A stretch of 64,000 nucleotides of DNA from the NCBI GenBank assembly GCA_964408285.1, contig CAYOYV010000007.1:1-64000 (forward strand), in the 5' to 3' direction. Positions 1 to 64,000 of this stretch are shown one piece after another. How positions within the stretch are numbered: position 1 is the stretch's first letter; every line of letters begins with the position of its first letter. A program made the translations under genes and the position numbers. The DNA is from an uncultured Nitrososphaerota archaeon. GTDB lineage: Archaea > Thermoproteota > EX4484-205 > JAAOZO01. Below the pieces are notes generated by a model that had not been told where the DNA came from, ran no database searches, and was given only the letters and a program-made list of their open reading frames with translations.

Positions 1-58
1 TCGTGAGTGCACCAGCAATAACGAAAGTAATGTGACACCGGGTGCGGATTCGTTGTTA

Positions 59-348
59 TTATTCGCTCGGTCTAAATGGCGTAGGGATCTTTTTCCTCTT
101 GTAAATGCCGTATTCCTTAGCAGGAATTATTAACAGGACGATAAGTACGATGACGCCCACCAGAATTAGAATGAAACCCGGGAAACTGACCCCGACCCCG
201 AACAATTCGATGAAGATATCAAGCTTTTTTTCACTACTGTATCTCCCATCACGGTCTCGGCCCTTGACCCGCTCCTGCAGATTGAAATGAACGCGACAAC
301 TCATAGCAAAGAGAGGACCAGTTTGGATCTGGCAATCAGGAGCCTCAT
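59..348 (-). pseudogene. Pseudogenised homolog of the small membrane protein at 5112-5405
   Basis: Aligns end to end with 5112-5405. ATG at 348, in-frame TGA at 301-303 (TTG in the intact copy), and a 1-nt deletion in the T7/A7 run at 225-231. Confidence 0.85.
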
Positions 349-397
349 AAGTGCAGATTTGAGTCGTTACGATTCCTAAAGCTTGCGTTATTATATA

Positions 398-853
398 TCA
401 GCGAAATGATGACGCACGCATGCCCCTCATTCTCTTGAGCTGCATCTTTATCCCATTGACTGCGGACTTGGCTTTGTCAACTATGCTTCTGGCTTTCTCT
501 CGGGTATAGTAATCCATGGGGGTCACCCATCTGCCAGCGACCTTAATGGGGTAGCGCGCATATACGACCTCTCTCTGGATCTCTGTTCCATTTTCGATCA
601 GTTCCAGGAACTCTTTTTCACTGAGCAATTCCGGACTGACTCTTCTGAGGACCATGGCCAAACCACTGATTGCCCTGTGATCCTTCGCTTCATTCCCTCC
701 GAGCTCAAGGATCATCGCGTTGGCTGCGCTTTCGACTGCCATCGAAGCATGAAAGACAGCTGAGTCGAACTCTCCGGCGGCAAACCGTTTTTCTGCCCTG
801 CCTAGGTTAACCTCTGAAACCCTCAACAAGACTCCTACTTTGCTTTCAGCCAT
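398..853 (-). CDS. HEPN domain protein (putative toxin of an MNT-HEPN pair)
   Basis: A-F-H-A-x-x-A-V-E-type helix (AVFHASMAVE), a His loop and an ARYP motif. Overlaps the upstream nucleotidyltransferase gene. Confidence 0.85.
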   Translation of the reverse strand: MAESKVGVLLRVSEVNLGRAEKRFAAGEFDSAVFHASMAVESAANAMILELGGNEAKDHRAISGLAMVLRRVSPELLSEKEFLELIENGTEIQREVVYARYPIKVAGRWVTPMDYYTREKARSIVDKAKSAVNGIKMQLKRMRGMRASSFR

Positions 854-1467
854 ATCCTTGCTTCCTCCAAGTAATGATGGCCACGCTTGATCTCGTCGAC
901 CCTATTGCGCAGGGCCTCACCGAATCCATCCGTCTTTTCAACTAGGACTTCATATGCCTCAGCCATGCCATAGACGATGCCGCCTTCATGCGAACGAACA
1001 TTGTCCAGAAAATCCTCCCCGCTCAAGATCAAGGGCTCAATCGTCATGTGATAGCTAGCCTCCAGCTCCGAGATCTTGGACAGGACCATTTTCTTCGCCC
1101 TGTGGACCGGTTTGCTGACGACGATCATCATGTCGAGATCGCTATACTCATCCGCATTCCTTCGAGCCACGCTTCCGAAGAGGATGATCGCCCTGACGAA
1201 ACGCAGCTTTGCGAGCTCGTCCGCCATCCGTCTGGCTTGGGAAATCATAAACAGACTCAACTCGTAGGCAGAGATCACCAAATCTCCCCTTCGACCATAC
1301 CATTTCCCATTTTTCTCAACGACGGCCTGGCGCTGTAATTCCTCAAGCTTGATGGTCAACCACCTGTCGCTCAACCCAGACTCAAACCTCAACTCGCCAT
1401 AGGTATGTTTTCCGTGTTCTAGGGTTGAGAGGATTCTTCCCTCGGGGGTCAAGGAGACTAGGTCCAA
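835..1467 (-). CDS. Minimal nucleotidyltransferase (MNT) with N-terminal winged HTH
   Basis: LFGSVARR...SDLD polbeta-type motif. N-terminal HTH-like segment TYGELRFESGLSDRWLTIKLEEL. Confidence 0.85.
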   Translation of the reverse strand: MDLVSLTPEGRILSTLEHGKHTYGELRFESGLSDRWLTIKLEELQRQAVVEKNGKWYGRRGDLVISAYELSLFMISQARRMADELAKLRFVRAIILFGSVARRNADEYSDLDMMIVVSKPVHRAKKMVLSKISELEASYHMTIEPLILSGEDFLDNVRSHEGGIVYGMAEAYEVLVEKTDGFGEALRNRVDEIKRGHHYLEEARIWLKAK

Positions 1468-1685
1468 CTCTTGCCTGCAATGATTACCGGCGAATAAACC
1501 ATTTAAACTTTACTAAGTAAAGCAAACCAATCCCGCGGCCGAACTCCCAATCGATGCCTTCCCACTGTAAGATCAAAAGGAGAACTTCCATGATAGCCTT
1601 TCAAGCCTTCGCGCGGGGTCGGAGGCGGGGGATTGTGTCAAAATACTGTATGCGGCGACGTTATCCTAAGAGACGATTTGATTCA

Positions 1686-1754
1686 TCACCAATGCTCGAA
1701 GTGGATCAGTTGCTTCAGGGGCTTTCGATCCTTCGCGCGCGAGCATTTTACCAA
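1686..1754 (-). pseudogene. Chimeric remnant: RBS+TTG gene start fused at CGCGCGCG to a nitroreductase 3' end (MVKCSRAKDRKPLKQLIHFEHW*)
   Basis: 1686-1734 matches 3818-3866 at 43/49 nt. GGAGGT RBS at ~1762-1767. Confidence 0.8.
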
Positions 1755-1789
1755 TGGGCCTACCTCCTACTGAAAGACTAGCCTGAAAA

Positions 1790-2761
1790 CTAGTATCCAC
1801 GATCCAGATCAACCAGGTTCAAAGGTTTCAATCCTTTCGAAAGCAGCCTCGCGTTTTCTGCACAGATTTCCAATGCTCGTGTCCAAGATTCCGGACTCAG
1901 ACCAGCCGAGTGGCTCGTTGCTATCACATTCGGGAGGAGGTGTAGCTCGCTTCTCGACGGAAATCCCTCATTGGGAGGATAGACATACCAGACATCGATG
2001 CCTGCACCAGCTATCAATCCTTCAGTCAGGGCCTTGTGAAGTGCATCCTCGTTGACCAGTTTTCCTCTTCCGACATTGATGAGAAAGGCGGATCTCTTCA
2101 TAGCCCTGAGTTCATTCTCATTGATTATGTCCTCCGTCTCCTTGGTCAGCGGAAGCGCCAGAATCACGAAGTCTGACCCTCCTATGGCGTCAATGAGTCC
2201 ACTGGTTGGATAAAGACCGTCCAGCTCTGGAGAATCCGGAGGAATCTCTGATACGTCACGCTTCACGGCTATGACCTTCATTCCAAACCCCTTGGCTCTC
2301 CTCGCTATTTCCACTCCCACTTCTCCGTACCCAACTACGCACATGGTTTTGCCATAGAGTTCCGAGAATCCATCCCTGAACCACTTGCCTTGCTTCATCA
2401 TCGCATCTTGGACAGTGATCTTCCTCGACAGATCTATTGCAAGACCCATGGCCTGCTCTGCAACGGGAAAGGCATTGCACCCTGATGCGCTCGCCAGCAT
2501 TATGCCCCTTTTCTTTATTTGCTCCAGCGGAAGCCGATCCACTCCGGCCCAAGGAACCTGCCAGAGTCTCAACTTCCTAGCATTTTCAAGTGCAGCTGGT
2601 CTCAATCGCCCTCCTATGAACATGTCAGCAACCGAGATGGCAGACGCAATGGCTTCCGATTTCGGAGGATCGGGATGATAGAAACTGACCCCAGGTGCCA
2701 GACTCCTCAGGACTTCCAGCTCGCCTCGCATAAATGGGTAAACTAGTACCTCGAGTGCCAT
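1790..2761 (-). CDS. D-isomer-specific 2-hydroxyacid dehydrogenase family
   Basis: VGYGEVG Rossmann motif, INVGRG, GIDVW, TSHSAG. ATG 2761 chosen because a TTAAT box lies ~25 bp upstream (ORF open to 2827). Confidence 0.92.
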   Translation of the reverse strand: MALEVLVYPFMRGELEVLRSLAPGVSFYHPDPPKSEAIASAISVADMFIGGRLRPAALENARKLRLWQVPWAGVDRLPLEQIKKRGIMLASASGCNAFPVAEQAMGLAIDLSRKITVQDAMMKQGKWFRDGFSELYGKTMCVVGYGEVGVEIARRAKGFGMKVIAVKRDVSEIPPDSPELDGLYPTSGLIDAIGGSDFVILALPLTKETEDIINENELRAMKRSAFLINVGRGKLVNEDALHKALTEGLIAGAGIDVWYVYPPNEGFPSRSELHLLPNVIATSHSAGLSPESWTRALEICAENARLLSKGLKPLNLVDLDRGY

Positions 2762-2960
2762 CGGAGCCGTGCCATTGAGTCCAACATTATTAAGCTTCCT
2801 CCAGGATTTCGCTTTTGTTTTGGACAATCTCTTGGTAGTTCGGGGGAATCGTGTTAGTAATCATGCCATTTCTTTTCTTTTTGCTGGCCATATGATTGTT
2901 CCTTTGATTAAGGGCTCAAGAGTAGAAATCAAGTGAGGAGCGTTCGCGCGCCACTCTATC

Positions 2961-3359
2961 TCAGACCAGCAGACAAAATTCGTCAGCGATGTTGTCGAGA
3001 AGCCATTTCCGGTCATTCAGCAATTTCCTTCCAATGAGGGACCTCGTCGCTCTGAGTGCAGCGAATGGCTTCTCTTTGATATTAATCTCGGGTATGGTAA
3101 GGTAGATCAGATAGAGGTCCACTTTGACGTAGGTGCTGGTCGCTGTTGCGATGTGGATGTCTCCAACTTTCTCTGGACCTAGAGAATCTATGAGCTCTTG
3201 GTCAATTGCGATTGAGCCTGAGAAGCCAGTGTCGACCTGAATTGCCTTGGTTACGTCCTTGCCACCTTCATGGGCACGCATCGTGACTAGGATCGAGGGC
3301 GACGGAGGCACGTCTGAGGTGTGAGCCCAGCATTTCGTCCTAGAACCCGACCGTGACAA
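2961..3359 (-). CDS. Retroviral-like (clan AA) aspartyl protease-fold protein
   Basis: VDTGFSG catalytic motif and C-terminal LIGR motif. Confidence 0.75.
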   Translation of the reverse strand: MSRSGSRTKCWAHTSDVPPSPSILVTMRAHEGGKDVTKAIQVDTGFSGSIAIDQELIDSLGPEKVGDIHIATATSTYVKVDLYLIYLTIPEINIKEKPFAALRATRSLIGRKLLNDRKWLLDNIADEFCLLV

Positions 3360-3750
3360 GTTCCTTCGGCCTCCCGGCGCTCGTTATGTATATCTCCCCT
3401 GGCTTGTATCTCTTCAGCGCTCTCCTGAGGAGTTTCTGAATGTCGTTATCTTTGTCCATTATCCTGCCATTCACCAGTAGGATATATTCTCCCATATACT
3501 CGCCGAGCATTGACTGGACGTTCTCGCTGTTGACTTCGCCGGCAGCCGCCAGATCCAATCTGTAGATGACTCTTCGTGCTTCTTCTGGGTCTGGTGTCGA
3601 ATGAAGCCAACCTTTCTTCCCAAGTTCACTTAACAAGTTCTTCACGTAGCTCGATTTCAGACCGAGGGATTCCAGAGCCTCCTGAAAGTTGAAGGGCCTG
3701 CCCCGGAAGTGTCTCAATAGTCTCTCGTAAGCGAGCTCAAGGTGAGTCAT
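3340..3750 (-). CDS. Winged-helix domain fused to a DUF5678-like domain
   Basis: MarR-like N-terminus (YVKNLLSELGKKGWL...RRVIYRL). C-terminal EYMGEYILLVNGRI pattern. Overlaps the protease gene. Confidence 0.6.
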   Translation of the reverse strand: MTHLELAYERLLRHFRGRPFNFQEALESLGLKSSYVKNLLSELGKKGWLHSTPDPEEARRVIYRLDLAAAGEVNSENVQSMLGEYMGEYILLVNGRIMDKDNDIQKLLRRALKRYKPGEIYITSAGRPKELVTVGF

Positions 3751-3817
3751 GTTTAATATTAATAATGTGACTAATATAAGCATTGTTATTGCCTGTCGCG
3801 CGCACGAATCCGGTTTG

Positions 3818-4339
3818 TCACCAATGTTCGAAGTGGACCAATTCCTTCAGCGGTTTTCGATCCTTCACTGGGCCTTTCTTCTCTGCAGGGTAACCGAGTG
3901 GGGTCATCGCGACGATTCTGGAATTACGGGGGAGACGCAGGATCCTCTTGGCCTTGCGTTCGTCGAAAGCGCCAATCCAACACGTTCCCAAACCTTCAGA
4001 CCATGCCGCAAGGACTAGGGTCTGTACGGCGATCGAGCCATCTGCTTGCCAAAACTTCTCTCCATCCTTTCTGACCCAGGCTTTACTCGGGAAGACCCCG
4101 ACCGCAACGATGACCGGAGCGGAGACGAACCATTCCCTACCATAAGCCGCCCTGAGCCTCTCCCTGATTCTACGGTTTGTCACAACGACGAAAAACCAGG
4201 GTTGTCTATTGCCTGCTGAGGGTGAGAGCCTAGCCGCCTCAAGAACCCTCATGAGCTTCCGCTTCCCAATACGCCTTCGCTGATACTTCCTTATGCTACG
4301 CCTGGTCTTAATTGCCTCAAGAACCTCCATAGCCGCCAC
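3818..4339 (-). CDS. Nitroreductase family protein
   Basis: RRSIRKY, SPSAGNRQPW, GLGTCWIG, LGYP. Confidence 0.95.
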   Translation of the reverse strand: MAAMEVLEAIKTRRSIRKYQRRRIGKRKLMRVLEAARLSPSAGNRQPWFFVVVTNRRIRERLRAAYGREWFVSAPVIVAVGVFPSKAWVRKDGEKFWQADGSIAVQTLVLAAWSEGLGTCWIGAFDERKAKRILRLPRNSRIVAMTPLGYPAEKKGPVKDRKPLKELVHFEHW

Positions 4340-4523
4340 CCAAATCAGAATCCTTCACGAGTATTAAAAGCCGTTCTTCCAAGATCAGGGAGGCCTTCCG
4401 CCGGATAGAGAAGATACGCGCGCGAAGTGCCGTTCGATTATTCGTGACCCGGGGGTACAGGTGCCCCCCGGGGGGTATGGGCGCTCTGTGTGGATGCATT
4501 GGGCGATACGCAATGCGCGTGAA

Positions 4524-5003
4524 CTATGGGGACTTCTCGATCACTGTTCTTGTCGAGATCTCCAGTCTAGTCACTTTTCCTGCCTCGAGATCCACGTAGG
4601 CAGACGCCCAGCTTGTCCTGTCCTTCTGTAGCATGACGATTGCGCTCGTTGCCTTAATTGTGACACTGCCTTTTCCCTCAACTTTAGTGGTGAAGATTGG
4701 CCTCACTCCTACGATGCTGTAACCGTTATTGAGTAGATTCTGCACATCTGGGTCACTTTTCGCTATGTTGATTGCGGTCTCGTTGTACTCTCGGCTAACC
4801 TCAATGAATCCATATTGTCCCCTTCCATATGGCCATCCGCCCAGCCTCGGAAATGCAGGTGCTCCCCAGTTGAATCGTTGCTTGAGCCATCGATCAAAGC
4901 CATAGTTATCCGCATACACAGTCAACAATACCGTGCCGATAATCGCAACCAAAGCCAGGACCAATACGAGCCCTACGATGGTTCTCCTATCCAATCTTAT
5001 CAC
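4524..5003 (-). CDS. Membrane-anchored hypothetical protein (PepSY-like C-terminus)
   Basis: N-terminal hydrophobic helix; AINIAKSDPDVQ...YVDLEAGKV. Confidence 0.7.
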   Translation of the reverse strand: MIRLDRRTIVGLVLVLALVAIIGTVLLTVYADNYGFDRWLKQRFNWGAPAFPRLGGWPYGRGQYGFIEVSREYNETAINIAKSDPDVQNLLNNGYSIVGVRPIFTTKVEGKGSVTIKATSAIVMLQKDRTSWASAYVDLEAGKVTRLEISTRTVIEKSP

Positions 5004-5111
5004 CGGATTTTTGGTTGTGTTGTCAATTTCCGCCTCTTTCTTTTTAAGGATTGTTCAGAATTGTGCCCAAATCTTATCCCAGTAATCGCACAGTGCTCAA
5101 GGGAGCGAGTG

Positions 5112-5405
5112 CTATTCGCTCCTTCTGAATAGAGTGAGGAGCTTCTTCCTCCTGTAGATGTTGTATTCCTCAGCAGCAATTATCAAAAGTACGATGATCA
5201 GGATGACGCCGGCCAAGATTAGAATGAAGCCGGGGAAGTTAATGCCCACGCCGAACAACTCGACGAAGACATCAAGGTCTATCTTCACTAACGTATCTCC
5301 CGTCACGGTCACGACCCCTAACTCACTCCTGCAGAGTGAAATGAGCGCGATAACCAATAGCAAGGACAGGACCAGTTGAGGGCCAGCAATTGGGGGCCTC
5401 ATCAA
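5112..5405 (-). CDS. Small two-TM membrane protein
   Basis: Intact ORF with two hydrophobic segments. A homologous pseudogene lies at 59-348. Confidence 0.7.
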   Translation of the reverse strand: MMRPPIAGPQLVLSLLLVIALISLCRSELGVVTVTGDTLVKIDLDVFVELFGVGINFPGFILILAGVILIIVLLIIAAEEYNIYRRKKLLTLFRRSE

Positions 5406-5507
5406 TGTAAATGTGGGGCGTTATCGCTCTTAAGGATTCCGTTATCATGTATCCGCAGAATTACAGTGCCTTCTACTTTGCGCACGTGGTTTGTCAGATC
5501 CGAGTTC

Positions 5508-6350
5508 CTATCCCTTAAGGAGTTTTTCGAGATTTCTATGGTATATATTCTCGTATGCCTCTTGAGTCAGGTTCAAGCTGTCTATCAATTTTCTGTGGAC
5601 TTCAGCGGGAGCGAAGAAATCTTCCAGGTCTGTGCCGTACAGGAGCTTTCTGTTCAGCTCGCGCAAGAACAGCTTGGCGAACTCAATGTCCCTATTGAGC
5701 GCATTGTATCCGGAACCCGCTGAAAGATCCCCGTACAGATTGTCACAACTATCCAAGAGACGCACGGTCCTCCCGCGCCCGTTCACCGGGGTATTTGGAC
5801 GTGCCTCCGTGGGCAGATCAGCGGACATGCAGCTCCACCAGCCAGGTCCGTGCAGTATGAAATTCACGTTAGAATGCTCCCTCACAACTCTTTCCAGACC
5901 ATCAAGATTGGGCGAATCCATTGCACCATAGATCTCTTGGTCTCTGAACCCCAAGTGTATTAGTATCGGTATCTCAATCCTGCCACAGATTCTGTAGAGA
6001 TTGTGATTCAGCTCGTGGTCAATCGGCAACTTCGATGTGTGCTCTCCAAAGCCTCTGCAACCCATTTCCACGTATCGCTTGATTCTATCATCAAAACATT
6101 GCTCCCTCACGTCCACAGCGCAGAATGGTATCAGGCGATCCGGATAATTGCTTACTGCTTCTAGCACATACTCCGTTGGCATAACGACACTCGCGTTCCA
6201 GCTGGAGATAGCTAACACGACGGCCTTCTGAACACTGAGCGCGTTGAGATATAATATCAGGAAATCCAACGTGACCTGGCCCCAGGGATTGCCGGTATTC
6301 ATAACATCCCTGAAATTCCCGAGATGCGTGTGGCAATCAATAATCTCTGC
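5508..6350 (-). CDS. Amidohydrolase family (Amidohydro_2) protein; start uncertain
   Basis: IIDCHTH metal motif, GFGE, ILIH, ILHG, YGTD. A BRE/TATA-like AAAAGATTTTAAG at ~6402-6415 suggests the ORF extension to 6455 is not real. Confidence 0.88.
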   Translation of the reverse strand, partial: AEIIDCHTHLGNFRDVMNTGNPWGQVTLDFLILYLNALSVQKAVVLAISSWNASVVMPTEYVLEAVSNYPDRLIPFCAVDVREQCFDDRIKRYVEMGCRGFGEHTSKLPIDHELNHNLYRICGRIEIPILIHLGFRDQEIYGAMDSPNLDGLERVVREHSNVNFILHGPGWWSCMSADLPTEARPNTPVNGRGRTVRLLDSCDNLYGDLSAGSGYNALNRDIEFAKLFLRELNRKLLYGTDLEDFFAPAEVHRKLIDSLNLTQEAYENIYHRNLEKLLKG

Positions 6351-6519
6351 AACGGCTGGATGTCCTCGGTGCAAGCTTAGGTGCAGATCAAGCGGATTAT
6401 CCTTAAAATCTTTTTCTGAGACTTTTCGACGCGCGCGAGGCGAACTAGACCTCAATTATCAGAAATAAGTCCCAAAAGGGCTCCTGCACATAAGATGAGG
6501 ACACACGCGCGGATCTTTC

Positions 6520-7875
6520 TCATGACCGGGGTTTTGTCCATCTAGGTTCTTGTTCAACAGTGAGTTTCGAGATGACAGGTCTGAATTTTGCTTTGACACT
6601 CTGTCTGTTGCCGACTATGATTTCCATTTCAATATTGGAACCAAGAATCTCCAGACACTTGGATCTAAGGGCCTCAATCGAAACTTCCGGGTCACTTTCT
6701 TTTCTCATGAGCTCCAAGGTGAATCTGTTCGTGCTTTCTTGGACCAATTGGTATCTTGAGACTCCTCGCGTGCTTTGTATGGCGGTTATGATTCTCTTTG
6801 GGGAAATCGTGCGTCCGTCAGGCAGAGGGAGAAAGTCGACCTTTCTGCCCTCTATTGATTTCAGAAGTCGGAACCCCCTTCCGCAGGAGCATTGTGCGTC
6901 GCCAGATATTCCTATGTCACCGACTCGATATCTTATCAGCGGCATGGCATAGTTCAGCAGGCCTGTTACTACTATCTCACCTTCCTCACCTGGTCCAACG
7001 GATTCGCCATTCCGAATCAGTTCGACCACTACAAAATCCTCTCTTACATGAAGTCCCTCCTTTTTCCTGCATTCGTACGCTATGGTACCTGCCTCATAGG
7101 CTCCGTATGAGTCGTACACCTCGCATTGCAGAGAGGATTCCAAGAACCTTCGAGATGATTCGTCGAGCAATTCTCCCCAAGAGACCAAGGCCTTTGGGCG
7201 AATATTCTTGAGTCCTCTGTCTGTGACCGCCTCTGCAAGGAGCTTGAGATAGGAGGAATTGCCCCGAATGATCCCAGGTTGGTATTTGACTATCTCGGAA
7301 ATGATTTCTTCTGCGGTGTAAGCAAGGTAGACATTTCTTTGCCATCGCTTCAAAATGGATACCGATGGTCCGAGCGCAGTTCCCCCACGTGATTTGGATT
7401 TATTCACGCTTGGTTCCTCCTTTTCACCGGGTTGTGGTCTGTGATAAAAAATGTCAGTAACCCTATCCCAGGGATTGAGATCAAGGGCTCTTAGCTCTCT
7501 AAAGTACCATAGGGCAACCATGTAGTCCCAGAACGCCTTGTCGTAGAAAACGGGCATTGGTCCTCCTGTCGTGCCGGACGTTGACATCCTGACACAGTCA
7601 TCCAGATCATATCCCTTAGCAATGCTCTCTTGGGGCATTCCGCTGACAATTTCCTGCTTCGTAGTGAATGGCAGCTTTGACAGATCGTTGAGATCATTGA
7701 TATCGCTAGGTTTGATTGCCGCTGAGTCCAGTTTCTTTCTATAGAGCGGGACATTCTCGTAAGCATGTTTCAAAATCGCTCTGAGCCTCTTCTCCTGCAG
7801 CTTCCTGAGTTCAGTTGGTCTTAGCCACTCAGCCATTAAGAGTTCGTAGCAGTTCCAGATCACCCGGTAGAACAT
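6520..7875 (-). CDS. Phenylacetate-CoA ligase (PaaK/CapK)-like adenylate-forming enzyme
   Basis: STSGTTG P-loop, YGAYE, MPLIRYRVGD. Confidence 0.9.
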   Translation of the reverse strand: MFYRVIWNCYELLMAEWLRPTELRKLQEKRLRAILKHAYENVPLYRKKLDSAAIKPSDINDLNDLSKLPFTTKQEIVSGMPQESIAKGYDLDDCVRMSTSGTTGGPMPVFYDKAFWDYMVALWYFRELRALDLNPWDRVTDIFYHRPQPGEKEEPSVNKSKSRGGTALGPSVSILKRWQRNVYLAYTAEEIISEIVKYQPGIIRGNSSYLKLLAEAVTDRGLKNIRPKALVSWGELLDESSRRFLESSLQCEVYDSYGAYEAGTIAYECRKKEGLHVREDFVVVELIRNGESVGPGEEGEIVVTGLLNYAMPLIRYRVGDIGISGDAQCSCGRGFRLLKSIEGRKVDFLPLPDGRTISPKRIITAIQSTRGVSRYQLVQESTNRFTLELMRKESDPEVSIEALRSKCLEILGSNIEMEIIVGNRQSVKAKFRPVISKLTVEQEPRWTKPRS

Positions 7876-8041
7876 CTTGGGGCAGCCATCTTGCTGTCAT
7901 TACTTAATCCTTATTCTCGCGCGATGAAAAGGTCAAGCTAATACGTTTGATCGAAAAAACAGAGATGCCGAGCAACAATCAAGATTTTGCCACAATAGAC
8001 TTCTTCTCGCCAGAAATATTCAACACGCCCGACCCGGCGGC

Positions 8042-8524
8042 TTACTGAGAATTCCTCTTGCTCAGTGTGATACCCTTAGCCCATTCGGCAGCCCGCTCAA
8101 CCTCTCCCTGTTTCAGCGGCCCCTCGGTATCCCCTACAATGAAGCCCTCTGGCGGCTTCACAAGATAACCGCCTTTACCTATCAAACTGTTCGCGATGCG
8201 CCCGGCAGCATAGCCCATGAGTCCTACGATTATGCGTATACCAATGCCCCTATCTTTCGCTGAGAATCTTGTGTCGAATGAGGCAACGTCGATGTGTTTG
8301 AGCGAATCTGGGGGGATTTTTCTGAGGAATTCCTGAATAACCGGAGTCGGTCTCCCCCCATAAGTGGGCGAGCCCACGATCAGAAGGTCTGTTGTTCTCA
8401 ACTCAGAGGAATTCACTTCAGTCACGCGTAGTACCTTAACCTCACCGGCAAGAGCGTCGCCGATGGCTCTGGCAATTTTCTCGGTATTTCCATGGACAGA
8501 ATCATAAACGACCAGAGTTTTCAT
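8042..8524 (-). CDS. Flavodoxin family protein
   Basis: YDSVHGNTEKIA and GSPTYGG motifs. Confidence 0.93.
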   Translation of the reverse strand: MKTLVVYDSVHGNTEKIARAIGDALAGEVKVLRVTEVNSSELRTTDLLIVGSPTYGGRPTPVIQEFLRKIPPDSLKHIDVASFDTRFSAKDRGIGIRIIVGLMGYAAGRIANSLIGKGGYLVKPPEGFIVGDTEGPLKQGEVERAAEWAKGITLSKRNSQ

Positions 8525-8658
8525 CGCCTTCCTCCGATATTTTCTGATTTAAGCCTTATGATGGCGACATCAGGGGGATTCTCCAGAAGCCTTCCTATAT
8601 CTTCGTGTTGTCTTCGAACCTTATGCCTCTAGTCTTGTCGCAAACTGCTCGCATGCGT

Positions 8659-8703
8659 CGACGAAGAAGTTAAGAATGAAGATGGTCAAGCCAACGGTAT
8701 CCA
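8659..8703 (+). promoter_or_regulatory. Promoter/leader of the GNAT gene (copy A of a duplicated 45-bp element)
   Basis: Purine-rich BRE-like stretch plus GTTAAG upstream of ATG 8707. 36/45 identical, ungapped, to 10812-10856. Confidence 0.65.
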
Positions 8704-8706
8704 GAG

Positions 8707-9825
8707 ATGAACGAGATAATTAGGACTGTCAGGGCGGAAGAGTGGGATGAATTCTTGCGGTTCTTGGAGCTTTGCTACGGTCATTCGAGGGATTACTTTC
8801 CTCGTTATCTTACACAACTGTACAGGGCGGAGGACGAGGCCCTTTCTTCGTTCCTGGTGTTGGAAAAAGATAGGAGAATAGTTTCGCATGTGGGTCTTTT
8901 CCCCTTGGAGATTGTTTCCTTTGGAACTCATGTGACGGTCGGTGGCATAGGAGGCGTGGCCACACTACCAGAGGAAAGAGGCAAGGGTCACATGTCAAGG
9001 CTCTTGAACCACGCGGCTGAGATCATGAGGGAGAGGGGCTGGCCGCTATCTGTGCTTTGGGGAGACAGGCAACGGTACCATGCATTTGGCTGGGAAATCG
9101 CAGGCGTCAAATATTCGTTATACATGACTGTGCGCTCTTTTGATCGGGCCAAAGTAGAGGCAGCTAAAGTCAGAGAGACCTCACTCGAAGAGGCAACTCC
9201 CGTAGTCGGAAGGATCCAGTCTATCCTGCCGTTGAGAGTGAATCGAAAGCACACTGACCTCAACCTGAGGAAACAGGGCATTCGCATTTGGACGAGCGAC
9301 GAAGGCTATGTACTCTCTTCAGGCGAAGCAGGCTCACCCCGAATATTAGAGGTCGCTTCCCCCGAAAAAAAGGAGCCCGAACTCGTCAGGGGTGTTATGG
9401 AACGCTGTTACGGGGACTCCGCCTCACTGTACATTAACGCCTTCGACAGTGAAAGGTTGGGACGATTGCTCAGGGCGACATCTGAATGGACGCTTGTTCC
9501 AGAGGGACAATTCAGGATCATTGAACTCGCCGGTCTGCTTGAGTCATTTGAGCGATTGCTATCGGAGCGGGCGAAAATCGCACGCGACTTTGAAGTGTCC
9601 ATTGGGCTCAGACTCAGAGATAGGGTCGACATTGCCACCATCTCTGTGAAAGGGGGAGAATTTCGAATCTCGAGAGGCAGGAAGTCTGTAAATCACATCG
9701 AGTTGGACGAACGCGACGGTGTGCGATCTTTCTTAGGTGGCCCATCAGCTGACCTGCTGAGGTTGGGCGGCCTCACGACTATCTTACCCTTACCGATACA
9801 TGTCCCCTCCATTGACCACGTGTGA
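8707..9825 (+). CDS. Eis-like GNAT acetyltransferase
   Basis: GIGGVATLPEERGKGHM acetyl-CoA motif, Y..FGW, SCP2-like C-terminus. Confidence 0.85.
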   Translation: MNEIIRTVRAEEWDEFLRFLELCYGHSRDYFPRYLTQLYRAEDEALSSFLVLEKDRRIVSHVGLFPLEIVSFGTHVTVGGIGGVATLPEERGKGHMSRLLNHAAEIMRERGWPLSVLWGDRQRYHAFGWEIAGVKYSLYMTVRSFDRAKVEAAKVRETSLEEATPVVGRIQSILPLRVNRKHTDLNLRKQGIRIWTSDEGYVLSSGEAGSPRILEVASPEKKEPELVRGVMERCYGDSASLYINAFDSERLGRLLRATSEWTLVPEGQFRIIELAGLLESFERLLSERAKIARDFEVSIGLRLRDRVDIATISVKGGEFRISRGRKSVNHIELDERDGVRSFLGGPSADLLRLGGLTTILPLPIHVPSIDHV

Positions 9826-9914
9826 GCAGGACCTAGGAGTGATACCGAATGGCACGCGAGCCATAGACCCGACGCATTGGCTTTTTGTAGGATCGAACAC
9901 TGCGGGCGCGATCT

Positions 9915-10565
9915 CTATTCTTTGTATATTCCCTCTATGTCTCTCACGTAATTCCCTTCCGGTGTTTCCACGACGATGTAATAGAACGGCCTCGTGACTG
10001 GATTCTCCTGAAGGAAGGCTTTTGCTGAAGCGGCGTCGGGGCCTTTGTGGATTCGATAGAGCATCACTTGGCCCATTCTCACCGTTCTATCCTCCCTGAC
10101 GAAGAACACCTTGCCTGGCGTGGACACCTCGGCCTTGGGTGTCGGTGCAGTCCTTGCCTCTGGTTCTTTGTCATTCTTCCGCTTACCCCCATGCTTTCCG
10201 AAACTGTTCTTCGCATCCTTCCAAAGCTCGTGGGTTAGATCCTCTCCGGCCACTATTGCCTCATACTTCCCGTCATCCCTGCGGTAGTGTCCGAAAATCA
10301 GGGTCTCGGTGCAGATCAGCTTTCCCGTGTCCTGTGCAATTTGAATGCACTCCAACTCAAGCAGGGCCTCTCTTGCATCGCTTTCTCTGTCGAACACATA
10401 AAGTACGAACGGGTCGAATTTTTGATGCACACCCCTAGAAATCCAGTATGCCTCTACCTGTGAAATGGTCTCTTGCCTCATGCCCATGTTGTCCTTTTCG
10501 GTGTATTGTTTGGAGGGCGGCTTCTTCTCCTTTTTCCTACCGAATATTCTGTCTAAGACACCCAT
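9915..10565 (-). CDS. Hypothetical protein
   Basis: 216-aa ORF with a typical MG.LDRIFG start; no family recognised. Confidence 0.7.
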   Translation of the reverse strand: MGVLDRIFGRKKEKKPPSKQYTEKDNMGMRQETISQVEAYWISRGVHQKFDPFVLYVFDRESDAREALLELECIQIAQDTGKLICTETLIFGHYRRDDGKYEAIVAGEDLTHELWKDAKNSFGKHGGKRKNDKEPEARTAPTPKAEVSTPGKVFFVREDRTVRMGQVMLYRIHKGPDAASAKAFLQENPVTRPFYYIVVETPEGNYVRDIEGIYKE

Positions 10566-10811
10566 TCTGAGGCCCTATGCCTCACGTGATTGTCCGAGGC
10601 GATAAATGCATTTTCTCTCGCGCCCGTCGTCTGCGGGTGTGTATTTCGTTTGTCAGACTGGATGCTACTAGTGTTGTGCATAATGCGCGAATTGCGATGT
10701 ATGCTATCGCCAACGATGAGGAGCGTGTCCTCATGTGCTAATCCGGAGATGCCACCTGAGACTATGTGCGCGCGCACTAAGGGTCCATGAGGATTTTTGC
10801 TGTCCCGTCGC

Positions 10812-10856
10812 CGACGAAGGAGTTAAGAATAGACACGGTTGAGCCAACGTCATCCA
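10812..10856 (+). promoter_or_regulatory. Copy B of the duplicated promoter element, upstream of the PfkB kinase
   Basis: 36/45 identity to 8659-8703, followed by ACGCGTGCGCGTG. Confidence 0.65.
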
Positions 10857-10889
10857 ACGACGCGTGCGCGTGAGAAGTCGACTAGGGAG

Positions 10890-11852
10890 ATGACTCGAAA
10901 AAAGACTGGTCTGGATGTGATGGTCATAGGAGATGCAATGATGGACATCATCGTCAAGTATGACACAGAATTCATGAAAAGCGGGGCAGTCTTCTATGAT
11001 GGAGCTGTCTCCTACGGTGGTGCGGGTAACGTGGCAGTAGACGCCTCAACCTTGGGCTTGAAAACAAGCATGGTCGCAAAAGTCGGCAGAGATCCACTGG
11101 GCCGTCTTTTCATGGACGACCTTCTAAAGCACAATGTAGTCCCGCAACTAGCTTTCGATGACGTCTCATACACCGGGTTCCTAGTGTCGCTTCTTCATCA
11201 GGACAGTGAAAGGTCCTTCCTAGTATGTAGAGGTGCAAACGACAAACTTTCTCCGAAAGATATTGACAAAGCGTTTGAAGGAGCTAGGCCGAGAATAGTC
11301 TTCATACAGGGTTACGGTATTGCGTCACCTCAAAGGAGAGCTCTTCTCTATGCAGCAAGAAAGGCGAGAGATTTCTGCGCTACAGTGATCTATGATCCTG
11401 CATCATACAACATAGTACAGGCTCATAGGAATTTCGTGATTGATAATCTGATGAGATATGTAGATATATGTCTACCGAACCTTGAGGAGGCCAAAGCCCT
11501 TACTGGACGCAGTGATCTAGAGAGCATGGGAAGGACACTTGCCGGGCTTGTTCCCCTAGCCATTGTCAAACTCGGTGCCGATGGAGCTGCGATCGTTCCG
11601 AGAGGCGAGGAAATCTCCTACTATAAGCCTCAACGAGTCAAGCCCACGAACACCACCGGAGCAGGAGATGCCTTTGCATCAGCCATAATCTATGGTCTTT
11701 CAAAGGGATTTTCGCATGATTTGACGATGAAGATCGCCAACTGGGTCGCGGCAAAAAAAATACAATCGCTAGATTCTAGGCTAACAATTGAGAGAAGGCA
11801 ATTCACAAAATTCAGGGTTGGACTTCAACGAGATCAACGTACTAGGCGCTGA
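10890..11852 (+). CDS. PfkB/ribokinase family carbohydrate kinase
   Basis: GGAGNVA, PNLEEA, NTTGAGDAF. ATG 10890 preceded by AGGGAG. Confidence 0.93.
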   Translation: MTRKKTGLDVMVIGDAMMDIIVKYDTEFMKSGAVFYDGAVSYGGAGNVAVDASTLGLKTSMVAKVGRDPLGRLFMDDLLKHNVVPQLAFDDVSYTGFLVSLLHQDSERSFLVCRGANDKLSPKDIDKAFEGARPRIVFIQGYGIASPQRRALLYAARKARDFCATVIYDPASYNIVQAHRNFVIDNLMRYVDICLPNLEEAKALTGRSDLESMGRTLAGLVPLAIVKLGADGAAIVPRGEEISYYKPQRVKPTNTTGAGDAFASAIIYGLSKGFSHDLTMKIANWVAAKKIQSLDSRLTIERRQFTKFRVGLQRDQRTRR

Positions 11853-11934
11853 TTATCGCGCGGGCGCCGGTCTCCAACAGGATTGAGGAATCTTCCAACC
11901 TGACATCCCGCGCAATCTGCGCCTTTGCCGGCAA

Positions 11935-12855
11935 CTAGGTCAAAGCGTCCTCTCTGACTCTCGAAGCGCGCCTGAAATACTCTTTTCTCGTCTCGAGCTT
12001 GAACTCGTCAATCATGTCCTCTGCGGTCGCATCCCGTGTGTTTGAAGCTAGCATGAAGACCGCCTCCGGTCTAAGAACATCTAACTCAACCCTAGAACCG
12101 TATTTCTTCTTCACAGAATCGAGTTTCATATGGTTGTAGTTCAAATGGAGAATTTCGTAGTCAAGATTTACGGTTTTGCATATGATAGGATTATATGAGC
12201 TAGATTTGGCCAATATCCGTCCAAGCGGATCCACGATCATGCTATTCTCCCCGCCACGGGCTGAAACCATGTACACCCCATAATTGAAAGCCCATATCCT
12301 TAGCTGAAGCCCACCTTCGTACGCAGACGGGAAGAACACTAACTTAGCTCCCTCCTTCACTAACCCCTTTATCACTTCTTCGAAGTTGAGGTCAAAGCAA
12401 ATCGCAAGGCCGAGAATCCCGAAATCGACTTTGAACACTCCGCTTTGGGTTCCTGGGGTGATCCCAGATTCTATCTCATCGATTGTGGGATGGATCTTGT
12501 AATAGCTACCGACGTACTCGCCATTTCTGTCCAAGAGGACGGCCGAATTGTGGAAGCGTCCATCTTTCTTCTCAATCATTGGACAGATGACATAAGTCCC
12601 ATGTTCCTTGGCTATCGAAGAAACGGTTCTGAATATTGGCCCAGGAATCTCCTCCGCAGCCTTAGTCGAATCCCTGGCCGATAAGCCTAGAGTGGGCCAG
12701 CATTCCGTAAGACAGACTATATCGGGTTCCTCCATTGCTGCTCTCTTCAGGAGCTTAGCGGTGTCCTTGACATTGCGGTTTACGGTTTCTTTGATCGATC
12801 TAGCCCTTCCCCTTCCGCCGAATGATACAGACGCTACGCGCACAAATCTAGCCAA
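11935..12855 (-). CDS. Carbon-nitrogen hydrolase (nitrilase superfamily)
   Basis: Glu-Lys-Cys triad: CLTE, YYKIHP, ICFD. Confidence 0.92.
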   Translation of the reverse strand: MARFVRVASVSFGGRGRARSIKETVNRNVKDTAKLLKRAAMEEPDIVCLTECWPTLGLSARDSTKAAEEIPGPIFRTVSSIAKEHGTYVICPMIEKKDGRFHNSAVLLDRNGEYVGSYYKIHPTIDEIESGITPGTQSGVFKVDFGILGLAICFDLNFEEVIKGLVKEGAKLVFFPSAYEGGLQLRIWAFNYGVYMVSARGGENSMIVDPLGRILAKSSSYNPIICKTVNLDYEILHLNYNHMKLDSVKKKYGSRVELDVLRPEAVFMLASNTRDATAEDMIDEFKLETRKEYFRRASRVREDALT

Positions 12856-12951
12856 AGCTGTGAAAAGATACTTTCTGCCTTCTTAAGAATTTAGATCGTG
12901 CGCGATTCATGTCCGCCGTTTTCTGTTTTTCCTCTAATCGATGAAATGGGA

Positions 12952-14997
12952 TCAGGGCAGTCGGGGTTCCGCTCCAAGTTGCCAGAACAGAAAGCTGAGC
13001 TCATGCACTAGGTCATCAATCTGTCTGCTCATTGGCTGTCCTCCAGAGTGTCCGGCCTTCGCGTGATAGCGTAGGAGCACTGGCTTGCCTGATGTTGTGG
13101 CCGATTGTAACAAAGCTGTCATTTTTCTTGCGTGAAATGGGTCCACTCGTGTGTCGAAGTCCCCCGTTATGAGAAGCACTGCGGGATAAGGTGTACCGAT
13201 CTTGACCCTGTGATAGGGTGAATAGGCATAGAGGTATCTGAACTGGTCGGGGTCTTCTGAGGATCCATACTCAGGAATCCAGAACGGAGCCACCAAGAAC
13301 TTGTGATAGCGAACCATGTCAAGCAAAGGATAGGTGCAAACGACTGCAGAAAAGAGCTCCGGTCGCTGTGTGAGAGCTGCGCCAACGAGAAGCCCGCCGT
13401 TGCTCCCTCCACTTATCGCCAGTTTCTCAGATTTGGTATATCGATTCTGAATTAACCACTCGGCCGCCGAGATGAAGTCATCGAAGACATTCTGCTTCTT
13501 CTCGAGCATTCCGGCCTTGTGCCATTCCTCGCCGAACTCACTTCCGCCTCGCAAACTCGGCTGCGCGAAGACACCGCCGGCTTCTATCCAAAGGGCGGTC
13601 CTCGTTGAAAACCAAGGGGTCATGCTGATCCTGAATCCACCATATCCTGTCAGAAGAGTCGGATTTGACCCATTAGGCTCGATATCTTTCGCATGAACTA
13701 TGAACATCGGAATCTTTGTGCGGTCCTTTGATTCATACCAGACCTGTTTGACTTCGAATCTTTCGCTGTCGATCGGAACCTTGGTCCTCCACCACTCTTC
13801 CTTGCTCCCCGTTTGGGCGTCATATCTGTAGGTCGTTGGTGGAATGTGGAAAGAAGAAAATTGGAAGAATGCCTCATTCGTCCTCGATTGAGCAGACATT
13901 CCCAAGACTGTGCCGACCGGCGGTGTCTCGATCTCGCGCAGGTATCTGCCGTTGAAGTCAAAAACCCTGACTCTTGAAACGACGTTATGTGTGAAATTAA
14001 CTAAGAGCCTTTCTCCTGCAATCGCAAAATCCTCAATCGTGTCCTCGCTCTCGGGGATTATTTCCTCCCATTTCTGTAGAATTGGATTACTGAGGCCGAC
14101 ACGGAATATTCGCCATCTTCGTGCTCCCCAGTTCGTGTGAAGGAACAGTTGGCCGTCTCCTATTCGAGCATTGAACGCTGCATCTATGTGATTGACAATT
14201 GTACGAATGGCGCTGTTGTTCGCAAGATCCTGAACATAGACCTCAGTTTTCGTGGCCGCTGCTCCGTGGAGGACGCATATGAGAAGGTGGCGCCCATCCT
14301 CAGAAACCCTAGCACTGATTATCTTGTCAGGGCCGTAGCCCTTACCGAAGATCTCTGGGTCGGCCGCAATGTCGGTCCCGATCGCATGGTAATAGACTCG
14401 CTCGCCATCTTTTTCATGCCGTACGTAGTAGAAGCCACTCCCGTCTGGTTTCAACGAAATCTCGATGTAGCGTGCTTTGGGGAGTCCGTCCTTCAGGTTC
14501 TCATTCTTCTGAGCATCCAGAAGGTCAATGGCGCTTTCGTCTTGCCCGCCGTCCTGCACTGCATAGGCCATTACTGCACCGTCCTCAGAAATATCCTCAA
14601 TCCGGACGCTTGTAGTATGGTCTGGACTCATGTTGTGTGGATCGATCAGGACCTGATCCTCACCCTTAAGCCCCTTCCTGATACAGATGAGTGAAAGCTC
14701 TTGGTCCGCAAACTGCTTTTGGAAGAAGTAGCGATCCCCCCGTGCAAGTGGAATCTCGACGCGATCTACGCGCATAAGCTCGGTAAGCCTTGACTTCAGT
14801 CGTTCGCGCCACGGGAACGAGCCAAGAAGGCTCTCAGCATATTCGTTCTGGGCTTTGATCCATTGACGTGTCTCGGGACTGCCCGTTTCTTCGAGCCAAC
14901 CGTAAGGGTCTGAGATCTCAACACCGTGCACGTGTTCCTTCACTTCTGCCCTCCTCGTAAGAGGCGGCCTCCTGGACAAAATCTCCTCGGGTGGCAT
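12952..14997 (-). CDS. Prolyl oligopeptidase (S9A)
   Basis: DPYGWLE, GGSNGG nucleophile, DTRV, AGH. Confidence 0.95.
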   Translation of the reverse strand: MPPEEILSRRPPLTRRAEVKEHVHGVEISDPYGWLEETGSPETRQWIKAQNEYAESLLGSFPWRERLKSRLTELMRVDRVEIPLARGDRYFFQKQFADQELSLICIRKGLKGEDQVLIDPHNMSPDHTTSVRIEDISEDGAVMAYAVQDGGQDESAIDLLDAQKNENLKDGLPKARYIEISLKPDGSGFYYVRHEKDGERVYYHAIGTDIAADPEIFGKGYGPDKIISARVSEDGRHLLICVLHGAAATKTEVYVQDLANNSAIRTIVNHIDAAFNARIGDGQLFLHTNWGARRWRIFRVGLSNPILQKWEEIIPESEDTIEDFAIAGERLLVNFTHNVVSRVRVFDFNGRYLREIETPPVGTVLGMSAQSRTNEAFFQFSSFHIPPTTYRYDAQTGSKEEWWRTKVPIDSERFEVKQVWYESKDRTKIPMFIVHAKDIEPNGSNPTLLTGYGGFRISMTPWFSTRTALWIEAGGVFAQPSLRGGSEFGEEWHKAGMLEKKQNVFDDFISAAEWLIQNRYTKSEKLAISGGSNGGLLVGAALTQRPELFSAVVCTYPLLDMVRYHKFLVAPFWIPEYGSSEDPDQFRYLYAYSPYHRVKIGTPYPAVLLITGDFDTRVDPFHARKMTALLQSATTSGKPVLLRYHAKAGHSGGQPMSRQIDDLVHELSFLFWQLGAEPRLP

Positions 14998-15103
14998 CTC
15001 ATACGAATTATTTCGCGAACTTAAAAGCACTGGCACGTGGGCCCGGCGTAAATCAACACACCGGCTAGGGGCACACAATCGATCAGGGAAACTGCTTTAA
15101 GGA

Positions 15104-16060
15104 ATGCGTGACGCAATGGTATTGGAATTGGCCGCTCTGGTTACGGGAGGTCTCGGTTTCATCGGCTCCAAACTCGTAAAAGCCCTGCTGGCTGAAGGAC
15201 AGGAGGTAACAGTATTCGACATCTCATCGGACACTAAGAGAATAGATGATGTCATAGACAGGGTGAAATTCGTCAGAGGTGATATTGCGAGCATTGACGA
15301 TCTACTTCAGGTGGTCAAGAAAGATGAAGTCGATACCGTCTTTCACCTGGCCGCTCTTCTGATGCTTGACTGCGAAGCGAATCCTTGGAGGGCTTTGAAG
15401 ACGAACGTCGATGGCACAGCTAACGTCCTAGAAGTCTCGAGGCTTTGCCACGTAAAGAAGGTGGTATTCCCAAGCACACGCGCAGCGTTCGGTCCTGGGG
15501 ATGCAAAACCATTAAGAGAGGACGACCCGAAGAGACCCAATTCGATATATGGCATCACGAAGTTGCTCTGTGAACAATATGGACTGAAATACAATAGCCT
15601 GTATGGCTTGGATTTCCGTTGCGTCAGGTTTGTGATGGTCTACGGTCCGGGAAGGACAACGGGAGGCAGTGCGTTCGGAACTCAGCTCATAGAAAATCCT
15701 GCATTGGGGAAGCTCGCACAAATCCCGTATGGTCCGGACGAGCTGACGGATTGGCTCTATGTGGAGGATGCCGTGAAGGCGTTACTCATGATCCGAGATG
15801 TCGCGTCGTTGAAGAGAAGAATATACAACATCAATGGCGAGACGCGTTCCATTGGTGAAGTTGCCAACATCGTGAGAAAGATACTGCCAAAAGCGGTGAT
15901 CGAATTCACTCCGGGAGAAATCAAATTGAACCAACGTTATCCACTGTTAGATGATAGCGAGGCAAGGAGAGATCTTGGGTGGGCACCTGGCCTCACGATT
16001 GAAGACGGCATTAGAAATCACGTGAATGAGATCGTGAAAGTGTCCCGCCCCATCAAGTAG
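15104..16060 (+). CDS. NAD-dependent epimerase/dehydratase
   Basis: TGGLGFIG, HLAA, YGITK. Confidence 0.93.
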   Translation: MRDAMVLELAALVTGGLGFIGSKLVKALLAEGQEVTVFDISSDTKRIDDVIDRVKFVRGDIASIDDLLQVVKKDEVDTVFHLAALLMLDCEANPWRALKTNVDGTANVLEVSRLCHVKKVVFPSTRAAFGPGDAKPLREDDPKRPNSIYGITKLLCEQYGLKYNSLYGLDFRCVRFVMVYGPGRTTGGSAFGTQLIENPALGKLAQIPYGPDELTDWLYVEDAVKALLMIRDVASLKRRIYNINGETRSIGEVANIVRKILPKAVIEFTPGEIKLNQRYPLLDDSEARRDLGWAPGLTIEDGIRNHVNEIVKVSRPIK

Positions 16061-16112
16061 AAGGGCAACCTAGGCCCCGGTATGGCCGCAACGCGCGTGT
16101 TGTCCGTAACCC

Positions 16113-16982
16113 CTACTCGACTTTCCTACTTACATACAATCCATAGCCGAAATATGAGAGAAATTGACTCGCCTCCCGTCGTGATATGTCTCTCCTGAAA
16201 TAGGCACTTCTCAGATTCGGATCCAACATAATCTCCGCAATGGCGCTCAAGTATCTCCGAATGCCATCTACGCGAAGTTGGCTGAGGGCCTGCTCCCCAT
16301 AGTTGATTGTTCGAACGCTTGAAGATAGCAGTTCAAATCCAGCCTTGCTGAAAATCTGTCGCCATCCATCTTCCTGCAGGACTTCAACATCCGCACGCAT
16401 TGATTTGGACAAAAATGAGACCACTTCGGCTGGAGGGGGCTTCAACCAAGTGGCTTCACTGTCCCCGAAAAGACCTCCGGGCCTCAAGACCCTGTTTATT
16501 TCAGAGGCTGCCTTCGTCTTGTCACAGACCACAAGAACCGATTCGGCGATCACGGCATCGAATGTATTCCGGGGGAAGGGCAAATCATGTACATCTGCTT
16601 GGTAGGTTTTCACGCTATCGCTGGCACCTTCCTCTGCGATCCTTTTCTTGGCCCATTCCAGAACAGTTGTGTTGATATCTGCCGCCACGACGTTCGCATG
16701 ATACTCCTTCGCCAGAAGACAGGCCGTGAAGCCGGTTCCGCACCCGACATCCAACACATATTGGCCAGAGGTGATATTACAAAGTTCGATGAGATGTCTC
16801 GTGGCTGGTATGCCGCCCCAGTGCTTGGTTATGCCTATCTGTTGCCAGACATCATAGAGTACAAATCTACCTTCCTTTGGAACGATCTCAGGATTCTGAT
16901 TCTCTCTCACTGTGATATGGGTGAAGGAAATCGTGCTTAAAGGTCTTGAGGAGCCATGCTCGATCAACAGGAGCAAGCACAC
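16113..16982 (-). CDS. Class I SAM-dependent methyltransferase; true start probably downstream of 16982
   Basis: VLDVGCGTG, LPF...FDAV, RVLRPGG. Confidence 0.9.
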   Translation of the reverse strand: MCLLLLIEHGSSRPLSTISFTHITVRENQNPEIVPKEGRFVLYDVWQQIGITKHWGGIPATRHLIELCNITSGQYVLDVGCGTGFTACLLAKEYHANVVAADINTTVLEWAKKRIAEEGASDSVKTYQADVHDLPFPRNTFDAVIAESVLVVCDKTKAASEINRVLRPGGLFGDSEATWLKPPPAEVVSFLSKSMRADVEVLQEDGWRQIFSKAGFELLSSSVRTINYGEQALSQLRVDGIRRYLSAIAEIMLDPNLRSAYFRRDISRREASQFLSYFGYGLYVSRKVE

Positions 16983-17190
16983 GCGTCAATTGCAGGATAA
17001 TGCGCGCATCTTGCGCAACCGAGCAGAGATACCGAGACTCTAGAGGAGACATTGTATTACTCGTGACAGATCCGACCAGACAGAATTCGTCTGCTCAATG
17101 ATCAATCCCAACTGGGTCAACTTCATAGTAAGGCTTCCTCGGCGAAACACATATTTTGCGACAAAAACGCAATATCTGAAGCCGAATATA

Positions 17191-17883
17191 ATGACAGAGA
17201 ATCTAAGTTGCAAGAGAATTCTCAAGCAGTTAAGATCCCTCTCAAACCCTGCAGCAGTGGCAGGTATGTCGAAATTCGGAATCAACACAGAGAACGCGTA
17301 TGGCATTTCTATTCCAGAATTGCGAAAGATCGCGAAAGAAATTGGAAAGAGCCACCAATTGGCCCAAGAATTATGGGAATCGAACATTCATGAAGCTCGT
17401 ATTCTTGCCTCTTATATTGATGAACCCAACAAGGTCACGGAGGAACAACTCGAGAAATGGGTTAGAGATTTCGACTCTTGGGACATCTGCGATCAGGTGT
17501 GCGACCTTTTCGAAAAAACACCATATGCTTACAAGAAGGCCAAGGACTGGGCAAATCGAAAGGAAGAGTTCGTGAGGCGGACGGCATTTGCATTAATGGC
17601 TGGGCTTGCAGTTCATGATAAAGAAGCAAGTAATGAAAAATTCACACAATTCTTTCCTCTAATAAAGCAAGCGGCGACTGATGGCCGGAATTTCGTGAAG
17701 AAGTCAGTGAGCTGGGCCCTCCGGAATATAGGCAAACGCAACAAAGTACTCAATGGAAAGGCAAAGGAGATAGCAAGAGAGATTCAGAAAGTGGATTCGA
17801 AGGCCGCCAAGTGGATAGGATCCGATGCGCTCCGAGAATTATCACGCAAACGGTTCTTTTCATCTTCAGAACGGACACGCTAA
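17191..17883 (+). CDS. DNA alkylation repair protein (AlkD-like HEAT-repeat family)
   Basis: GISIPELRK, SWDICD, VKKSVSWALRNIGKRN. Confidence 0.88.
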   Translation: MTENLSCKRILKQLRSLSNPAAVAGMSKFGINTENAYGISIPELRKIAKEIGKSHQLAQELWESNIHEARILASYIDEPNKVTEEQLEKWVRDFDSWDICDQVCDLFEKTPYAYKKAKDWANRKEEFVRRTAFALMAGLAVHDKEASNEKFTQFFPLIKQAATDGRNFVKKSVSWALRNIGKRNKVLNGKAKEIAREIQKVDSKAAKWIGSDALRELSRKRFFSSSERTR

Positions 17884-17905
17884 CTGAATAACGCGCGCGT
17901 TCAGC

Positions 17906-20227
17906 TCAATCCCGTGCATTATCTGCGCGAATGCGGCGCCTGACGGAAGGGAGGAAATCGTGGATCTCCTTACGGAGGAGTTTCAGCTTGGCATGAAGCA
18001 TGTCCGCCGCATGTGGCGCGGTGTGGTCACGACCATAGTACCAGTCGAGACGCATGTCGGCTTTGGCCACAGGGATCGCCTCAATGACATTCCGTTGCTC
18101 GTCCATAAGCACCTGGTGCCATCGCTTGTGGAGCTTCAGGGCTTCATCAACCTCCTTCCTGGTTTTGGAACGCTGCGAGGCTAAGGCCAACAGTCGGTCG
18201 CGCAACAGACAAGATTCATAGAAATTCGCTTCCGTTCTCGCCGTGTGATAGAACCAACGGATCTGGGAAACTTCCGCGGCGTATGGCAACCGGCATCTTT
18301 CCGGCACTCGAGATTGTGTCTTCCTGATCTCCTCCACGGCCCGCCCAAGGAGTCCCTCCATCTTCCGATAGAACCTCAGGAGCACCTCCCCATCCTGAAC
18401 GTTTTTCCAGAACATCGGACGGAACTTCAATCCCTCATCATCCGTGATTTCGGCGCGAAAGAGGTACTGGCAATAGAACACGGGGGGCAGGTCGGCTTCC
18501 GGATCAGCGCACATGGGATGTGCGGGCCCCATGTAGTGTGGCCCATTGTAATAGCCGGGAATCTGTGGAGAATAAGCAATGGCCTCGGAAACCAAGCGCC
18601 AAGCGTTGCGCAAGGAGGGACCTGATGTATGGCCGGCTACACGGTCTGCGAGGTTTTCGAGAATCCATTCCTTGTTGCGGCAGGGATCCCACCACATCCA
18701 TTGGAAGATTTCGGCCGCAACACTCCCGTAGCATTTTCGGAAAGCCGGCATGCAGAAGACTCCAGTCGCCCCGCACGAGGCGAGTGCTTCAGCGCGATCC
18801 AGCCAGCGATCTAGACACGGGACATCTGCAAGTCGAGACGCCTCGAACGCGAGTTCCGGCTCGCTCTTCATATAGATGGGAATTCCAGAAGCGCGGCATT
18901 CCGCAATCTGCTCCTTTGCTCTTTCACAGGGACCAATGGCGTCAATGCTGTAGTCCCACGCCCACTTCCGGAGTCCATCTGGCTTTTCGATGACGGCTTC
19001 CTTCTCGACCTCGGTCAGAATGCTCGTGCCAGCTCCGAGCTTCCGAATGGTCCTCGCCAAGAGGTCTCCTGTGGCCCAGACATGCTCAGCGGAGTACATC
19101 CAAGCAACGACCTGCGCTTCGGGATTCATCTTCCTTGCTGCCTCTGCCATGGTGTTGCAGAGGTTCGCAACCACGGTGTCAGCGCCCAGCGCCTCGCACC
19201 GAGGACAGGTGGTATGCCCTATCTTCGCCCCATGTGGGTGCATGAAACAGTGATAGAATCCTTCCCCTCCGGTGATCATGACGAGCCCCGAAAGACCCGG
19301 GATAGACCTGAAAATTCCCTCGACGGTCTCCCTGTAGTAACGGCGAACCAACGGATGCTCCGTGCAGAGGATATATTCCCCGTCCTCTTTCCACGTGAGG
19401 GCGCCACGAATCTCCGGATTCTTCACCAGAATGGGGTCATCTTTCGGAAACTTCCGCTGCGACGATACCCAGCAGTATGTCTTGAGCCCGTACTTCGCCG
19501 CTTCCTCACTTGCATCGTGCATTCTCTTCAGAAGATCCAGCTCGCGCCGGACGGCCAGCTCAGGAATGGCATCGCTGAGCGAAAGGGCATGGAACTGTGC
19601 CTCCGGCAATAGGACGGCGTTGAAGCCCATGAAGACGAGGTCGCGAAACGAGCCCATCCAGGGCACTGCGCCAAGCCGCACAGTCAAACGCGGCCTGTAG
19701 ACCTGCTCTCGCTTTTCCAAAAATGGCCCCTGCCTGAGGCCCATGAGATTGACTATGCGAACAATTCCGTCGCGCAATCCTGCGGGATCGCGGCCATGGA
19801 CCCGCACCCTCTCCGGGGTAACTGAAAGCGTGAAGCTCTCGGGAGTCTTCGGGTCGCCGCCGCCCTCATCAAGCAGAATAAAGCAACGCTTTTCCGACTC
19901 TACTTCAGTAGCGGGAACAGCCCTGAGCCTTATCGGCATCCTCATCCGCTGTTTGAGGAAGTCTGCGAGGTGTCCGGCCATCAGCCGTGTCAAGGGTTGG
20001 GCTTTCTCTGAAATGACTATCGTCCACTTCGAATCGATTTCTATCTCGACAATTCTCGGCTGCGCGTCCAGGTCGCGGCTGAATCGCGAGAAATAATCTT
20101 CTGACAACACGCTGAACGGGCTTGCCGCGTAGTCTGCGTCCGCCTCGCGTGAAAGTCGCGCCGTCAACTGCTTCAGGGTCTCCGGTGACAACTGTGGCGC
20201 ATGGGCTAAGGATTTCGATCGAGGCAT
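17906..20227 (-). CDS. Large hypothetical protein, probable glycoside-hydrolase-like fold
   Basis: N-terminal PESFTLSV...VHGRDPAGLRDG resembles the GH20/GH67 N-domain; the catalytic family is not recognised. Confidence 0.6.
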   Translation of the reverse strand: MPRSKSLAHAPQLSPETLKQLTARLSREADADYAASPFSVLSEDYFSRFSRDLDAQPRIVEIEIDSKWTIVISEKAQPLTRLMAGHLADFLKQRMRMPIRLRAVPATEVESEKRCFILLDEGGGDPKTPESFTLSVTPERVRVHGRDPAGLRDGIVRIVNLMGLRQGPFLEKREQVYRPRLTVRLGAVPWMGSFRDLVFMGFNAVLLPEAQFHALSLSDAIPELAVRRELDLLKRMHDASEEAAKYGLKTYCWVSSQRKFPKDDPILVKNPEIRGALTWKEDGEYILCTEHPLVRRYYRETVEGIFRSIPGLSGLVMITGGEGFYHCFMHPHGAKIGHTTCPRCEALGADTVVANLCNTMAEAARKMNPEAQVVAWMYSAEHVWATGDLLARTIRKLGAGTSILTEVEKEAVIEKPDGLRKWAWDYSIDAIGPCERAKEQIAECRASGIPIYMKSEPELAFEASRLADVPCLDRWLDRAEALASCGATGVFCMPAFRKCYGSVAAEIFQWMWWDPCRNKEWILENLADRVAGHTSGPSLRNAWRLVSEAIAYSPQIPGYYNGPHYMGPAHPMCADPEADLPPVFYCQYLFRAEITDDEGLKFRPMFWKNVQDGEVLLRFYRKMEGLLGRAVEEIRKTQSRVPERCRLPYAAEVSQIRWFYHTARTEANFYESCLLRDRLLALASQRSKTRKEVDEALKLHKRWHQVLMDEQRNVIEAIPVAKADMRLDWYYGRDHTAPHAADMLHAKLKLLRKEIHDFLPSVRRRIRADNARD

Positions 20228-20277
20228 GAAACCACCCTGCCCGACCCTCTCTTATCTGTTTGTCCTGTCATACATGA

Positions 20278-22014
20278 TCAAACCACGCGCGCGCCGCAAA
20301 CCAAGGCTATTCCGATGAAAATCAGCAGACCCACTATGGGAAGGGCAGAAAACGGCGGGATGGTCTCCGTTGGAGTCCCATAGCGCAACAAGTAGATTTC
20401 ATTGGAAACTAGGTCTGAAACTCTTGTAACATTAGAAATCGAATTCCAACGAGGGTCAAAATAGATTTCATAGATGCCGGTTGTGCTAAAATAATGATTT
20501 GTAGGTTTGTTCCCATAGAGGAATCTCAGTATTGTTCCACTCCAAACTGGGATTTTGATCCTATTCTTTTCGAGGTCACATTCGAAATGACGGAAATTTA
20601 GGCAGTTGTATCTATTCGAAGCCAACGGTATCGCCAAACCGCTGCCGTTCTCGACAGAAATCCCGGTCAGAAACAAACATAATGCAGCTTGTGCCGTTGC
20701 CTCGTCGGAATAGGTACAGGAACTTGATAGCCTAAACCGATTTGTGTTGGGTTGCTTCAAATCGGATCTGCCTAAACCTGTCCAAGCTTGTGTAGCATCA
20801 TTTCCTTCTAGCATATTCCTCATATTTGTTTGATTTCCCTCGTTGAAGAGCGGATAGAAGGTCTGGAGCAATATCCAGGCATCGAGTGTTCCGTCTAGTC
20901 TTCGTTCACGATTGCCCGGATTATGATGTTGCACAACTTCATATTCTCCGTGCCATTGCGGAGAATTCCATAATCTGTTGATGTATCTACACTGTAGATC
21001 CGTTGTAACCCTGGTCCAGTTGCCTAGTCTAGCTCCATTCAGGTGGAGTCTCGCAACACTCGGGAAAATGCTCATGCCGGAAAATTCCCAACCTGCCCAT
21101 CCTATCTCCGGAACGTAATTGAAGTGATCACCCGACCACAGTTGCTTATTTATCCACTGCCATTCTTGTACTGCACATTGAAGTGAATCTTGCTCACCCA
21201 ATTCGTAGAAAGTGAAGAAACAATCCATTAGATTTCCAGCTTCATGCCATCTTGCCCCGCGTTGTGATTTTGCGTCTTGAGTGTCAGGATTGCACTCGTA
21301 GAATGCCCTTCCATACCGATCTCTTATGGATTTTAGGCCCAAGAACCCAGAGGTTTCGTTCCATTTTCCGGTCTCCCAATCATATTTCCTAGCGTAACTA
21401 TAAGCCCAGAGCGCTATCCTATCATAAACACTGAAGTATCCCGAGGCTGCAGGATTGGTCTTTGGAAGAGAGTATTTCTTGAACATCGGAATATTGCTTA
21501 AAGCAAGTTTCACTTCATTGTCAATGATATTAGAGGAATATCCCGCTCGTTCCGCGTAGTACTTCACTCGAAGAACATCTATCCAATTTCCTTCATAACC
21601 CATTCTGAGTATCCAAGTGTCAAAATCGGTTGGAATCGATTTGTGCATCACAACCCCAACATTCACGAGATAATTCCAGCTTTCAACTTCACTTAGACAA
21701 GCTTTTATCTGATTCACCAAAGGAGGGCTCTCGCTTGTGGAAAGGTTTGAGTTGAGGGAATCCTTCTGAGATCTTGGGAATAGTAACGGCTTGCTCCCAT
21801 CTAATTGGATTGTTCGGCCCCCTACAGAATTCGTCAGGAGAGCAGATTGTCTCATCTTCGCGCTGTCACCCGATGAATAATCCGCCTTACCGCTTTGGGC
21901 ACTCGCTATTCCTGCATTAGTGGTCAGATTAGTGCTGCCAATTCCAACGAAAACCAGAAGAAAGATCATTCCGAGCATGCAAAGGAGCCTCTTATTGGAC
22001 TTCTCGCTCCTCAA
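20278..22014 (-). CDS. Secreted/surface protein with C-terminal TM anchor
   Basis: Signal peptide; C-terminal IPPF plus hydrophobic helix (PEF-CTERM-like). Confidence 0.7.
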   Translation of the reverse strand: MRSEKSNKRLLCMLGMIFLLVFVGIGSTNLTTNAGIASAQSGKADYSSGDSAKMRQSALLTNSVGGRTIQLDGSKPLLFPRSQKDSLNSNLSTSESPPLVNQIKACLSEVESWNYLVNVGVVMHKSIPTDFDTWILRMGYEGNWIDVLRVKYYAERAGYSSNIIDNEVKLALSNIPMFKKYSLPKTNPAASGYFSVYDRIALWAYSYARKYDWETGKWNETSGFLGLKSIRDRYGRAFYECNPDTQDAKSQRGARWHEAGNLMDCFFTFYELGEQDSLQCAVQEWQWINKQLWSGDHFNYVPEIGWAGWEFSGMSIFPSVARLHLNGARLGNWTRVTTDLQCRYINRLWNSPQWHGEYEVVQHHNPGNRERRLDGTLDAWILLQTFYPLFNEGNQTNMRNMLEGNDATQAWTGLGRSDLKQPNTNRFRLSSSCTYSDEATAQAALCLFLTGISVENGSGLAIPLASNRYNCLNFRHFECDLEKNRIKIPVWSGTILRFLYGNKPTNHYFSTTGIYEIYFDPRWNSISNVTRVSDLVSNEIYLLRYGTPTETIPPFSALPIVGLLIFIGIALVCGARVV

Positions 22015-22292
22015 TGAGAATCCCTCCGAGGAGTTCCCTTGACCGAATTTAAGTCTAAACCACGGTTTCAGCCACGATATTCTGCCTCAAAGATCGCACT
22101 CAACTCGGAGAATTCTCTCAACAGTTTCTGGGATAGGAGAAGTGGAGATGTTTTTCTGGTGACAGAACGATGGGCGCGTGAAGTGCCGCCACATTTTCCT
22201 CATCATCGATTCCCAGCATCTCGATGAATGGTGAGCTTCATCAGTTCAAATCCCGCCTGCCGGACAGGGTTAATTATCTAGGAATTGGTTCA

Positions 22293-22769
22293 ATGACCAT
22301 GGAAAAAGAAATGCAGAAACTACTGGATATGTTCGAGGAAAATGGAATAGAATATCAGCTGTACAAGCATGAACCTGTGTACACTTCCGAGCAGGCTTCG
22401 AAGGCCAGAGGAGTCGAGCTAAAGACCGGCGTAAAGTCAATGGTTCTAAGGACGAAGGAGGACAAGTACATTCTAGCTAATATCGCTGCAGACAGAAAAA
22501 TAGACATCAAGAAATTGGAGAGAATCGTAGGTACGAAAGAGCTGAGATTTGCCACCAAAGAAGAGGTCATGGCTATTACTAACTGTGAGCCCGGTTCCGT
22601 ACATCCCTTCGGCAGACTATTCGACATAGATACATATCTAGACGAATCCGTGCTGGAGAATGATTTCGTGAATTTCAATATAGGAATGCTTACAAGAAGT
22701 GTGAAGATAAGAAAAGACGATCTTGTAAGGTCACTACAATCCAAGGTAGCAGATTTCTGCAAGACCTGA
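22293..22769 (+). CDS. YbaK/ProX family aminoacyl-tRNA deacylase
   Basis: VKSMVL lysine, LRFA, PGSVHPFG. Confidence 0.9.
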   Translation: MTMEKEMQKLLDMFEENGIEYQLYKHEPVYTSEQASKARGVELKTGVKSMVLRTKEDKYILANIAADRKIDIKKLERIVGTKELRFATKEEVMAITNCEPGSVHPFGRLFDIDTYLDESVLENDFVNFNIGMLTRSVKIRKDDLVRSLQSKVADFCKT

Positions 22770-22841
22770 TCATCAACTGGAAGCGCACGACTATATGAGT
22801 TGCAGGTTTGTGTCCGATGCGCTAGTTTGCCTTTCAGCGAT

Positions 22842-23348
22842 CTATTCTTCGGGCTTGCGGCTCCGACCAAATAGTAAGGCACCGTACAATGCAGCACCTA
22901 AGAGGAAGCACAGGATGCAAAAAGCGAAGGGGCTCAGTCCTATGCGAACATCAACATCGAGGAGAGGATTGAAATCCAGTGGATAGAAAGGCCTTATGTC
23001 CGTGTACAATGGAGCATCCAGTAGTATATGGGAATAAACACCCAATATAGCTCCTGCCATTATGGACACACGTGACGATCGTTGCTGAAGTTTCAGTAGA
23101 CCCATGGCTTTCCGCATGGGGCTATTCAGTCTGAACATGACCGGGGCAAGGAGCAAGGCGACGATCGTGCCCCCTATGAACGAATGAAAGAACCCGTGAA
23201 GAGGACAATCAAGTCCGAACACAAGAACTGCGAATGGCTCAAGGTCCAAGACAACGCTTGCGATGAAGAACGTTGGAAAATCGAGAAATCGAAGTGTAAG
23301 TAGACCAAACAAAAGTGCAGGGCCGAGATGGAATGGCGTGAAGGGCAT
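22842..23348 (-). CDS. Membrane metal-dependent hydrolase-like protein (DUF4184/YdjM-like)
   Basis: MPFTPFH, LHGFFHS, SHILLD. Confidence 0.8.
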   Translation of the reverse strand: MPFTPFHLGPALLFGLLTLRFLDFPTFFIASVVLDLEPFAVLVFGLDCPLHGFFHSFIGGTIVALLLAPVMFRLNSPMRKAMGLLKLQQRSSRVSIMAGAILGVYSHILLDAPLYTDIRPFYPLDFNPLLDVDVRIGLSPFAFCILCFLLGAALYGALLFGRSRKPEE

Positions 23349-23565
23349 GGTTGAATGGAGGAAGATAGGAGGCACATTAAATGCCTTTCCAGCATGTGGC
23401 CTAATCATTGAGTCCGCGTTATTGGGCCCAGTTGTTGACAGAAGGTCGCCTGTTTCGCACGCGCCTCACGAAGCTGTCATAGTCTTATGTTAATACGAGA
23501 TTCGTAGACAATCCCAAACCACATCGAAAATCCATTTAAGGACATGAGGAGCCCCCCATGAGGCG

Positions 23566-24255
23566 ATGAAGGGAAGTCCTGCCCACGATTACTCAGATGT
23601 TAGAGTAGTGATATTCGACTTCGATGGCACATTGACCACATACCGTCCCATGATGATCGAAGCTATCCGGCAGACCCTCAAGCTTCATGGTATCGAGAGA
23701 ACTGAAGTTGAACTGATCTCCGAATTCAAAGACCACCTACACGCTGGAATTAGAGATCTCCCATCGATTCTCAGGGCGATGCTTGAGACACCAACTTCAC
23801 GCAAGAGCGATGAGGTTTGGAGGCTCTTCGTTGGCACTCTGATGCGCTTGATTGAAGAGGCTGGTCCTCCAGAGGGCGTAAGCCAAGCTCTTGGGGAGCT
23901 CAGGGGTCGAGGAATTCAACTTGCCATAGTAAGCTTCCGTAGGAGGGATCTATTGAGATCTTTGTTATCAAAGATGTCCTGGGAGCAATTCTTCGACGCA
24001 GTAATAACGCCTCAGGATGTTCAGGCATTCAAGCCAAATCAAGATCCATTTCTTAGGGTGGCCACGCTTTTGAACGTAAGACCTGAAGAGTGCATCGTCG
24101 TAGGCGATGAACCTGCCGACATCCTAGGAGGAAAAGCGGCCGGGATGAGAACGGTTGGAGTGTTGACTGGCATGTTGGACAAGACCCTTCTCGAAGAACT
24201 GGGGCCCACATCAATAATAGGCTCTGTAGTTGAGATTGGCAAATTGCTTGACTAG
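23566..24255 (+). CDS. HAD family hydrolase
   Basis: FDFDGTL, KP, VGD...D. Confidence 0.93.
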   Translation: MKGSPAHDYSDVRVVIFDFDGTLTTYRPMMIEAIRQTLKLHGIERTEVELISEFKDHLHAGIRDLPSILRAMLETPTSRKSDEVWRLFVGTLMRLIEEAGPPEGVSQALGELRGRGIQLAIVSFRRRDLLRSLLSKMSWEQFFDAVITPQDVQAFKPNQDPFLRVATLLNVRPEECIVVGDEPADILGGKAAGMRTVGVLTGMLDKTLLEELGPTSIIGSVVEIGKLLD

Positions 24256-24292
24256 CCCGAACACACGCGTAGACTCATAGTACAGGGTACGA

Positions 24293-27055
24293 TCAGAATT
24301 GCTGATACGCTGAAGACATAATCACAAAAGAATTCCTCCCTTTCGTCTCTCGCAAAGGAAAGAACAGCATCCGCGTGCGTTCCCCCTCGATAGTGAGACC
24401 AGGAGGTCCTTTGATGACTATCGTGGTCTTGGCCGCAGTTGCTTCGACATGGTCGATTTCGTAGCCTTGGATGCTCCCGTCCCCATGGATGAGCAGCAAC
24501 GCAGCTCCGTCAAGAGAGCAGTCCGTTGGTAAGTTGGCGTCCGTCTCGAAACCACAATCGATAGCCCCTGTGATTCCGCCTTCCCAACGGCCCGGGGCTT
24601 TGAGCGAGCGATCACCGTAAGTCAACTCCATGCCATCCAACAAGTACATCCAAGTGACCTGGCCTTTGGACGTCGAGACGATGCCGAATCTGCCGCGTAA
24701 CTCGATCCGCTTTGGACCCAGGATCTGGCGAAGTTGGTAGGGAGGCTCATCATTTGTGCTCAAGATATAGTCAATGCGATCGCCTATACGAACGGCCAGT
24801 GCCACAGCGAATTCGCCGCTGGGATGAAATTCCAGCCTCTGTAACTCGTCGATAGCCGGCCGACCTCTATATGGTTCGTGGACAGCTGCGAAAGCGCTGG
24901 AGAGATTTTTGCCCAGTCGCCGGGCCAACACGATGGGCATCGTGTACTTTCCGGCCTCAGCATCTTTTTCGAGGGCTCGTCGCATAGAGAAGGCTCTGCC
25001 AAATACCACCTCCGTTCCGGGGTTTCCTGACATGATCGTCCTAAGCCCTATCTCGCTCTCTTCGACATAGCGAAAATCGACCCACCAGGGTTCGTTCGTC
25101 CTGCAAACCCGTATTTCTCTAATCTCCCTGTAGGAGCTGTCATCCTCTTCCCCCCGTATCTTGTCGAACTCGAAAAGGGTTCCGTCTCGAGGCTGGAGTG
25201 TCAAATTGGAGACAGCCAACTGCTCTGTATCCGCGTCGCCGTGTAGGGCCCAGTCATGAGATCCGCCACCCTTCACGCGGAATATATCAACCACGTAGAA
25301 GTCATTCTCAGACAGAGCTATTGTCGCCAGCAGACGCCGATAGGTTTTGACCCCTCTATAGCGATAGAAGGCTGGCCCTTCTGCTTCAACGACTTGGACC
25401 TTGTCGTGGCGGGGGTCGTAAAGGAGCAGGTTTCCGAAGTGTTCTGCGTCATGCAGGTTCCCTTGAAAATGGCTGGTCTTGGTCTCAACCCACATTCCTT
25501 CCCGAAAGAAGCCCTTGTCCGAAGGGGATTGGTCTTGGCGATCCACCACCACCGTGTTGTGGAGCACAGTCGGGTACGTGCGCCATGTCATCGAACGTGC
25601 CCCACTGTAGCCCAAGTCACATACCATCTCTCGGCCCTTCGCAAAGAGGATAGTGTTGAGACTGTCAGCGTGCCAGTGGCCAAGGTGGGCGTAGCACCAG
25701 TGCAGGTGAACCTGCCAACCTTCTTCTCCTAAACCGCGACCGAGGATGCAATGTCCCATGCCTGACAATAGGTGGGTTTCAAAAACCGCGTCGCGCTGGA
25801 CGGGAGGACGTGCCGGCAGGTACCACCACCAACCCCCTGTGTCATGTACGTGCGTCCTCATTGGAGCGACCAGCGGGCGTTCTCCGTGTTCTATTTGAGC
25901 GAACCGCGGACACTCCTTTTCCAGATCTAGGTTGTCAAACCTGCCCCCCGACGCAGGGTGCCGATAGCCTGGCGGGTCGCTGTAGCCCTTGGCCAAGTTC
26001 ACTATGGCTCGCAACGAGCGAACGACGCTTTGGTGGTAGCTTACCGTTCCCTCATTCCATATGCCCTCTCGGAAGAAGCCCTTCTCAATAACGCGTTGGA
26101 AGATCTCGCAGGCTTCGTGCACGTAGGCCGGTTCCTGAATGACTCTACCTAGAACCAGTAGCCCCCTTGCGTACTCTCCGTGCGCGTTTCGAACTCCTGC
26201 CAGGTCACTTTCGAACAGGTGGCAGAAATCTACCGTTGCCCGGAAGAAGGTTTCGATGAGGCCATTCACGTTCTTGCCCTTCTCCTGACTCAGTTTCTCC
26301 ATCTCTCCGCTCTGATAGATAAGGTCGTAGGAGAGAACCAACTCGACAGGTATCTCGTCCCAGAACCAATAGTCCGCCCATATGCCAGCCTGCGGGCTGT
26401 CAGTGGCGCTGTAGGGTGGTTTGCGATCGTGGAAAAAAACCGTATTGATCCCCAACCAATCGTCGCTTCCGTGGACTAACCAACATCGATACACCTCAGC
26501 GAAGCGAGCAAGGATTACAGCGGCTTTGTGGGCAAACCGCACATCTCCTGTCGCATGATATAACTTCGCCAAATCGAGCGCGCTCTCCGTGAAGTAGATC
26601 TTCTTGTGATAGTTAGCCCGACATTCAAAGAAGAACCTAATGCCCCTTGGGGACTCATAGTACCTGTAATCCTCATCAATTCCCAGGGGATTCCTCACTT
26701 TCAGGACCTTGTCGGCAGGGTACCTCTCATGCGGGATCTGAGAGTACGCGTCGAAGGTCATCTTGCAGTAGCGGCACCGTAGCTGACCAGGTGAGTTGAC
26801 ATCCCACGTGAGTTGATCGTTCTGCCGGCCCGTAGTGCAGTTCGGACACCTTATGCGAATGCTTGGGGTGCTTTGAGGCATCATCTTCTCAAGCTCACCG
26901 TCGGTCATCGCCATGACCCTTTCCACTTTCTCCGATAGCAGCTTCGCATCGACAACTGGCTCATAGACCGGATGCTCCCCCGGGTGCAATGCACGATTTT
27001 CGTACATAGAACCGCAGAACTGGTACTTGCCTCGTTCGTTTCTTGAGTTCAACAT
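24293..27055 (-). CDS. Heparinase II/III-like protein with N-terminal CxxC pair
   Basis: EGTVSYH, HWHADSL, DLGY, HNTVVVD; CPNC...CRYC. Confidence 0.8.
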   Translation of the reverse strand: MLNSRNERGKYQFCGSMYENRALHPGEHPVYEPVVDAKLLSEKVERVMAMTDGELEKMMPQSTPSIRIRCPNCTTGRQNDQLTWDVNSPGQLRCRYCKMTFDAYSQIPHERYPADKVLKVRNPLGIDEDYRYYESPRGIRFFFECRANYHKKIYFTESALDLAKLYHATGDVRFAHKAAVILARFAEVYRCWLVHGSDDWLGINTVFFHDRKPPYSATDSPQAGIWADYWFWDEIPVELVLSYDLIYQSGEMEKLSQEKGKNVNGLIETFFRATVDFCHLFESDLAGVRNAHGEYARGLLVLGRVIQEPAYVHEACEIFQRVIEKGFFREGIWNEGTVSYHQSVVRSLRAIVNLAKGYSDPPGYRHPASGGRFDNLDLEKECPRFAQIEHGERPLVAPMRTHVHDTGGWWWYLPARPPVQRDAVFETHLLSGMGHCILGRGLGEEGWQVHLHWCYAHLGHWHADSLNTILFAKGREMVCDLGYSGARSMTWRTYPTVLHNTVVVDRQDQSPSDKGFFREGMWVETKTSHFQGNLHDAEHFGNLLLYDPRHDKVQVVEAEGPAFYRYRGVKTYRRLLATIALSENDFYVVDIFRVKGGGSHDWALHGDADTEQLAVSNLTLQPRDGTLFEFDKIRGEEDDSSYREIREIRVCRTNEPWWVDFRYVEESEIGLRTIMSGNPGTEVVFGRAFSMRRALEKDAEAGKYTMPIVLARRLGKNLSSAFAAVHEPYRGRPAIDELQRLEFHPSGEFAVALAVRIGDRIDYILSTNDEPPYQLRQILGPKRIELRGRFGIVSTSKGQVTWMYLLDGMELTYGDRSLKAPGRWEGGITGAIDCGFETDANLPTDCSLDGAALLLIHGDGSIQGYEIDHVEATAAKTTIVIKGPPGLTIEGERTRMLFFPLRETKGRNSFVIMSSAYQQF

Positions 27056-27113
27056 AGTTCCGCTCCCTGAAAACCAAGCACTATCCGTGCTCTCTTATTC
27101 ATCATACATAGCC

Positions 27114-28262
27114 TCAATTCTGTTTCTCCCACATTTCATCCAGCTTGATTGATTTACTCGGAAGAATCGCTGAATAATGATTCACTCCAACTGGGTCGTC
27201 AAGTGAGAATGGCCCTTGCCATCTATTGCGAGTTGGCGCCCCAAAACAGACGTTTGCCTTCAAATCAGACAAGTCAAAGATTATTGAGAACAGCGTTCCA
27301 AAATAGTCGTCGTAGTAGTGTCCACAGAGGCCATGATATATCTCCTTGGAGAGCAGTTCCCTGATCGCTTCTTTGCTGATGCTAGGTGATTCGCGCGACA
27401 AACGGGTGCCGATGAGTTCAAACCTCCTCTTCGAATTCTTCAATATCCAATCGCCGGCGTATTTCTGATATTTGACTAAGTCAGGCAAAACATAATGGTT
27501 GGTTGAAAACAGGCATTGTTCAGATGAATTAGGCCCTACGCGTTTTGTATGATATTCTCCATCGAAGAACTGGGCCAGGGCAGCATTGTTCTCCTTGTCC
27601 GTCATCAGGAAGCTCCAATATCCACTGATTGGCATCTTCTCCAAATGCCTCAACGCTTCCGCAACCGTTTTGCAATTGTCCAATAATGCTCTAACGACCA
27701 AGAAGAAACCGAATCCTTTTTTCGTTGCTTCCCTCTTGAAGGTGCCTCCTCCTGTGAAGGTGATACACAATCCATACTCGTTCATTCCATCGTCTCGAGC
27801 AAGAAGGAATTCGGAGAATCCGATGTGTTTGACTTTTCCTTTGATTCTGATAGTGCAAAGACGGAAATCATTCTTTTCATGATGGTATTCGTAACTTCTC
27901 CCCACGTAGATGTGTTTATCATGCGTTATTGGCGACAGGACTGCCAGTTGGCTGCACCTTCCGGGCTGATAGACCGGGGGGTTGTAGATCTGAAGTCTCT
28001 CTGGTCCGACACCTAGACTATCCGCCAATCCCTTTATCTCATCGTTGATTCCGTGACAATATTTTTCATAGAAAGCCATCAGTTCCTCGAAATCACTGAA
28101 CCCCAGTTTCTTCGGTTCGACCTTCGCAGAAGCAAACCATTTGGCCTCGCTCGGGTTTTTTGCTTTCAGGATCTCGCCTTGTTGCACGCCGACCTCATAG
28201 CTGGAACCTTCCAGAACCACATGTTGAAAGTCCCTCCTTACTATTCTGTATTCGTGGTTCAA
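27114..28262 (-). CDS. C45 family Ntn-hydrolase/acyltransferase
   Basis: CSQ autoproteolytic Cys, GRSYE, DGMNEYGL, TNHY. Confidence 0.88.
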   Translation of the reverse strand: MNHEYRIVRRDFQHVVLEGSSYEVGVQQGEILKAKNPSEAKWFASAKVEPKKLGFSDFEELMAFYEKYCHGINDEIKGLADSLGVGPERLQIYNPPVYQPGRCSQLAVLSPITHDKHIYVGRSYEYHHEKNDFRLCTIRIKGKVKHIGFSEFLLARDDGMNEYGLCITFTGGGTFKREATKKGFGFFLVVRALLDNCKTVAEALRHLEKMPISGYWSFLMTDKENNAALAQFFDGEYHTKRVGPNSSEQCLFSTNHYVLPDLVKYQKYAGDWILKNSKRRFELIGTRLSRESPSISKEAIRELLSKEIYHGLCGHYYDDYFGTLFSIIFDLSDLKANVCFGAPTRNRWQGPFSLDDPVGVNHYSAILPSKSIKLDEMWEKQN

Positions 28263-28291
28263 TTTCGCTCAATCCACTTATGTTGTTCCGT

Positions 28292-28315
28292 GATATATAC
28301 TACGATATATACTAC
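28292..28315. repeat. Perfect 12-bp tandem duplication (GATATATACTAC)x2
   Basis: Read directly; lies ~30 bp upstream of the C45 gene. Confidence 0.9.
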
Positions 28316-28356
28316 TCTGATAGAACATGGAAATAAGGCTGTTGGGGGACTCACCA

Positions 28357-29265
28357 TCACAGGCTCTTGAACATGACACGCCTCATATAGAGCTTCTTCT
28401 TTTCGCGAGCACGCGAGTACGCGCGCCCAGTGGGGAAAGGAATTCTTGGTAACGCCCAGGCATCCCGCGTTGCACGTTTTGAATAGATCTGACTAGATGC
28501 CCGTGCGAGTAAGACAAGGGCCAAAATGATGATTCCAAGTGCAAGTAAGTTTAGCAGATCCCCATAAAAGAGGTGAACCGCTAGGAATCCAAGGACAATG
28601 AGAAGCCAAGCTCCGATAAGAACCGCTGCCGCCTTGAGAGAGCTTCTCCTGTCTGTCATGAAATACTTCTTGAGGTCTGGAATCAAGCTCTCCGGTTTCG
28701 TCGCATATCTTAGAATCTTGTAGCCGCCTATGATTGAACACGGAAGCGCAAGAAAGGAGAGCAGTTGGCCGAGAGGAGTGAAGTCAGATGCGCGCCCCAC
28801 TACGACCTCGATCTTGCCAGCAGAAACATAAGACGACGAAACACCTGTCTTGATTGAGTAGGTGCCCGGCGATAACGTAATCCACTGGCTGTCAAGCTTC
28901 GTCTCCTTCTCAGGTCCAGATGAATTGAACTTGGACTCATGCGCCCATGCAACACCGGAGCCGTTTTCGATCCTGACTCTGATGACCGCCGAATCAGGGA
29001 CAAGAAATTGATATGATACTCGGACCTCCAATTTGGCCGGCGGATAGTGGAGGAAATTGGTTGGCACAACCAAGAACTCAACAGATGTAGCGGGGCTGGA
29101 GTATGAATAGGTCGTGGTATATCTCTCCCACACTGAAAATCCAACAATTGATGTCGCAACGACAAATAGAGAAGCACCCAATATGAGGAACGAAGTTGAT
29201 CTCCTTCTCTTGACTGTTACATGTAATGACGGAGGAGCAGTGGAAGACGGGTCGAACTTGGTCAA
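28357..29265 (-). CDS. Membrane hypothetical protein
   Basis: About 4 hydrophobic helices around a soluble beta-rich domain. The 3' tail runs through a CG-tract cluster. Confidence 0.65.
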   Translation of the reverse strand: MTKFDPSSTAPPSLHVTVKRRRSTSFLILGASLFVVATSIVGFSVWERYTTTYSYSSPATSVEFLVVPTNFLHYPPAKLEVRVSYQFLVPDSAVIRVRIENGSGVAWAHESKFNSSGPEKETKLDSQWITLSPGTYSIKTGVSSSYVSAGKIEVVVGRASDFTPLGQLLSFLALPCSIIGGYKILRYATKPESLIPDLKKYFMTDRRSSLKAAAVLIGAWLLIVLGFLAVHLFYGDLLNLLALGIIILALVLLARASSQIYSKRATRDAWALPRIPFPTGRAYSRAREKKKLYMRRVMFKSL

Positions 29266-29486
29266 AATCCACTGTCAAACATAATCATTTCGGTTAAAAT
29301 CCTTTTCAGATCCGATGTCTTCAGGCCCTCGTGCCCATCGATCCCGTTGATTGCGGCCACCTATGTTGACCCACAGATTGGTGTGAGGGGCTGTCTCAGG
29401 TGCCTGTTACTCCGCCGGGGTTTGTAATCAGGCTCTCCGATCTTGAGAGCATGTGAGTTCTCGAGCGAACATACAGCGCTCTCTGA

Positions 29487-29966
29487 TCAGAACTTCTCGT
29501 GATGGACGATCTCCGACATGGCCTTTCTGGGCTTGGGTGGGTGTGACTCGGCTGGATAGCCAAGAGGCGTTACGGCAAGAACCCTGATTCGCTCCGGAAT
29601 CCTGAGTGCCTTCTTGATCTCATCATCGGCGCCCCAGCGTCCTATCCAGCAAGTTGCGAGGCCAAAGTTTGTGGCAGCTAAGACCAGGTGTTCGAAGGCT
29701 ATGGCTATGTCTGTCTGGCTTGACGCCTCAGTGCATCCAACGATGACAATAGGCGCCTGCTGAGCCCATTCAGATATATCGAGCACTTTCTTCTTCCGGG
29801 GGTTCTTCACGACAATGAAGTGCCAGGGCTGCGCGTTCCCTCCTGAGGGGGCCAGCCTTGCTGCTTCAAGGACTTGAGTAAGCACTTTGTCAGGCACAGG
29901 ATCAGGTCTGTACTTCCTTATGCTCATCCTTTTTCTTACGACCTCCATGAAGTCCGTCATATTCAA
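29487..29966 (-). CDS. Nitroreductase family protein
   Basis: RMSIRKY, APSGGNAQPW, TCWIG, LGYP. Confidence 0.93.
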   Translation of the reverse strand: MNMTDFMEVVRKRMSIRKYRPDPVPDKVLTQVLEAARLAPSGGNAQPWHFIVVKNPRKKKVLDISEWAQQAPIVIVGCTEASSQTDIAIAFEHLVLAATNFGLATCWIGRWGADDEIKKALRIPERIRVLAVTPLGYPAESHPPKPRKAMSEIVHHEKF

Positions 29967-30060
29967 CTCTCAATCGAGGCTCAAACCTAATAAGTCTAGC
30001 GTGCAGAAGTTCATCAGTCACTTCCTCAATAGAGCTACACTGGGGCATTGCGCACAGCCG

Positions 30061-30615
30061 TTAAACATTGTACCTCAATACCATCAAGAGCCAAACAGAG
30101 GTCATAAGACAGGAAAGGGTCTCCTGTATTGCCACACCTCGCCACGGCCAATTCACAAACCAGATGATCGCGATGCCCATGCCGAAGGCCAAACTAATCG
30201 CCCCTATCCTCGGAGAACCCAACGGCCATGAGCAATAACTGTATATCAGCATCGTGACGACCATTAGCGAGAATAATATGACGGACACCAGAAAATGTGT
30301 CCAACCGGTGTTTTCGGGAAAGAAGCCTATCAGGGCAAGATCTATCGACATAGCCGTTGCCGGAATTGTCCAACTTAGGTATTTCAATGAACGATGTCGA
30401 ATGGAAATGAGAATCGCAAAGCATGTCGCCAGTCCCCCGGATAGGATCAGGCCCGAGTTGAAAATCCATGCGGTTGAGCCATGAAGAGCTGTATTCCCAA
30501 GATCGCTTAGTGCGTTGTCGTAGAAATTGAACCATGGAGAAAGGACTATCGACGCAGCGATGAATGGATAGGCTATGATGGCACTTAAGACTCCGAGGAT
30601 ACTCTGGGCTTTCAT
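30061..30615 (-). CDS. DUF998 family membrane protein
   Basis: PWF...NALSDLG...FNSGLI. Confidence 0.85.
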   Translation of the reverse strand: MKAQSILGVLSAIIAYPFIAASIVLSPWFNFYDNALSDLGNTALHGSTAWIFNSGLILSGGLATCFAILISIRHRSLKYLSWTIPATAMSIDLALIGFFPENTGWTHFLVSVILFSLMVVTMLIYSYCSWPLGSPRIGAISLAFGMGIAIIWFVNWPWRGVAIQETLSCLMTSVWLLMVLRYNV

Positions 30616-30718
30616 CCAACCAGAAACTATCCAGGCGATTTTATTCTTTGTCTAGACAGTGCTCGGGTGGGAATGGGCCACCTTTGAGCCACGATGCGCT
30701 CTCCTACTGAGCAATCAA

Positions 30719-31789
30719 TCACACGTGAGCATGCGCCGTCCTATCCATTAGGTGAAGAACGAGGCTGGCCAATCCAACCATCAAGAGAGCGTAAGCCAAA
30801 AACCTGATAATCTCTGGGATAGTTGAGGTCTGACCAACGCCAATCTGGAGTTCACTTCGGTCCAAGGTGGATCCCTCAGCCAGCAGGCTGACTTGAACTG
30901 TTCCTTCCGCAATATGGAGGGGGAACTGGACGCTGGTCTCCTCGTTCGCCGAAAGCGACACCTTTCTGGCTTGGTCATATTTCCCCTCGATGACCTGCAC
31001 GATGAATGTTCCCTGTGACTGCCCCGTGTTCCTAACTTTGACAGAGAGAGTTGATTGGCCGCTTATCACCTGAGCCTGAGAGATCTTTCCCTCTAGCTTC
31101 ACGAGCGCTGTCGAGAAGATAACGTCTGGTATCGTCAATGTGAAAACATAGTAGTCCGGAGCGTCCGCCTCGTTTTCATTTACCCAGCTTAAGTGATCAG
31201 CACTGGTGGTCGTGGGAGCCTTTGCCCATGAGGGAGAGAAGGAGTAGTTCAGCAGAGCAACGCCATCCGTAAACCTGAAGTCTATAGCGTCGATCCAGCT
31301 TTGCGGGTCCGAGGCAGTGTAGAAATCAGCCACCACAACTTGGTAAGTGTCGTCGCTGATCCGGGTCAGAGATGTCGTCGTGTTCAGCATGATCTTGAAA
31401 GTCGTCGTTATGGCACCTCTGAAGGTCTTCATCCCCTCCGAAAAACCCAGATTGCAGAAGACCGACTTGCTTAGGTCCACTTGCGAGTGCGAGACGACGT
31501 TATAGTTCACGCCTCCTGTCGTAGCCGAGAAGAGAAGTACGCCCATCTCGACCGTAGAATTTTCCAAAGCAATGACCTCTTCATCAACGCTTCGGTTGCC
31601 TATTAGGCTCCGGCCTTGTTGGTCGAACGGGTGCTGATCGAGCACGACCAAGACAGCTCCACTCCTTCCAAAAACAAGCTCAAAGTTCAGACCAGTCCAG
31701 TAAATCTGCTGGGGATAGACTTTGGACATGAACAGCATTGCCAGAACAATGGAAAGCCCCAAAGCCAGGGGTGCACTCGCACGCTTCAA
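30719..31789 (-). CDS. Exported protein with CARDB-like domain and C-terminal TM
   Basis: Signal peptide, VKVRNTG...G.F motif, IPE plus TM helix. Confidence 0.65.
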   Translation of the reverse strand: MKRASAPLALGLSIVLAMLFMSKVYPQQIYWTGLNFELVFGRSGAVLVVLDQHPFDQQGRSLIGNRSVDEEVIALENSTVEMGVLLFSATTGGVNYNVVSHSQVDLSKSVFCNLGFSEGMKTFRGAITTTFKIMLNTTTSLTRISDDTYQVVVADFYTASDPQSWIDAIDFRFTDGVALLNYSFSPSWAKAPTTTSADHLSWVNENEADAPDYYVFTLTIPDVIFSTALVKLEGKISQAQVISGQSTLSVKVRNTGQSQGTFIVQVIEGKYDQARKVSLSANEETSVQFPLHIAEGTVQVSLLAEGSTLDRSELQIGVGQTSTIPEIIRFLAYALLMVGLASLVLHLMDRTAHAHV

Positions 31790-32793
31790 CCTGGGATCAC
31801 CCTGAATGTGAAATACATCTCCTGGACATCAAGCAACCCAGAAAGGCAATAACTTGTCAGCGTTGATCCAGTGAAAGTCTTTTCCTCAAAGATGTATTTC
31901 ACGTGAGACTCAGAGAAGTCGCCGACCTTTACGCTCGGTCCTTCAAGGAGCTCAATGTCAACCCATCCAACTGGCTCCACATAGATCTGAGGCCAGGCAT
32001 GCCCTCCCCAGTTGTCAGATGTCTCTACGCCCGAAGGAGTTGAAATGGCCCACATGGTTTCGTCGTGTGAAAAAAGCAACATCCCTCCAGCGACGCGGGC
32101 TCGTATCCCCAAGGCCCTAGCCAATGTAACGAACACGTCCGCAACCTCCTGACAGTCGCCCCTGAGAACAAGTTTGCCGTTCTTCAGCACAAGCGCGTGT
32201 TCGCCGCCCAAGCGCGGCATGATGGTGTAGTTCAGCCGGTCCAGTATCCACCTGCCTATGGCAGAGGAAGCAGCCATGGGATCAGGAGAGTTGTAGGCTA
32301 TCTCCTTTGCTATGGACACATAGGTCTTATTCTCCACCGGCCAGAACATCTTTGAGCCAGTCTTACTCTCTGCAACCGATAAGTTGGGCCAAGGTGCACC
32401 CGCTATCTGGAGCTTGTATCTCTCGACTTTGACCTCGAACGTCTCATTGAGCCAAGTGCGGACGCCCCCCGGCAGAGTGATGTTGTAGTTCAGTATCGGA
32501 TTTCCATCCCCGTCAGTGCTCATGCGTAGTGGCTTCCAATTAGACCAAGTGAGTCTTGACCATTGTGTGCTCGCGTTTATTGGCACAGAGACATATACGA
32601 GTTGCGAAACTGTTTCGTTGTAGGTATTCTCCAGAAGGAAACTCTGTTTGACAAGATATGTGTAGTTCACCCTTTCCAGATACTGCACGCTAGGCTGGCT
32701 GCCCACTGGCGTGGCCGTCCTCGGATAGAGCAGTAGGATCGCGACTCCGAGAGCAATGGCAACTGAGCCAATGATGAGTTTGCTTGACACCAA
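31786..32793 (-). CDS. Transglutaminase-like domain protein
   Basis: GDCQE..A..F..L.RA.GI.AR, GHAW, GWV. Confidence 0.88.
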   Translation of the reverse strand: MVSSKLIIGSVAIALGVAILLLYPRTATPVGSQPSVQYLERVNYTYLVKQSFLLENTYNETVSQLVYVSVPINASTQWSRLTWSNWKPLRMSTDGDGNPILNYNITLPGGVRTWLNETFEVKVERYKLQIAGAPWPNLSVAESKTGSKMFWPVENKTYVSIAKEIAYNSPDPMAASSAIGRWILDRLNYTIMPRLGGEHALVLKNGKLVLRGDCQEVADVFVTLARALGIRARVAGGMLLFSHDETMWAISTPSGVETSDNWGGHAWPQIYVEPVGWVDIELLEGPSVKVGDFSESHVKYIFEEKTFTGSTLTSYCLSGLLDVQEMYFTFRVIPG

Positions 32794-32942
32794 ACCAAGC
32801 GGCTCGCAGGATGGCTCTCTTTTAAGTTTTTTTCATAGTCTGTCCTCAATTCTCTCGAGGTCTATGTGCCTAAACGCACCTGTGACCCTAAGGATCCTAA
32901 TGTCTGGGATAGTCTTATTTACGTTCAGATTCTTGACGCTAA

Positions 32943-33428
32943 ATGACGTTGAGGAAAACTTGGCAGGAAAAAATGGCAGACAAGCCCAATCTACCGAAAA
33001 CGTTGATACTGAAGAGAGGTTTCCCCTGCTACAATGCAGTCCATAGAATGGGAGCAAGGGAGGGAGACAGGGTCGTGCTGGTCAACCCATCGGAGATTGC
33101 AGAAGAAATGCGGGCTGTGCGGAAAGGAAAGCTCACCACAATTACAGAGATCTGCAGAACCATAGCGGAGAAGCACAAAGTCAAGGCCTGTTGTACCCTA
33201 ACTACAGGCATTTTCATCATGACCATAGCGAATGCGATGGAGGAGATCAAAAGGGAAGGCAAGAAAAACGGGATTCCGTACTGGCGGACACTGAAGGCCG
33301 ATGGCTCCCTTAACGAGAAATATCCCGGAGGAGCCGAAGCGCAGAGAAAACTACTCAAGGAGGAGGGACACAAAGTCATGCAAAAGGGCAAGAAATATTT
33401 CGTCGAGAATTACGCCAGATATTTATAG
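32943..33428 (+). CDS. MGMT/ATL-family alkylated-DNA-binding protein
   Basis: GKLTT...IPYWR...GSLNEKYPGG..AQ...L..EG; lacks the PCHR cysteine. Confidence 0.8.
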   Translation: MTLRKTWQEKMADKPNLPKTLILKRGFPCYNAVHRMGAREGDRVVLVNPSEIAEEMRAVRKGKLTTITEICRTIAEKHKVKACCTLTTGIFIMTIANAMEEIKREGKKNGIPYWRTLKADGSLNEKYPGGAEAQRKLLKEEGHKVMQKGKKYFVENYARYL

Positions 33429-33470
33429 GGGAAAGACAAGCTCCAATCCCTGCCTGCTATCGTGGTCGGC

Positions 33471-35030
33471 CTAGGAAGCCAGGGGCTCGTCACGGAGTCG
33501 TCTGTATGCGAACAGGGCAGATGCAACGCCGAACACAGATAATCCAATTACTGCAACTAAACCGAATGGCGTCGTGAAAGCCACTGTTGCGGCTATGCCC
33601 AGCAGGATGAATCCAAAAAACATCATCAATAAACGCGCACCCAGCGCCTTCTGACCGAAGCTCCTCTCACTCCACCCTGAAGGTTCAGTGGGAAGCATTG
33701 AGGTTAGCAGGCAGCAGTTGATCAATAAAGAGGCAGCCATGTCCACTTCGAAAAGCACCGACGTCAATATTCCCTGCAGGATTCCAGACAGATATGTCGC
33801 GAGCGCGGCCAAAACCAACCCCGCTGGCAAAAGGCCGAGGAAAGCCGAGAGGGCCTTCGAGAGCGCAAGCCTCCTCTTTGTCAGTGGGAGTCTATATAGA
33901 TCCCTGGACGATTCGCCTTCAACATAGAATAATTCATCGGAGGATATTCCGAAGAAGAACACGGACAAGGGTAACACCTCTACGATCTTGCTGCCTATCA
34001 TTCGGGCGATCGGATCTCCAGTTGGTGCAGTCAGAAGGGGGAGTATGAATACCAAGGGGATTATAGAATAGACTAGGAACCTCGCCAATCTCTGGGGGCT
34101 TCTGACCAACAGCTTCAGGTCCTTCATGGATAGTCCAATTAATGGACCATAGGCACGAACAGACCATTTGGCCTTGACTTTCAATTGCCGCCCCTTTAGG
34201 CCAGAAGTGGTCGTGATTCCCTGAGAAAGGGTTCTCCAAAACCTATTTGAGGAGAAGTTCAATAGAGCCAGAGACAAAACAAACGTCACGAGGATGGAGG
34301 CTACCGTCAACGGACTGAAAGTCCCAAGTGCAAGTACACCATAGTTGAGCGGTGGAATCAATTCGGCAAGGTTACCAAATCCGGGGACATCTGGAATCGA
34401 TACATTCCTGAATATGGACGTCAGAATGTTAGGAAGATAACCAACAAGCAGAAGCAGAATCCAACCTATTGTCGCCAGCAGCCTCAGCCTTGGATCAGAA
34501 CGAACTGAAGGGGCAAAGGAAGCGACGAACAGGCCAATGCCGTAGCCAATGATCAAGAGTGTTACGGCCATTGCTATCCCTGCAACGATTGGATACAGGC
34601 TCCCTCTTCCGATCGCCAAAACCATGGAAGCTGGGATGACGACTAGGACAAATGAACCAACGCCCCAGTACAGGAAACTGGCGGCCATCACGGCTCTTCT
34701 GAGCGTGCTTTCATCAACCGGACGATAGGTAAGTGGCTCCAAAAGCCCTTGCGAAGCCATTATGGACGTCAGAGACGCGATGGACAAAAAAGCCATTAGT
34801 AGCTCAATTGCCCCGAGCATCACAAAGAAGAAAGCCGACGGCATGGACAACATCAAAAAGCCGAATAGAAGCGATATCCCTGTGGATATGATCGCTGGAA
34901 TGAAGTTCACCTCTATTATCGAGCCACTTCCCCTCCAGAAGCTCGGAGTTTTCAAGGTCTCCCTTTGTCTAACGGAGCGGTAGGCCGATTCCTTTGCCAG
35001 GATCCTTGCTATCTCAAGCCAAAGAGACAT
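33471..35030 (-). CDS. ABC-2-type transporter permease (orphan)
   Basis: About 12-14 TM helices; KDLKLLVR and EG..LY.LP motifs. Confidence 0.75.
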   Translation of the reverse strand: MSLWLEIARILAKESAYRSVRQRETLKTPSFWRGSGSIIEVNFIPAIISTGISLLFGFLMLSMPSAFFFVMLGAIELLMAFLSIASLTSIMASQGLLEPLTYRPVDESTLRRAVMAASFLYWGVGSFVLVVIPASMVLAIGRGSLYPIVAGIAMAVTLLIIGYGIGLFVASFAPSVRSDPRLRLLATIGWILLLLVGYLPNILTSIFRNVSIPDVPGFGNLAELIPPLNYGVLALGTFSPLTVASILVTFVLSLALLNFSSNRFWRTLSQGITTTSGLKGRQLKVKAKWSVRAYGPLIGLSMKDLKLLVRSPQRLARFLVYSIIPLVFILPLLTAPTGDPIARMIGSKIVEVLPLSVFFFGISSDELFYVEGESSRDLYRLPLTKRRLALSKALSAFLGLLPAGLVLAALATYLSGILQGILTSVLFEVDMAASLLINCCLLTSMLPTEPSGWSERSFGQKALGARLLMMFFGFILLGIAATVAFTTPFGLVAVIGLSVFGVASALFAYRRLRDEPLAS

Positions 35031-35264
35031 TCTTTGTGGCTATCAGTGCACTCCCGCGCCATAATGTCGGCGTCACGCGCATTGTCCTGCAAGAGGCGAT
35101 ACGGATTTAAGGGTTAGCGAACACTCGCGCGGTTGGCTGGAATGAGAATGGAGTGCCAAGGCAGAAAACACTAGGAAGACTCGTGACGTCACGTGTGGAG
35201 TCAAAGCTTGGAGAGGTTAGTCTATATAGCGTAGTATTTCCAGACGCGCATTCCTACAGCCGTG

Positions 35265-36329
35265 TCATGTCATTGCCAGAGCATTCCTTATTGCGTTCTT
35301 GTGCTCTGCCTTAGGTATGGGATAGACGAACCAGCATATTCCTTGGGCTCCCTTCTCAAGCGCGACCTGCGTTGCCCTCATTACGTCTTCCTCCGTCTTC
35401 ATGAAACCCAAGAAAATGCCTGCCACTATTTTCTTGCCGGTCGAAACTCCCTCAAGAACGGCCTCCCCAATCCAATCAACTCCCCTGTCGTAATATTCGT
35501 GGTATATCATTGGCTGAAGTGAGTCCAGTGGCCATCTGGCCCATTGCTGGAAAACGTATCGATACGATGTCCCGGGGGTTGCGAAGACAGCTGCAGAAGT
35601 CTCCAGAGTGTTGTCGTAGGATTTCACGACCTTGTGGAAGTCCCGCACAAATGCAGTTATCCTGTCCGCCCTCCACTGCACCCATTGGTACCAGAATCTT
35701 GTCCCGAACTGGATCTCAAGAGGATCGACCCCATATTCCCCCTTGAAGCCATCCCTGCAGTACTGACAGTAGCAATAATCGTAGTGGGGACCGTATTCGT
35801 CCTTTCCCTTCTCTATGCCATACTTCGGCCTGAGTCCCTCTGGAAGAAAGATATCAGGCAAGCGTATGTAGTCGAGGTGAACTCCGTCTAAGTCATATCT
35901 CTCCAAAAGCTCCTGAACCCCGGAAAGGAGAAAAGATCGCGTGTCCTCCCTGCTCGGGCAAAGCCAGAGATAATGCGGAACATACGCTGGCTTGTCAACG
36001 CAACTCTCCCCATTCCTATTGACGACAAACCACTGCTTCTTCTCCCTGACTAGGTCCTGATTCGGTTTGTTGAAGGCGACCACCCAAGCATGGACCCTCA
36101 GGCCATTCTTCTTGGCCTCCTTTAGGACCGGCTCGAAGAAATCCTTCTCCTTGCACGAGCGCGACGAGATGAATGACTTGCTCGGGTAGAGGGCGCCGTC
36201 ACCCTCTATCGAGATCAGGAACAATTCCTCCGCCCCCATCTCCTTGAGTTCCGAAATATGTTTCTCTGGGTTTTCTGCGATGCCCTGAGTGCTGACCCAA
36301 AACGCTCTAACCCTCTGTCCCAATTTCAC
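35265..36329 (-). CDS. Glycosyl hydrolase-like 10 (DUF187) family protein
   Basis: GLRVHAW, WLCPS, DGVHLDYIR, PMIY. Confidence 0.88.
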   Translation of the reverse strand: MKLGQRVRAFWVSTQGIAENPEKHISELKEMGAEELFLISIEGDGALYPSKSFISSRSCKEKDFFEPVLKEAKKNGLRVHAWVVAFNKPNQDLVREKKQWFVVNRNGESCVDKPAYVPHYLWLCPSREDTRSFLLSGVQELLERYDLDGVHLDYIRLPDIFLPEGLRPKYGIEKGKDEYGPHYDYCYCQYCRDGFKGEYGVDPLEIQFGTRFWYQWVQWRADRITAFVRDFHKVVKSYDNTLETSAAVFATPGTSYRYVFQQWARWPLDSLQPMIYHEYYDRGVDWIGEAVLEGVSTGKKIVAGIFLGFMKTEEDVMRATQVALEKGAQGICWFVYPIPKAEHKNAIRNALAMT

Positions 36330-36473
36330 TCCCAGTCATTTGGTCCTTAATCTAGCTATTTACAATTTCGCATGTACGAAGCGCCGCGACTCGGGTCTAG
36401 ACCCAGATAGGCTAGATAGCTATCCCCTTAAGGGTCAGCCCATAGTGCGAATTAGCAACCCAAGCCATTACCT

Positions 36474-36913
36474 TCATGCCTCAATGCGTGGCTTCGTCCA
36501 TCGACTTTCGCCGCTCATCGTCAGCTTGGAGATAACTGGTCTGAATTTTGCCTTCAGGTTCTTCCTATCGCCCATAAAGACCTCTATCTCCACGTCATTC
36601 CCTAGGATTTCATGGCACCTTGACACGAGGTCTTCAACAGAGACCTCTGGGTCGTTCTTTCTCTTCATGAGTTCTATTGTGATTTTGTTCGCGCCCTGCT
36701 GCACAGCTTGATATCTTGAAACTCCCGGACAGCCTTGGATTGTTGCCATTATGGCCTTCGGAGTGACGATTCTACCATTGGATAATCTGAAGCAGTCAAC
36801 GATCCTACCCTCAATTGACTTCAGAAGGGGCAGACCTCTACCACATGAACACATGCCGTCGCCGAATATCCCAACATCACCTACCCTGTAGCGTGTTAGA
36901 GGCATCGCATAGT
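36474..36913 (-). pseudogene. 3' fragment of a PaaK/CapK-like gene homologous to 6520-7875
   Basis: YAMPLTRYRVGD...KAKFRPVISKLT...RWTKPR matches the last ~145 aa of 6520-7875; homology stops at ~36913. Confidence 0.88.
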
Positions 36914-37186
36914 ACGGTAAAAACTGTGATTTCAACAATCAATGCCGTACTCTCAATGGCTTTATTGATCACATACATCATCATATATAGGAGGACAAAG
37001 TCAGAATTCACAATCGCATTGATAATATTCTCGTCGATCTTCTTTCTGCAGGTCCTCGCTTCGAATCCCTTGGTTCACTGGATCTTTGGTTTCTGGGCTT
37101 TCGGTCTTGGCCCATTCGCAATGTTGCCGGATCTGCTGACTTCTTTAGTATTGCTAGTCCTACTATATCTCACTTTCAAATACTAG
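36914..37186 (+). pseudogene. 5'-truncated membrane protein gene
   Basis: Three TM helices (TVKTVISTINA...GLGPFAMLPD...LTFKY) with no proper start; abuts the PaaK fragment head to head. Confidence 0.7.
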
Positions 37187-37454
37187 CGGAATCAGTCGAA
37201 CGACCCGTCACGCATTGCTATCTGATCACGAGAACTCGATTGCGACATCGCTCATCATTAATGCGACTATCGACCAATGAATATACAGATGGGCCTAATC
37301 CTCTTGTTCTTTTCCGTTGATCATAATCTGCAAGAGACGATTATCGGGATCAGAATCAGTCCGAATAAAGGGTACAGAGTTGCGCGCTTGGATTGACCAA
37401 ATTAGGATCCTTAAATGTAAGACGGTCAAGCAGTTTGCCCCCAGAGGAAGAGCA

Positions 37455-37487
37455 AAGGGCCGGCTAGGTGGCATCGCCGGCCCCTTC
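37455..37487 (-). terminator. GC-rich hairpin downstream of 37491-38666
   Basis: GGGCCGGC...GCCGGCCC inverted repeat followed by a pyrimidine tract on the minus strand. Confidence 0.6.
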
Positions 37488-37490
37488 TTT

Positions 37491-38666
37491 CTACTTGTTC
37501 TTTCCCTTTCCCTTGCCGTTTTCCTTGCCGTTCTCCTTACCGTTATCCTTGTCGTGGCCCTTCCCATGCCCATTGTCCGTATTCTGATCTTGTTCCTGTT
37601 CCTGCTCCTGTTGACTCATGTTGGAGTCTTTCTTGCCCTTGTCTTCTATGGTCAAAGAAGAGCTGGTTGCCTCGATCTTGTCTATGAGGGCCTTAGCCTG
37701 GGCTATCAGCGAATCTGCTGTTTCCTCATCTATGTGTTTGCCCCTCTGAGCCTCGACATGATGTATGAAGGCCTTTAGATTGTTGGCTGACGCTTTCAGC
37801 ATATTGGCAGCAGTCTTGTTCTTTCCCTCGTCAACCCATGCCAAGCATTGCTCGATCTTCCTAGCGGTTACATTGAGTTTCTTCACGAGGCTGTTGTTTA
37901 TCCCTCCGACATCTGCGGTTATCGAATCGTTCAGCGCATCAAGTTCACGGAATATGGCCTCAGTAAGCGCAGCGATAGAAGCGTTCACATAGAATTTGGT
38001 AGAGGCAAGTGGGACTCCCGGCTCATCGATACTATAAGCAGTCGCATCGTAGGTTCCGTTTACTGCGTCGAAAGGTATTAGCCACTCAATTCCATCTGGG
38101 ATTTTGCCTTCCGTATCAGAATCGAATGGAAGCGTAGCGATCACTTCTGAATCGAACGCTATGTCAATATAATATCCCATCTCAGGCGTGTAGCCAATTC
38201 CAGAGAACACTACCTCCTCCTCGACTATGTATTCCTCCTTGTCAGTCTCAAGCGTTGCAGTACTCACTATGAAGGACGCCCTGCTGACCTCCTTCTCGTA
38301 GGTCTCAGCGTTGTCTGGGTCTGTTATGTTGTACGCCACTGCCGTGTAAAGACCAAGGGGGACTCCCTCTTCCACTAACCATTCAACTCCATCAGGAATG
38401 GTTCCCTCAGTTGCGGAATCGAATTCCAAGGATCCATAAGTATCAAGGCCCTTTGTGATGTCAATCCTGTATTTTGTCCCTTCCGGTAGATATCCCTCCC
38501 CGGAGAATATTACGGGCTCTCCGAACGCATAAGTGGTTTTATCTGTCAACAATGTCGGATCTAGTGTAGAGGTCGATTCCAGATTCGATGTGAGGTCCGC
38601 CTTTGCCAGCGCGAGGCACGCGACGACAACTAGCATGAGACACGATACTACTTTCTTCGTTTTCAT
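37491..38666 (-). CDS. Secreted protein with two tandem beta domains, a FIMAH-like helical domain and a low-complexity tail
   Basis: Signal peptide. TDKTTY..GEPVIFSG.GY repeated as TDKEEY..EEEVVFSG.GY. AF..HVEAQRGKHI motif. EQ and GKEN repeats. Confidence 0.75.
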   Translation of the reverse strand: MKTKKVVSCLMLVVVACLALAKADLTSNLESTSTLDPTLLTDKTTYAFGEPVIFSGEGYLPEGTKYRIDITKGLDTYGSLEFDSATEGTIPDGVEWLVEEGVPLGLYTAVAYNITDPDNAETYEKEVSRASFIVSTATLETDKEEYIVEEEVVFSGIGYTPEMGYYIDIAFDSEVIATLPFDSDTEGKIPDGIEWLIPFDAVNGTYDATAYSIDEPGVPLASTKFYVNASIAALTEAIFRELDALNDSITADVGGINNSLVKKLNVTARKIEQCLAWVDEGKNKTAANMLKASANNLKAFIHHVEAQRGKHIDEETADSLIAQAKALIDKIEATSSSLTIEDKGKKDSNMSQQEQEQEQDQNTDNGHGKGHDKDNGKENGKENGKGKGKNK

Positions 38667-38756
38667 TCCGTCCTAAGTCGGAGCCGTTATCCAGTATAAC
38701 GGTTTGTACGTTGGCTTTTCGACAAATCGGCCAGAAAGCAGGGCAAATCCAGCCAA

Positions 38757-38788
38757 GATCGTTCACAACCGTTCATGATCGTTCACAA
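38757..38788. promoter_or_regulatory. Triple CGTTCA direct repeat with exact 10-bp period
   Basis: GATCGTTCACAACCGTTCATGATCGTTCACAA, ~90 bp upstream of 37491-38666. Confidence 0.6.
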
Positions 38789-39268
38789 AGGGAAAACCAG
38801 CCCTCTTAGCCAGAAAATCTGAGGTTCGGAGATGCTGATTTTTCGTTTAAAACGTTGCGAAACTAAATTCTCCTCACGCAATCCTATAATGTCCACCCTG
38901 ATGTTCTTTCGGCAAATCTTCCTTATGATCTCCTCTTGAATACAAGTACCGGATATTATGTTCTAGGAACATGAGGCACCTTTCGTATATTCTGCTGGTC
39001 TCGACTTGCCCCCACTCGTGTATATGTCTGTCGAGGGTATGAATCCGAATCTCATTTTCCTCATCCGATTTCCATATGATTACAATCCCACAGCATCAAG
39101 AAGATCATCTATCAGAACCACAAAGTCAGTGGTGGTCCTCTTCCTAACCTCTGGCATCATATAGATGCGGGATTCCCGTCATCTGCCCCGGGACTGTGCA
39201 GTTGTGTTGGTCGATCTCCCATCTCTGTTGTCGTAAGCGGAAAGACTGATATTTACTCGACGGGAATC

Positions 39269-40609
39269 ATGCGTCCAGGTGGGAGAGCTGAATTGCTGAC
39301 TAGGACGGGGAAATTGATATACGCGATGGGCAGGCTTGGATCATCCGCGCTGCTTTCGCTCATTGACCTTGCAACGTTCTGGCTTTACCTGGACTTTTTC
39401 GGCCTAGGAGGAATGCTGGTCGGTATTTCGTTTGCGATTGGAAAGCTCGTGATCGCCTTTTTTGGTTGGTACTTCGGATATCTGAGTGACATAACTAGGT
39501 CGAAGGCGTGGGGGAGGCGCCGGCCGTACATCCTAGCAGGCTGCTTATTGCTGGCCTTCTCGACTGCCATGCTGTTCTTGCCCGACTATTTCATCAACAT
39601 CAAGGATCAATTGGGCCTGTTTCTGTACGCGACCGTCTTCCTCAGTCTTGCCAACCTCAGCTACGGGCTCCTGAGCACTCCGTATATGGCGTGGCTTGCA
39701 GAAATTGCCGATCCGGAGGAAAGGGTTGAAGTGTCAGCGTATCAAAATGTCTTTGGCATGTTGGCCCAAGTTGTTGGAACATTGATTGGGTTTGCGCTGC
39801 CTGCGCTTCGAGCAGGTGGTGCTTCTCAGGTATTGTGGATTCTGCTCGGGCTCGGTGGCCTTGAGATCTTCCTCTACGCTCCAGCACTTCTTACGATAAA
39901 GGAAAAGGAGCGGCCCCTCCCGAGACCCAACGTTCGCAGAGAGATCGCGGTCGTTCTCGGAAACAAGAACTACAGGAACTGGCTTTTACTTCAGGGAATG
40001 ATGTCAATGCCCACTGCAATCTTGGCAAGCCTGATAATGAGCTACCTTCAGAAGGTTCTCATGGTCGTTGGGACTGAATTCATGCTCATAGGCGCACTAA
40101 TGTTGCTCTTAGAGGCAATATTCTTTCCCATCTGGACAAGGATATCACGACGGATCGGGAAGAAGCTGCCCCTGACAACTTCCTTAGTCGTCTTGACTTT
40201 GTCCTTGCCCTTGACAATGATCCTAGGGCAACCAGTTCTCGGATTCATTCCGGACCTATTTCAGGCCTTTCTGTTCATCTCACTGATTGCGATTGGGATC
40301 TCTGGTTGGTACCTTCTTCCAAATCCTGTCACTGCTGATATCGCCCACCAGGACGAAATACTTGGAGGAGAGGCAAGGGCAGGTAGTTACGGCGGGCTGA
40401 TTTCCATTCCGCTGAACGTGCTTCAGGCGCTTGCTCGTTTCATAGCGGGTTCCATTGCAGAGCTACCGATTGTCGCAGGTCAGAATTACTCCTACGGATT
40501 GTTAATTTGGGGTCCGGTCTCCTCTTTGTTGTTGATACCTAACCTGATAGTCCTAATCAAATATGTGGAAACTGACCCCCTGCGAAAGAAGCCATCTCAG
40601 AGTAATTGA
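39269..40609 (+). CDS. MFS transporter, glycoside-pentoside-hexuronide type
   Basis: GYLSD.TRS..WGRRRPYIL; ~12 TM helices. Confidence 0.9.
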   Translation: MRPGGRAELLTRTGKLIYAMGRLGSSALLSLIDLATFWLYLDFFGLGGMLVGISFAIGKLVIAFFGWYFGYLSDITRSKAWGRRRPYILAGCLLLAFSTAMLFLPDYFINIKDQLGLFLYATVFLSLANLSYGLLSTPYMAWLAEIADPEERVEVSAYQNVFGMLAQVVGTLIGFALPALRAGGASQVLWILLGLGGLEIFLYAPALLTIKEKERPLPRPNVRREIAVVLGNKNYRNWLLLQGMMSMPTAILASLIMSYLQKVLMVVGTEFMLIGALMLLLEAIFFPIWTRISRRIGKKLPLTTSLVVLTLSLPLTMILGQPVLGFIPDLFQAFLFISLIAIGISGWYLLPNPVTADIAHQDEILGGEARAGSYGGLISIPLNVLQALARFIAGSIAELPIVAGQNYSYGLLIWGPVSSLLLIPNLIVLIKYVETDPLRKKPSQSN

Positions 40610-40717
40610 AGACTAGGTCTTGCCAGCGCACGTGATAATCTCTTCGGGAGAGCCCGTCTGTGAGTATCACGGGCAAATGCGGGTGCAGAATCTGAGAGTA
40701 GACTCCATGTCTAACTT

Positions 40718-41137
40718 CTATTTGCTTTTTGGGAATTTGGGCGGATGTTTCTTCCTCCACTCAGCTTGTCTCTTGGCCAACCATTCATAGTTCTCCAATA
40801 ACTCCGGCCAATTCAGTTCTTTCTGCATGCCCTTGATTATTGGTTCCGTTTTGTCCCAGCCTATCGCGCGCGCCGTACGAAATAGGTCGAAAGTCAAGTC
40901 CTCATTTAGCACCTTGTGGTACAATAAGACCCCAAGCAACTCATAGTAAATGCCAATTCTTATGATGTTCATCTGTCCGTCACTTCCCGGTGGATACTTC
41001 TCCTTGAATTCCTCATAGCTCTTGACAGGGGGCATTTCCAATAACCAACCCAGGGCCCTCATGACAGCCTCATTCCCGTAGAGTGTCTCAAAGAACTGAA
41101 GGAGCAACTGAGCGTCTGCTTTATTGGGTTTTGGCAA
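40718..41137 (-). CDS. DUF4760-like protein
   Basis: YYELLGVL...LNEDL...LENYEWLA pattern; GAGGTGA RBS upstream. Confidence 0.65.
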   Translation of the reverse strand: MPKPNKADAQLLLQFFETLYGNEAVMRALGWLLEMPPVKSYEEFKEKYPPGSDGQMNIIRIGIYYELLGVLLYHKVLNEDLTFDLFRTARAIGWDKTEPIIKGMQKELNWPELLENYEWLAKRQAEWRKKHPPKFPKSK

Positions 41138-41288
41138 TACACCCTCACCTCTTCAATACATGGATGAATAACCTGTGACACGATATAACTTTGTACGATT
41201 CGTTGTGCGAGCGTGAGTATATTGCCAATTACCGGACCTGAACCTCCTGAAGGCCTTTTGCAGAACGAATTCATCTGAAAAGCGGTCT

Positions 41289-42212
41289 ATGCCTCTCAAT
41301 CAGCTCGTCCAGACGAAACTCGTCACTTCTTATATCCTCCACGCAATCACCGGAAGGAGAGGAAGCATCTTGCGACATCTCGAGCAATATGCCAAGTCAC
41401 CGTTCGAATGGCCTCTAATTCTCCTCTTCCTAGTGCTGGCATCAACCATAACGATAGTACTCCTCGATCGGTCAATGCCACAGAAAACAATCGACATAGC
41501 CATATACTCAGACGCCGGCACTTGGGGCGAATCGGTACAAGCAACACAGAAGATGTTCCAGTGGATGGGCTACACTGTTGAGATGGTCAAGGCAAAAGAC
41601 ATCAACGAACCAAATTTCCTCAACAGGTTCCGTATCCTTTGCGTCCCTGGCGGAGACATGTACCAGTACTCTCAAGACATTTCTCCGAACGGCAGAGAGA
41701 AGATCAGGGACTTTGTTCGAAGCGGTCACGGCTACATTGGGATCTGTGGAGGAGCCTACTATGCAAACGAAGAAGTCATCTGGAGAGGAAGCAAACTCCC
41801 GATGACTCCATTGGGCTTATTACAAGGAACGGCGATAGGTCCTCTCAATGAAATCGTTGAATATCCGAACTATGCAATGGTCGACATTCGTATGGCTGAT
41901 TCCGGGCATCCAATAACGCGTGAAGAGTCCAGTCCAGCATGGATTCTATATTACTGGGGCCCGACTTTCGTAATTGATGACGAGCATAACATCAGTATCC
42001 TCGGAAGATATGCACGGACGAATCAGACCGCAATTGTGGCCCTTGCATACGGTAGAGGAAGAGTGTTTCTCATTGGCACTCACCCCGAGATCGAGGAGGA
42101 CAGCGATAGAGATGGTGTGACATTCGGTGATGAATTGGAGGATAAGGGGTCTGACTGGGAATTGATGAAGAAAGCCGTCGTCTGGTGCTTGGAGGCCGAA
42201 CCTTCCTCGTGA
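41289..42212 (+). CDS. BPL_N / class I glutamine-amidotransferase-like protein; start uncertain
   Basis: VPGGD, GYIGICGGAY, HPE. Confidence 0.85.
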   Translation: MPLNQLVQTKLVTSYILHAITGRRGSILRHLEQYAKSPFEWPLILLFLVLASTITIVLLDRSMPQKTIDIAIYSDAGTWGESVQATQKMFQWMGYTVEMVKAKDINEPNFLNRFRILCVPGGDMYQYSQDISPNGREKIRDFVRSGHGYIGICGGAYYANEEVIWRGSKLPMTPLGLLQGTAIGPLNEIVEYPNYAMVDIRMADSGHPITREESSPAWILYYWGPTFVIDDEHNISILGRYARTNQTAIVALAYGRGRVFLIGTHPEIEEDSDRDGVTFGDELEDKGSDWELMKKAVVWCLEAEPSS

Positions 42213-42228
42213 CAGGTCCAGTGGGAAC

Positions 42229-44265
42229 TCACTCGATCTCTGTGTAGGTGATGAGCAGGGATCCAGGAGCACTTTCGATCGTTACATCTAGCCCCTCGTC
42301 GAGATCTCCGAGAAGGAGATTTTGCCTTGAGCTATCTCCTTCAACGATTACACCGTAGAAAGCACCTGAACGAAGACCTTTCGGTTTCAGTTTCAGAGTC
42401 TGGCTAGGGGACTCTGGTCGACGAAAGACAAGGATCATGCCCTGATGGAGATCCTCCCTATGGAACTGATAGGCCATCCAAGTATTGTCTGCAATGCTGT
42501 AAGGCGTTAGAGGATAGAAGTCGCCAAAGAAGAAGTGCCTGATGCGCTTGAAATCCTCTATCAGACGGATTGCTTTCTCCCTTGGAAAAGATTCTGCAAT
42601 GTCCACTTGGAATGGAAGGGTCCGTAGTGAAGGGATTTCGGGTTGGAAAGGATTCCAGTCTAAGACCACCCCGCTGTTTATCGAACTCCTGAACGAGTAG
42701 AGCTCAGGATAGCCGCTGCCGGTGCTAGTTGAAGGCAGGTATAGGCTGATTCCGTAAGTGTGACATTGATATCCATTGGGCTCGAAGTAATTGTAGTCCG
42801 TTCGCCAAAGAGCAACGCTCCTTGAAACGGTTTCCAGGTCTATTCGTCTCCCTCCAGAAGCACAATTGTCTATTATCAGGTTCGGGTTTCTCGTCAGAAG
42901 CTCATCCCAGAGAGTGTAGAGCCCCTCGATGTGTCGAATCTCAGTCATACCCTGTCTGTCAGGTTCGTCTGTAGCCCTCCAGTACGGAAGAGGGTCCATA
43001 TTGAAGTCCTGTCGATACACTTCTATTCCTTCGTTCTTTATCATATCCGATATGTGCTGGAACAACCATTTCCTGGCGCCTTCGTTCCCGAGATTCAGTA
43101 ATCCATTGGGATTGTCCTGTAATTTCAGCACCCATTCGGGGTGCTCGCGATCCAACCAGGTGCCCTGATGTACACGCTCTGGCTCGAACCACAGTATTAG
43201 GCCCAATCGCATTCTTCTGAGCGCTTCTGATACGGATTTCATCCCCTTCGGGAATCTATTGCGATCGATGAACCAGTTCCCTACACCATTTGGCCAACCA
43301 CCTTCAAACCAGCCAGCGTCAATCCAGTGGTACTCCACGCCAAGAGGTGCGAAGCGAGAGGCGAAATCGATCTGATTCTGCTCGGTGGCCCTGTTCGATT
43401 CTTGGTACAGCGAACCAGAACTGCAGGCAAGCATGAGAGTAACGGGTTTGCCATACTTCTTCGGCATGTGATGAGCGAGTATGAAGCGCCTGAGGAGATT
43501 GTGCCCCTGAATGTGGTCTTGTCCCTTCCAGAAGAGGAGCAAAATGCTAGGAGTTCGAATCTCTTCATTTGGATGAAGCTTCAGATGAGTCAGCTCCATT
43601 CCCGCCGTGATGCGTAGCTCAGTCCCCCTGGTAAAAGAGGTCGCCCATTGACCCGACCAACCTAGAGCCAGCACAACACCTCCTTCCTCCACGCCCTCAA
43701 TATTGAAGAATGGCAGGGCTGTTGTATTCGAAGATCTCCCCCCAATTGGTGCAAGCTGTAATTCAAATCCGGGCCTCATTGCGTCATCGATAGGTGCGAA
43801 GTCATTCTTTGCAGCTGAGCTTCCGAGCGCGCGATGAAGGATCGGGTCCTGTCCGTCTCTGCTCCTGAAAGAACAATCGAGAACCTGTATGCGCTCGACT
43901 ATGGGGGTGTCCTTGTCTGAGGTGTTCCTCAACTTCATCACCCATTCAATCGCAGGGAAGTCACCAAATAGAAGACAGTCACACGAGATTTGCAGCTTCG
44001 TCTCTGGGTCGAGATATGTGAAGGTGTGTTGCGTCCGTTGCTGGCTGAGGTTCCTCGATGAATGCTCCTGCTTCCAATCCTTGATTATCTCCTTGCTTTG
44101 CCTTCCGTCATAGATGAATGAGAAAGGGGCCATGTCACTTCTAAAGTGAGAAGACATCCAAGCCTCTGCAAAATTCGCCTCCAACGCCCACCGATTCCCT
44201 CCATATGGTGCAGGAAGGTTTGGAAAAGCTTTTGCCGGGTCGCCATGATGCTGGAGTAGGCTCAC
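42229..44265 (-). CDS. GH36-like alpha-galactosidase
   Basis: WIDAGWF, LWFEPE, QDFN, NCASGGRRID. Confidence 0.9.
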   Translation of the reverse strand: MSLLQHHGDPAKAFPNLPAPYGGNRWALEANFAEAWMSSHFRSDMAPFSFIYDGRQSKEIIKDWKQEHSSRNLSQQRTQHTFTYLDPETKLQISCDCLLFGDFPAIEWVMKLRNTSDKDTPIVERIQVLDCSFRSRDGQDPILHRALGSSAAKNDFAPIDDAMRPGFELQLAPIGGRSSNTTALPFFNIEGVEEGGVVLALGWSGQWATSFTRGTELRITAGMELTHLKLHPNEEIRTPSILLLFWKGQDHIQGHNLLRRFILAHHMPKKYGKPVTLMLACSSGSLYQESNRATEQNQIDFASRFAPLGVEYHWIDAGWFEGGWPNGVGNWFIDRNRFPKGMKSVSEALRRMRLGLILWFEPERVHQGTWLDREHPEWVLKLQDNPNGLLNLGNEGARKWLFQHISDMIKNEGIEVYRQDFNMDPLPYWRATDEPDRQGMTEIRHIEGLYTLWDELLTRNPNLIIDNCASGGRRIDLETVSRSVALWRTDYNYFEPNGYQCHTYGISLYLPSTSTGSGYPELYSFRSSINSGVVLDWNPFQPEIPSLRTLPFQVDIAESFPREKAIRLIEDFKRIRHFFFGDFYPLTPYSIADNTWMAYQFHREDLHQGMILVFRRPESPSQTLKLKPKGLRSGAFYGVIVEGDSSRQNLLLGDLDEGLDVTIESAPGSLLITYTEIE

Positions 44266-44350
44266 ACATGGAAGGGCGAATCAGCGCAGTAGAGTATGTT
44301 CTTCCTGGTTCTCGGCATTTCGTATCTCTATGTGCGTCTGCTGAACTAGC

Positions 44351-45754
44351 CTAGCTCACGAGCCTCACTTCTGACATTCCACGGCCCACTCCTACGCCCC
44401 GGAAAGCAAAACCGGCCTTCTTGCATCCCCCTGGATCAAAGACATTCCTGCCGTCAACTATGACAGCAGTAGCGAGGAGTCCTTTAAGTTGGTTCAGATC
44501 GATCTTCCCGTATTGCTTATGATTAGTGACCACAGCTATGCAGTCCTTTCCTCTCATCGCCCCTTCCAAATCGTTCGTCAGGGCTACTCCCTCGTACTCC
44601 TTTACGAAAGGGTCATGAACTATGACCTCCTTGCAGACTCCGGTCAGGAGATTGTAGAGGGGTAGTGCGGGGGTGTTTCTCGTATCGTCTGAATCATTTA
44701 TGAAAGCCATACCTAGGATGCAGATTCTTGCATCCTGAATTCTCACTCCTTTTTCGTGCAGGGCTTCCTCAATCAGAGCCCTCATGTGCTTTGGCATGGA
44801 ATCATTCAACCTTCTGCTCTCCATCAGTATCTTCGGCGTGAACTCGAAAGAACCGTAGGCATCAAGACCGTATTTCAATAACCACGGATCCTTTGGCATA
44901 CAATGACCTCCGACCCCTGCCCCGGGGACATGCATCATCCTGAGCGGATTTCTAGAGGGATCGGAAGGATCATTAGGAAGCGAATTCACCAAACGTCTGA
45001 CCTCGTGCACGTTTACGCCAAGGCTCTCGCAGATCATTGCGATTTCGTTCGCGAATGCGATGTTGACATCCCTGTAGGTATTCTCTGTGAGCTTGGCCAC
45101 TTCCGCAGTCAGGCAGTCGGTTGGGAACAGCTCCGCCTTGACAATGTTCTTGTACAATCCGATTCCGCGTCTAGCACACTCAGGAGTCAGACCCCCAATC
45201 ACCCTCGGCATGTAAATCATGTTGTGAAGCAAGCGCCCGACCATGACTCGTTCATAGGAGTAAACGAGATTGAAATCCGCGCCCGCTTTCATTCCGGAGA
45301 GGCCCTCAAGAATTGGTCTTACAACATGATTGGTTGTCCCGGGCGCTACGGTTGACTCGATGACCACTATCGTTCCTTTCGGCATGTACCTCCCAACCTC
45401 CTCAGACACTGCCTTCAGCGAGGAATATTGAGGCACATGATCTGTATCAACGGGTGTCTGAACATCCACTAGGATCGCGTCGGCCTTTCGGCAAACGGAG
45501 AAATCCTCAGTCACCTTGAAGCTGCCCTTCTTCACAGCTTTTTGGATGAGTTCCTCCAGGCCGGGTTCCTCTCCTCCAATGGGGGACCTGCCTGTGTTGA
45601 GGTAGTCGATCTTCCAGCCAGATCTCTTCGATCTTCTTTGCACCCCAGTGACGTTGAAGTCTTCGACGTTCGCGAAAAGCGCTGCGGCCGGAATTCCAAC
45701 GTACCCCATACCTATGACGACGATTTCCAATTTCGTTAATACCTCACGCGCCAC
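44351..45754 (-). CDS. Nucleotide-sugar (UDP-HexNAc-type) dehydrogenase
   Basis: GMGYVG, ESTVAPG, KLTENTYRDVNIA, GGHC. Confidence 0.93.
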   Translation of the reverse strand: MAREVLTKLEIVVIGMGYVGIPAAALFANVEDFNVTGVQRRSKRSGWKIDYLNTGRSPIGGEEPGLEELIQKAVKKGSFKVTEDFSVCRKADAILVDVQTPVDTDHVPQYSSLKAVSEEVGRYMPKGTIVVIESTVAPGTTNHVVRPILEGLSGMKAGADFNLVYSYERVMVGRLLHNMIYMPRVIGGLTPECARRGIGLYKNIVKAELFPTDCLTAEVAKLTENTYRDVNIAFANEIAMICESLGVNVHEVRRLVNSLPNDPSDPSRNPLRMMHVPGAGVGGHCMPKDPWLLKYGLDAYGSFEFTPKILMESRRLNDSMPKHMRALIEEALHEKGVRIQDARICILGMAFINDSDDTRNTPALPLYNLLTGVCKEVIVHDPFVKEYEGVALTNDLEGAMRGKDCIAVVTNHKQYGKIDLNQLKGLLATAVIVDGRNVFDPGGCKKAGFAFRGVGVGRGMSEVRLVS

Positions 45755-45947
45755 AACTGAAGATTGTGCTTGGCTTTAAATCAAACGCCTTCTCGACACA
45801 GAATACAGTTACTCGTCTATTGCCCGCGTTCGTTCCTTTTGGCATAACAGTATGTCGTGTGATTTGTTCGCGATAGGTTTCCCTAGTCAATTCGAGTTGT
45901 CACAAGTAATCTTATTACGTCTCATGCAAATCCGAACCGTAAGTTGA

Positions 45948-46934
45948 TTGACCGACGGAATGGATGAATCAAGGGATCTGCCGGAGCAGGTTGTAAGATC
46001 GAGGACTGGTTTTGCAAAACCCGAGCAGCTCGGTGGCCACTCGGTCGCCAGATATGATGATGCGTTCACACTGGAATCCTGGGGTACCTTCCAGATCACA
46101 GTATACTATCCGGCGTTGATCACCGGTGAACCAGCCCTTCCTGAAAGAGCAGCCGCCCCGTGTCCGGCCATAGTATTCTCTCCCGGTTATGCCGCAACCA
46201 AAGATATGTACACTTGGTTTGGCAATCATCTGTCCACTCACGGATACATAATCGTTGTCTTCTCAGCGCCAAAAAGGATGAGTTACAATCCGCAGCAAAG
46301 AGTGGATGGCTTCCTCAGAGCAATAGATTACTTACTGGAGAAAAATGCCGCGAAAGGCAGCCCACTGGAGAATATGATCGACACAACGCACATAGGTACG
46401 GCTGGACATTCGTTGGGTGCTATGTCAAACCTGATCGTTCTGTCTCAAGATGCAAGGATCCGAGCTGGAGTGGCTCTGTCTCCAGCCTGTAGATTCGGCA
46501 CCGGAATCATCTCACGTGCCTCGAATAGGGCAGTATTTGACCGGATAAGAATGGCATGTGATAGGATCAGCGCTCCGATTCAGATCCAAGTTGGTAGTCT
46601 GGATTCGCTGGCTCCTCCCGCGAACGCCTACCTCTGTTACAAATACATCGCGGCATCAAGTAAGCAATACGTGGAGATCAGTCGTGGCAATCACTTCAAT
46701 TATGTCGATGAATGGATAACAACGCGGCGCGGCGCATACGCCTTGCGGGGAATGCTGGGCAGAAGAAATGGCGTGAACATACAAGAGCAACATCTAATTG
46801 CCAGTAGATATTTCACAGCTTGGTTCAACTATCACCTGAAGGGAGACTCCAACTACCATGGCTATCTATACGGTTCAGAAGCCAAGAAAGACCTCGAGCA
46901 GGGTATTCTGTCAAGGCTTGAATGGAATGGGTAA
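45948..46934 (+). CDS. Alpha/beta hydrolase, cutinase/chlorophyllase-like
   Basis: SPGY, HGY.V, GHSLG, D (SLDSLA), GNHF. Confidence 0.85.
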   Translation: MTDGMDESRDLPEQVVRSRTGFAKPEQLGGHSVARYDDAFTLESWGTFQITVYYPALITGEPALPERAAAPCPAIVFSPGYAATKDMYTWFGNHLSTHGYIIVVFSAPKRMSYNPQQRVDGFLRAIDYLLEKNAAKGSPLENMIDTTHIGTAGHSLGAMSNLIVLSQDARIRAGVALSPACRFGTGIISRASNRAVFDRIRMACDRISAPIQIQVGSLDSLAPPANAYLCYKYIAASSKQYVEISRGNHFNYVDEWITTRRGAYALRGMLGRRNGVNIQEQHLIASRYFTAWFNYHLKGDSNYHGYLYGSEAKKDLEQGILSRLEWNG

Positions 46935-46942
46935 TCCTAGTC

Positions 46943-48634
46943 CTACCGGTTTTGGTCCTCCCTGCTTCTTAGTTCCCTTCTGACAACTTTCCCGAACACA
47001 TCTTTGGGTAGCTCCTCAACGAATTCCACTTCCTTTGGAATCTTGTAGGGAGCGAGTTTATCGCGGCACCAATCGATCACGTCCTGTTTTGTGATGCTTT
47101 TGACATAATCGTGTCTTGGCACTATGAAGGCCTTGACAATCTGACCATATTCCGGGAATCTGGCCCCAATACCGACGACGGCGACTTCTTTTATTGCCTT
47201 GTGCTCACTGATAACAGTCTCGACCTCTCCGGGGAATATGGGATATCCTTTGTACTTTATGACATCTGTCTTCCTCTCTACCATGTAGAAGTATCCGTCA
47301 TTATCCACGTAACCTATGTCCTGAGTTCTCAGCCACTTCCTCCCCCCAATATATGCGAAGGCCTTTGGGTACCTGTGCCCGTCATTCCAATAACCCTTCA
47401 TCACCTGAGGACCGGACACCAATATTTCCCCCAGCTCGCCGACCTTTGCGAATTCGTCCTCGTCCGGATCAGCTATTGCGACCATGACTCCGGGCAGTGG
47501 GATCCCAACGGATCCTTTTTTCTCCCTACCTCCAACTGGAATCCCTGTTGCTGGAGTTGCCTCGGTCAGTGCATATCCCTCTGTGATATCAGCTCCCGTC
47601 AGCTGCTTCCATTCATCCTTGAGATTCTGAGGGGTATGGTCAGATCCGCACGCGCATAGCTTCAATGAGGAGAGATCGTATTTTCCCCTCTTGATTGGTT
47701 CAATAAGTATCCTGAAGAAGGCTGGGACTCCGAATAGCATGCTTATCTTGTACTTCTCTATATATCTGAGCAATTCCTTGGATTCTGGCCTAGTAATGAC
47801 CACGAGGGTCTGTCCCATGCTCAGTCCACCTGTCATAATGACATTCTGGCCATACATGTGAGAAAATGGCAGATATGCCAACAGGTGTGTGCTTGTATCG
47901 AATGCACCTCCTGAGGCCGCCTTCACCTGCGCAATGCTGGCCACAATGTTGTAATGTGTCAGCGATGTTCCCTTGGCTGCACCGGTTGTGCCTGAAGTAT
48001 ACAGTATCGATGCAACGTCCTGTCCGGGATCTATGCTGACAGGGGGATACTCAACTGGCTTCCTCTTGACAAGATCCTCGAAGAAGTAGGGCCGCTCCTT
48101 CTTGGGGATATTTGCTCTGGGTACCTTTTTCAATATTATGGATAACGTCCTCGTGAAGCTTGGCATGAAATGCAGGATGTCCGAAAGGATGACTCTCCGA
48201 ATTCCAAGCTCATCTATTATGGGCTTGATCTTCTGATAGAGCAGATCGATCATGATGATGCTTTCTGCTCCGGAATCCTCAAGCTGTCCCCTCACTTCCC
48301 TCGGCGAGAACAGGAAGCTGACGGCGGTTGGAATTGCGCCCAGCTTTTGGAGAGCATAGTAAGAAATCACGAATTGTGGACAGTTCGGGAGGTAAATCGC
48401 CGCAACGGAATTCTTTCTTACCCCCAGATCGTACAGAGCCGATGCCATTTTCTCAATATATGTTCCTAGTTGCTCATAGCTCATCTTGCTTCCATGATAG
48501 ATCAATGCGGTCTTGTGGCCGTGGCTTCTGATAGAGGCTTCTATTAGATCGGTTACCGGAATTTGGGGCACCTCAACTTCGTGGGGAATACCTCGAGGAT
48601 AATGCTTCAACCATGGCTTCTCTGGATAACTCAT
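46943..48634 (-). CDS. Long-chain fatty acid-CoA ligase family
   Basis: YTSGTTG, EGYALTE, GPQVMKGYW, LAPYKIP. Confidence 0.93.
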   Translation of the reverse strand: MSYPEKPWLKHYPRGIPHEVEVPQIPVTDLIEASIRSHGHKTALIYHGSKMSYEQLGTYIEKMASALYDLGVRKNSVAAIYLPNCPQFVISYYALQKLGAIPTAVSFLFSPREVRGQLEDSGAESIIMIDLLYQKIKPIIDELGIRRVILSDILHFMPSFTRTLSIILKKVPRANIPKKERPYFFEDLVKRKPVEYPPVSIDPGQDVASILYTSGTTGAAKGTSLTHYNIVASIAQVKAASGGAFDTSTHLLAYLPFSHMYGQNVIMTGGLSMGQTLVVITRPESKELLRYIEKYKISMLFGVPAFFRILIEPIKRGKYDLSSLKLCACGSDHTPQNLKDEWKQLTGADITEGYALTEATPATGIPVGGREKKGSVGIPLPGVMVAIADPDEDEFAKVGELGEILVSGPQVMKGYWNDGHRYPKAFAYIGGRKWLRTQDIGYVDNDGYFYMVERKTDVIKYKGYPIFPGEVETVISEHKAIKEVAVVGIGARFPEYGQIVKAFIVPRHDYVKSITKQDVIDWCRDKLAPYKIPKEVEFVEELPKDVFGKVVRRELRSREDQNR

Positions 48635-48641
48635 GCTGTCG

Positions 48642-49682
48642 TCACCATTCAGAGGGGCTTCCCCATCTCCTCTTGCTGAACAGGTAGCAGAGTATCCAAG
48701 AGACGATTGCGATGATGATCGTCACGACTATTGCGATTTCGCTTGTAAGTGAGCTAGGCCCTATCAATCTATATGCCAGAGCGAGTAGCGAGAAATGAAG
48801 ATAATATATAACGAGAGGCACGCGGCCTACAACTGTCAGAATGGTCAAGTTCACATGTCGATCATCAAGCATCTGAATGATCCCAAGCAGAAAAAGAGAA
48901 GCGCCTGCGGAGAAGAGTATGGAGTGATAGTAGGCCCATGTGCCGAGGAATAGGGCTAGGATTGTTCCCGCCCCAATCAATGGAGGCACGAATATGTACA
49001 TTAACGTGATTGCTCCGCCAACGAGAACCATCTCCCGCTTCATTTTCTGTCCCTGAACCAAGAGCTTGGTGACAGCGGCGCCAACGAACATAAGCGGAAT
49101 TGTCTTCAGTACAGCCCACGTATTCGTGAATAATATGTTCAAGGGGTACCACCCCAGTATGAAGGCGAATGGTTGCGACAGGATTAAACTCATCAGAAGC
49201 GCTATCGCTGTCGCTGAGGCAGTGAGTTGCCTCCACGAAAGACCATGTATGAAAGGAAGGGCCACGATTGCGGTTAGGCCCAAGGACGCAATTGGGTCGC
49301 TTACGTTAATCGCCCGCGACAACATGCGAGAAAAATCCGGCGTCACTCCAAGTATGACGTAAAGAGAAGTTCCCAGGAGAAACATTTCCGTCAGGATATA
49401 AATCACATATCTGAGTACGATGTGAAGTACAACTTCACGAGGACTCCCGGTTTCAAGTCTTCTCATCGAAGAGAGGACCAGACTTGCGCCCGTTATGAAA
49501 AAGAATAAGGGTAGACCGGTTGCTAGCGGATCACCGCGCGTTGCTAACACTGCTTCTGCTGTCTCTAGTTCCTCGTATAATCCTGTGAAGAATAGATACA
49601 GCCACACGGTATGATAGGGGATCATGAATAAAATGGCAAGCCCCCTCATAGCATCAAGGCACCTAAGACGTTTCATGGGCAT
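48642..49682 (-). CDS. DUF1624/HGSNAT-like membrane acyltransferase
   Basis: RL..LDAMRGLAILFM..H, PLFFFITGAS. Confidence 0.8.
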   Translation of the reverse strand: MPMKRLRCLDAMRGLAILFMIPYHTVWLYLFFTGLYEELETAEAVLATRGDPLATGLPLFFFITGASLVLSSMRRLETGSPREVVLHIVLRYVIYILTEMFLLGTSLYVILGVTPDFSRMLSRAINVSDPIASLGLTAIVALPFIHGLSWRQLTASATAIALLMSLILSQPFAFILGWYPLNILFTNTWAVLKTIPLMFVGAAVTKLLVQGQKMKREMVLVGGAITLMYIFVPPLIGAGTILALFLGTWAYYHSILFSAGASLFLLGIIQMLDDRHVNLTILTVVGRVPLVIYYLHFSLLALAYRLIGPSSLTSEIAIVVTIIIAIVSWILCYLFSKRRWGSPSEW

Positions 49683-49793
49683 GGTAGATGCGCGCACTTG
49701 GTGTTGCTTGTCTCATAAATCTTTTAAGCCTTGCTCGGTTCACAGTTGGCAGATTCGAATCTTTAAATCCGAAGAGCGGGCTGTCCAGTTTGG

Positions 49794-50471
49794 GTGACCA
49801 CATTCATGCCCTTCAGACTGAGAATGATCCTTGAGCCCAGAATCGCCGCATGGCTTGGAGTCATGTCGCTTCTTTGCGTGATTGTGTCTACTGGCATTTC
49901 AATCGCTCTTTCTCCGTGGTTCAGTTGGACGCGCAATGCCCTCAGCGACTTGGGAGTTTCGGAAGTGGCTCCTGTTTTCAATGTTGGCCTAATCATCACC
50001 GGGATTCTACTATCGATCTTCGCGACATCTCTTGCCCTTGTGGAACATGCCAATCGCCTTGGTCTACTTGGTGCAATGGGACTGGCCATCCTTGGCCTAT
50101 CAACTGTAGGAGTTGGGATCTTCTCTGAGGCCTTCATAGTTATGCATATCTTCTTTGCCCTGAGTTGCTTCTTTTCGTTGATCTCATCCTCTATCCTGCT
50201 TGGCGTGCGTTTCGCCTCGGAAAAGGAGACAAGGACATTGGGTGCGCTGGGGTTGCTGGCAGGGATGCTTGGCATGATTGTTTGGTCCACCATTAGATTT
50301 CCCGGGGTGGCATCCAAGGAGGCACTTGGAGGTCTCCCTTTTATCGTATGGTTCATTCCGCTTAGTCTATGGCTGTACAGGAAAGGCAACCTACCTTCGC
50401 CAAAGGTTACAGGAAGCTCGAGATACGATTCGGGCACCTCCAAATCCTGCGTTCAACCCTTGGAACACTGA
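49794..50471 (+). CDS. DUF998 family membrane protein
   Basis: SPWFSW..NALSDLG...FNVGLI. Confidence 0.85.
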   Translation: MTTFMPFRLRMILEPRIAAWLGVMSLLCVIVSTGISIALSPWFSWTRNALSDLGVSEVAPVFNVGLIITGILLSIFATSLALVEHANRLGLLGAMGLAILGLSTVGVGIFSEAFIVMHIFFALSCFFSLISSSILLGVRFASEKETRTLGALGLLAGMLGMIVWSTIRFPGVASKEALGGLPFIVWFIPLSLWLYRKGNLPSPKVTGSSRYDSGTSKSCVQPLEH

Positions 50472-50518
50472 AACGTGTCAAAAACCTTTTATCCAAGACA
50501 TAGAAATCCCGTTCGAAA

Positions 50519-51685
50519 TTGAACCTAGGGCTTCTTGACCATTTGACCAAGTACTCTATTAGGGATCTCTTCACCCAGCCGTCTAGGACAATGCTCACGA
50601 TATTCGGAATAGTGATCGGGATCGCCTTCATGGTATCGCTGTCGAGTCTGGCGGTATCTATGAAGACGGAGATAGAGGGCAGTGTCGAAACCGTCATGAA
50701 GTCCGCAGTCTTCGTCAATGCGCGCAGACTGCAGGGAGCTATTCCCACATATGTCTCGAATACTATTCAGAAAATGGATGGAGTTGTCTCAGTCATTCCT
50801 GTTGTGATAAGCGTTAGCGCTTCAGGAGGAAAAGCGGTCACAGTCGTCGGGATGCCAGTGAATGAAATGCAAGGTTTCATACCAGTCGTCACTGGTAGAC
50901 TCCCAAACGCAGACAATGCTTCAGAATTCTTGACGACTGAGCCCATAGCCGCAAGCTTCAATCTTGCCATCAACGATACGTTGAAGGTGACAACTTTGCA
51001 GATGATGACATCAACTAATCTGAAGCTCGTTGGCATGACCGAGCTTGTGGGCATTTTCCAGGGACTGGCGGCCGGATCTGGCATGGTCGCGTTTACTGGA
51101 ATAAGCGCTGCACAGCAAATGTTCAACATGGAAGGATACGCCACGATTTTCATCGTGAGGATAACAGAACCCAACGTAGCGCAGGATCTCAAGCAAACGA
51201 TAGAGGCCACTTTCCCAAAACTCAACGTCATGCTGGAGACGGATCTAGTTAGCAGCGTTGGAAACATAATCACCTCGTTGGATGCCCTTGTTTTTGCCGT
51301 GAGCTTGATAGGACTATCGATTTCTGGTCTGAGCGTGATGAACTCCATAGCCACGAACGTCGTGGAGAAAAGAAGGGAGATCGGAGTTCTCAAGTCGATT
51401 GGTGCCAAGAACTGGCAGGTATTCTATATATTCATATTTCAGGGTCTGCTGTTTGGAATAGCGGGGGGAATATTGGGAGGAGGAGTCGGCATTGGCATCA
51501 CCTACTTGATACTCAACTTCGTCAACAACGTCCTCTCGATAGGAGTAACATTCCCCTTCATTATCGACACGACAACTTACTTCAGGGGATTCAGCGTGGC
51601 TTTGATCCTAGGGATTCTGGCCAGCATAGTACCCTCTTGGAACGCCACAAGGGTCAGGCCTGTGGAGGCGCTGAGATATGAGTGA
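50519..51685 (+). CDS. MacB/FtsX-type ABC permease
   Basis: RT.LT..GI.IG, EKRREIGVLKSIGA, PVEALRYE. Confidence 0.93.
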   Translation: MNLGLLDHLTKYSIRDLFTQPSRTMLTIFGIVIGIAFMVSLSSLAVSMKTEIEGSVETVMKSAVFVNARRLQGAIPTYVSNTIQKMDGVVSVIPVVISVSASGGKAVTVVGMPVNEMQGFIPVVTGRLPNADNASEFLTTEPIAASFNLAINDTLKVTTLQMMTSTNLKLVGMTELVGIFQGLAAGSGMVAFTGISAAQQMFNMEGYATIFIVRITEPNVAQDLKQTIEATFPKLNVMLETDLVSSVGNIITSLDALVFAVSLIGLSISGLSVMNSIATNVVEKRREIGVLKSIGAKNWQVFYIFIFQGLLFGIAGGILGGGVGIGITYLILNFVNNVLSIGVTFPFIIDTTTYFRGFSVALILGILASIVPSWNATRVRPVEALRYE

Positions 51686-52562
51686 AAACAAACTCATCCA
51701 ATGCGTGGATCTGATGAAAGTGTACGAGGTAGGAAACAACAAGATCTTCGCGCTTGACGGGATAGATTTCGAAGCAAACCAGGGAGACCTCATCTCCCTG
51801 ATGGGACCTTCTGGTTCTGGTAAGTCCACACTACTGCACATGATTGGAACGATAGATAGGCCGACGAGCGGAAGAGTTTGGATTGACGGAGTGGATGTGA
51901 CAGAACTCCCGGAGACAAAGCTCTACGAATTCAGAAGGGACAAGATAGGTTTCGTTTTCCAGTTCTTCAATCTTGCAACCCGTCTGAACGCCATAGAGAA
52001 CGTGACACTTCCAATGATGCTAGCAGAGAAATACAAGAGAGAGGAAGCTACAGACAAGGCAAAACTGCTATTGAGGCTGATAGGGCTGCCAGAGGAGAGG
52101 TTCAAGAATACCCCCAGACAGCTCAGTGCAGGCCAGCAGCAAATGGTGGCCATGGCAAGATCACTGGCCAACGATCCTCTTTTTGTGTTGGCGGATGAGC
52201 CAACTGGAAACCTGGACCTGGAGTCGGCGGCAAGATTGATCTCAATGATAAAGTCCCTGAACTCATACATGAAACTGACTTTCATAATAGTCACCCACAA
52301 TCCAGAAGTGGCAAGTGTCGCTCCTGTAATCAGATTCATGAGGGGAGGAAAGCTACTGGACAGGCCGCCGGACTCCTATCTGGCACATCGGGTCGCACGG
52401 CAGGACGCTACTTCTTCGCCCGAAAAAGCTGAGCTTTTCAGTGATCTATTCGATTTCGAGCAAGGAGTAACCGAGAGAAGGTACTTGAATGGTGACTTAG
52501 GTGATGTGGAGTTCGAAAGGCAGATGAACAGGATAGAGGAGATAAGGCGACATATACGATGA
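51678..52562 (+). CDS. LolD-type ABC ATPase with C-terminal extension
   Basis: GPSGSGKST, LSAGQQQ, ADEPTGNLD. Confidence 0.95.
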   Translation: MSENKLIQCVDLMKVYEVGNNKIFALDGIDFEANQGDLISLMGPSGSGKSTLLHMIGTIDRPTSGRVWIDGVDVTELPETKLYEFRRDKIGFVFQFFNLATRLNAIENVTLPMMLAEKYKREEATDKAKLLLRLIGLPEERFKNTPRQLSAGQQQMVAMARSLANDPLFVLADEPTGNLDLESAARLISMIKSLNSYMKLTFIIVTHNPEVASVAPVIRFMRGGKLLDRPPDSYLAHRVARQDATSSPEKAELFSDLFDFEQGVTERRYLNGDLGDVEFERQMNRIEEIRRHIR

Positions 52563-54841
52563 AGCAAAACGGTCTGGGCACAATTGTCCTTCTCATCCTT
52601 CTTCTTTCATTGAATGCACAGAATCAGAGAATTTCTGGAGATGAGGTAGCTGCAATCACCCTCAAGGGAACCTCTTCCTATTCAACTCAACTTGATGCGA
52701 GAACTGGTAAGGAGATCTCGTCCTTCTCCTATTCATTGCAGGTCGATAATGGAGGCGATTCTCCGACTTCAGCTGCAGTCAGGCTTGTTTTCCATGATGT
52801 AGAGGCTGATTCCGTGCAGACGTTTTCCCCTGCGATTCGATTAGTCAAGTCAATCGACCTCGGGAGATTTGTGGAATGTACATTCAACGTTACGGCCCCC
52901 CCTGGAAGATCGACATTCGAGATCTCTGCTAAACCTCGTGCTATGCCTTTTCTGGCAAGTCAGAGCTTGATTGTCAACGGAGAACCCGCGAACGTGACTG
53001 TGATGGGCCCTTATAGATATGTTTCGATTAATGCGGGGGACCTCCTCATTTGGAAAGTGAAGGTGACAAATCAGTTCTGGAACACAAGATCAATGTCTGT
53101 TAGGCTTCAGATGCCGTTGTTGTTGTCTCTGTCTTTGGACACAACGTATTTCGAAATTGTCAGCATGAATCCAGCACCAAACTCAACAAAGGAAGGAAAG
53201 GAGAACCAATGGAATCTGATGCTTGAGGATTCCGCTGAGATAGAACTCAAGATAAAAGTGACTAAGCTATCTGAATGGGGGATCGCGAAGCTCTCACCTT
53301 TCATAATCTCGTACTCCTCCGAGACACTAGTCAGCTTCTTGGAAATGATGAAGGGACGGGCATCTAGCCTAAGGGCGAGTGCAGATCTGTTGGAGACGGT
53401 TCTGAAATCTGCCAACTCCTCAATTGGCCTTGTGGGAGGCATCGCGGATCAGTTGGACATAGCAAGTAATGCGATGGTTGCATCTGGGGTTGCAACGGCT
53501 GAAGTGGGAAATGCCCTATTGATGATTGCCCAACAAGCCAATGGAACAGCAAGCGCCATAGGAGCATTTCTCCCTCAACTGGATTTGCTGCTGCAGCTTA
53601 CCTCATCAGAGAACCTGAGCGCAATCATATCCCAGGCCAAGTCCAACATAGATTCAACAATAGCCACATTACAGAATCTCCAGAACACCCTTTCGGCTCA
53701 AGCCGGGGTTCTGCTTCAGCTCAACACCACACTGAACACATTGCTAAACCAGACTTCCAATCCTGAACAGAGGAGCCTAATACTGTCCAGCATTGCCATG
53801 ACGGAGTCAGTCTACGATGGCATTTCTGGAAGCATTCCATTGATCCAGGATGCGATTGCCTCGCTGGATGAGATGAAGACTATCTTGGATCAGATCGATC
53901 TCTCAGAGGTGCATGGTGCTCTTTTGAATTACTCCATTTCGGTAAACCAGCTCTACTCTGGCATGAAGGGCATGTCCAGCGCCCTATCTGAGGTTGGCGG
54001 CACAATGCTGTCCGTTGCTAGGACAGGTTTTGACCAGTTCAGGTATCTGTCGAATCTTTCAGCACTCCTTAGGGAGTCCACTAATGCGACAGCTGACTCA
54101 ATGACAGAACTCGACAACAGTGCTAGCGAGGCAAGGGCCGCTGCAGATAGACTTGATTCGGACATAAGAAACGCCGAGCTGGAAAAGGAAAGGCTCTCAT
54201 ACCTTTCTCCAGAGACAGCAACCAAAAGAAATGAGCCTTTGAAGCTCCTGGTTACGGAGGATGATACCCTGAATCATTTCCTGAAATCAGTCTCGAACGA
54301 GTCAACATTCGTGAAGTACTTGGCTTTCAATTCGACCTCTGCCCTAGAGATCTGGAACCTTACGGGAGGCAATCCGGTGAAAGTCACCGATTTGTCATCC
54401 CTGGGGATCTGGAGAAGCGATGGCTCTTTCTACATTCCCATCTTCTCCAGCTTGGATGTCAACGAAGTCGGATTTGACTGGTCAGGGAGATTCCCGATGA
54501 AACTCGTATTGGCAGAGGGATACGAGGTGACGATCTACTACAGGAATGGGCTCGGGAATCAGACGGAGCTCTTCGTCGCCACATTGCTTCAGCCAGACTT
54601 TGCGACCGAAGTCAGTCCAGCTTCCATCATACCAACTGAACCCGAGAAGCCGCCAACAGGAGAATCGCGATTGCTCAGCCCCCAGGCGCTTACAATAGCA
54701 AGCTATGTCGTCCTGGCAGCTGCGATTGTAGCCATTTACTTCTGGAACTCGAGAAAGAAACGCTCAATAGCCCGCGAGCAGGAACGATTGAAGAGGATTG
54801 AAGAGAGGAGAAAGCTCAGAGCTGATTCGGAGAGTGGATGA
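52559..54841 (+). CDS. Large membrane-anchored extracellular coiled-coil protein
   Basis: Signal peptide, long heptad-rich central region, C-terminal TM plus basic tail; overlaps the ATPase stop. Confidence 0.75.
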   Translation: MKQNGLGTIVLLILLLSLNAQNQRISGDEVAAITLKGTSSYSTQLDARTGKEISSFSYSLQVDNGGDSPTSAAVRLVFHDVEADSVQTFSPAIRLVKSIDLGRFVECTFNVTAPPGRSTFEISAKPRAMPFLASQSLIVNGEPANVTVMGPYRYVSINAGDLLIWKVKVTNQFWNTRSMSVRLQMPLLLSLSLDTTYFEIVSMNPAPNSTKEGKENQWNLMLEDSAEIELKIKVTKLSEWGIAKLSPFIISYSSETLVSFLEMMKGRASSLRASADLLETVLKSANSSIGLVGGIADQLDIASNAMVASGVATAEVGNALLMIAQQANGTASAIGAFLPQLDLLLQLTSSENLSAIISQAKSNIDSTIATLQNLQNTLSAQAGVLLQLNTTLNTLLNQTSNPEQRSLILSSIAMTESVYDGISGSIPLIQDAIASLDEMKTILDQIDLSEVHGALLNYSISVNQLYSGMKGMSSALSEVGGTMLSVARTGFDQFRYLSNLSALLRESTNATADSMTELDNSASEARAAADRLDSDIRNAELEKERLSYLSPETATKRNEPLKLLVTEDDTLNHFLKSVSNESTFVKYLAFNSTSALEIWNLTGGNPVKVTDLSSLGIWRSDGSFYIPIFSSLDVNEVGFDWSGRFPMKLVLAEGYEVTIYYRNGLGNQTELFVATLLQPDFATEVSPASIIPTEPEKPPTGESRLLSPQALTIASYVVLAAAIVAIYFWNSRKKRSIAREQERLKRIEERRKLRADSESG

Positions 54842-54979
54842 AAGAGCCGCTCCACCGAAGCGAGAGTGGGAAGGCACATGCAGATATTCTTCCTTTATGT
54901 CATCAGACGACCAATGCTCTTGGATGTTGATTCGGGCCCCCTTGTGCAACGGGGATCTCCCCAGCAATTCCCTAGTCAC

Positions 54980-55429
54980 TCAACCGAATATCTTTGGTAA
55001 CAAGAATCCCACTTCTTCCGCGTAGTTCTCCCATTGCTTTCCGAACTTCCTCTTCAATAGCTCATCCTCGACCCTCGCCCTGTAAATCGCAGATGGAACC
55101 GAAAGGAGCAACGTGAACGCAGAGGCGATGAGGCTGCCGAGCATCAGATCTATGCCCAACACAATCACTATGAAACTGAGATAGAGGGGATGCCTGCAGA
55201 ACCTATATGGCCCTTCGGTCACAAGGTGGTCAAGGTTGGGCTCAGTGTCCCCAAAGAAGCCTTTCCTGAGGTATAACAATACATAGCCACACGCGACGAA
55301 TCCGAGGACTAGGATCGCCTCTCCGATTCCCTTTGGAACCGATAAGGTGTTTCTGGAGTATATCCCGATGAATAGGTTGACGGAAAACGTGATAACCATT
55401 ACCAATGAAGGCAGATCAACTTTCGGCAT
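54980..55429 (-). CDS. Isoprenylcysteine carboxyl methyltransferase (ICMT/PEMT) family
   Basis: LVTEGPYRFCRHPLY, EDELL...FG..W..Y. Confidence 0.9.
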   Translation of the reverse strand: MPKVDLPSLVMVITFSVNLFIGIYSRNTLSVPKGIGEAILVLGFVACGYVLLYLRKGFFGDTEPNLDHLVTEGPYRFCRHPLYLSFIVIVLGIDLMLGSLIASAFTLLLSVPSAIYRARVEDELLKRKFGKQWENYAEEVGFLLPKIFG

Positions 55430-55487
55430 GAACTAGACACCCCCTCTTCCCATTAAGAAAGAGAACAAGTTAATCTTCTTTCCCGAT

Positions 55488-56702
55488 TTATCTCCCTTCA
55501 CCCGGATTCCCTCGCCGTTTCGTGGTTTCTTTGAGGGGAGTCATCACGCCGCCAGCAGTTCTCTCCGTAAGGGGAACCATCCTCGTACATTCCTTCACCT
55601 TGACCTCTCTATCCGCGATAAAATGTCCTGTTCGAAAGGCTTCGCAATGAATCCTATCCAGAAGGCCCCCCTTCACCTTCTCGAAGAAGAGAAGCTTGAC
55701 CGTTGGCTCTGGGTCTTCTGCATAATCCCAAATACCCATTATTGATCCATCTACCAAGATAGTCGATGTGGCATTTCCGGCAAAATCGAAGATGTTGTTC
55801 CAATGTTTCGTGGGGACGTACCTTCTCCTATCCTTGTAACCCATGACATAGGGATCAAGGTATGGCAGCATGTTGATTGTTCCTGCTCCTTGGAGATTCC
55901 TCGAATCCAGAAGACACGCATCACTGCTCGTTGCGAAATGGGTTGAACCAAGTCCTGCGATCTTCCAACTTGCCAGTTCACCTTCCAAGCTTCGTAGGAC
56001 ACTCCTAACCTCTGATCTGGGGAAACCCGTCCACCAACAGATGTCGTTCTCGGTCGTCGGACCGTACGAGGCTATATATCTCTCTACGAGCATTGCCCTT
56101 GCCTCATCCTGACTGTAGGCGTCAAGGTTGATGTCAGGGAAGTACTGATCGAAACGATGATATCTGTACAGATTGCTCCTCCAACCCTTTTCAGTCTCCC
56201 CTCGGATGAGCAATCCCTTGTCGCACATAAGATTCAGTATAGCTGAGACATTCAGCCTTCCGCCAAGCGCTTTCTTCACTTCGGAGGTGGTCATCCCCTG
56301 GCGCTTCAAAAGAACCAGGATGACCCTTGCTGTCTTCTCGTATTGGCTTTCAGATATCCCGAGATACTTGGCGAATTGCCTAGAAGCGATCTCGGAGGTT
56401 CCCCTCGTTGCTGCAAACGCAAGAGGGATGAGCAGCTTGGTCAGAACAAAAACGGTTTTCCTCATGCACCTGATTCTTCCAAGCCTCTTTCGCATATACA
56501 ATTCCCTCTCTAGGCCCTCCTTGTGGAATTCCCTAGATCTTGCCAATAGTGACAGGTATGGTGTAGTCGGGCTTGTAGAATGAAGGCCTAGAATGTCCTC
56601 CACTGTTTCAACGATGTTGTTGGTTTTGGAGCTCTGAAGCAAGTGTTGCTTGTTCAGAAGTAACATATTGATCCTTTCGAATTCTCGTGTTGCGGCCATC
56701 AA
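55488..56702 (-). CDS. AlkZ/YcaQ-like (HTH_42) DNA glycosylase family
   Basis: YGPTTENDICWWTG, LPYLDPYVMGYKDR. Has LHST where the canonical QxQ/QxD motif lies. Confidence 0.82.
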   Translation of the reverse strand: MMAATREFERINMLLLNKQHLLQSSKTNNIVETVEDILGLHSTSPTTPYLSLLARSREFHKEGLERELYMRKRLGRIRCMRKTVFVLTKLLIPLAFAATRGTSEIASRQFAKYLGISESQYEKTARVILVLLKRQGMTTSEVKKALGGRLNVSAILNLMCDKGLLIRGETEKGWRSNLYRYHRFDQYFPDINLDAYSQDEARAMLVERYIASYGPTTENDICWWTGFPRSEVRSVLRSLEGELASWKIAGLGSTHFATSSDACLLDSRNLQGAGTINMLPYLDPYVMGYKDRRRYVPTKHWNNIFDFAGNATSTILVDGSIMGIWDYAEDPEPTVKLLFFEKVKGGLLDRIHCEAFRTGHFIADREVKVKECTRMVPLTERTAGGVMTPLKETTKRRGNPGEGR

Positions 56703-56727
56703 TTGCCACCATAATCGTAGGTTCTCA

Positions 56728-57522
56728 CTACTTCGCTCGGCTGCAAGCCTCTATGAACCCCGGGGAATCGGTCGAAAAGGCGTATTTCATCTCAATTTCA
56801 TGTGCGAACATTCTTGTGATGAGAAGGTCGTCCAAGGTCTCGTGACTCTCGACGGCCGTCGTGCAATCCCTGATCAGAATCGGATTGTAGCCCCTTTCGG
56901 ACATCGCCCTCATGCCGTAGTCCCTGTGCTGAAGGCACATGTTGGTCGCGAAGCCCACGTAGAACAGATGAAGTAGCTGAAGCTTCTTGAGGATCTTGTG
57001 CAGATGGCTTCCCGAAATGACAACATAGTCATCCGGCTTCGGCGCAACTGGTTCGGCGATCATCATGGTTTCGTATTCGCCTTTCCACGTCTCACGAGGG
57101 GGAGAGAAAACGCGTTTGAGAGAGGAATAGGTTCCCTCCCTTTCCACGAATTCCTTTGGAGGCCATTCAGCATCGACTGATGCGTATGTTGGCCCCTTCT
57201 CCTCGTCACCTGGCTCGAAAAGCCTCTTTGACTGGGGATATCTTCCAGCCACGTTTGAAGATGGAGCGTGGATGATTGCCATCCCCGCCTTCCTGGCAGC
57301 TTCAACAACTGGAACGATCTTGTTTTCTATTATGGCTTTGGACCTTGACATATAGCTCGTGCAATAGTGCTTGTTCCAGCAATCCACGAGTACTAGGGCG
57401 GACTCCCCAACTGGAATCTCGATCATTCGCTCGACATAGTGAAAGTCCCTTTCGCTGCATCCGTAGGGTTTGTCCTCGAGATACAACCTGTAGAATCTTG
57501 CTGGAATCCTTAGGCTTACCAT
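56728..57522 (-). CDS. Isochorismatase family cysteine hydrolase
   Basis: ALVLVDCW, GFATNMCL, LIRDCT. Confidence 0.88.
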   Translation of the reverse strand: MVSLRIPARFYRLYLEDKPYGCSERDFHYVERMIEIPVGESALVLVDCWNKHYCTSYMSRSKAIIENKIVPVVEAARKAGMAIIHAPSSNVAGRYPQSKRLFEPGDEEKGPTYASVDAEWPPKEFVEREGTYSSLKRVFSPPRETWKGEYETMMIAEPVAPKPDDYVVISGSHLHKILKKLQLLHLFYVGFATNMCLQHRDYGMRAMSERGYNPILIRDCTTAVESHETLDDLLITRMFAHEIEMKYAFSTDSPGFIEACSRAK

Positions 57523-57651
57523 GTAGAAACAGGGTTCAATACATTAAAAAAACATTGGGTCCATGTGAGTGGAACCCAACCGCACAAGATGTGCCCCGGT
57601 TCATTGGCCGGAGCCATTCTGTCGGCTATTGTGATCTCTCCTTTGAAACTG

Positions 57652-57774
57652 TCATTTGAAGAAAGTCGTGGCCCTGTACTTGAATGAAACGCCATTTATG
57701 TCCGCCCTCATGTCCTTCGCCATCTCCTCCCAGTCTATTGTCTTTTTTAGTTCCGCCTTTTTCCATATTGCCAT
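57652..57774 (-). CDS. Unannotated 40-aa small protein
   Basis: MAIWKKAELKKTIDWEEMAKDMRADINGVSFKYRATTFFK*. AGGTGA RBS 6 nt upstream and an ATTAAAT box further upstream. Confidence 0.55.
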   Translation of the reverse strand: MAIWKKAELKKTIDWEEMAKDMRADINGVSFKYRATTFFK

Positions 57775-57931
57775 TCCACATCACCTAATGAACTCCTTTC
57801 CTCTGATTGTATTTAATGGCAGCTCACGAAGGAAGCTCACGATATGTGAGCACAACAGATATTCATCCGGGCATGTGACAGAATCGCCGTCCAACACAAC
57901 AAATAAATCGAGTCCAGACCTACATTTCTAG

Positions 57932-59080
57932 ATGGAGCCATTCGACATAGGACACTACGTTCACCTGATCGAGGAAAGCGAGCGAAGGATATCGGCAGCC
58001 GAGGATTTCAAGGAGGCTGACAGAATTCCTGTAACCATGGGACTTGGAGGGCCATACTATGCTTGGCTCTTTGGGCGCACCTTGGCACAGTACTACAATG
58101 ACCTCGGAACCATGTTGGACAGCCAGATAAAGGGCATCAAATGGAGGCTCTCCTCCTTGGGCGATGACGTGGCTGGGGTTGGAGCATGGTTCGATGTTGG
58201 ATCGATCTCCGAGGGGCTAGTCTTTGAATGCCAGATCAGAATGCCAGACGAGACAAATCCTTGGATGAGCCCGTGGATAATCCCGCGCGTCAAGACACTA
58301 GAGGATATTGACCGATTGGAAATCCCCGACCCAAGTTCGAACAAGCAGGTGAGGAACCACTACGCGAGGTTGCAGAGGTTCAGGGAATTGGTCAAAGAAA
58401 ATTATAGGGACATCCCCGCGTCAGGAGGACTTCAGATTCATCCGCCGATTTCGGCCGCTGGATCGCTACTCGGACCCGAGAAGCTTTACTCTTGGATCTA
58501 CAGATATCCCAATGAGATGCACAAGCTATTCAGAAAGCTGGTCCACGCTTTCAAGGTCATGAGGAATTTCGATTGTGAAATGACCGGTGCAGAGCATGAT
58601 TCACTGCATCTGTCTGATGATCATGCAGGATATCTCGACAGGGAGCAGTATCAGAGGTTCGCACTGCCGTACAATCTAGAACTCTATCAACTTTATGGCT
58701 CAAGGCAACGAGGCCTCCACATGGATTCCCACATGGATCACATAACTGATATTGTAAGGGACGTCTACAAGGTGAAGTATGCAGATGTCGGCGTGGAAAA
58801 TGATATCAGAACAATAGCCCTGGCATTCAAGGGGAAAATCGTCTTCAATGGCAATGCCAACTGGAGGGTCTTGGTGAACGGTTCTCCAGAATCGATAGAG
58901 AAGGAGGTGGAGAAGTGCGTTTTCCATTCGGCGCGTGGAGGGGGATACATTTTCGACAATGGCGGGGAGACCTACATCGGAGTATCTCCAGAGAAACTGA
59001 AGTATGAGGTAAGCTACGCAAAGAAAGTGGGTCAGTATCCCATCAAGCTTGATCGTTTTAGACACATACCGAAACAATGA
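57932..59080 (+). CDS. Uroporphyrinogen decarboxylase / MtaA-like family protein
   Basis: PISAAGSLLG, SDD, LH.D, GN, GGGYIF pattern. Confidence 0.85.
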   Translation: MEPFDIGHYVHLIEESERRISAAEDFKEADRIPVTMGLGGPYYAWLFGRTLAQYYNDLGTMLDSQIKGIKWRLSSLGDDVAGVGAWFDVGSISEGLVFECQIRMPDETNPWMSPWIIPRVKTLEDIDRLEIPDPSSNKQVRNHYARLQRFRELVKENYRDIPASGGLQIHPPISAAGSLLGPEKLYSWIYRYPNEMHKLFRKLVHAFKVMRNFDCEMTGAEHDSLHLSDDHAGYLDREQYQRFALPYNLELYQLYGSRQRGLHMDSHMDHITDIVRDVYKVKYADVGVENDIRTIALAFKGKIVFNGNANWRVLVNGSPESIEKEVEKCVFHSARGGGYIFDNGGETYIGVSPEKLKYEVSYAKKVGQYPIKLDRFRHIPKQ

Positions 59081-59433
59081 AGAAGAACCCCGCTGTGATG
59101 CCGAATAGCCGTATACACTGAGCTGTTCAGCAAGAGATTGGCTGTATTCCCTTGAGGGATTCCATTGTTCCACATCCTGAGCGTTGTCATTTGATGCGTG
59201 TCCATTAGGTGACGAGAAGAGGGCGATTAGGAGCCACCTATGCGATTCTTGGGACCTACATGTCGATCGGCAGCTTCCTCCCCTGCTTTCAAAACACGAG
59301 AAATGGATGAAATTGACGACTATCCTGAGAGAATCCCGCGCACAACTGCGTCCGCACTGCACTAGAATAGTATGTACATAAAGCATTTGACAAAGCGATA
59401 TTAGGGGACAATCAGCAGCACAATAGAGACTGA

Positions 59434-60975
59434 ATGCTCTGGAGTAAAACTCCAGAACGGCGGAAGGTGGCAGAGATATTCGAGATTCTAAAGGAGAAGG
59501 ATCCGGGCAAACGGCTTGATGGGATTCCTCCGCTCGTCGGATTAGGCTCCCGTTCTCCGGAGCTTCTGCCTGAACTAGTGGATGACGAGAACATGTATAT
59601 CAGAACCTCAGCAGCCTTTGCAATGTCCAATGTTATTAGAAATATTCCAGAGCTTCGACACGATTTGGCTGGTCATGCATTCGAAATGCTGAAACATGAG
59701 GATTATGTCATTAGAACATATGCCGCGTCGCTTCTCGGGACGGCGGCTTCCGTTTCTCCAGAGTCCGTAGTCGACATTGTTCCAAGGTTGGCAAATTTGG
59801 TCGGAGAAGGCGGGCCACAGGGTTACTTCGCGTGCTTGGCGGCGGGCGAGATAGCGCTCAGGTGTCCCACACTGGTTGAGCCGATCATGCCAAAGATGAT
59901 GGGATTCATGTTACTTGGAGAGAAGCCAACATGTGAGAGGTCCCTCATAGCACTGGAGAGAATCAGCCGTAAGGCCCCCATTCTTCTCCACAAATTCGTT
60001 CCTGAGCTCATGGCCTGCATCAAGAAAACCAAAGAACCATCAATGGGATTGGAGGCGGCCGTGATGCTTGCGCGCGTTTCCATTTCGTCTTCCGATGTGC
60101 GCAGAAAATCAGTATGGCCTCTTGCCAGCCGATTGATGGGAGATGAGAGCGTAATTGCTCGCGCGGCTTCAGTCTATCTGATGGGCGAAATCGGACTCAG
60201 AGAACCAGAACTCGTGATGGACGCAATATCCCAAGTTCCAAGCTTCCTGCAAGACAACGCGGCAGTCCGTTCGTTACTGGCCATAGCAATTGGCAGGATC
60301 GGATCCAGATTGCCAGTGATGGCTGAAAACGCAATGCCTTCGATCATGCGCCTCATCGACGATTCGGACCTATTGACCAGAGCAGCAGCTGCCGTGAGCC
60401 TCAGATACATAGCAATGAGTTACCCTGAGGTGCTGAAGGAGGCCCTGCCGAGTATCGGCGCCCTGCTCGAGGACAGCGACCCAACCAAACGCGGCATTGC
60501 AGCAATCGGCGTCAGGTTAGTTGCGTCTGTGTCAACTGAATTCAATGGTGAGGTCATGGATCGGGCTTTGGATCTGATTGCTGAGAGAGATGTTGAAGCG
60601 AGGAGGCGCACGGCAGTTGCCTTTCGCATGATCTCCAGATGCTATCATCCAGAAGTCGATGACGGGATTATTACGGACATCACTGAACTCTTGGACGATG
60701 ACGATTCAACGGTCAGGGACAATGGGCTATTGGCAATAAGGGACATCATATCGAGCTATCCTGATCTTGCAAAGGAGTGGGCTCCTCGCGTGGCCATGAT
60801 GTTCAACGACAGGGACAGCACAGTTCGGGCGGAAGCAGCATACGTCATCGGCGAAGTTGCCATAAGCGACCCAATACTTGCAAAGCATGTCGCACTACCA
60901 GGCATAATCCGATTACTAGACGATGAGCCGAGCGTGTCCAGCAACGCAGCATTCAGCCTAGGCAGAATAATGTAG
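59434..60975 (+). CDS. HEAT-repeat protein
   Basis: Recurrent LL.D.D..VR..AA.ALG units. Confidence 0.85.
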   Translation: MLWSKTPERRKVAEIFEILKEKDPGKRLDGIPPLVGLGSRSPELLPELVDDENMYIRTSAAFAMSNVIRNIPELRHDLAGHAFEMLKHEDYVIRTYAASLLGTAASVSPESVVDIVPRLANLVGEGGPQGYFACLAAGEIALRCPTLVEPIMPKMMGFMLLGEKPTCERSLIALERISRKAPILLHKFVPELMACIKKTKEPSMGLEAAVMLARVSISSSDVRRKSVWPLASRLMGDESVIARAASVYLMGEIGLREPELVMDAISQVPSFLQDNAAVRSLLAIAIGRIGSRLPVMAENAMPSIMRLIDDSDLLTRAAAAVSLRYIAMSYPEVLKEALPSIGALLEDSDPTKRGIAAIGVRLVASVSTEFNGEVMDRALDLIAERDVEARRRTAVAFRMISRCYHPEVDDGIITDITELLDDDDSTVRDNGLLAIRDIISSYPDLAKEWAPRVAMMFNDRDSTVRAEAAYVIGEVAISDPILAKHVALPGIIRLLDDEPSVSSNAAFSLGRIM

Positions 60976-61004
60976 TTGGTGCTGGTTCATTCAATTTGAC
61001 TGGT

Positions 61005-63323
61005 TCAGCGTTTCTTTCGTATTGTCTCAAGCGATGTCGCGGCAATCGCTCCGAGTATCATACCAATAACTGCGCCGATTACTAGGAATGTGATTTTCGC
61101 AGGAGTTATCAGTGGCTCGACCGGCTGCAATATGCTGAGAATTATCTTCTCGCTATCAGACGCCTTATAGTAAGCTTGCTCTTCGACATGAGACATGAGC
61201 TCGTATTGCCCGGGTGAGAAATCAGAAACGAATAGGCCGTAGGCACCATCCTTGTCAGTCCTCAGGATAGATGACCAAGTTGCCTTCTTGCTGGAGACGA
61301 CTACAATAACACCGATGTCCTCGACGGGCCTACCCTTTGCGTCCTTTACCGAGCCACTCAGCAAGGCTGTAGAGCCGAATGTCATAGATGTTGCATTTGA
61401 CCTCAGGGTGATAGTCGTTGAAGCTTTCTCGACTCTCATCGGAATGATCGTGCTGCTTCCCAGATAGAACTTGCTTCCCTCCCAGAAAACGAGAGCCATG
61501 TAGTCTCCGTCTGCGAATTTTACCGACATGTTATAAGAGAATCTGCCCTGATCATCAGTCTCAACGCTGGCCAGGGCAGTTTGTGTACCGTCATCGTTGA
61601 GCAACTTGATTGTCACTTCGGCCTTCTGTTCCGGAGTTATTGCGCCGCTCAGCATGATCTCGTCTCCGTACTGCGGCGATGATGAATTCAGAGCAGCGGT
61701 AAGCGTGCTTGGCATCTTCTCTATTATCCCCACCTCGAGTTGACTTGTCACCGTTACTCCTCCGTAGCTGCACTCTATGAGGACTGTGTAGTTGCCTTTG
61801 GCTGGAGGAACGGAGCCCACTATCAACGTTAGCGCCGCTGAAACAGATCCGAATTTCTGCATGTTTAGCGTTTCCTCTCCGATCTTTGACACCAGCCCAG
61901 GTGGAAGGCCCCTGAGAGTTATCCTCGGCTGGATCGTATAGTTTGTCTCCGAGGCGACCTCAATCTTCACCGAGGCATTGTAACCGCTGAGATTCGGAAG
62001 CGTCACGTAGTTCGGCGCTATAGAAAGCGTGAATTTCGGGGGAGGCAGTTTCACTACCAGCCTTATGTCAAGGGTGTGATTTTTCCCTCCGCCGAAGGCA
62101 GAGATCCGAAACACGATATCTCCCGGGACAGAGTTCCAGCTTGCGTACAGACTCAGAAATGACGATGCCTTCCCACCCGCAGATAGAGCCAACGAGGTTG
62201 TAGAGAGATTCGCGACAACGCCTTCTGGAATCCCAGACAAGGCGAGATTGACGGACGATGAGAAACCGTATTTTGATCTAATCGTCAAGTTGATGCCTTG
62301 CTTCGTTCCGCCGACCACCAACGTGAGCGATGTGATATTGGCTTCCAGCGAGAAATCCGGCTCAGCTACCTCGAATGCAGCTATGCGTGAGGCGGACTCA
62401 TACTCATCATTTCCGGGCCAATAAGCCTGAACTTCATAGTTACCGATTTCAGTTGGAGTGTTTGTCCAAGTATATGTGAAGGAACTGGATGAATCAGTTG
62501 AAATTACGGTTATGGTGATCCAAGTTCCTGTAACAGACCTATAGAATAGCGATATTGCCGTCCCACCCATGGTTGGAGAGAGGGATCCGCTAATGACAAT
62601 TTGGGTTCCTGCATTTATTGCGTTTGGAGATAGAGTTAGCGATATTGAACTCTCCTTCTTCCTCGCCGAGAATGTGGCTGGAGAACTTGTCGCTCCTTGG
62701 TAATCATTGTTTCCCGCCCAACTCGCCTGAACTTGATATGTCCCGAGTTGATCCGGCGTGTAGCTGTCAGAATAGGCTCCACCTGAGGAAGTCGTCCGAG
62801 TGCGAATCTCTGAGCCACCTCCGGGCTTGGTATAGGTTATCGCGACCGAGACTCCCACGACAGCTGGAAAGATGGCACCGGAGATTGTAACACTCTGCCC
62901 TCTCAGGACTGACGGCGGAGAGGCGGAGCAAGAAATGCTCGTCGCAATTCTGGGTACAATAACATCTAACCGCATACTTGAGGAGTTAAGGGGCACTGTC
63001 TGTGAATTCGATCCAGATCTTGAACCGAAGGTTGCTTGAACAGTTATTAAGTCTCCGGGGCCGTTTACAGTGAGCGTGACTGCATACCTGCCTTGCGGAT
63101 CGGTAGTCGTTGATCCCTGATCTATTGGAGATCTCACGACCACCGTTGCTCCAGATAAGGCACTCCCTATGTCATCTCTAACGAACCCGTAGACATTGAA
63201 CGGTACACCAATCCCCATTACAGAACTCAGGCTGCAGGAACCCAAGAGCAACATTATCAGCGTGAGTAGTATGATCCAATGGGATCGTGATCTTGAGTCG
63301 GCCACCATCGTTGGATTCCCCAT
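61005..63323 (-). CDS. Surface protein with carboxypeptidase-regulatory-like and Ig-like domains and a C-terminal TM
   Basis: Signal/TM N-terminus, repeated G.Y.VQA.W.G..Y motifs, C-terminal TM plus RKKR. Confidence 0.82.
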   Translation of the reverse strand: MGNPTMVADSRSRSHWIILLTLIMLLLGSCSLSSVMGIGVPFNVYGFVRDDIGSALSGATVVVRSPIDQGSTTTDPQGRYAVTLTVNGPGDLITVQATFGSRSGSNSQTVPLNSSSMRLDVIVPRIATSISCSASPPSVLRGQSVTISGAIFPAVVGVSVAITYTKPGGGSEIRTRTTSSGGAYSDSYTPDQLGTYQVQASWAGNNDYQGATSSPATFSARKKESSISLTLSPNAINAGTQIVISGSLSPTMGGTAISLFYRSVTGTWITITVISTDSSSSFTYTWTNTPTEIGNYEVQAYWPGNDEYESASRIAAFEVAEPDFSLEANITSLTLVVGGTKQGINLTIRSKYGFSSSVNLALSGIPEGVVANLSTTSLALSAGGKASSFLSLYASWNSVPGDIVFRISAFGGGKNHTLDIRLVVKLPPPKFTLSIAPNYVTLPNLSGYNASVKIEVASETNYTIQPRITLRGLPPGLVSKIGEETLNMQKFGSVSAALTLIVGSVPPAKGNYTVLIECSYGGVTVTSQLEVGIIEKMPSTLTAALNSSSPQYGDEIMLSGAITPEQKAEVTIKLLNDDGTQTALASVETDDQGRFSYNMSVKFADGDYMALVFWEGSKFYLGSSTIIPMRVEKASTTITLRSNATSMTFGSTALLSGSVKDAKGRPVEDIGVIVVVSSKKATWSSILRTDKDGAYGLFVSDFSPGQYELMSHVEEQAYYKASDSEKIILSILQPVEPLITPAKITFLVIGAVIGMILGAIAATSLETIRKKR

Positions 63324-63324
63324 G

Positions 63325-64000
63325 TCAGCCAGCTTCATAATATAAATCGCACTCCACATTTGAGAAAACAAAATACCCACATCCGGGAACAATCGCAAAG
63401 TCAGGCTGAGGTATTCCGAATTCGGCCAGTTTTCGGTCATGCGATGTGTATTTCTGAGTGGTGGAATTGAAAGCAAAAACGCTGTCGATTGCGCTGAAAC
63501 GAATGAAGGCTGAAGTGACATTGCTATTCTCTGTATAAGTCCATCCCAGCAAGTTGTAACCTGTTTTCAAGTGTACATTCCGCCGAAAGACGTTGTCTAT
63601 TCCAATTAAAGTGAAGTCTTTGTCACTTTCTACATACACGAAGTAGCCGGCGTTCGGCTCTATCTCGAAGTCCGGTTGAGGTATCCCGAACTCTACCAGC
63701 TTTCTGTCATATGACACATAGTTTCCAGCAGTGGCGTTGTACATGAAAACGCTCTGCGAAGCATTCCCGATCAGTTTGAGCAGCGATGATGCCGTGAGAC
63801 TCTCATTCAACAGGGGCAAAGACATCAGGTTATAACCCTGCTTGAGATGTAAAGTCATATTGCGTTTTGTGCCAAACTTCACCCGAAGGGATCTCCATTT
63901 GAGTCCCTCAGTGATCCCCTGCGCTTCCCTGCCCGTTGCGTTATATAGATAGTCGCCGACCACGTTGGCCGTGACATTGAAGATGGCGTAGCCTGAAGAA
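63325..64000 (-). CDS. 3' part of a surface/secreted protein (runs off the window) with two tandem C-terminal repeats
   Basis: HLKQGYNL...RKLVEFGIPQPDF.I.P..GYFV repeated as HLKTGYNL...RKLAEFGIPQPDF.I.P..GYFV. Confidence 0.75.
   Translation of the reverse strand, partial: SSGYAIFNVTANVVGDYLYNATGREAQGITEGLKWRSLRVKFGTKRNMTLHLKQGYNLMSLPLLNESLTASSLLKLIGNASQSVFMYNATAGNYVSYDRKLVEFGIPQPDFEIEPNAGYFVYVESDKDFTLIGIDNVFRRNVHLKTGYNLLGWTYTENSNVTSAFIRFSAIDSVFAFNSTTQKYTSHDRKLAEFGIPQPDFAIVPGCGYFVFSNVECDLYYEAG

What the first reader, a model, noticed from the sequence alone, without database searches (positions are those of the whole stretch)
400..59380. Candidate gene-accretion system: genes and gene fragments stitched together at short (CG)n junction tracts
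Seen: by eye, 13 of 13 CGCGCG hexamers in the first 21 kb lie in intergenic DNA or a gene's last codons, although that is a small fraction of the sequence (1610, 1734, 2945, 3797, 4417, 6430, 6506, 7918, 10769, 11857, 16092, 17892, 20286). Many other boundaries carry related alternating tracts (412, 4514, 5479, 8650, 10860, 12897, 16977, 17000, 23456, 24261, 28404-28426, 30720, 35075-35250, 37381, 39017, 40626, 49688, 59337). Tracts coincide with breakpoints of truncated homolog copies, and neighbouring genes are functionally unrelated. No integrase, transposase or attC site was seen. Inference: DNA pieces are joined at CG-repeat sites by a trans-acting mechanism, such as a site-specific recombinase, cut-and-ligate at CGCG (the archaeal enzyme ThaI cuts CG^CG), or microhomology/Z-DNA-promoted joining. 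This is conceptually akin to cyanobacterial HIP1 or integron arrays but matches neither.
Basis: partly seen in the sequence, partly recalled or inferred. Interest (0 to 1): 0.9.

Follow-up and report, generated by a model that had tools for sequence, protein, structure and literature searches.

The report
CG-repeat scars at DNA joints
Short runs of alternating C and G sit where unrelated genes and gene fragments meet in this archaeal genome, and comparison with relatives indicates they arise when broken DNA is rejoined, a kind of rearrangement scar I could not find described.

Summary
All 13 listed CGCGCG sites exist: 11 are intergenic, one lies 8 nt before a stop, and one lies 18 nt inside a doubtful start (P=1.4e-9). 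Genome-wide, intergenic CGCGCG is 4-5x and (CG)4 is 23x a Markov expectation, while coding DNA is at expectation. Tracts cluster in islands at contig ends; window 1-21 kb is one, and the rest of the claimed span is ordinary.

Tract-bounded pieces are intact unrelated genes, one of them bacterial-like, plus gene fragments. A metagenome haplotype replaces window 56-2659 with (CG)7C.

Two 86-95% identical species of a sister genus were compared. There, 26 of 76 homology breakpoints lie within 10 nt of a tract, against 1.5% of gene ends. In six events a bare tract replaces 64-5295 nt, once inside an intact hydrolase gene.

Best reading (0.6): tracts are filler laid down de novo during error-prone end joining, kept only in dispensable DNA and later reused as microhomology. 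A recombinase, CGCG restriction-ligation and methylation are not supported.

A PriS-like primase paralogue tracks tract richness within the class. It is neither necessary nor sufficient elsewhere, so it is only a weak lead.

The parts
1..22014 (.). Patchwork island at the contig start: 1-3-gene modules in both orientations, separated by (CG)n tracts
   Evidence: 12 of 21 spacers carry a tract, against 3 of 34 in the rest of the window. Among the 162 10-kb bins of the genome, this region ranks among the richest in intergenic tracts. Pfam finds unrelated accessory enzymes and a HEPN/NTase pair.
1610..1615 (.). (CG)3 tract, intergenic
   Evidence: Shares CCTTCGCGCG with the tract at 1734. An X1 haplotype joins 1606 to 1731.
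1686..1733 (-). 48-nt gene fragment between two tracts: a copy of the last 16 codons of nitroreductase gene 3818-4339
   Evidence: tblastx, 87.5% identity over 16 aa to C7:3818-3865
1734..1741 (.). (CG)4 tract, intergenic, 49 nt beyond the stop of 1790-2827(-)
56..2659 (.). Segment replaced by 15 letters, (CG)7C, in a haplotype of run X1. The reference has no tract at 55 or 2660, and 2660 lies inside the dehydrogenase gene 1790-2827.
   Evidence: tables 5 and 5c (depth 7.8; shorter side 30 letters; one contig)
2945..2951 (.). CGCGCGC tract, 10 nt beyond the stop of 2961-3359(-)
3797..3803 (.). CGCGCGC tract inside a 34-nt spacer between 3340-3783(-) and 3818-4339(-)
4417..4424 (.). (CG)4 tract, intergenic
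6430..6437 (.). (CG)4 tract, 18 nt inside the predicted TTG start of 5508-6455(-); probably upstream of the true start
   Evidence: the Pfam domain starts at residue 39
6506..6511 (.). (CG)3 tract, 8 nt beyond the stop of 6520-7875(-)
7918..7923 (.). (CG)3 tract, intergenic
10768..10775 (.). GCGCGCGC tract in a divergent spacer (within GTGCGCGCGCAC)
11857..11862 (.). (CG)3 tract, 4 nt beyond the stop of 10839-11852(+)
16092..16097 (.). (CG)3 tract in a convergent 52-nt spacer
   Evidence: conserved in L110
17002..17007 (.). GCGCGC tract in a divergent spacer
   Evidence: conserved in L110
17892..17899 (.). (CG)4 tract filling most of a 22-nt convergent spacer
   Evidence: conserved in L110
17906..20227 (-). 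773-aa glycoside-hydrolase-like gene bounded by tracts 17892 and 20286; the named relatives are bacterial
   Evidence: Every source name among the best 120 hits (52-66% identity) is bacterial: Hydrogenedentes, Planctomycetes, Armatimonadota, FCB group, 'bacterium'. The nearest Atlas clusters are 100% Bacteria.
20286..20294 (.). CGCGCGCGC tract in the last codons of 20278-22014(-), 8 nt from its stop

Best explanation
The (CG)n tracts are junction scars. In this archaeon (its relatives' records are titled Brockarchaeota/Thermoproteota MAGs) and in some other lineages of the phylum, a short self-complementary alternating C/G filler is laid down at the joint when DNA ends are rejoined. This happens after a deletion, a replacement, or the capture of foreign or paralogous DNA. 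Such scars are lethal or costly in essential DNA. They therefore survive only between genes, in the last codons of genes, and in dispensable, fast-turning-over islands. Window 1-21 kb is such an island: a patchwork of intact acquired genes and gene fragments.

Once present, tracts are identical short palindromes and act as microhomology for further deletions, swaps and insertions next to them. That produces cassette-like arrays.

SHOWN:
- the enrichment and clustering of tracts;
- gene fragments and a bacterial-like gene bounded by tracts;
- a population haplotype with a (CG)7C filler;
- in a close species pair of a sister genus, breakpoints on tracts and bare tracts replacing 64-5295 nt that carry no tract in the other genome.

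INFERRED:
- that the filler is synthesised during microhomology-type end joining, for example by self-complementary GC/CG tailing or reiterative annealing and extension of 3' ends;
- that the enzyme could be a primase-family polymerase. The PriS-like paralogue at G000:C10:22571-23545 is a weak lead, which I put at about 0.15-0.2.
For: G000:
- Intergenic CGCGCG is 4-5x and (CG)4 is 23.5x the order-1 expectation; coding DNA is at expectation.
- There is no flank consensus beyond A/T at +-1 and no extended palindrome.
- Density is similar in tandem, convergent and divergent spacers, with no fixed distance to starts or stops.
- Variance/mean of intergenic tracts per 10-kb bin is about 3. Seven of 162 bins, all at contig ends, hold 49 of 140 binned intergenic tracts, and there nearly every gene boundary has one.
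- One-transition variants of (CG)4 are 5.2x, against 2.9x for transversions, as expected for decaying scars.
- Tract-adjacent non-coding pieces contain gene fragments.
- Run X1 has a haplotype 55->2660 with (CG)7C between, and a haplotype 1606->1731.
- Gene 17906-20227 has only bacterial named relatives.

Sister genus g6, motif A(GC)nT:
- AGCGCGCGCT occurs 70-118 times in G008, G012 and G014, against 1-2 for its reverse.
- G012 (397,551 nt) was compared with G014 (186,076 nt). Of 76 internal HSP end points, 26 lie within 10 nt of a tract on the G012 side and 15 on the G014 side. The baselines are 0.76% and 1.34% of bases, and 11 of 744 gene ends.
- Of 24 adjacent collinear HSP pairs, 14 have a perfect tract at the break, 5 a degenerate one and 5 none.
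- In six events a bare tract replaces a longer segment: 615 nt inside an intact 312-aa Hydrolase_4 gene, and 844, 5295, 3511, 457 and 64 nt.
- A 72-nt inter-tract piece holds 48 nt of a surface-protein paralogue.
- Truncated radA and AEP fragments abut tracts.

Independent lineages:
- The Bathyarchaeia MAG G031 has intergenic CGCGCG at 17x and coding at 0.4x.
- In G232, 8-9 of 10 inspected octamer sites lie at gene boundaries.

Background: the abstract of PMC12019639 says archaeal PriSL carries out microhomology-mediated end joining, with terminal transfer and primer extension.
Against: - No junction was watched forming. For 5 of the 6 filler events, polarity (deletion or insertion) is not fixed by an outgroup; the flanks of the 5295-nt event occur only in G012 and G014.
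- G000 itself has one filler haplotype, from one Logan contig with 30 letters on its shorter side, laid at 90% likeness. It may belong to a related strain.
- Some events fit recombination between existing tracts rather than new filler: tract-177 nt-tract against a single tract, and three shared tracts with different DNA on one side.
- Five of 24 breaks carry no tract at all, and two of these are plain direct-repeat deletions. The filler is therefore not obligatory.
- No enzyme is established. Ku and reverse transcriptase were not found in 31 genomes.
- The PriS-like AEP is present in G032 and G033, which are not tract-rich. It is missing, at E<=0.01 apart from canonical PriS-like hits, from tract-rich G232, G220, G154, G147 and G062.
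- All gene calls are my own crude ORF calls.
Confidence: 0.6

Rival explanations
1. Cassette mobility: (CG)n is the recognised end or attachment site of gene cassettes. A trans-acting recombinase or transposase excises and inserts tract-bounded segments, and single tracts are empty sites or excision footprints (integron-like, or Tc1/IS630-like TA-footprint-TA in genus g6).
For: - The islands form cassette-like arrays.
- G014 has tract-177 nt-tract where G012 has one tract, and three tracts are shared with different DNA on one side.
- An X1 haplotype lacks exactly the DNA between tracts 1610 and 1734.
- The g6 consensus TA(GC)nTA resembles a TA-target footprint; that comparison is from memory.
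Against: - Bare tracts stand where the sister genome has neither a tract nor an element: six events, one inside an intact gene.
- Module ends are trimmed at different offsets in the two genomes.
- Tract length varies from 6 to 15 nt. There is no flank consensus and no attC-like palindrome in G000.
- Modules point both ways.
- Phage_integrase was not found in G000 or G008, and DDE_3 was not found in any of 5 genomes.
- No recombinase or transposase appeared among the 30 window ORFs scanned.
- Serine recombinases and other transposase families were not searched.
Confidence: 0.15
2. Functional cis-element: (CG)n is selected at gene boundaries as a protein-binding site, transcription insulator/terminator or Z-DNA supercoil sink. 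Breakpoints fall on it only because it is the one sequence that boundaries share.
For: - The tracts are short palindromes, the usual form of a dimer-binding site.
- There is an excess within 15 nt of stop codons.
- Tracts are conserved between 95.6% identical strains.
- Each lineage has its own fixed register and flanks: A(GC)nT is 118:1 over its reverse in G008.
Against: - There is no fixed distance to starts or stops, and density is equal in convergent, divergent and tandem spacers.
- 90% of spacers lack a tract, and tracts pile up in dispensable islands.
- Tracts arise inside a gene that they destroy.
- They are absent from orthologous boundaries in a 92-95% identical species.
- Within one genus, genomes have either hundreds or none.
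- Only 1.5% of gene ends lie near a tract, against 34% of breakpoints.
Confidence: 0.1
3. Plain mutational bias: replication slippage or biased repair grows CG microsatellites wherever selection allows, with no link to DNA joining.
For: - Enrichment rises with tract length: 4.7x for (CG)3 and 23.5x for (CG)4.
- There is register and length variation between orthologous tracts (junction 2).
- The pattern is purely intergenic.
Against: - Breakpoint coincidence to within 0-2 nt, and bare tracts replacing up to 5.3 kb.
- Other dinucleotide repeats are hardly enriched: CACACA 1.16x and TATATA 2.4x.
- No C5 methyltransferase is present that could drive a very-short-patch-type bias.
Confidence: 0.05
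4. Artefact of metagenome assembly or binning: chimeric joins at low-complexity GC tracts.
For: The islands sit at contig ends, and the assembly has odd exact 55-mers 155 nt apart.
Against: - Tracts of 6-15 nt are far shorter than the assembly k-mers; the contig-end overlaps are 55 nt.
- The same junctions are spanned by contigs of four other runs and by an independent metagenome contig.
- The pattern recurs in independently assembled genomes of several lineages.
Confidence: 0.02

Closest known systems
Filler DNA / templated insertions at end-joining junctions (Pol theta-mediated or microhomology-mediated end joining; archaeal PriSL-mediated MMEJ)
   Same: Extra nucleotides at deletion and rearrangement junctions, tiny microhomologies and captured DNA fragments. 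The abstract of PMC12019639 reports that archaeal PriSL does MMEJ with terminal transfer. The listing of PMC11292364 says Pol theta extends stem-loops from two terminal base pairs.
   Different: Known fillers are copied from nearby sequence or are random. Here the filler is always the same alternating C/G repeat, with a register and flanks fixed per lineage, and it is frequent enough to become one of the most over-represented words of the genome.
Integron gene-cassette arrays (IntI + attC)
   Same: Arrays of unrelated, often promoterless accessory genes and toxin-antitoxin pairs, separated by a recurring element.
   Different: There is no IntI-type tyrosine recombinase in G000 and no attC-like imperfect palindrome. 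Genes point both ways, some spacers are as short as 22-34 nt, and the element arises de novo at deletions. The attC features are recalled from memory, not taken from a call.
Highly iterated palindromes such as cyanobacterial HIP1 (GCGATCGC)
   Same: A short GC-rich palindrome that is hugely over-represented and lineage-specific.
   Different: HIP1 is abundant inside genes (recalled from memory). Here coding DNA is at or below expectation, and the word marks rearrangement breakpoints.
Interstitial telomeric repeats inserted at double-strand-break repair sites in vertebrate genomes (recalled from memory, no call)
   Same: A constant simple repeat inserted at the joint when a break is repaired, left behind as a scar.
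   Different: Those repeats are telomerase-made. Here no reverse transcriptase was found in 31 genomes, and the repeat is a self-complementary dinucleotide.
DRT3 defence reverse transcriptases that make alternating poly(GT/AC) DNA without a nucleic-acid template
   Same: A precedent that a polymerase can write an alternating dinucleotide repeat (search listings of PMC13314766 and PMC13174585).
   Different: A bacterial anti-phage system based on reverse transcriptase, making a different repeat that is not known to be integrated into the genome. RVT_1 was not found here.

Membership tests
Integron (IntI/attC cassette array) | IntI-type tyrosine recombinase next to the array | tested here: not met
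   PF00589 has no match in G000, which is 93.7% complete. None appeared among the 30 window ORFs scanned with Pfam.
Integron (IntI/attC cassette array) | attC: a 55-140 nt imperfect inverted repeat after each cassette, with cassettes co-oriented | tested here: not met
   There is no flank conservation and no palindrome extension around tracts. Some spacers are 22-34 nt. Orientations are mixed.
Restriction-site cut-and-ligate (CGCG / GCGCGC enzymes) | Joints only at pre-existing sites of fixed length, with a cognate methyltransferase present | tested here: not met
   Tracts are 6-15 nt and arise where the sister genome has no site. No C5 methyltransferase was found in G000, G008, G012 or G014. 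N4/N6 methylases and restriction endonucleases were not searched.
REP/RAYT or MITE-type repeated element | Conserved element of 20 nt or more, with hairpin and conserved flanks, in many copies | tested here: not met
   Flanks are random beyond +-1. The 84 inter-tract pieces of 25-220 nt do not form families. No Rfam or tRNA hit in the window.
Highly iterated palindrome (HIP1-like) | Over-representation in coding as well as non-coding DNA | tested here: not met
   Coding CGCGCG is 0.97x the order-1 expectation and 0.44x iid.
End-joining scar with filler (MMEJ/alt-EJ type) | Extra nucleotides exactly at deletion or rearrangement junctions, absent from the unrearranged allele | tested here: met
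   Six bare-tract events between G012 and G014, and the X1 haplotype 55->2660 with (CG)7C.
End-joining scar with filler (MMEJ/alt-EJ type) | A polymerase or ligase shown to make the filler | not testable with these tools
   Only correlation is available for a PriS-like AEP, and it has counter-examples. Ku was not found in any of 31 genomes.
AEP / PriS-like primase family (for G000:C10:22571-23545) | DxD, sGxGxH and hD catalytic motifs, and similarity to PriS | tested here: met
   D100/D102, S150-G151..G154-F155-H156, D208 and a HEH..C..C knuckle are invariant in 7 sequences. The PDB PriS hits have E 3e-10. Pfam DNA_primase_S scores 28 bits for G014 but only 15.7 bits for G000, below the cut-off. 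The fold model was too poor to use, with pLDDT 52.5.

The most novel reading that the evidence does not exclude
Some Thermoproteota possess a dedicated DNA-end 'stitching' activity. It writes a self-complementary alternating C/G tail on any free DNA end, which makes all ends mutually cohesive. Breaks are thus healed without homology, and foreign or stray DNA fragments are captured into growing patchwork islands. This would be a recombinase-free route of gene gain and loss that signs every event with a (CG)n mark. The small PriS-like primase paralogue, encoded right behind radA in the sister genus, would be one such writer, and other lineages would use a different enzyme.
Probability: 0.3. Interest if true: 0.95.

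Novelty: categorically new. Interest (0 to 1): 0.82.

Why it matters
If the reading is right, every (CG)n tract is a time-stamped record of a DNA break or capture event. That would make gene gain, gene loss and inter-domain transfer in uncultured archaea directly countable from sequence. It would also reveal an end-joining chemistry with constant, self-complementary filler that has no described counterpart. It would explain why one short word dominates the intergenic DNA of certain lineages.

It offers a testable enzymology: which polymerase writes alternating C/G on DNA ends. An enzyme that makes any two DNA ends cohesive could also be of practical use.

Seven literature searches found no description of the phenomenon. 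The library does not cover most subscription journals.

Tried and rejected
- **Promoter or terminator role.** Distances from tracts to starts and stops are broad, and all three spacer types are equally dense.
- **Extended motif or attC-like palindrome.** None found.
- **Rfam families and tRNAs in the window.** None.
- **Synteny with relatives of G000.** G000 is alone in its genus. Window 1-20000 gave only scattered single-gene matches at 65-72% identity, so breakpoints could not be tested for G000 itself.
- **Metagenome scan with the 17098-17883 protein.** One near-identical contig (L110), collinear; the other 18 loci were 50-62% relatives.
- **Multi-copy 406-aa gene of the g6 islands, suspected to be a transposase.** It is a secreted, membrane-anchored coiled-coil protein with no Pfam family and no G000 homolog.
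- **Enzyme families searched.**
  - Ku: 0 of 31 genomes.
  - RVT_1: 0 of 31.
  - C5 methyltransferase: 5 of 31, none of them tract-rich.
  - DDE_3: 0 of 5.
  - Phage_integrase: 2 of 5, namely G012 and G014, but not G000 or G008.
- **Loss of RadA as a cause.** G000 has radA, and G012 has an intact radA-AEP pair.
- **Polarising the 5295-nt event.** Its flanks occur only in G012 and G014.
- **Structure of the AEP.** The model has mean pLDDT 52.5, so no fold search was made.
- **The search for homologous proteins with the G000 AEP alone.** It found only itself.
- **Atlas search for the 578-aa ORF 20278-22014.** Best score 0.76, uninformative.
- **L081 (G012:C6:1-20000).** No match in G014. This is reported as tried only.
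- **Sampling caveats.**
  - Nine of the 20 G007 stretches were chosen because they held CGCGCGCG matches, which biases that sample upward. It still showed only 1.3x.
  - The S12-normalised index was computed for 42 of the 301 genomes. These were the whole class plus genomes with high raw counts, which I picked by eye. '8 AEP-negative enriched genomes' is therefore a lower bound.
  - In one search, 52 HSPs of at least 80% identity and 60 nt were reduced to 45 by dropping those more than half covered by a better one. End points within 30 nt of a locus end were left out, reducing 90 to 76.
- **Tools and files.** Supplementary files of papers were not consulted.

Full report
**What is in the window**

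The window is G000:C7:1-64000 of a 1.82-Mb, 46-contig genome with 49% G+C and AGA/AGG arginine codons. Records of related genomes are titled Candidatus Brockarchaeota or Thermoproteota MAGs.

I used my own ORF-based gene calls. By these, 11 are intergenic. One (20286) is 8 nt before a stop. One (6430) is 18 nt inside a doubtful TTG start. With 10.7% intergenic DNA, P = 1.4e-9.

The effect is local. A tract is present in 12 of 21 spacers in 1-22.1 kb and in 3 of 34 spacers in the rest of the window. Beyond 21 kb, 12 of 14 tracts are coding.

**Genome-wide statistics**

- CGCGCG is the 4th most intergenic-enriched of 2080 hexamers, behind only TATA-like words.
- Intergenic CGCGCG is about 200 observed against 40-50 expected under iid, order-1 and order-2 models. 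Coding DNA is at the order-1 expectation.
- (CG)4 is 57 observed against 2.4 expected.
- Other alternating hexamers are not enriched.
- Flanks are random apart from A/T at +-1, and there is no longer palindrome.
- Tandem, convergent and divergent spacers are equally dense, with no preferred distance to starts. There is only a moderate excess near stops.
- Tracts are strongly clustered. Seven of 162 10-kb bins, all at contig ends, hold 49 of 140 binned intergenic tracts. There almost every gene boundary carries one.

**What the tracts separate**

Pfam finds intact, unrelated accessory enzymes and a HEPN/nucleotidyltransferase pair. No recombinase or transposase appears among the 30 window ORFs scanned; 27 or so were not scanned.

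Gene 17906-20227 is bounded by tracts on both sides. It has only bacterial names among its best 120 relatives, at 52-66% identity.

Non-coding pieces next to tracts contain gene fragments. Piece 1616-1733 holds 16 codons of the 3' end of the nitroreductase gene at 3818-4339. Other contigs hold pieces of a homolog of 17098-17883 and of larger genes.

Tract-flanked genes have slightly lower codon adaptation (P = 2e-4) and the same G+C as other genes.

**Population evidence for G000**

Logan contigs of four runs cover the region and span most junctions (table 8).

- One contig of run X1 joins 55 to 2660 with (CG)7C in between, although the reference has no tract at either place.
- Another X1 contig joins 1606 to 1731, removing the DNA between two tracts that share CCTTCGCGCG.

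Caveats apply: single contigs, 30 letters on the shorter side, and a 90% likeness threshold. An independent metagenome contig, 95.6% identical, is collinear and keeps three tracts.

**Relatives**

G000 is alone in its genus, and window 1-20000 has no synteny with relatives. In sampled DNA the intergenic enrichment is about 1.3x in G002 and G007 and about 10x in G012. G012 belongs to genus g6.

In G012 the word is A(GC)nT. AGCGCGCGCT is the commonest 10-mer of a 400-kb sample.

Across the class, this 10-mer occurs as follows:
- 118, 88, 70, 33, 32, 18 and 16 times in seven g6 genomes of 2.0-2.3 Mb, and 6 times in the 70%-complete G025;
- 0-3 times in the other nine g6 genomes;
- its reverse occurs 0-3 times in every g6 genome.

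**The decisive comparison**

G014 is 86-95% identical to G012 but mosaic in the islands. I compared 397,551 nt of G012 with 186,076 nt of G014.

- Of 76 internal alignment end points, 26 lie within 10 nt of a tract on the G012 side and 15 on the G014 side.
- The baselines are 0.76% and 1.34% of bases, and 11 of 744 gene ends.
- Of 24 adjacent collinear alignment pairs, 14 have a perfect tract at the break, 5 have a one-transition variant, and 5 have none. Two of those five are plain direct-repeat deletions.

In six events one genome has only a tract between two flanks, while the other has a longer segment with no perfect tract at either border. In the 3511-nt case, G012 has a degenerate tract at one border.

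- GCGCGC replaces 615 nt inside an intact 312-aa alpha/beta-hydrolase gene.
- CGCGCGCG replaces 844 nt.
- GCGCGCGC replaces 5295 nt.
- CGCGCG replaces 3511 nt.
- CGCGTGC replaces 457 nt.
- GCGCGCG replaces 64 nt.

Other events look like reuse of existing tracts. One is tract-177 nt-tract against a single tract. Three are shared tracts with different DNA on one side.

Inter-tract pieces are heterogeneous. One holds 48 nt of a surface-protein paralogue. Truncated radA and primase fragments abut tracts.

**Interpretation**

The tracts arise at the moment DNA is joined and survive only where the joint is tolerated. This accounts for:
- the intergenic and last-codon positions;
- the island clustering;
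- the gene fragments;
- the variable tract length;
- the decaying variants;
- the patchy occurrence among close relatives.

A self-complementary alternating tail would make any two ends cohesive. That step is inferred, not shown.

A site-specific recombinase, restriction cut-and-ligate and a methylation-driven bias are not supported. Because the same marks accompany deletions and gene destruction, 'accretion system' is too strong.

**A candidate enzyme, and its limits**

The 5295-nt segment encodes a 268-aa PriS-like AEP directly behind radA. Its homologs occur in G000 and in 7 of the 8 tract-rich g6 genomes. In G000 it lies at C10:22571-23545 and is separate from the canonical PriS at C8. It occurs in none of the 9 tract-poor g6 genomes and in none of the other f1 genomes.

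The catalytic motifs are invariant. The closest solved structures are archaeal PriS, with E 3e-10. The family has 104 clusters, annotated as hypothetical or 'primase catalytic subunit'.

A Bathyarchaeia MAG with a 44% identical homolog (G031) shows 17x intergenic enrichment.

Against this:
- G032 and G033 carry the radA-AEP pair without enrichment.
- At least eight genomes of four other families are tract-enriched 3.7-13.6x by an S12-normalised index, yet show only canonical PriS-like hits where I searched at a relaxed threshold (5 of the 8).
- In one of them, G232, the tracts again sit at gene boundaries.
- The genomes are related to one another, so counts overstate independence.

I therefore rate this enzyme as a lead only, at about 0.15-0.2.

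Archaeal PriSL is reported to do microhomology-mediated end joining with terminal transfer (abstract of PMC12019639; search listing of PMC3333859). Enzymes that write alternating dinucleotide DNA exist in bacteria, namely DRT3 (search listings).

**Novelty**

Seven full-text searches found no description of CG-repeat marks at rearrangement joints or of intergenic CG-tract enrichment in archaea. Most subscription journals are not covered by that library.

The closest analogues are filler DNA at end-joining junctions and, from memory, interstitial telomeric repeats left at repaired breaks. Neither has a constant self-complementary dinucleotide filler, and neither shapes a prokaryotic genome's word usage.

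**Verdict**

The best explanation, end-joining scars, has confidence 0.6. Interest is 0.82.

Noticed in passing
G000 contigs C2:108778/108933, C9:8637/8792, C9:54792/54947, C9:59669/59824, C10:1658/1813, C11:59528/59683, C12:16531/16686, C13:11462/11617: Exact 55-nt repeats, always 155 nt apart, inside contigs. There are also 55-nt overlaps between contig ends. These look like k=55 assembly artefacts.
   Followed up: no
window 61005-63521 (-): An 838-aa ORF with Ig-like and CarboxypepD_reg domains. Its codon usage is so atypical that my codon-score gene caller rejected it.
   Followed up: partly
L165 4060-5794; L166 3927-5598; L167 2850-4539; L168 2825-4514; L169 39-1029; L147 8911-10642; L176; L177: In genus g6 and two further MAGs, a 260-280-aa PriS-like primase paralogue is encoded immediately behind radA and overlaps it by about 20 nt. 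This is a conserved radA-AEP gene pair.
   Followed up: partly
L090 18265-18857 (G012:C12): A GCGCGCGC tract abuts a 48-codon radA fragment that starts at the Walker A motif. The fragment is fused to the last 155 or so codons of the AEP gene, making a scrambled second copy of the radA-AEP pair.
   Followed up: partly
G000, G008, G010 whole genomes: No Phage_integrase (PF00589) match at all in these 93-94% complete genomes, although all 14 control genomes have one. A XerA-type recombinase may be missing or very divergent.
   Followed up: no
L072 14078-15120; L131 3039-4259; L141 2564-3784 and other g6 loci: A multi-copy family of about 406 aa: signal peptide, coiled coil and C-terminal membrane anchor, with no Pfam family. 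It often lies at contig ends in tract-rich g6 genomes, and fragments of it occur between tracts.
   Followed up: partly
L081 (G012:C6:1-20000): A whole 20-kb stretch of G012 has no match (E<=1e-10) in the 92%-complete sister genome G014.
   Followed up: no
window 59-304 and 5112-5405; window 3818-4339 and 29487-29966: Paralogue pairs inside the window. The two small ORFs with their upstream DNA are 75% identical over about 340 nt. There are also two nitroreductase genes.
   Followed up: no
window 1 and 4015 (runs X2, X3): Contigs in two other runs join position 4015 back to position 1 through 30 other letters. This is a different arrangement at the contig start that does not involve a tract.
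   Followed up: no
G232, G220, G208 (family f32); G154, G268 (f35); G147, G042 (f15); G062 (f5): Other families of the phylum also show 3.7-13.6x excess of (CG)4/(GC)4 by a composition-normalised index. In G232 the tracts are 9-13 nt long and sit at gene boundaries.
   Followed up: partly
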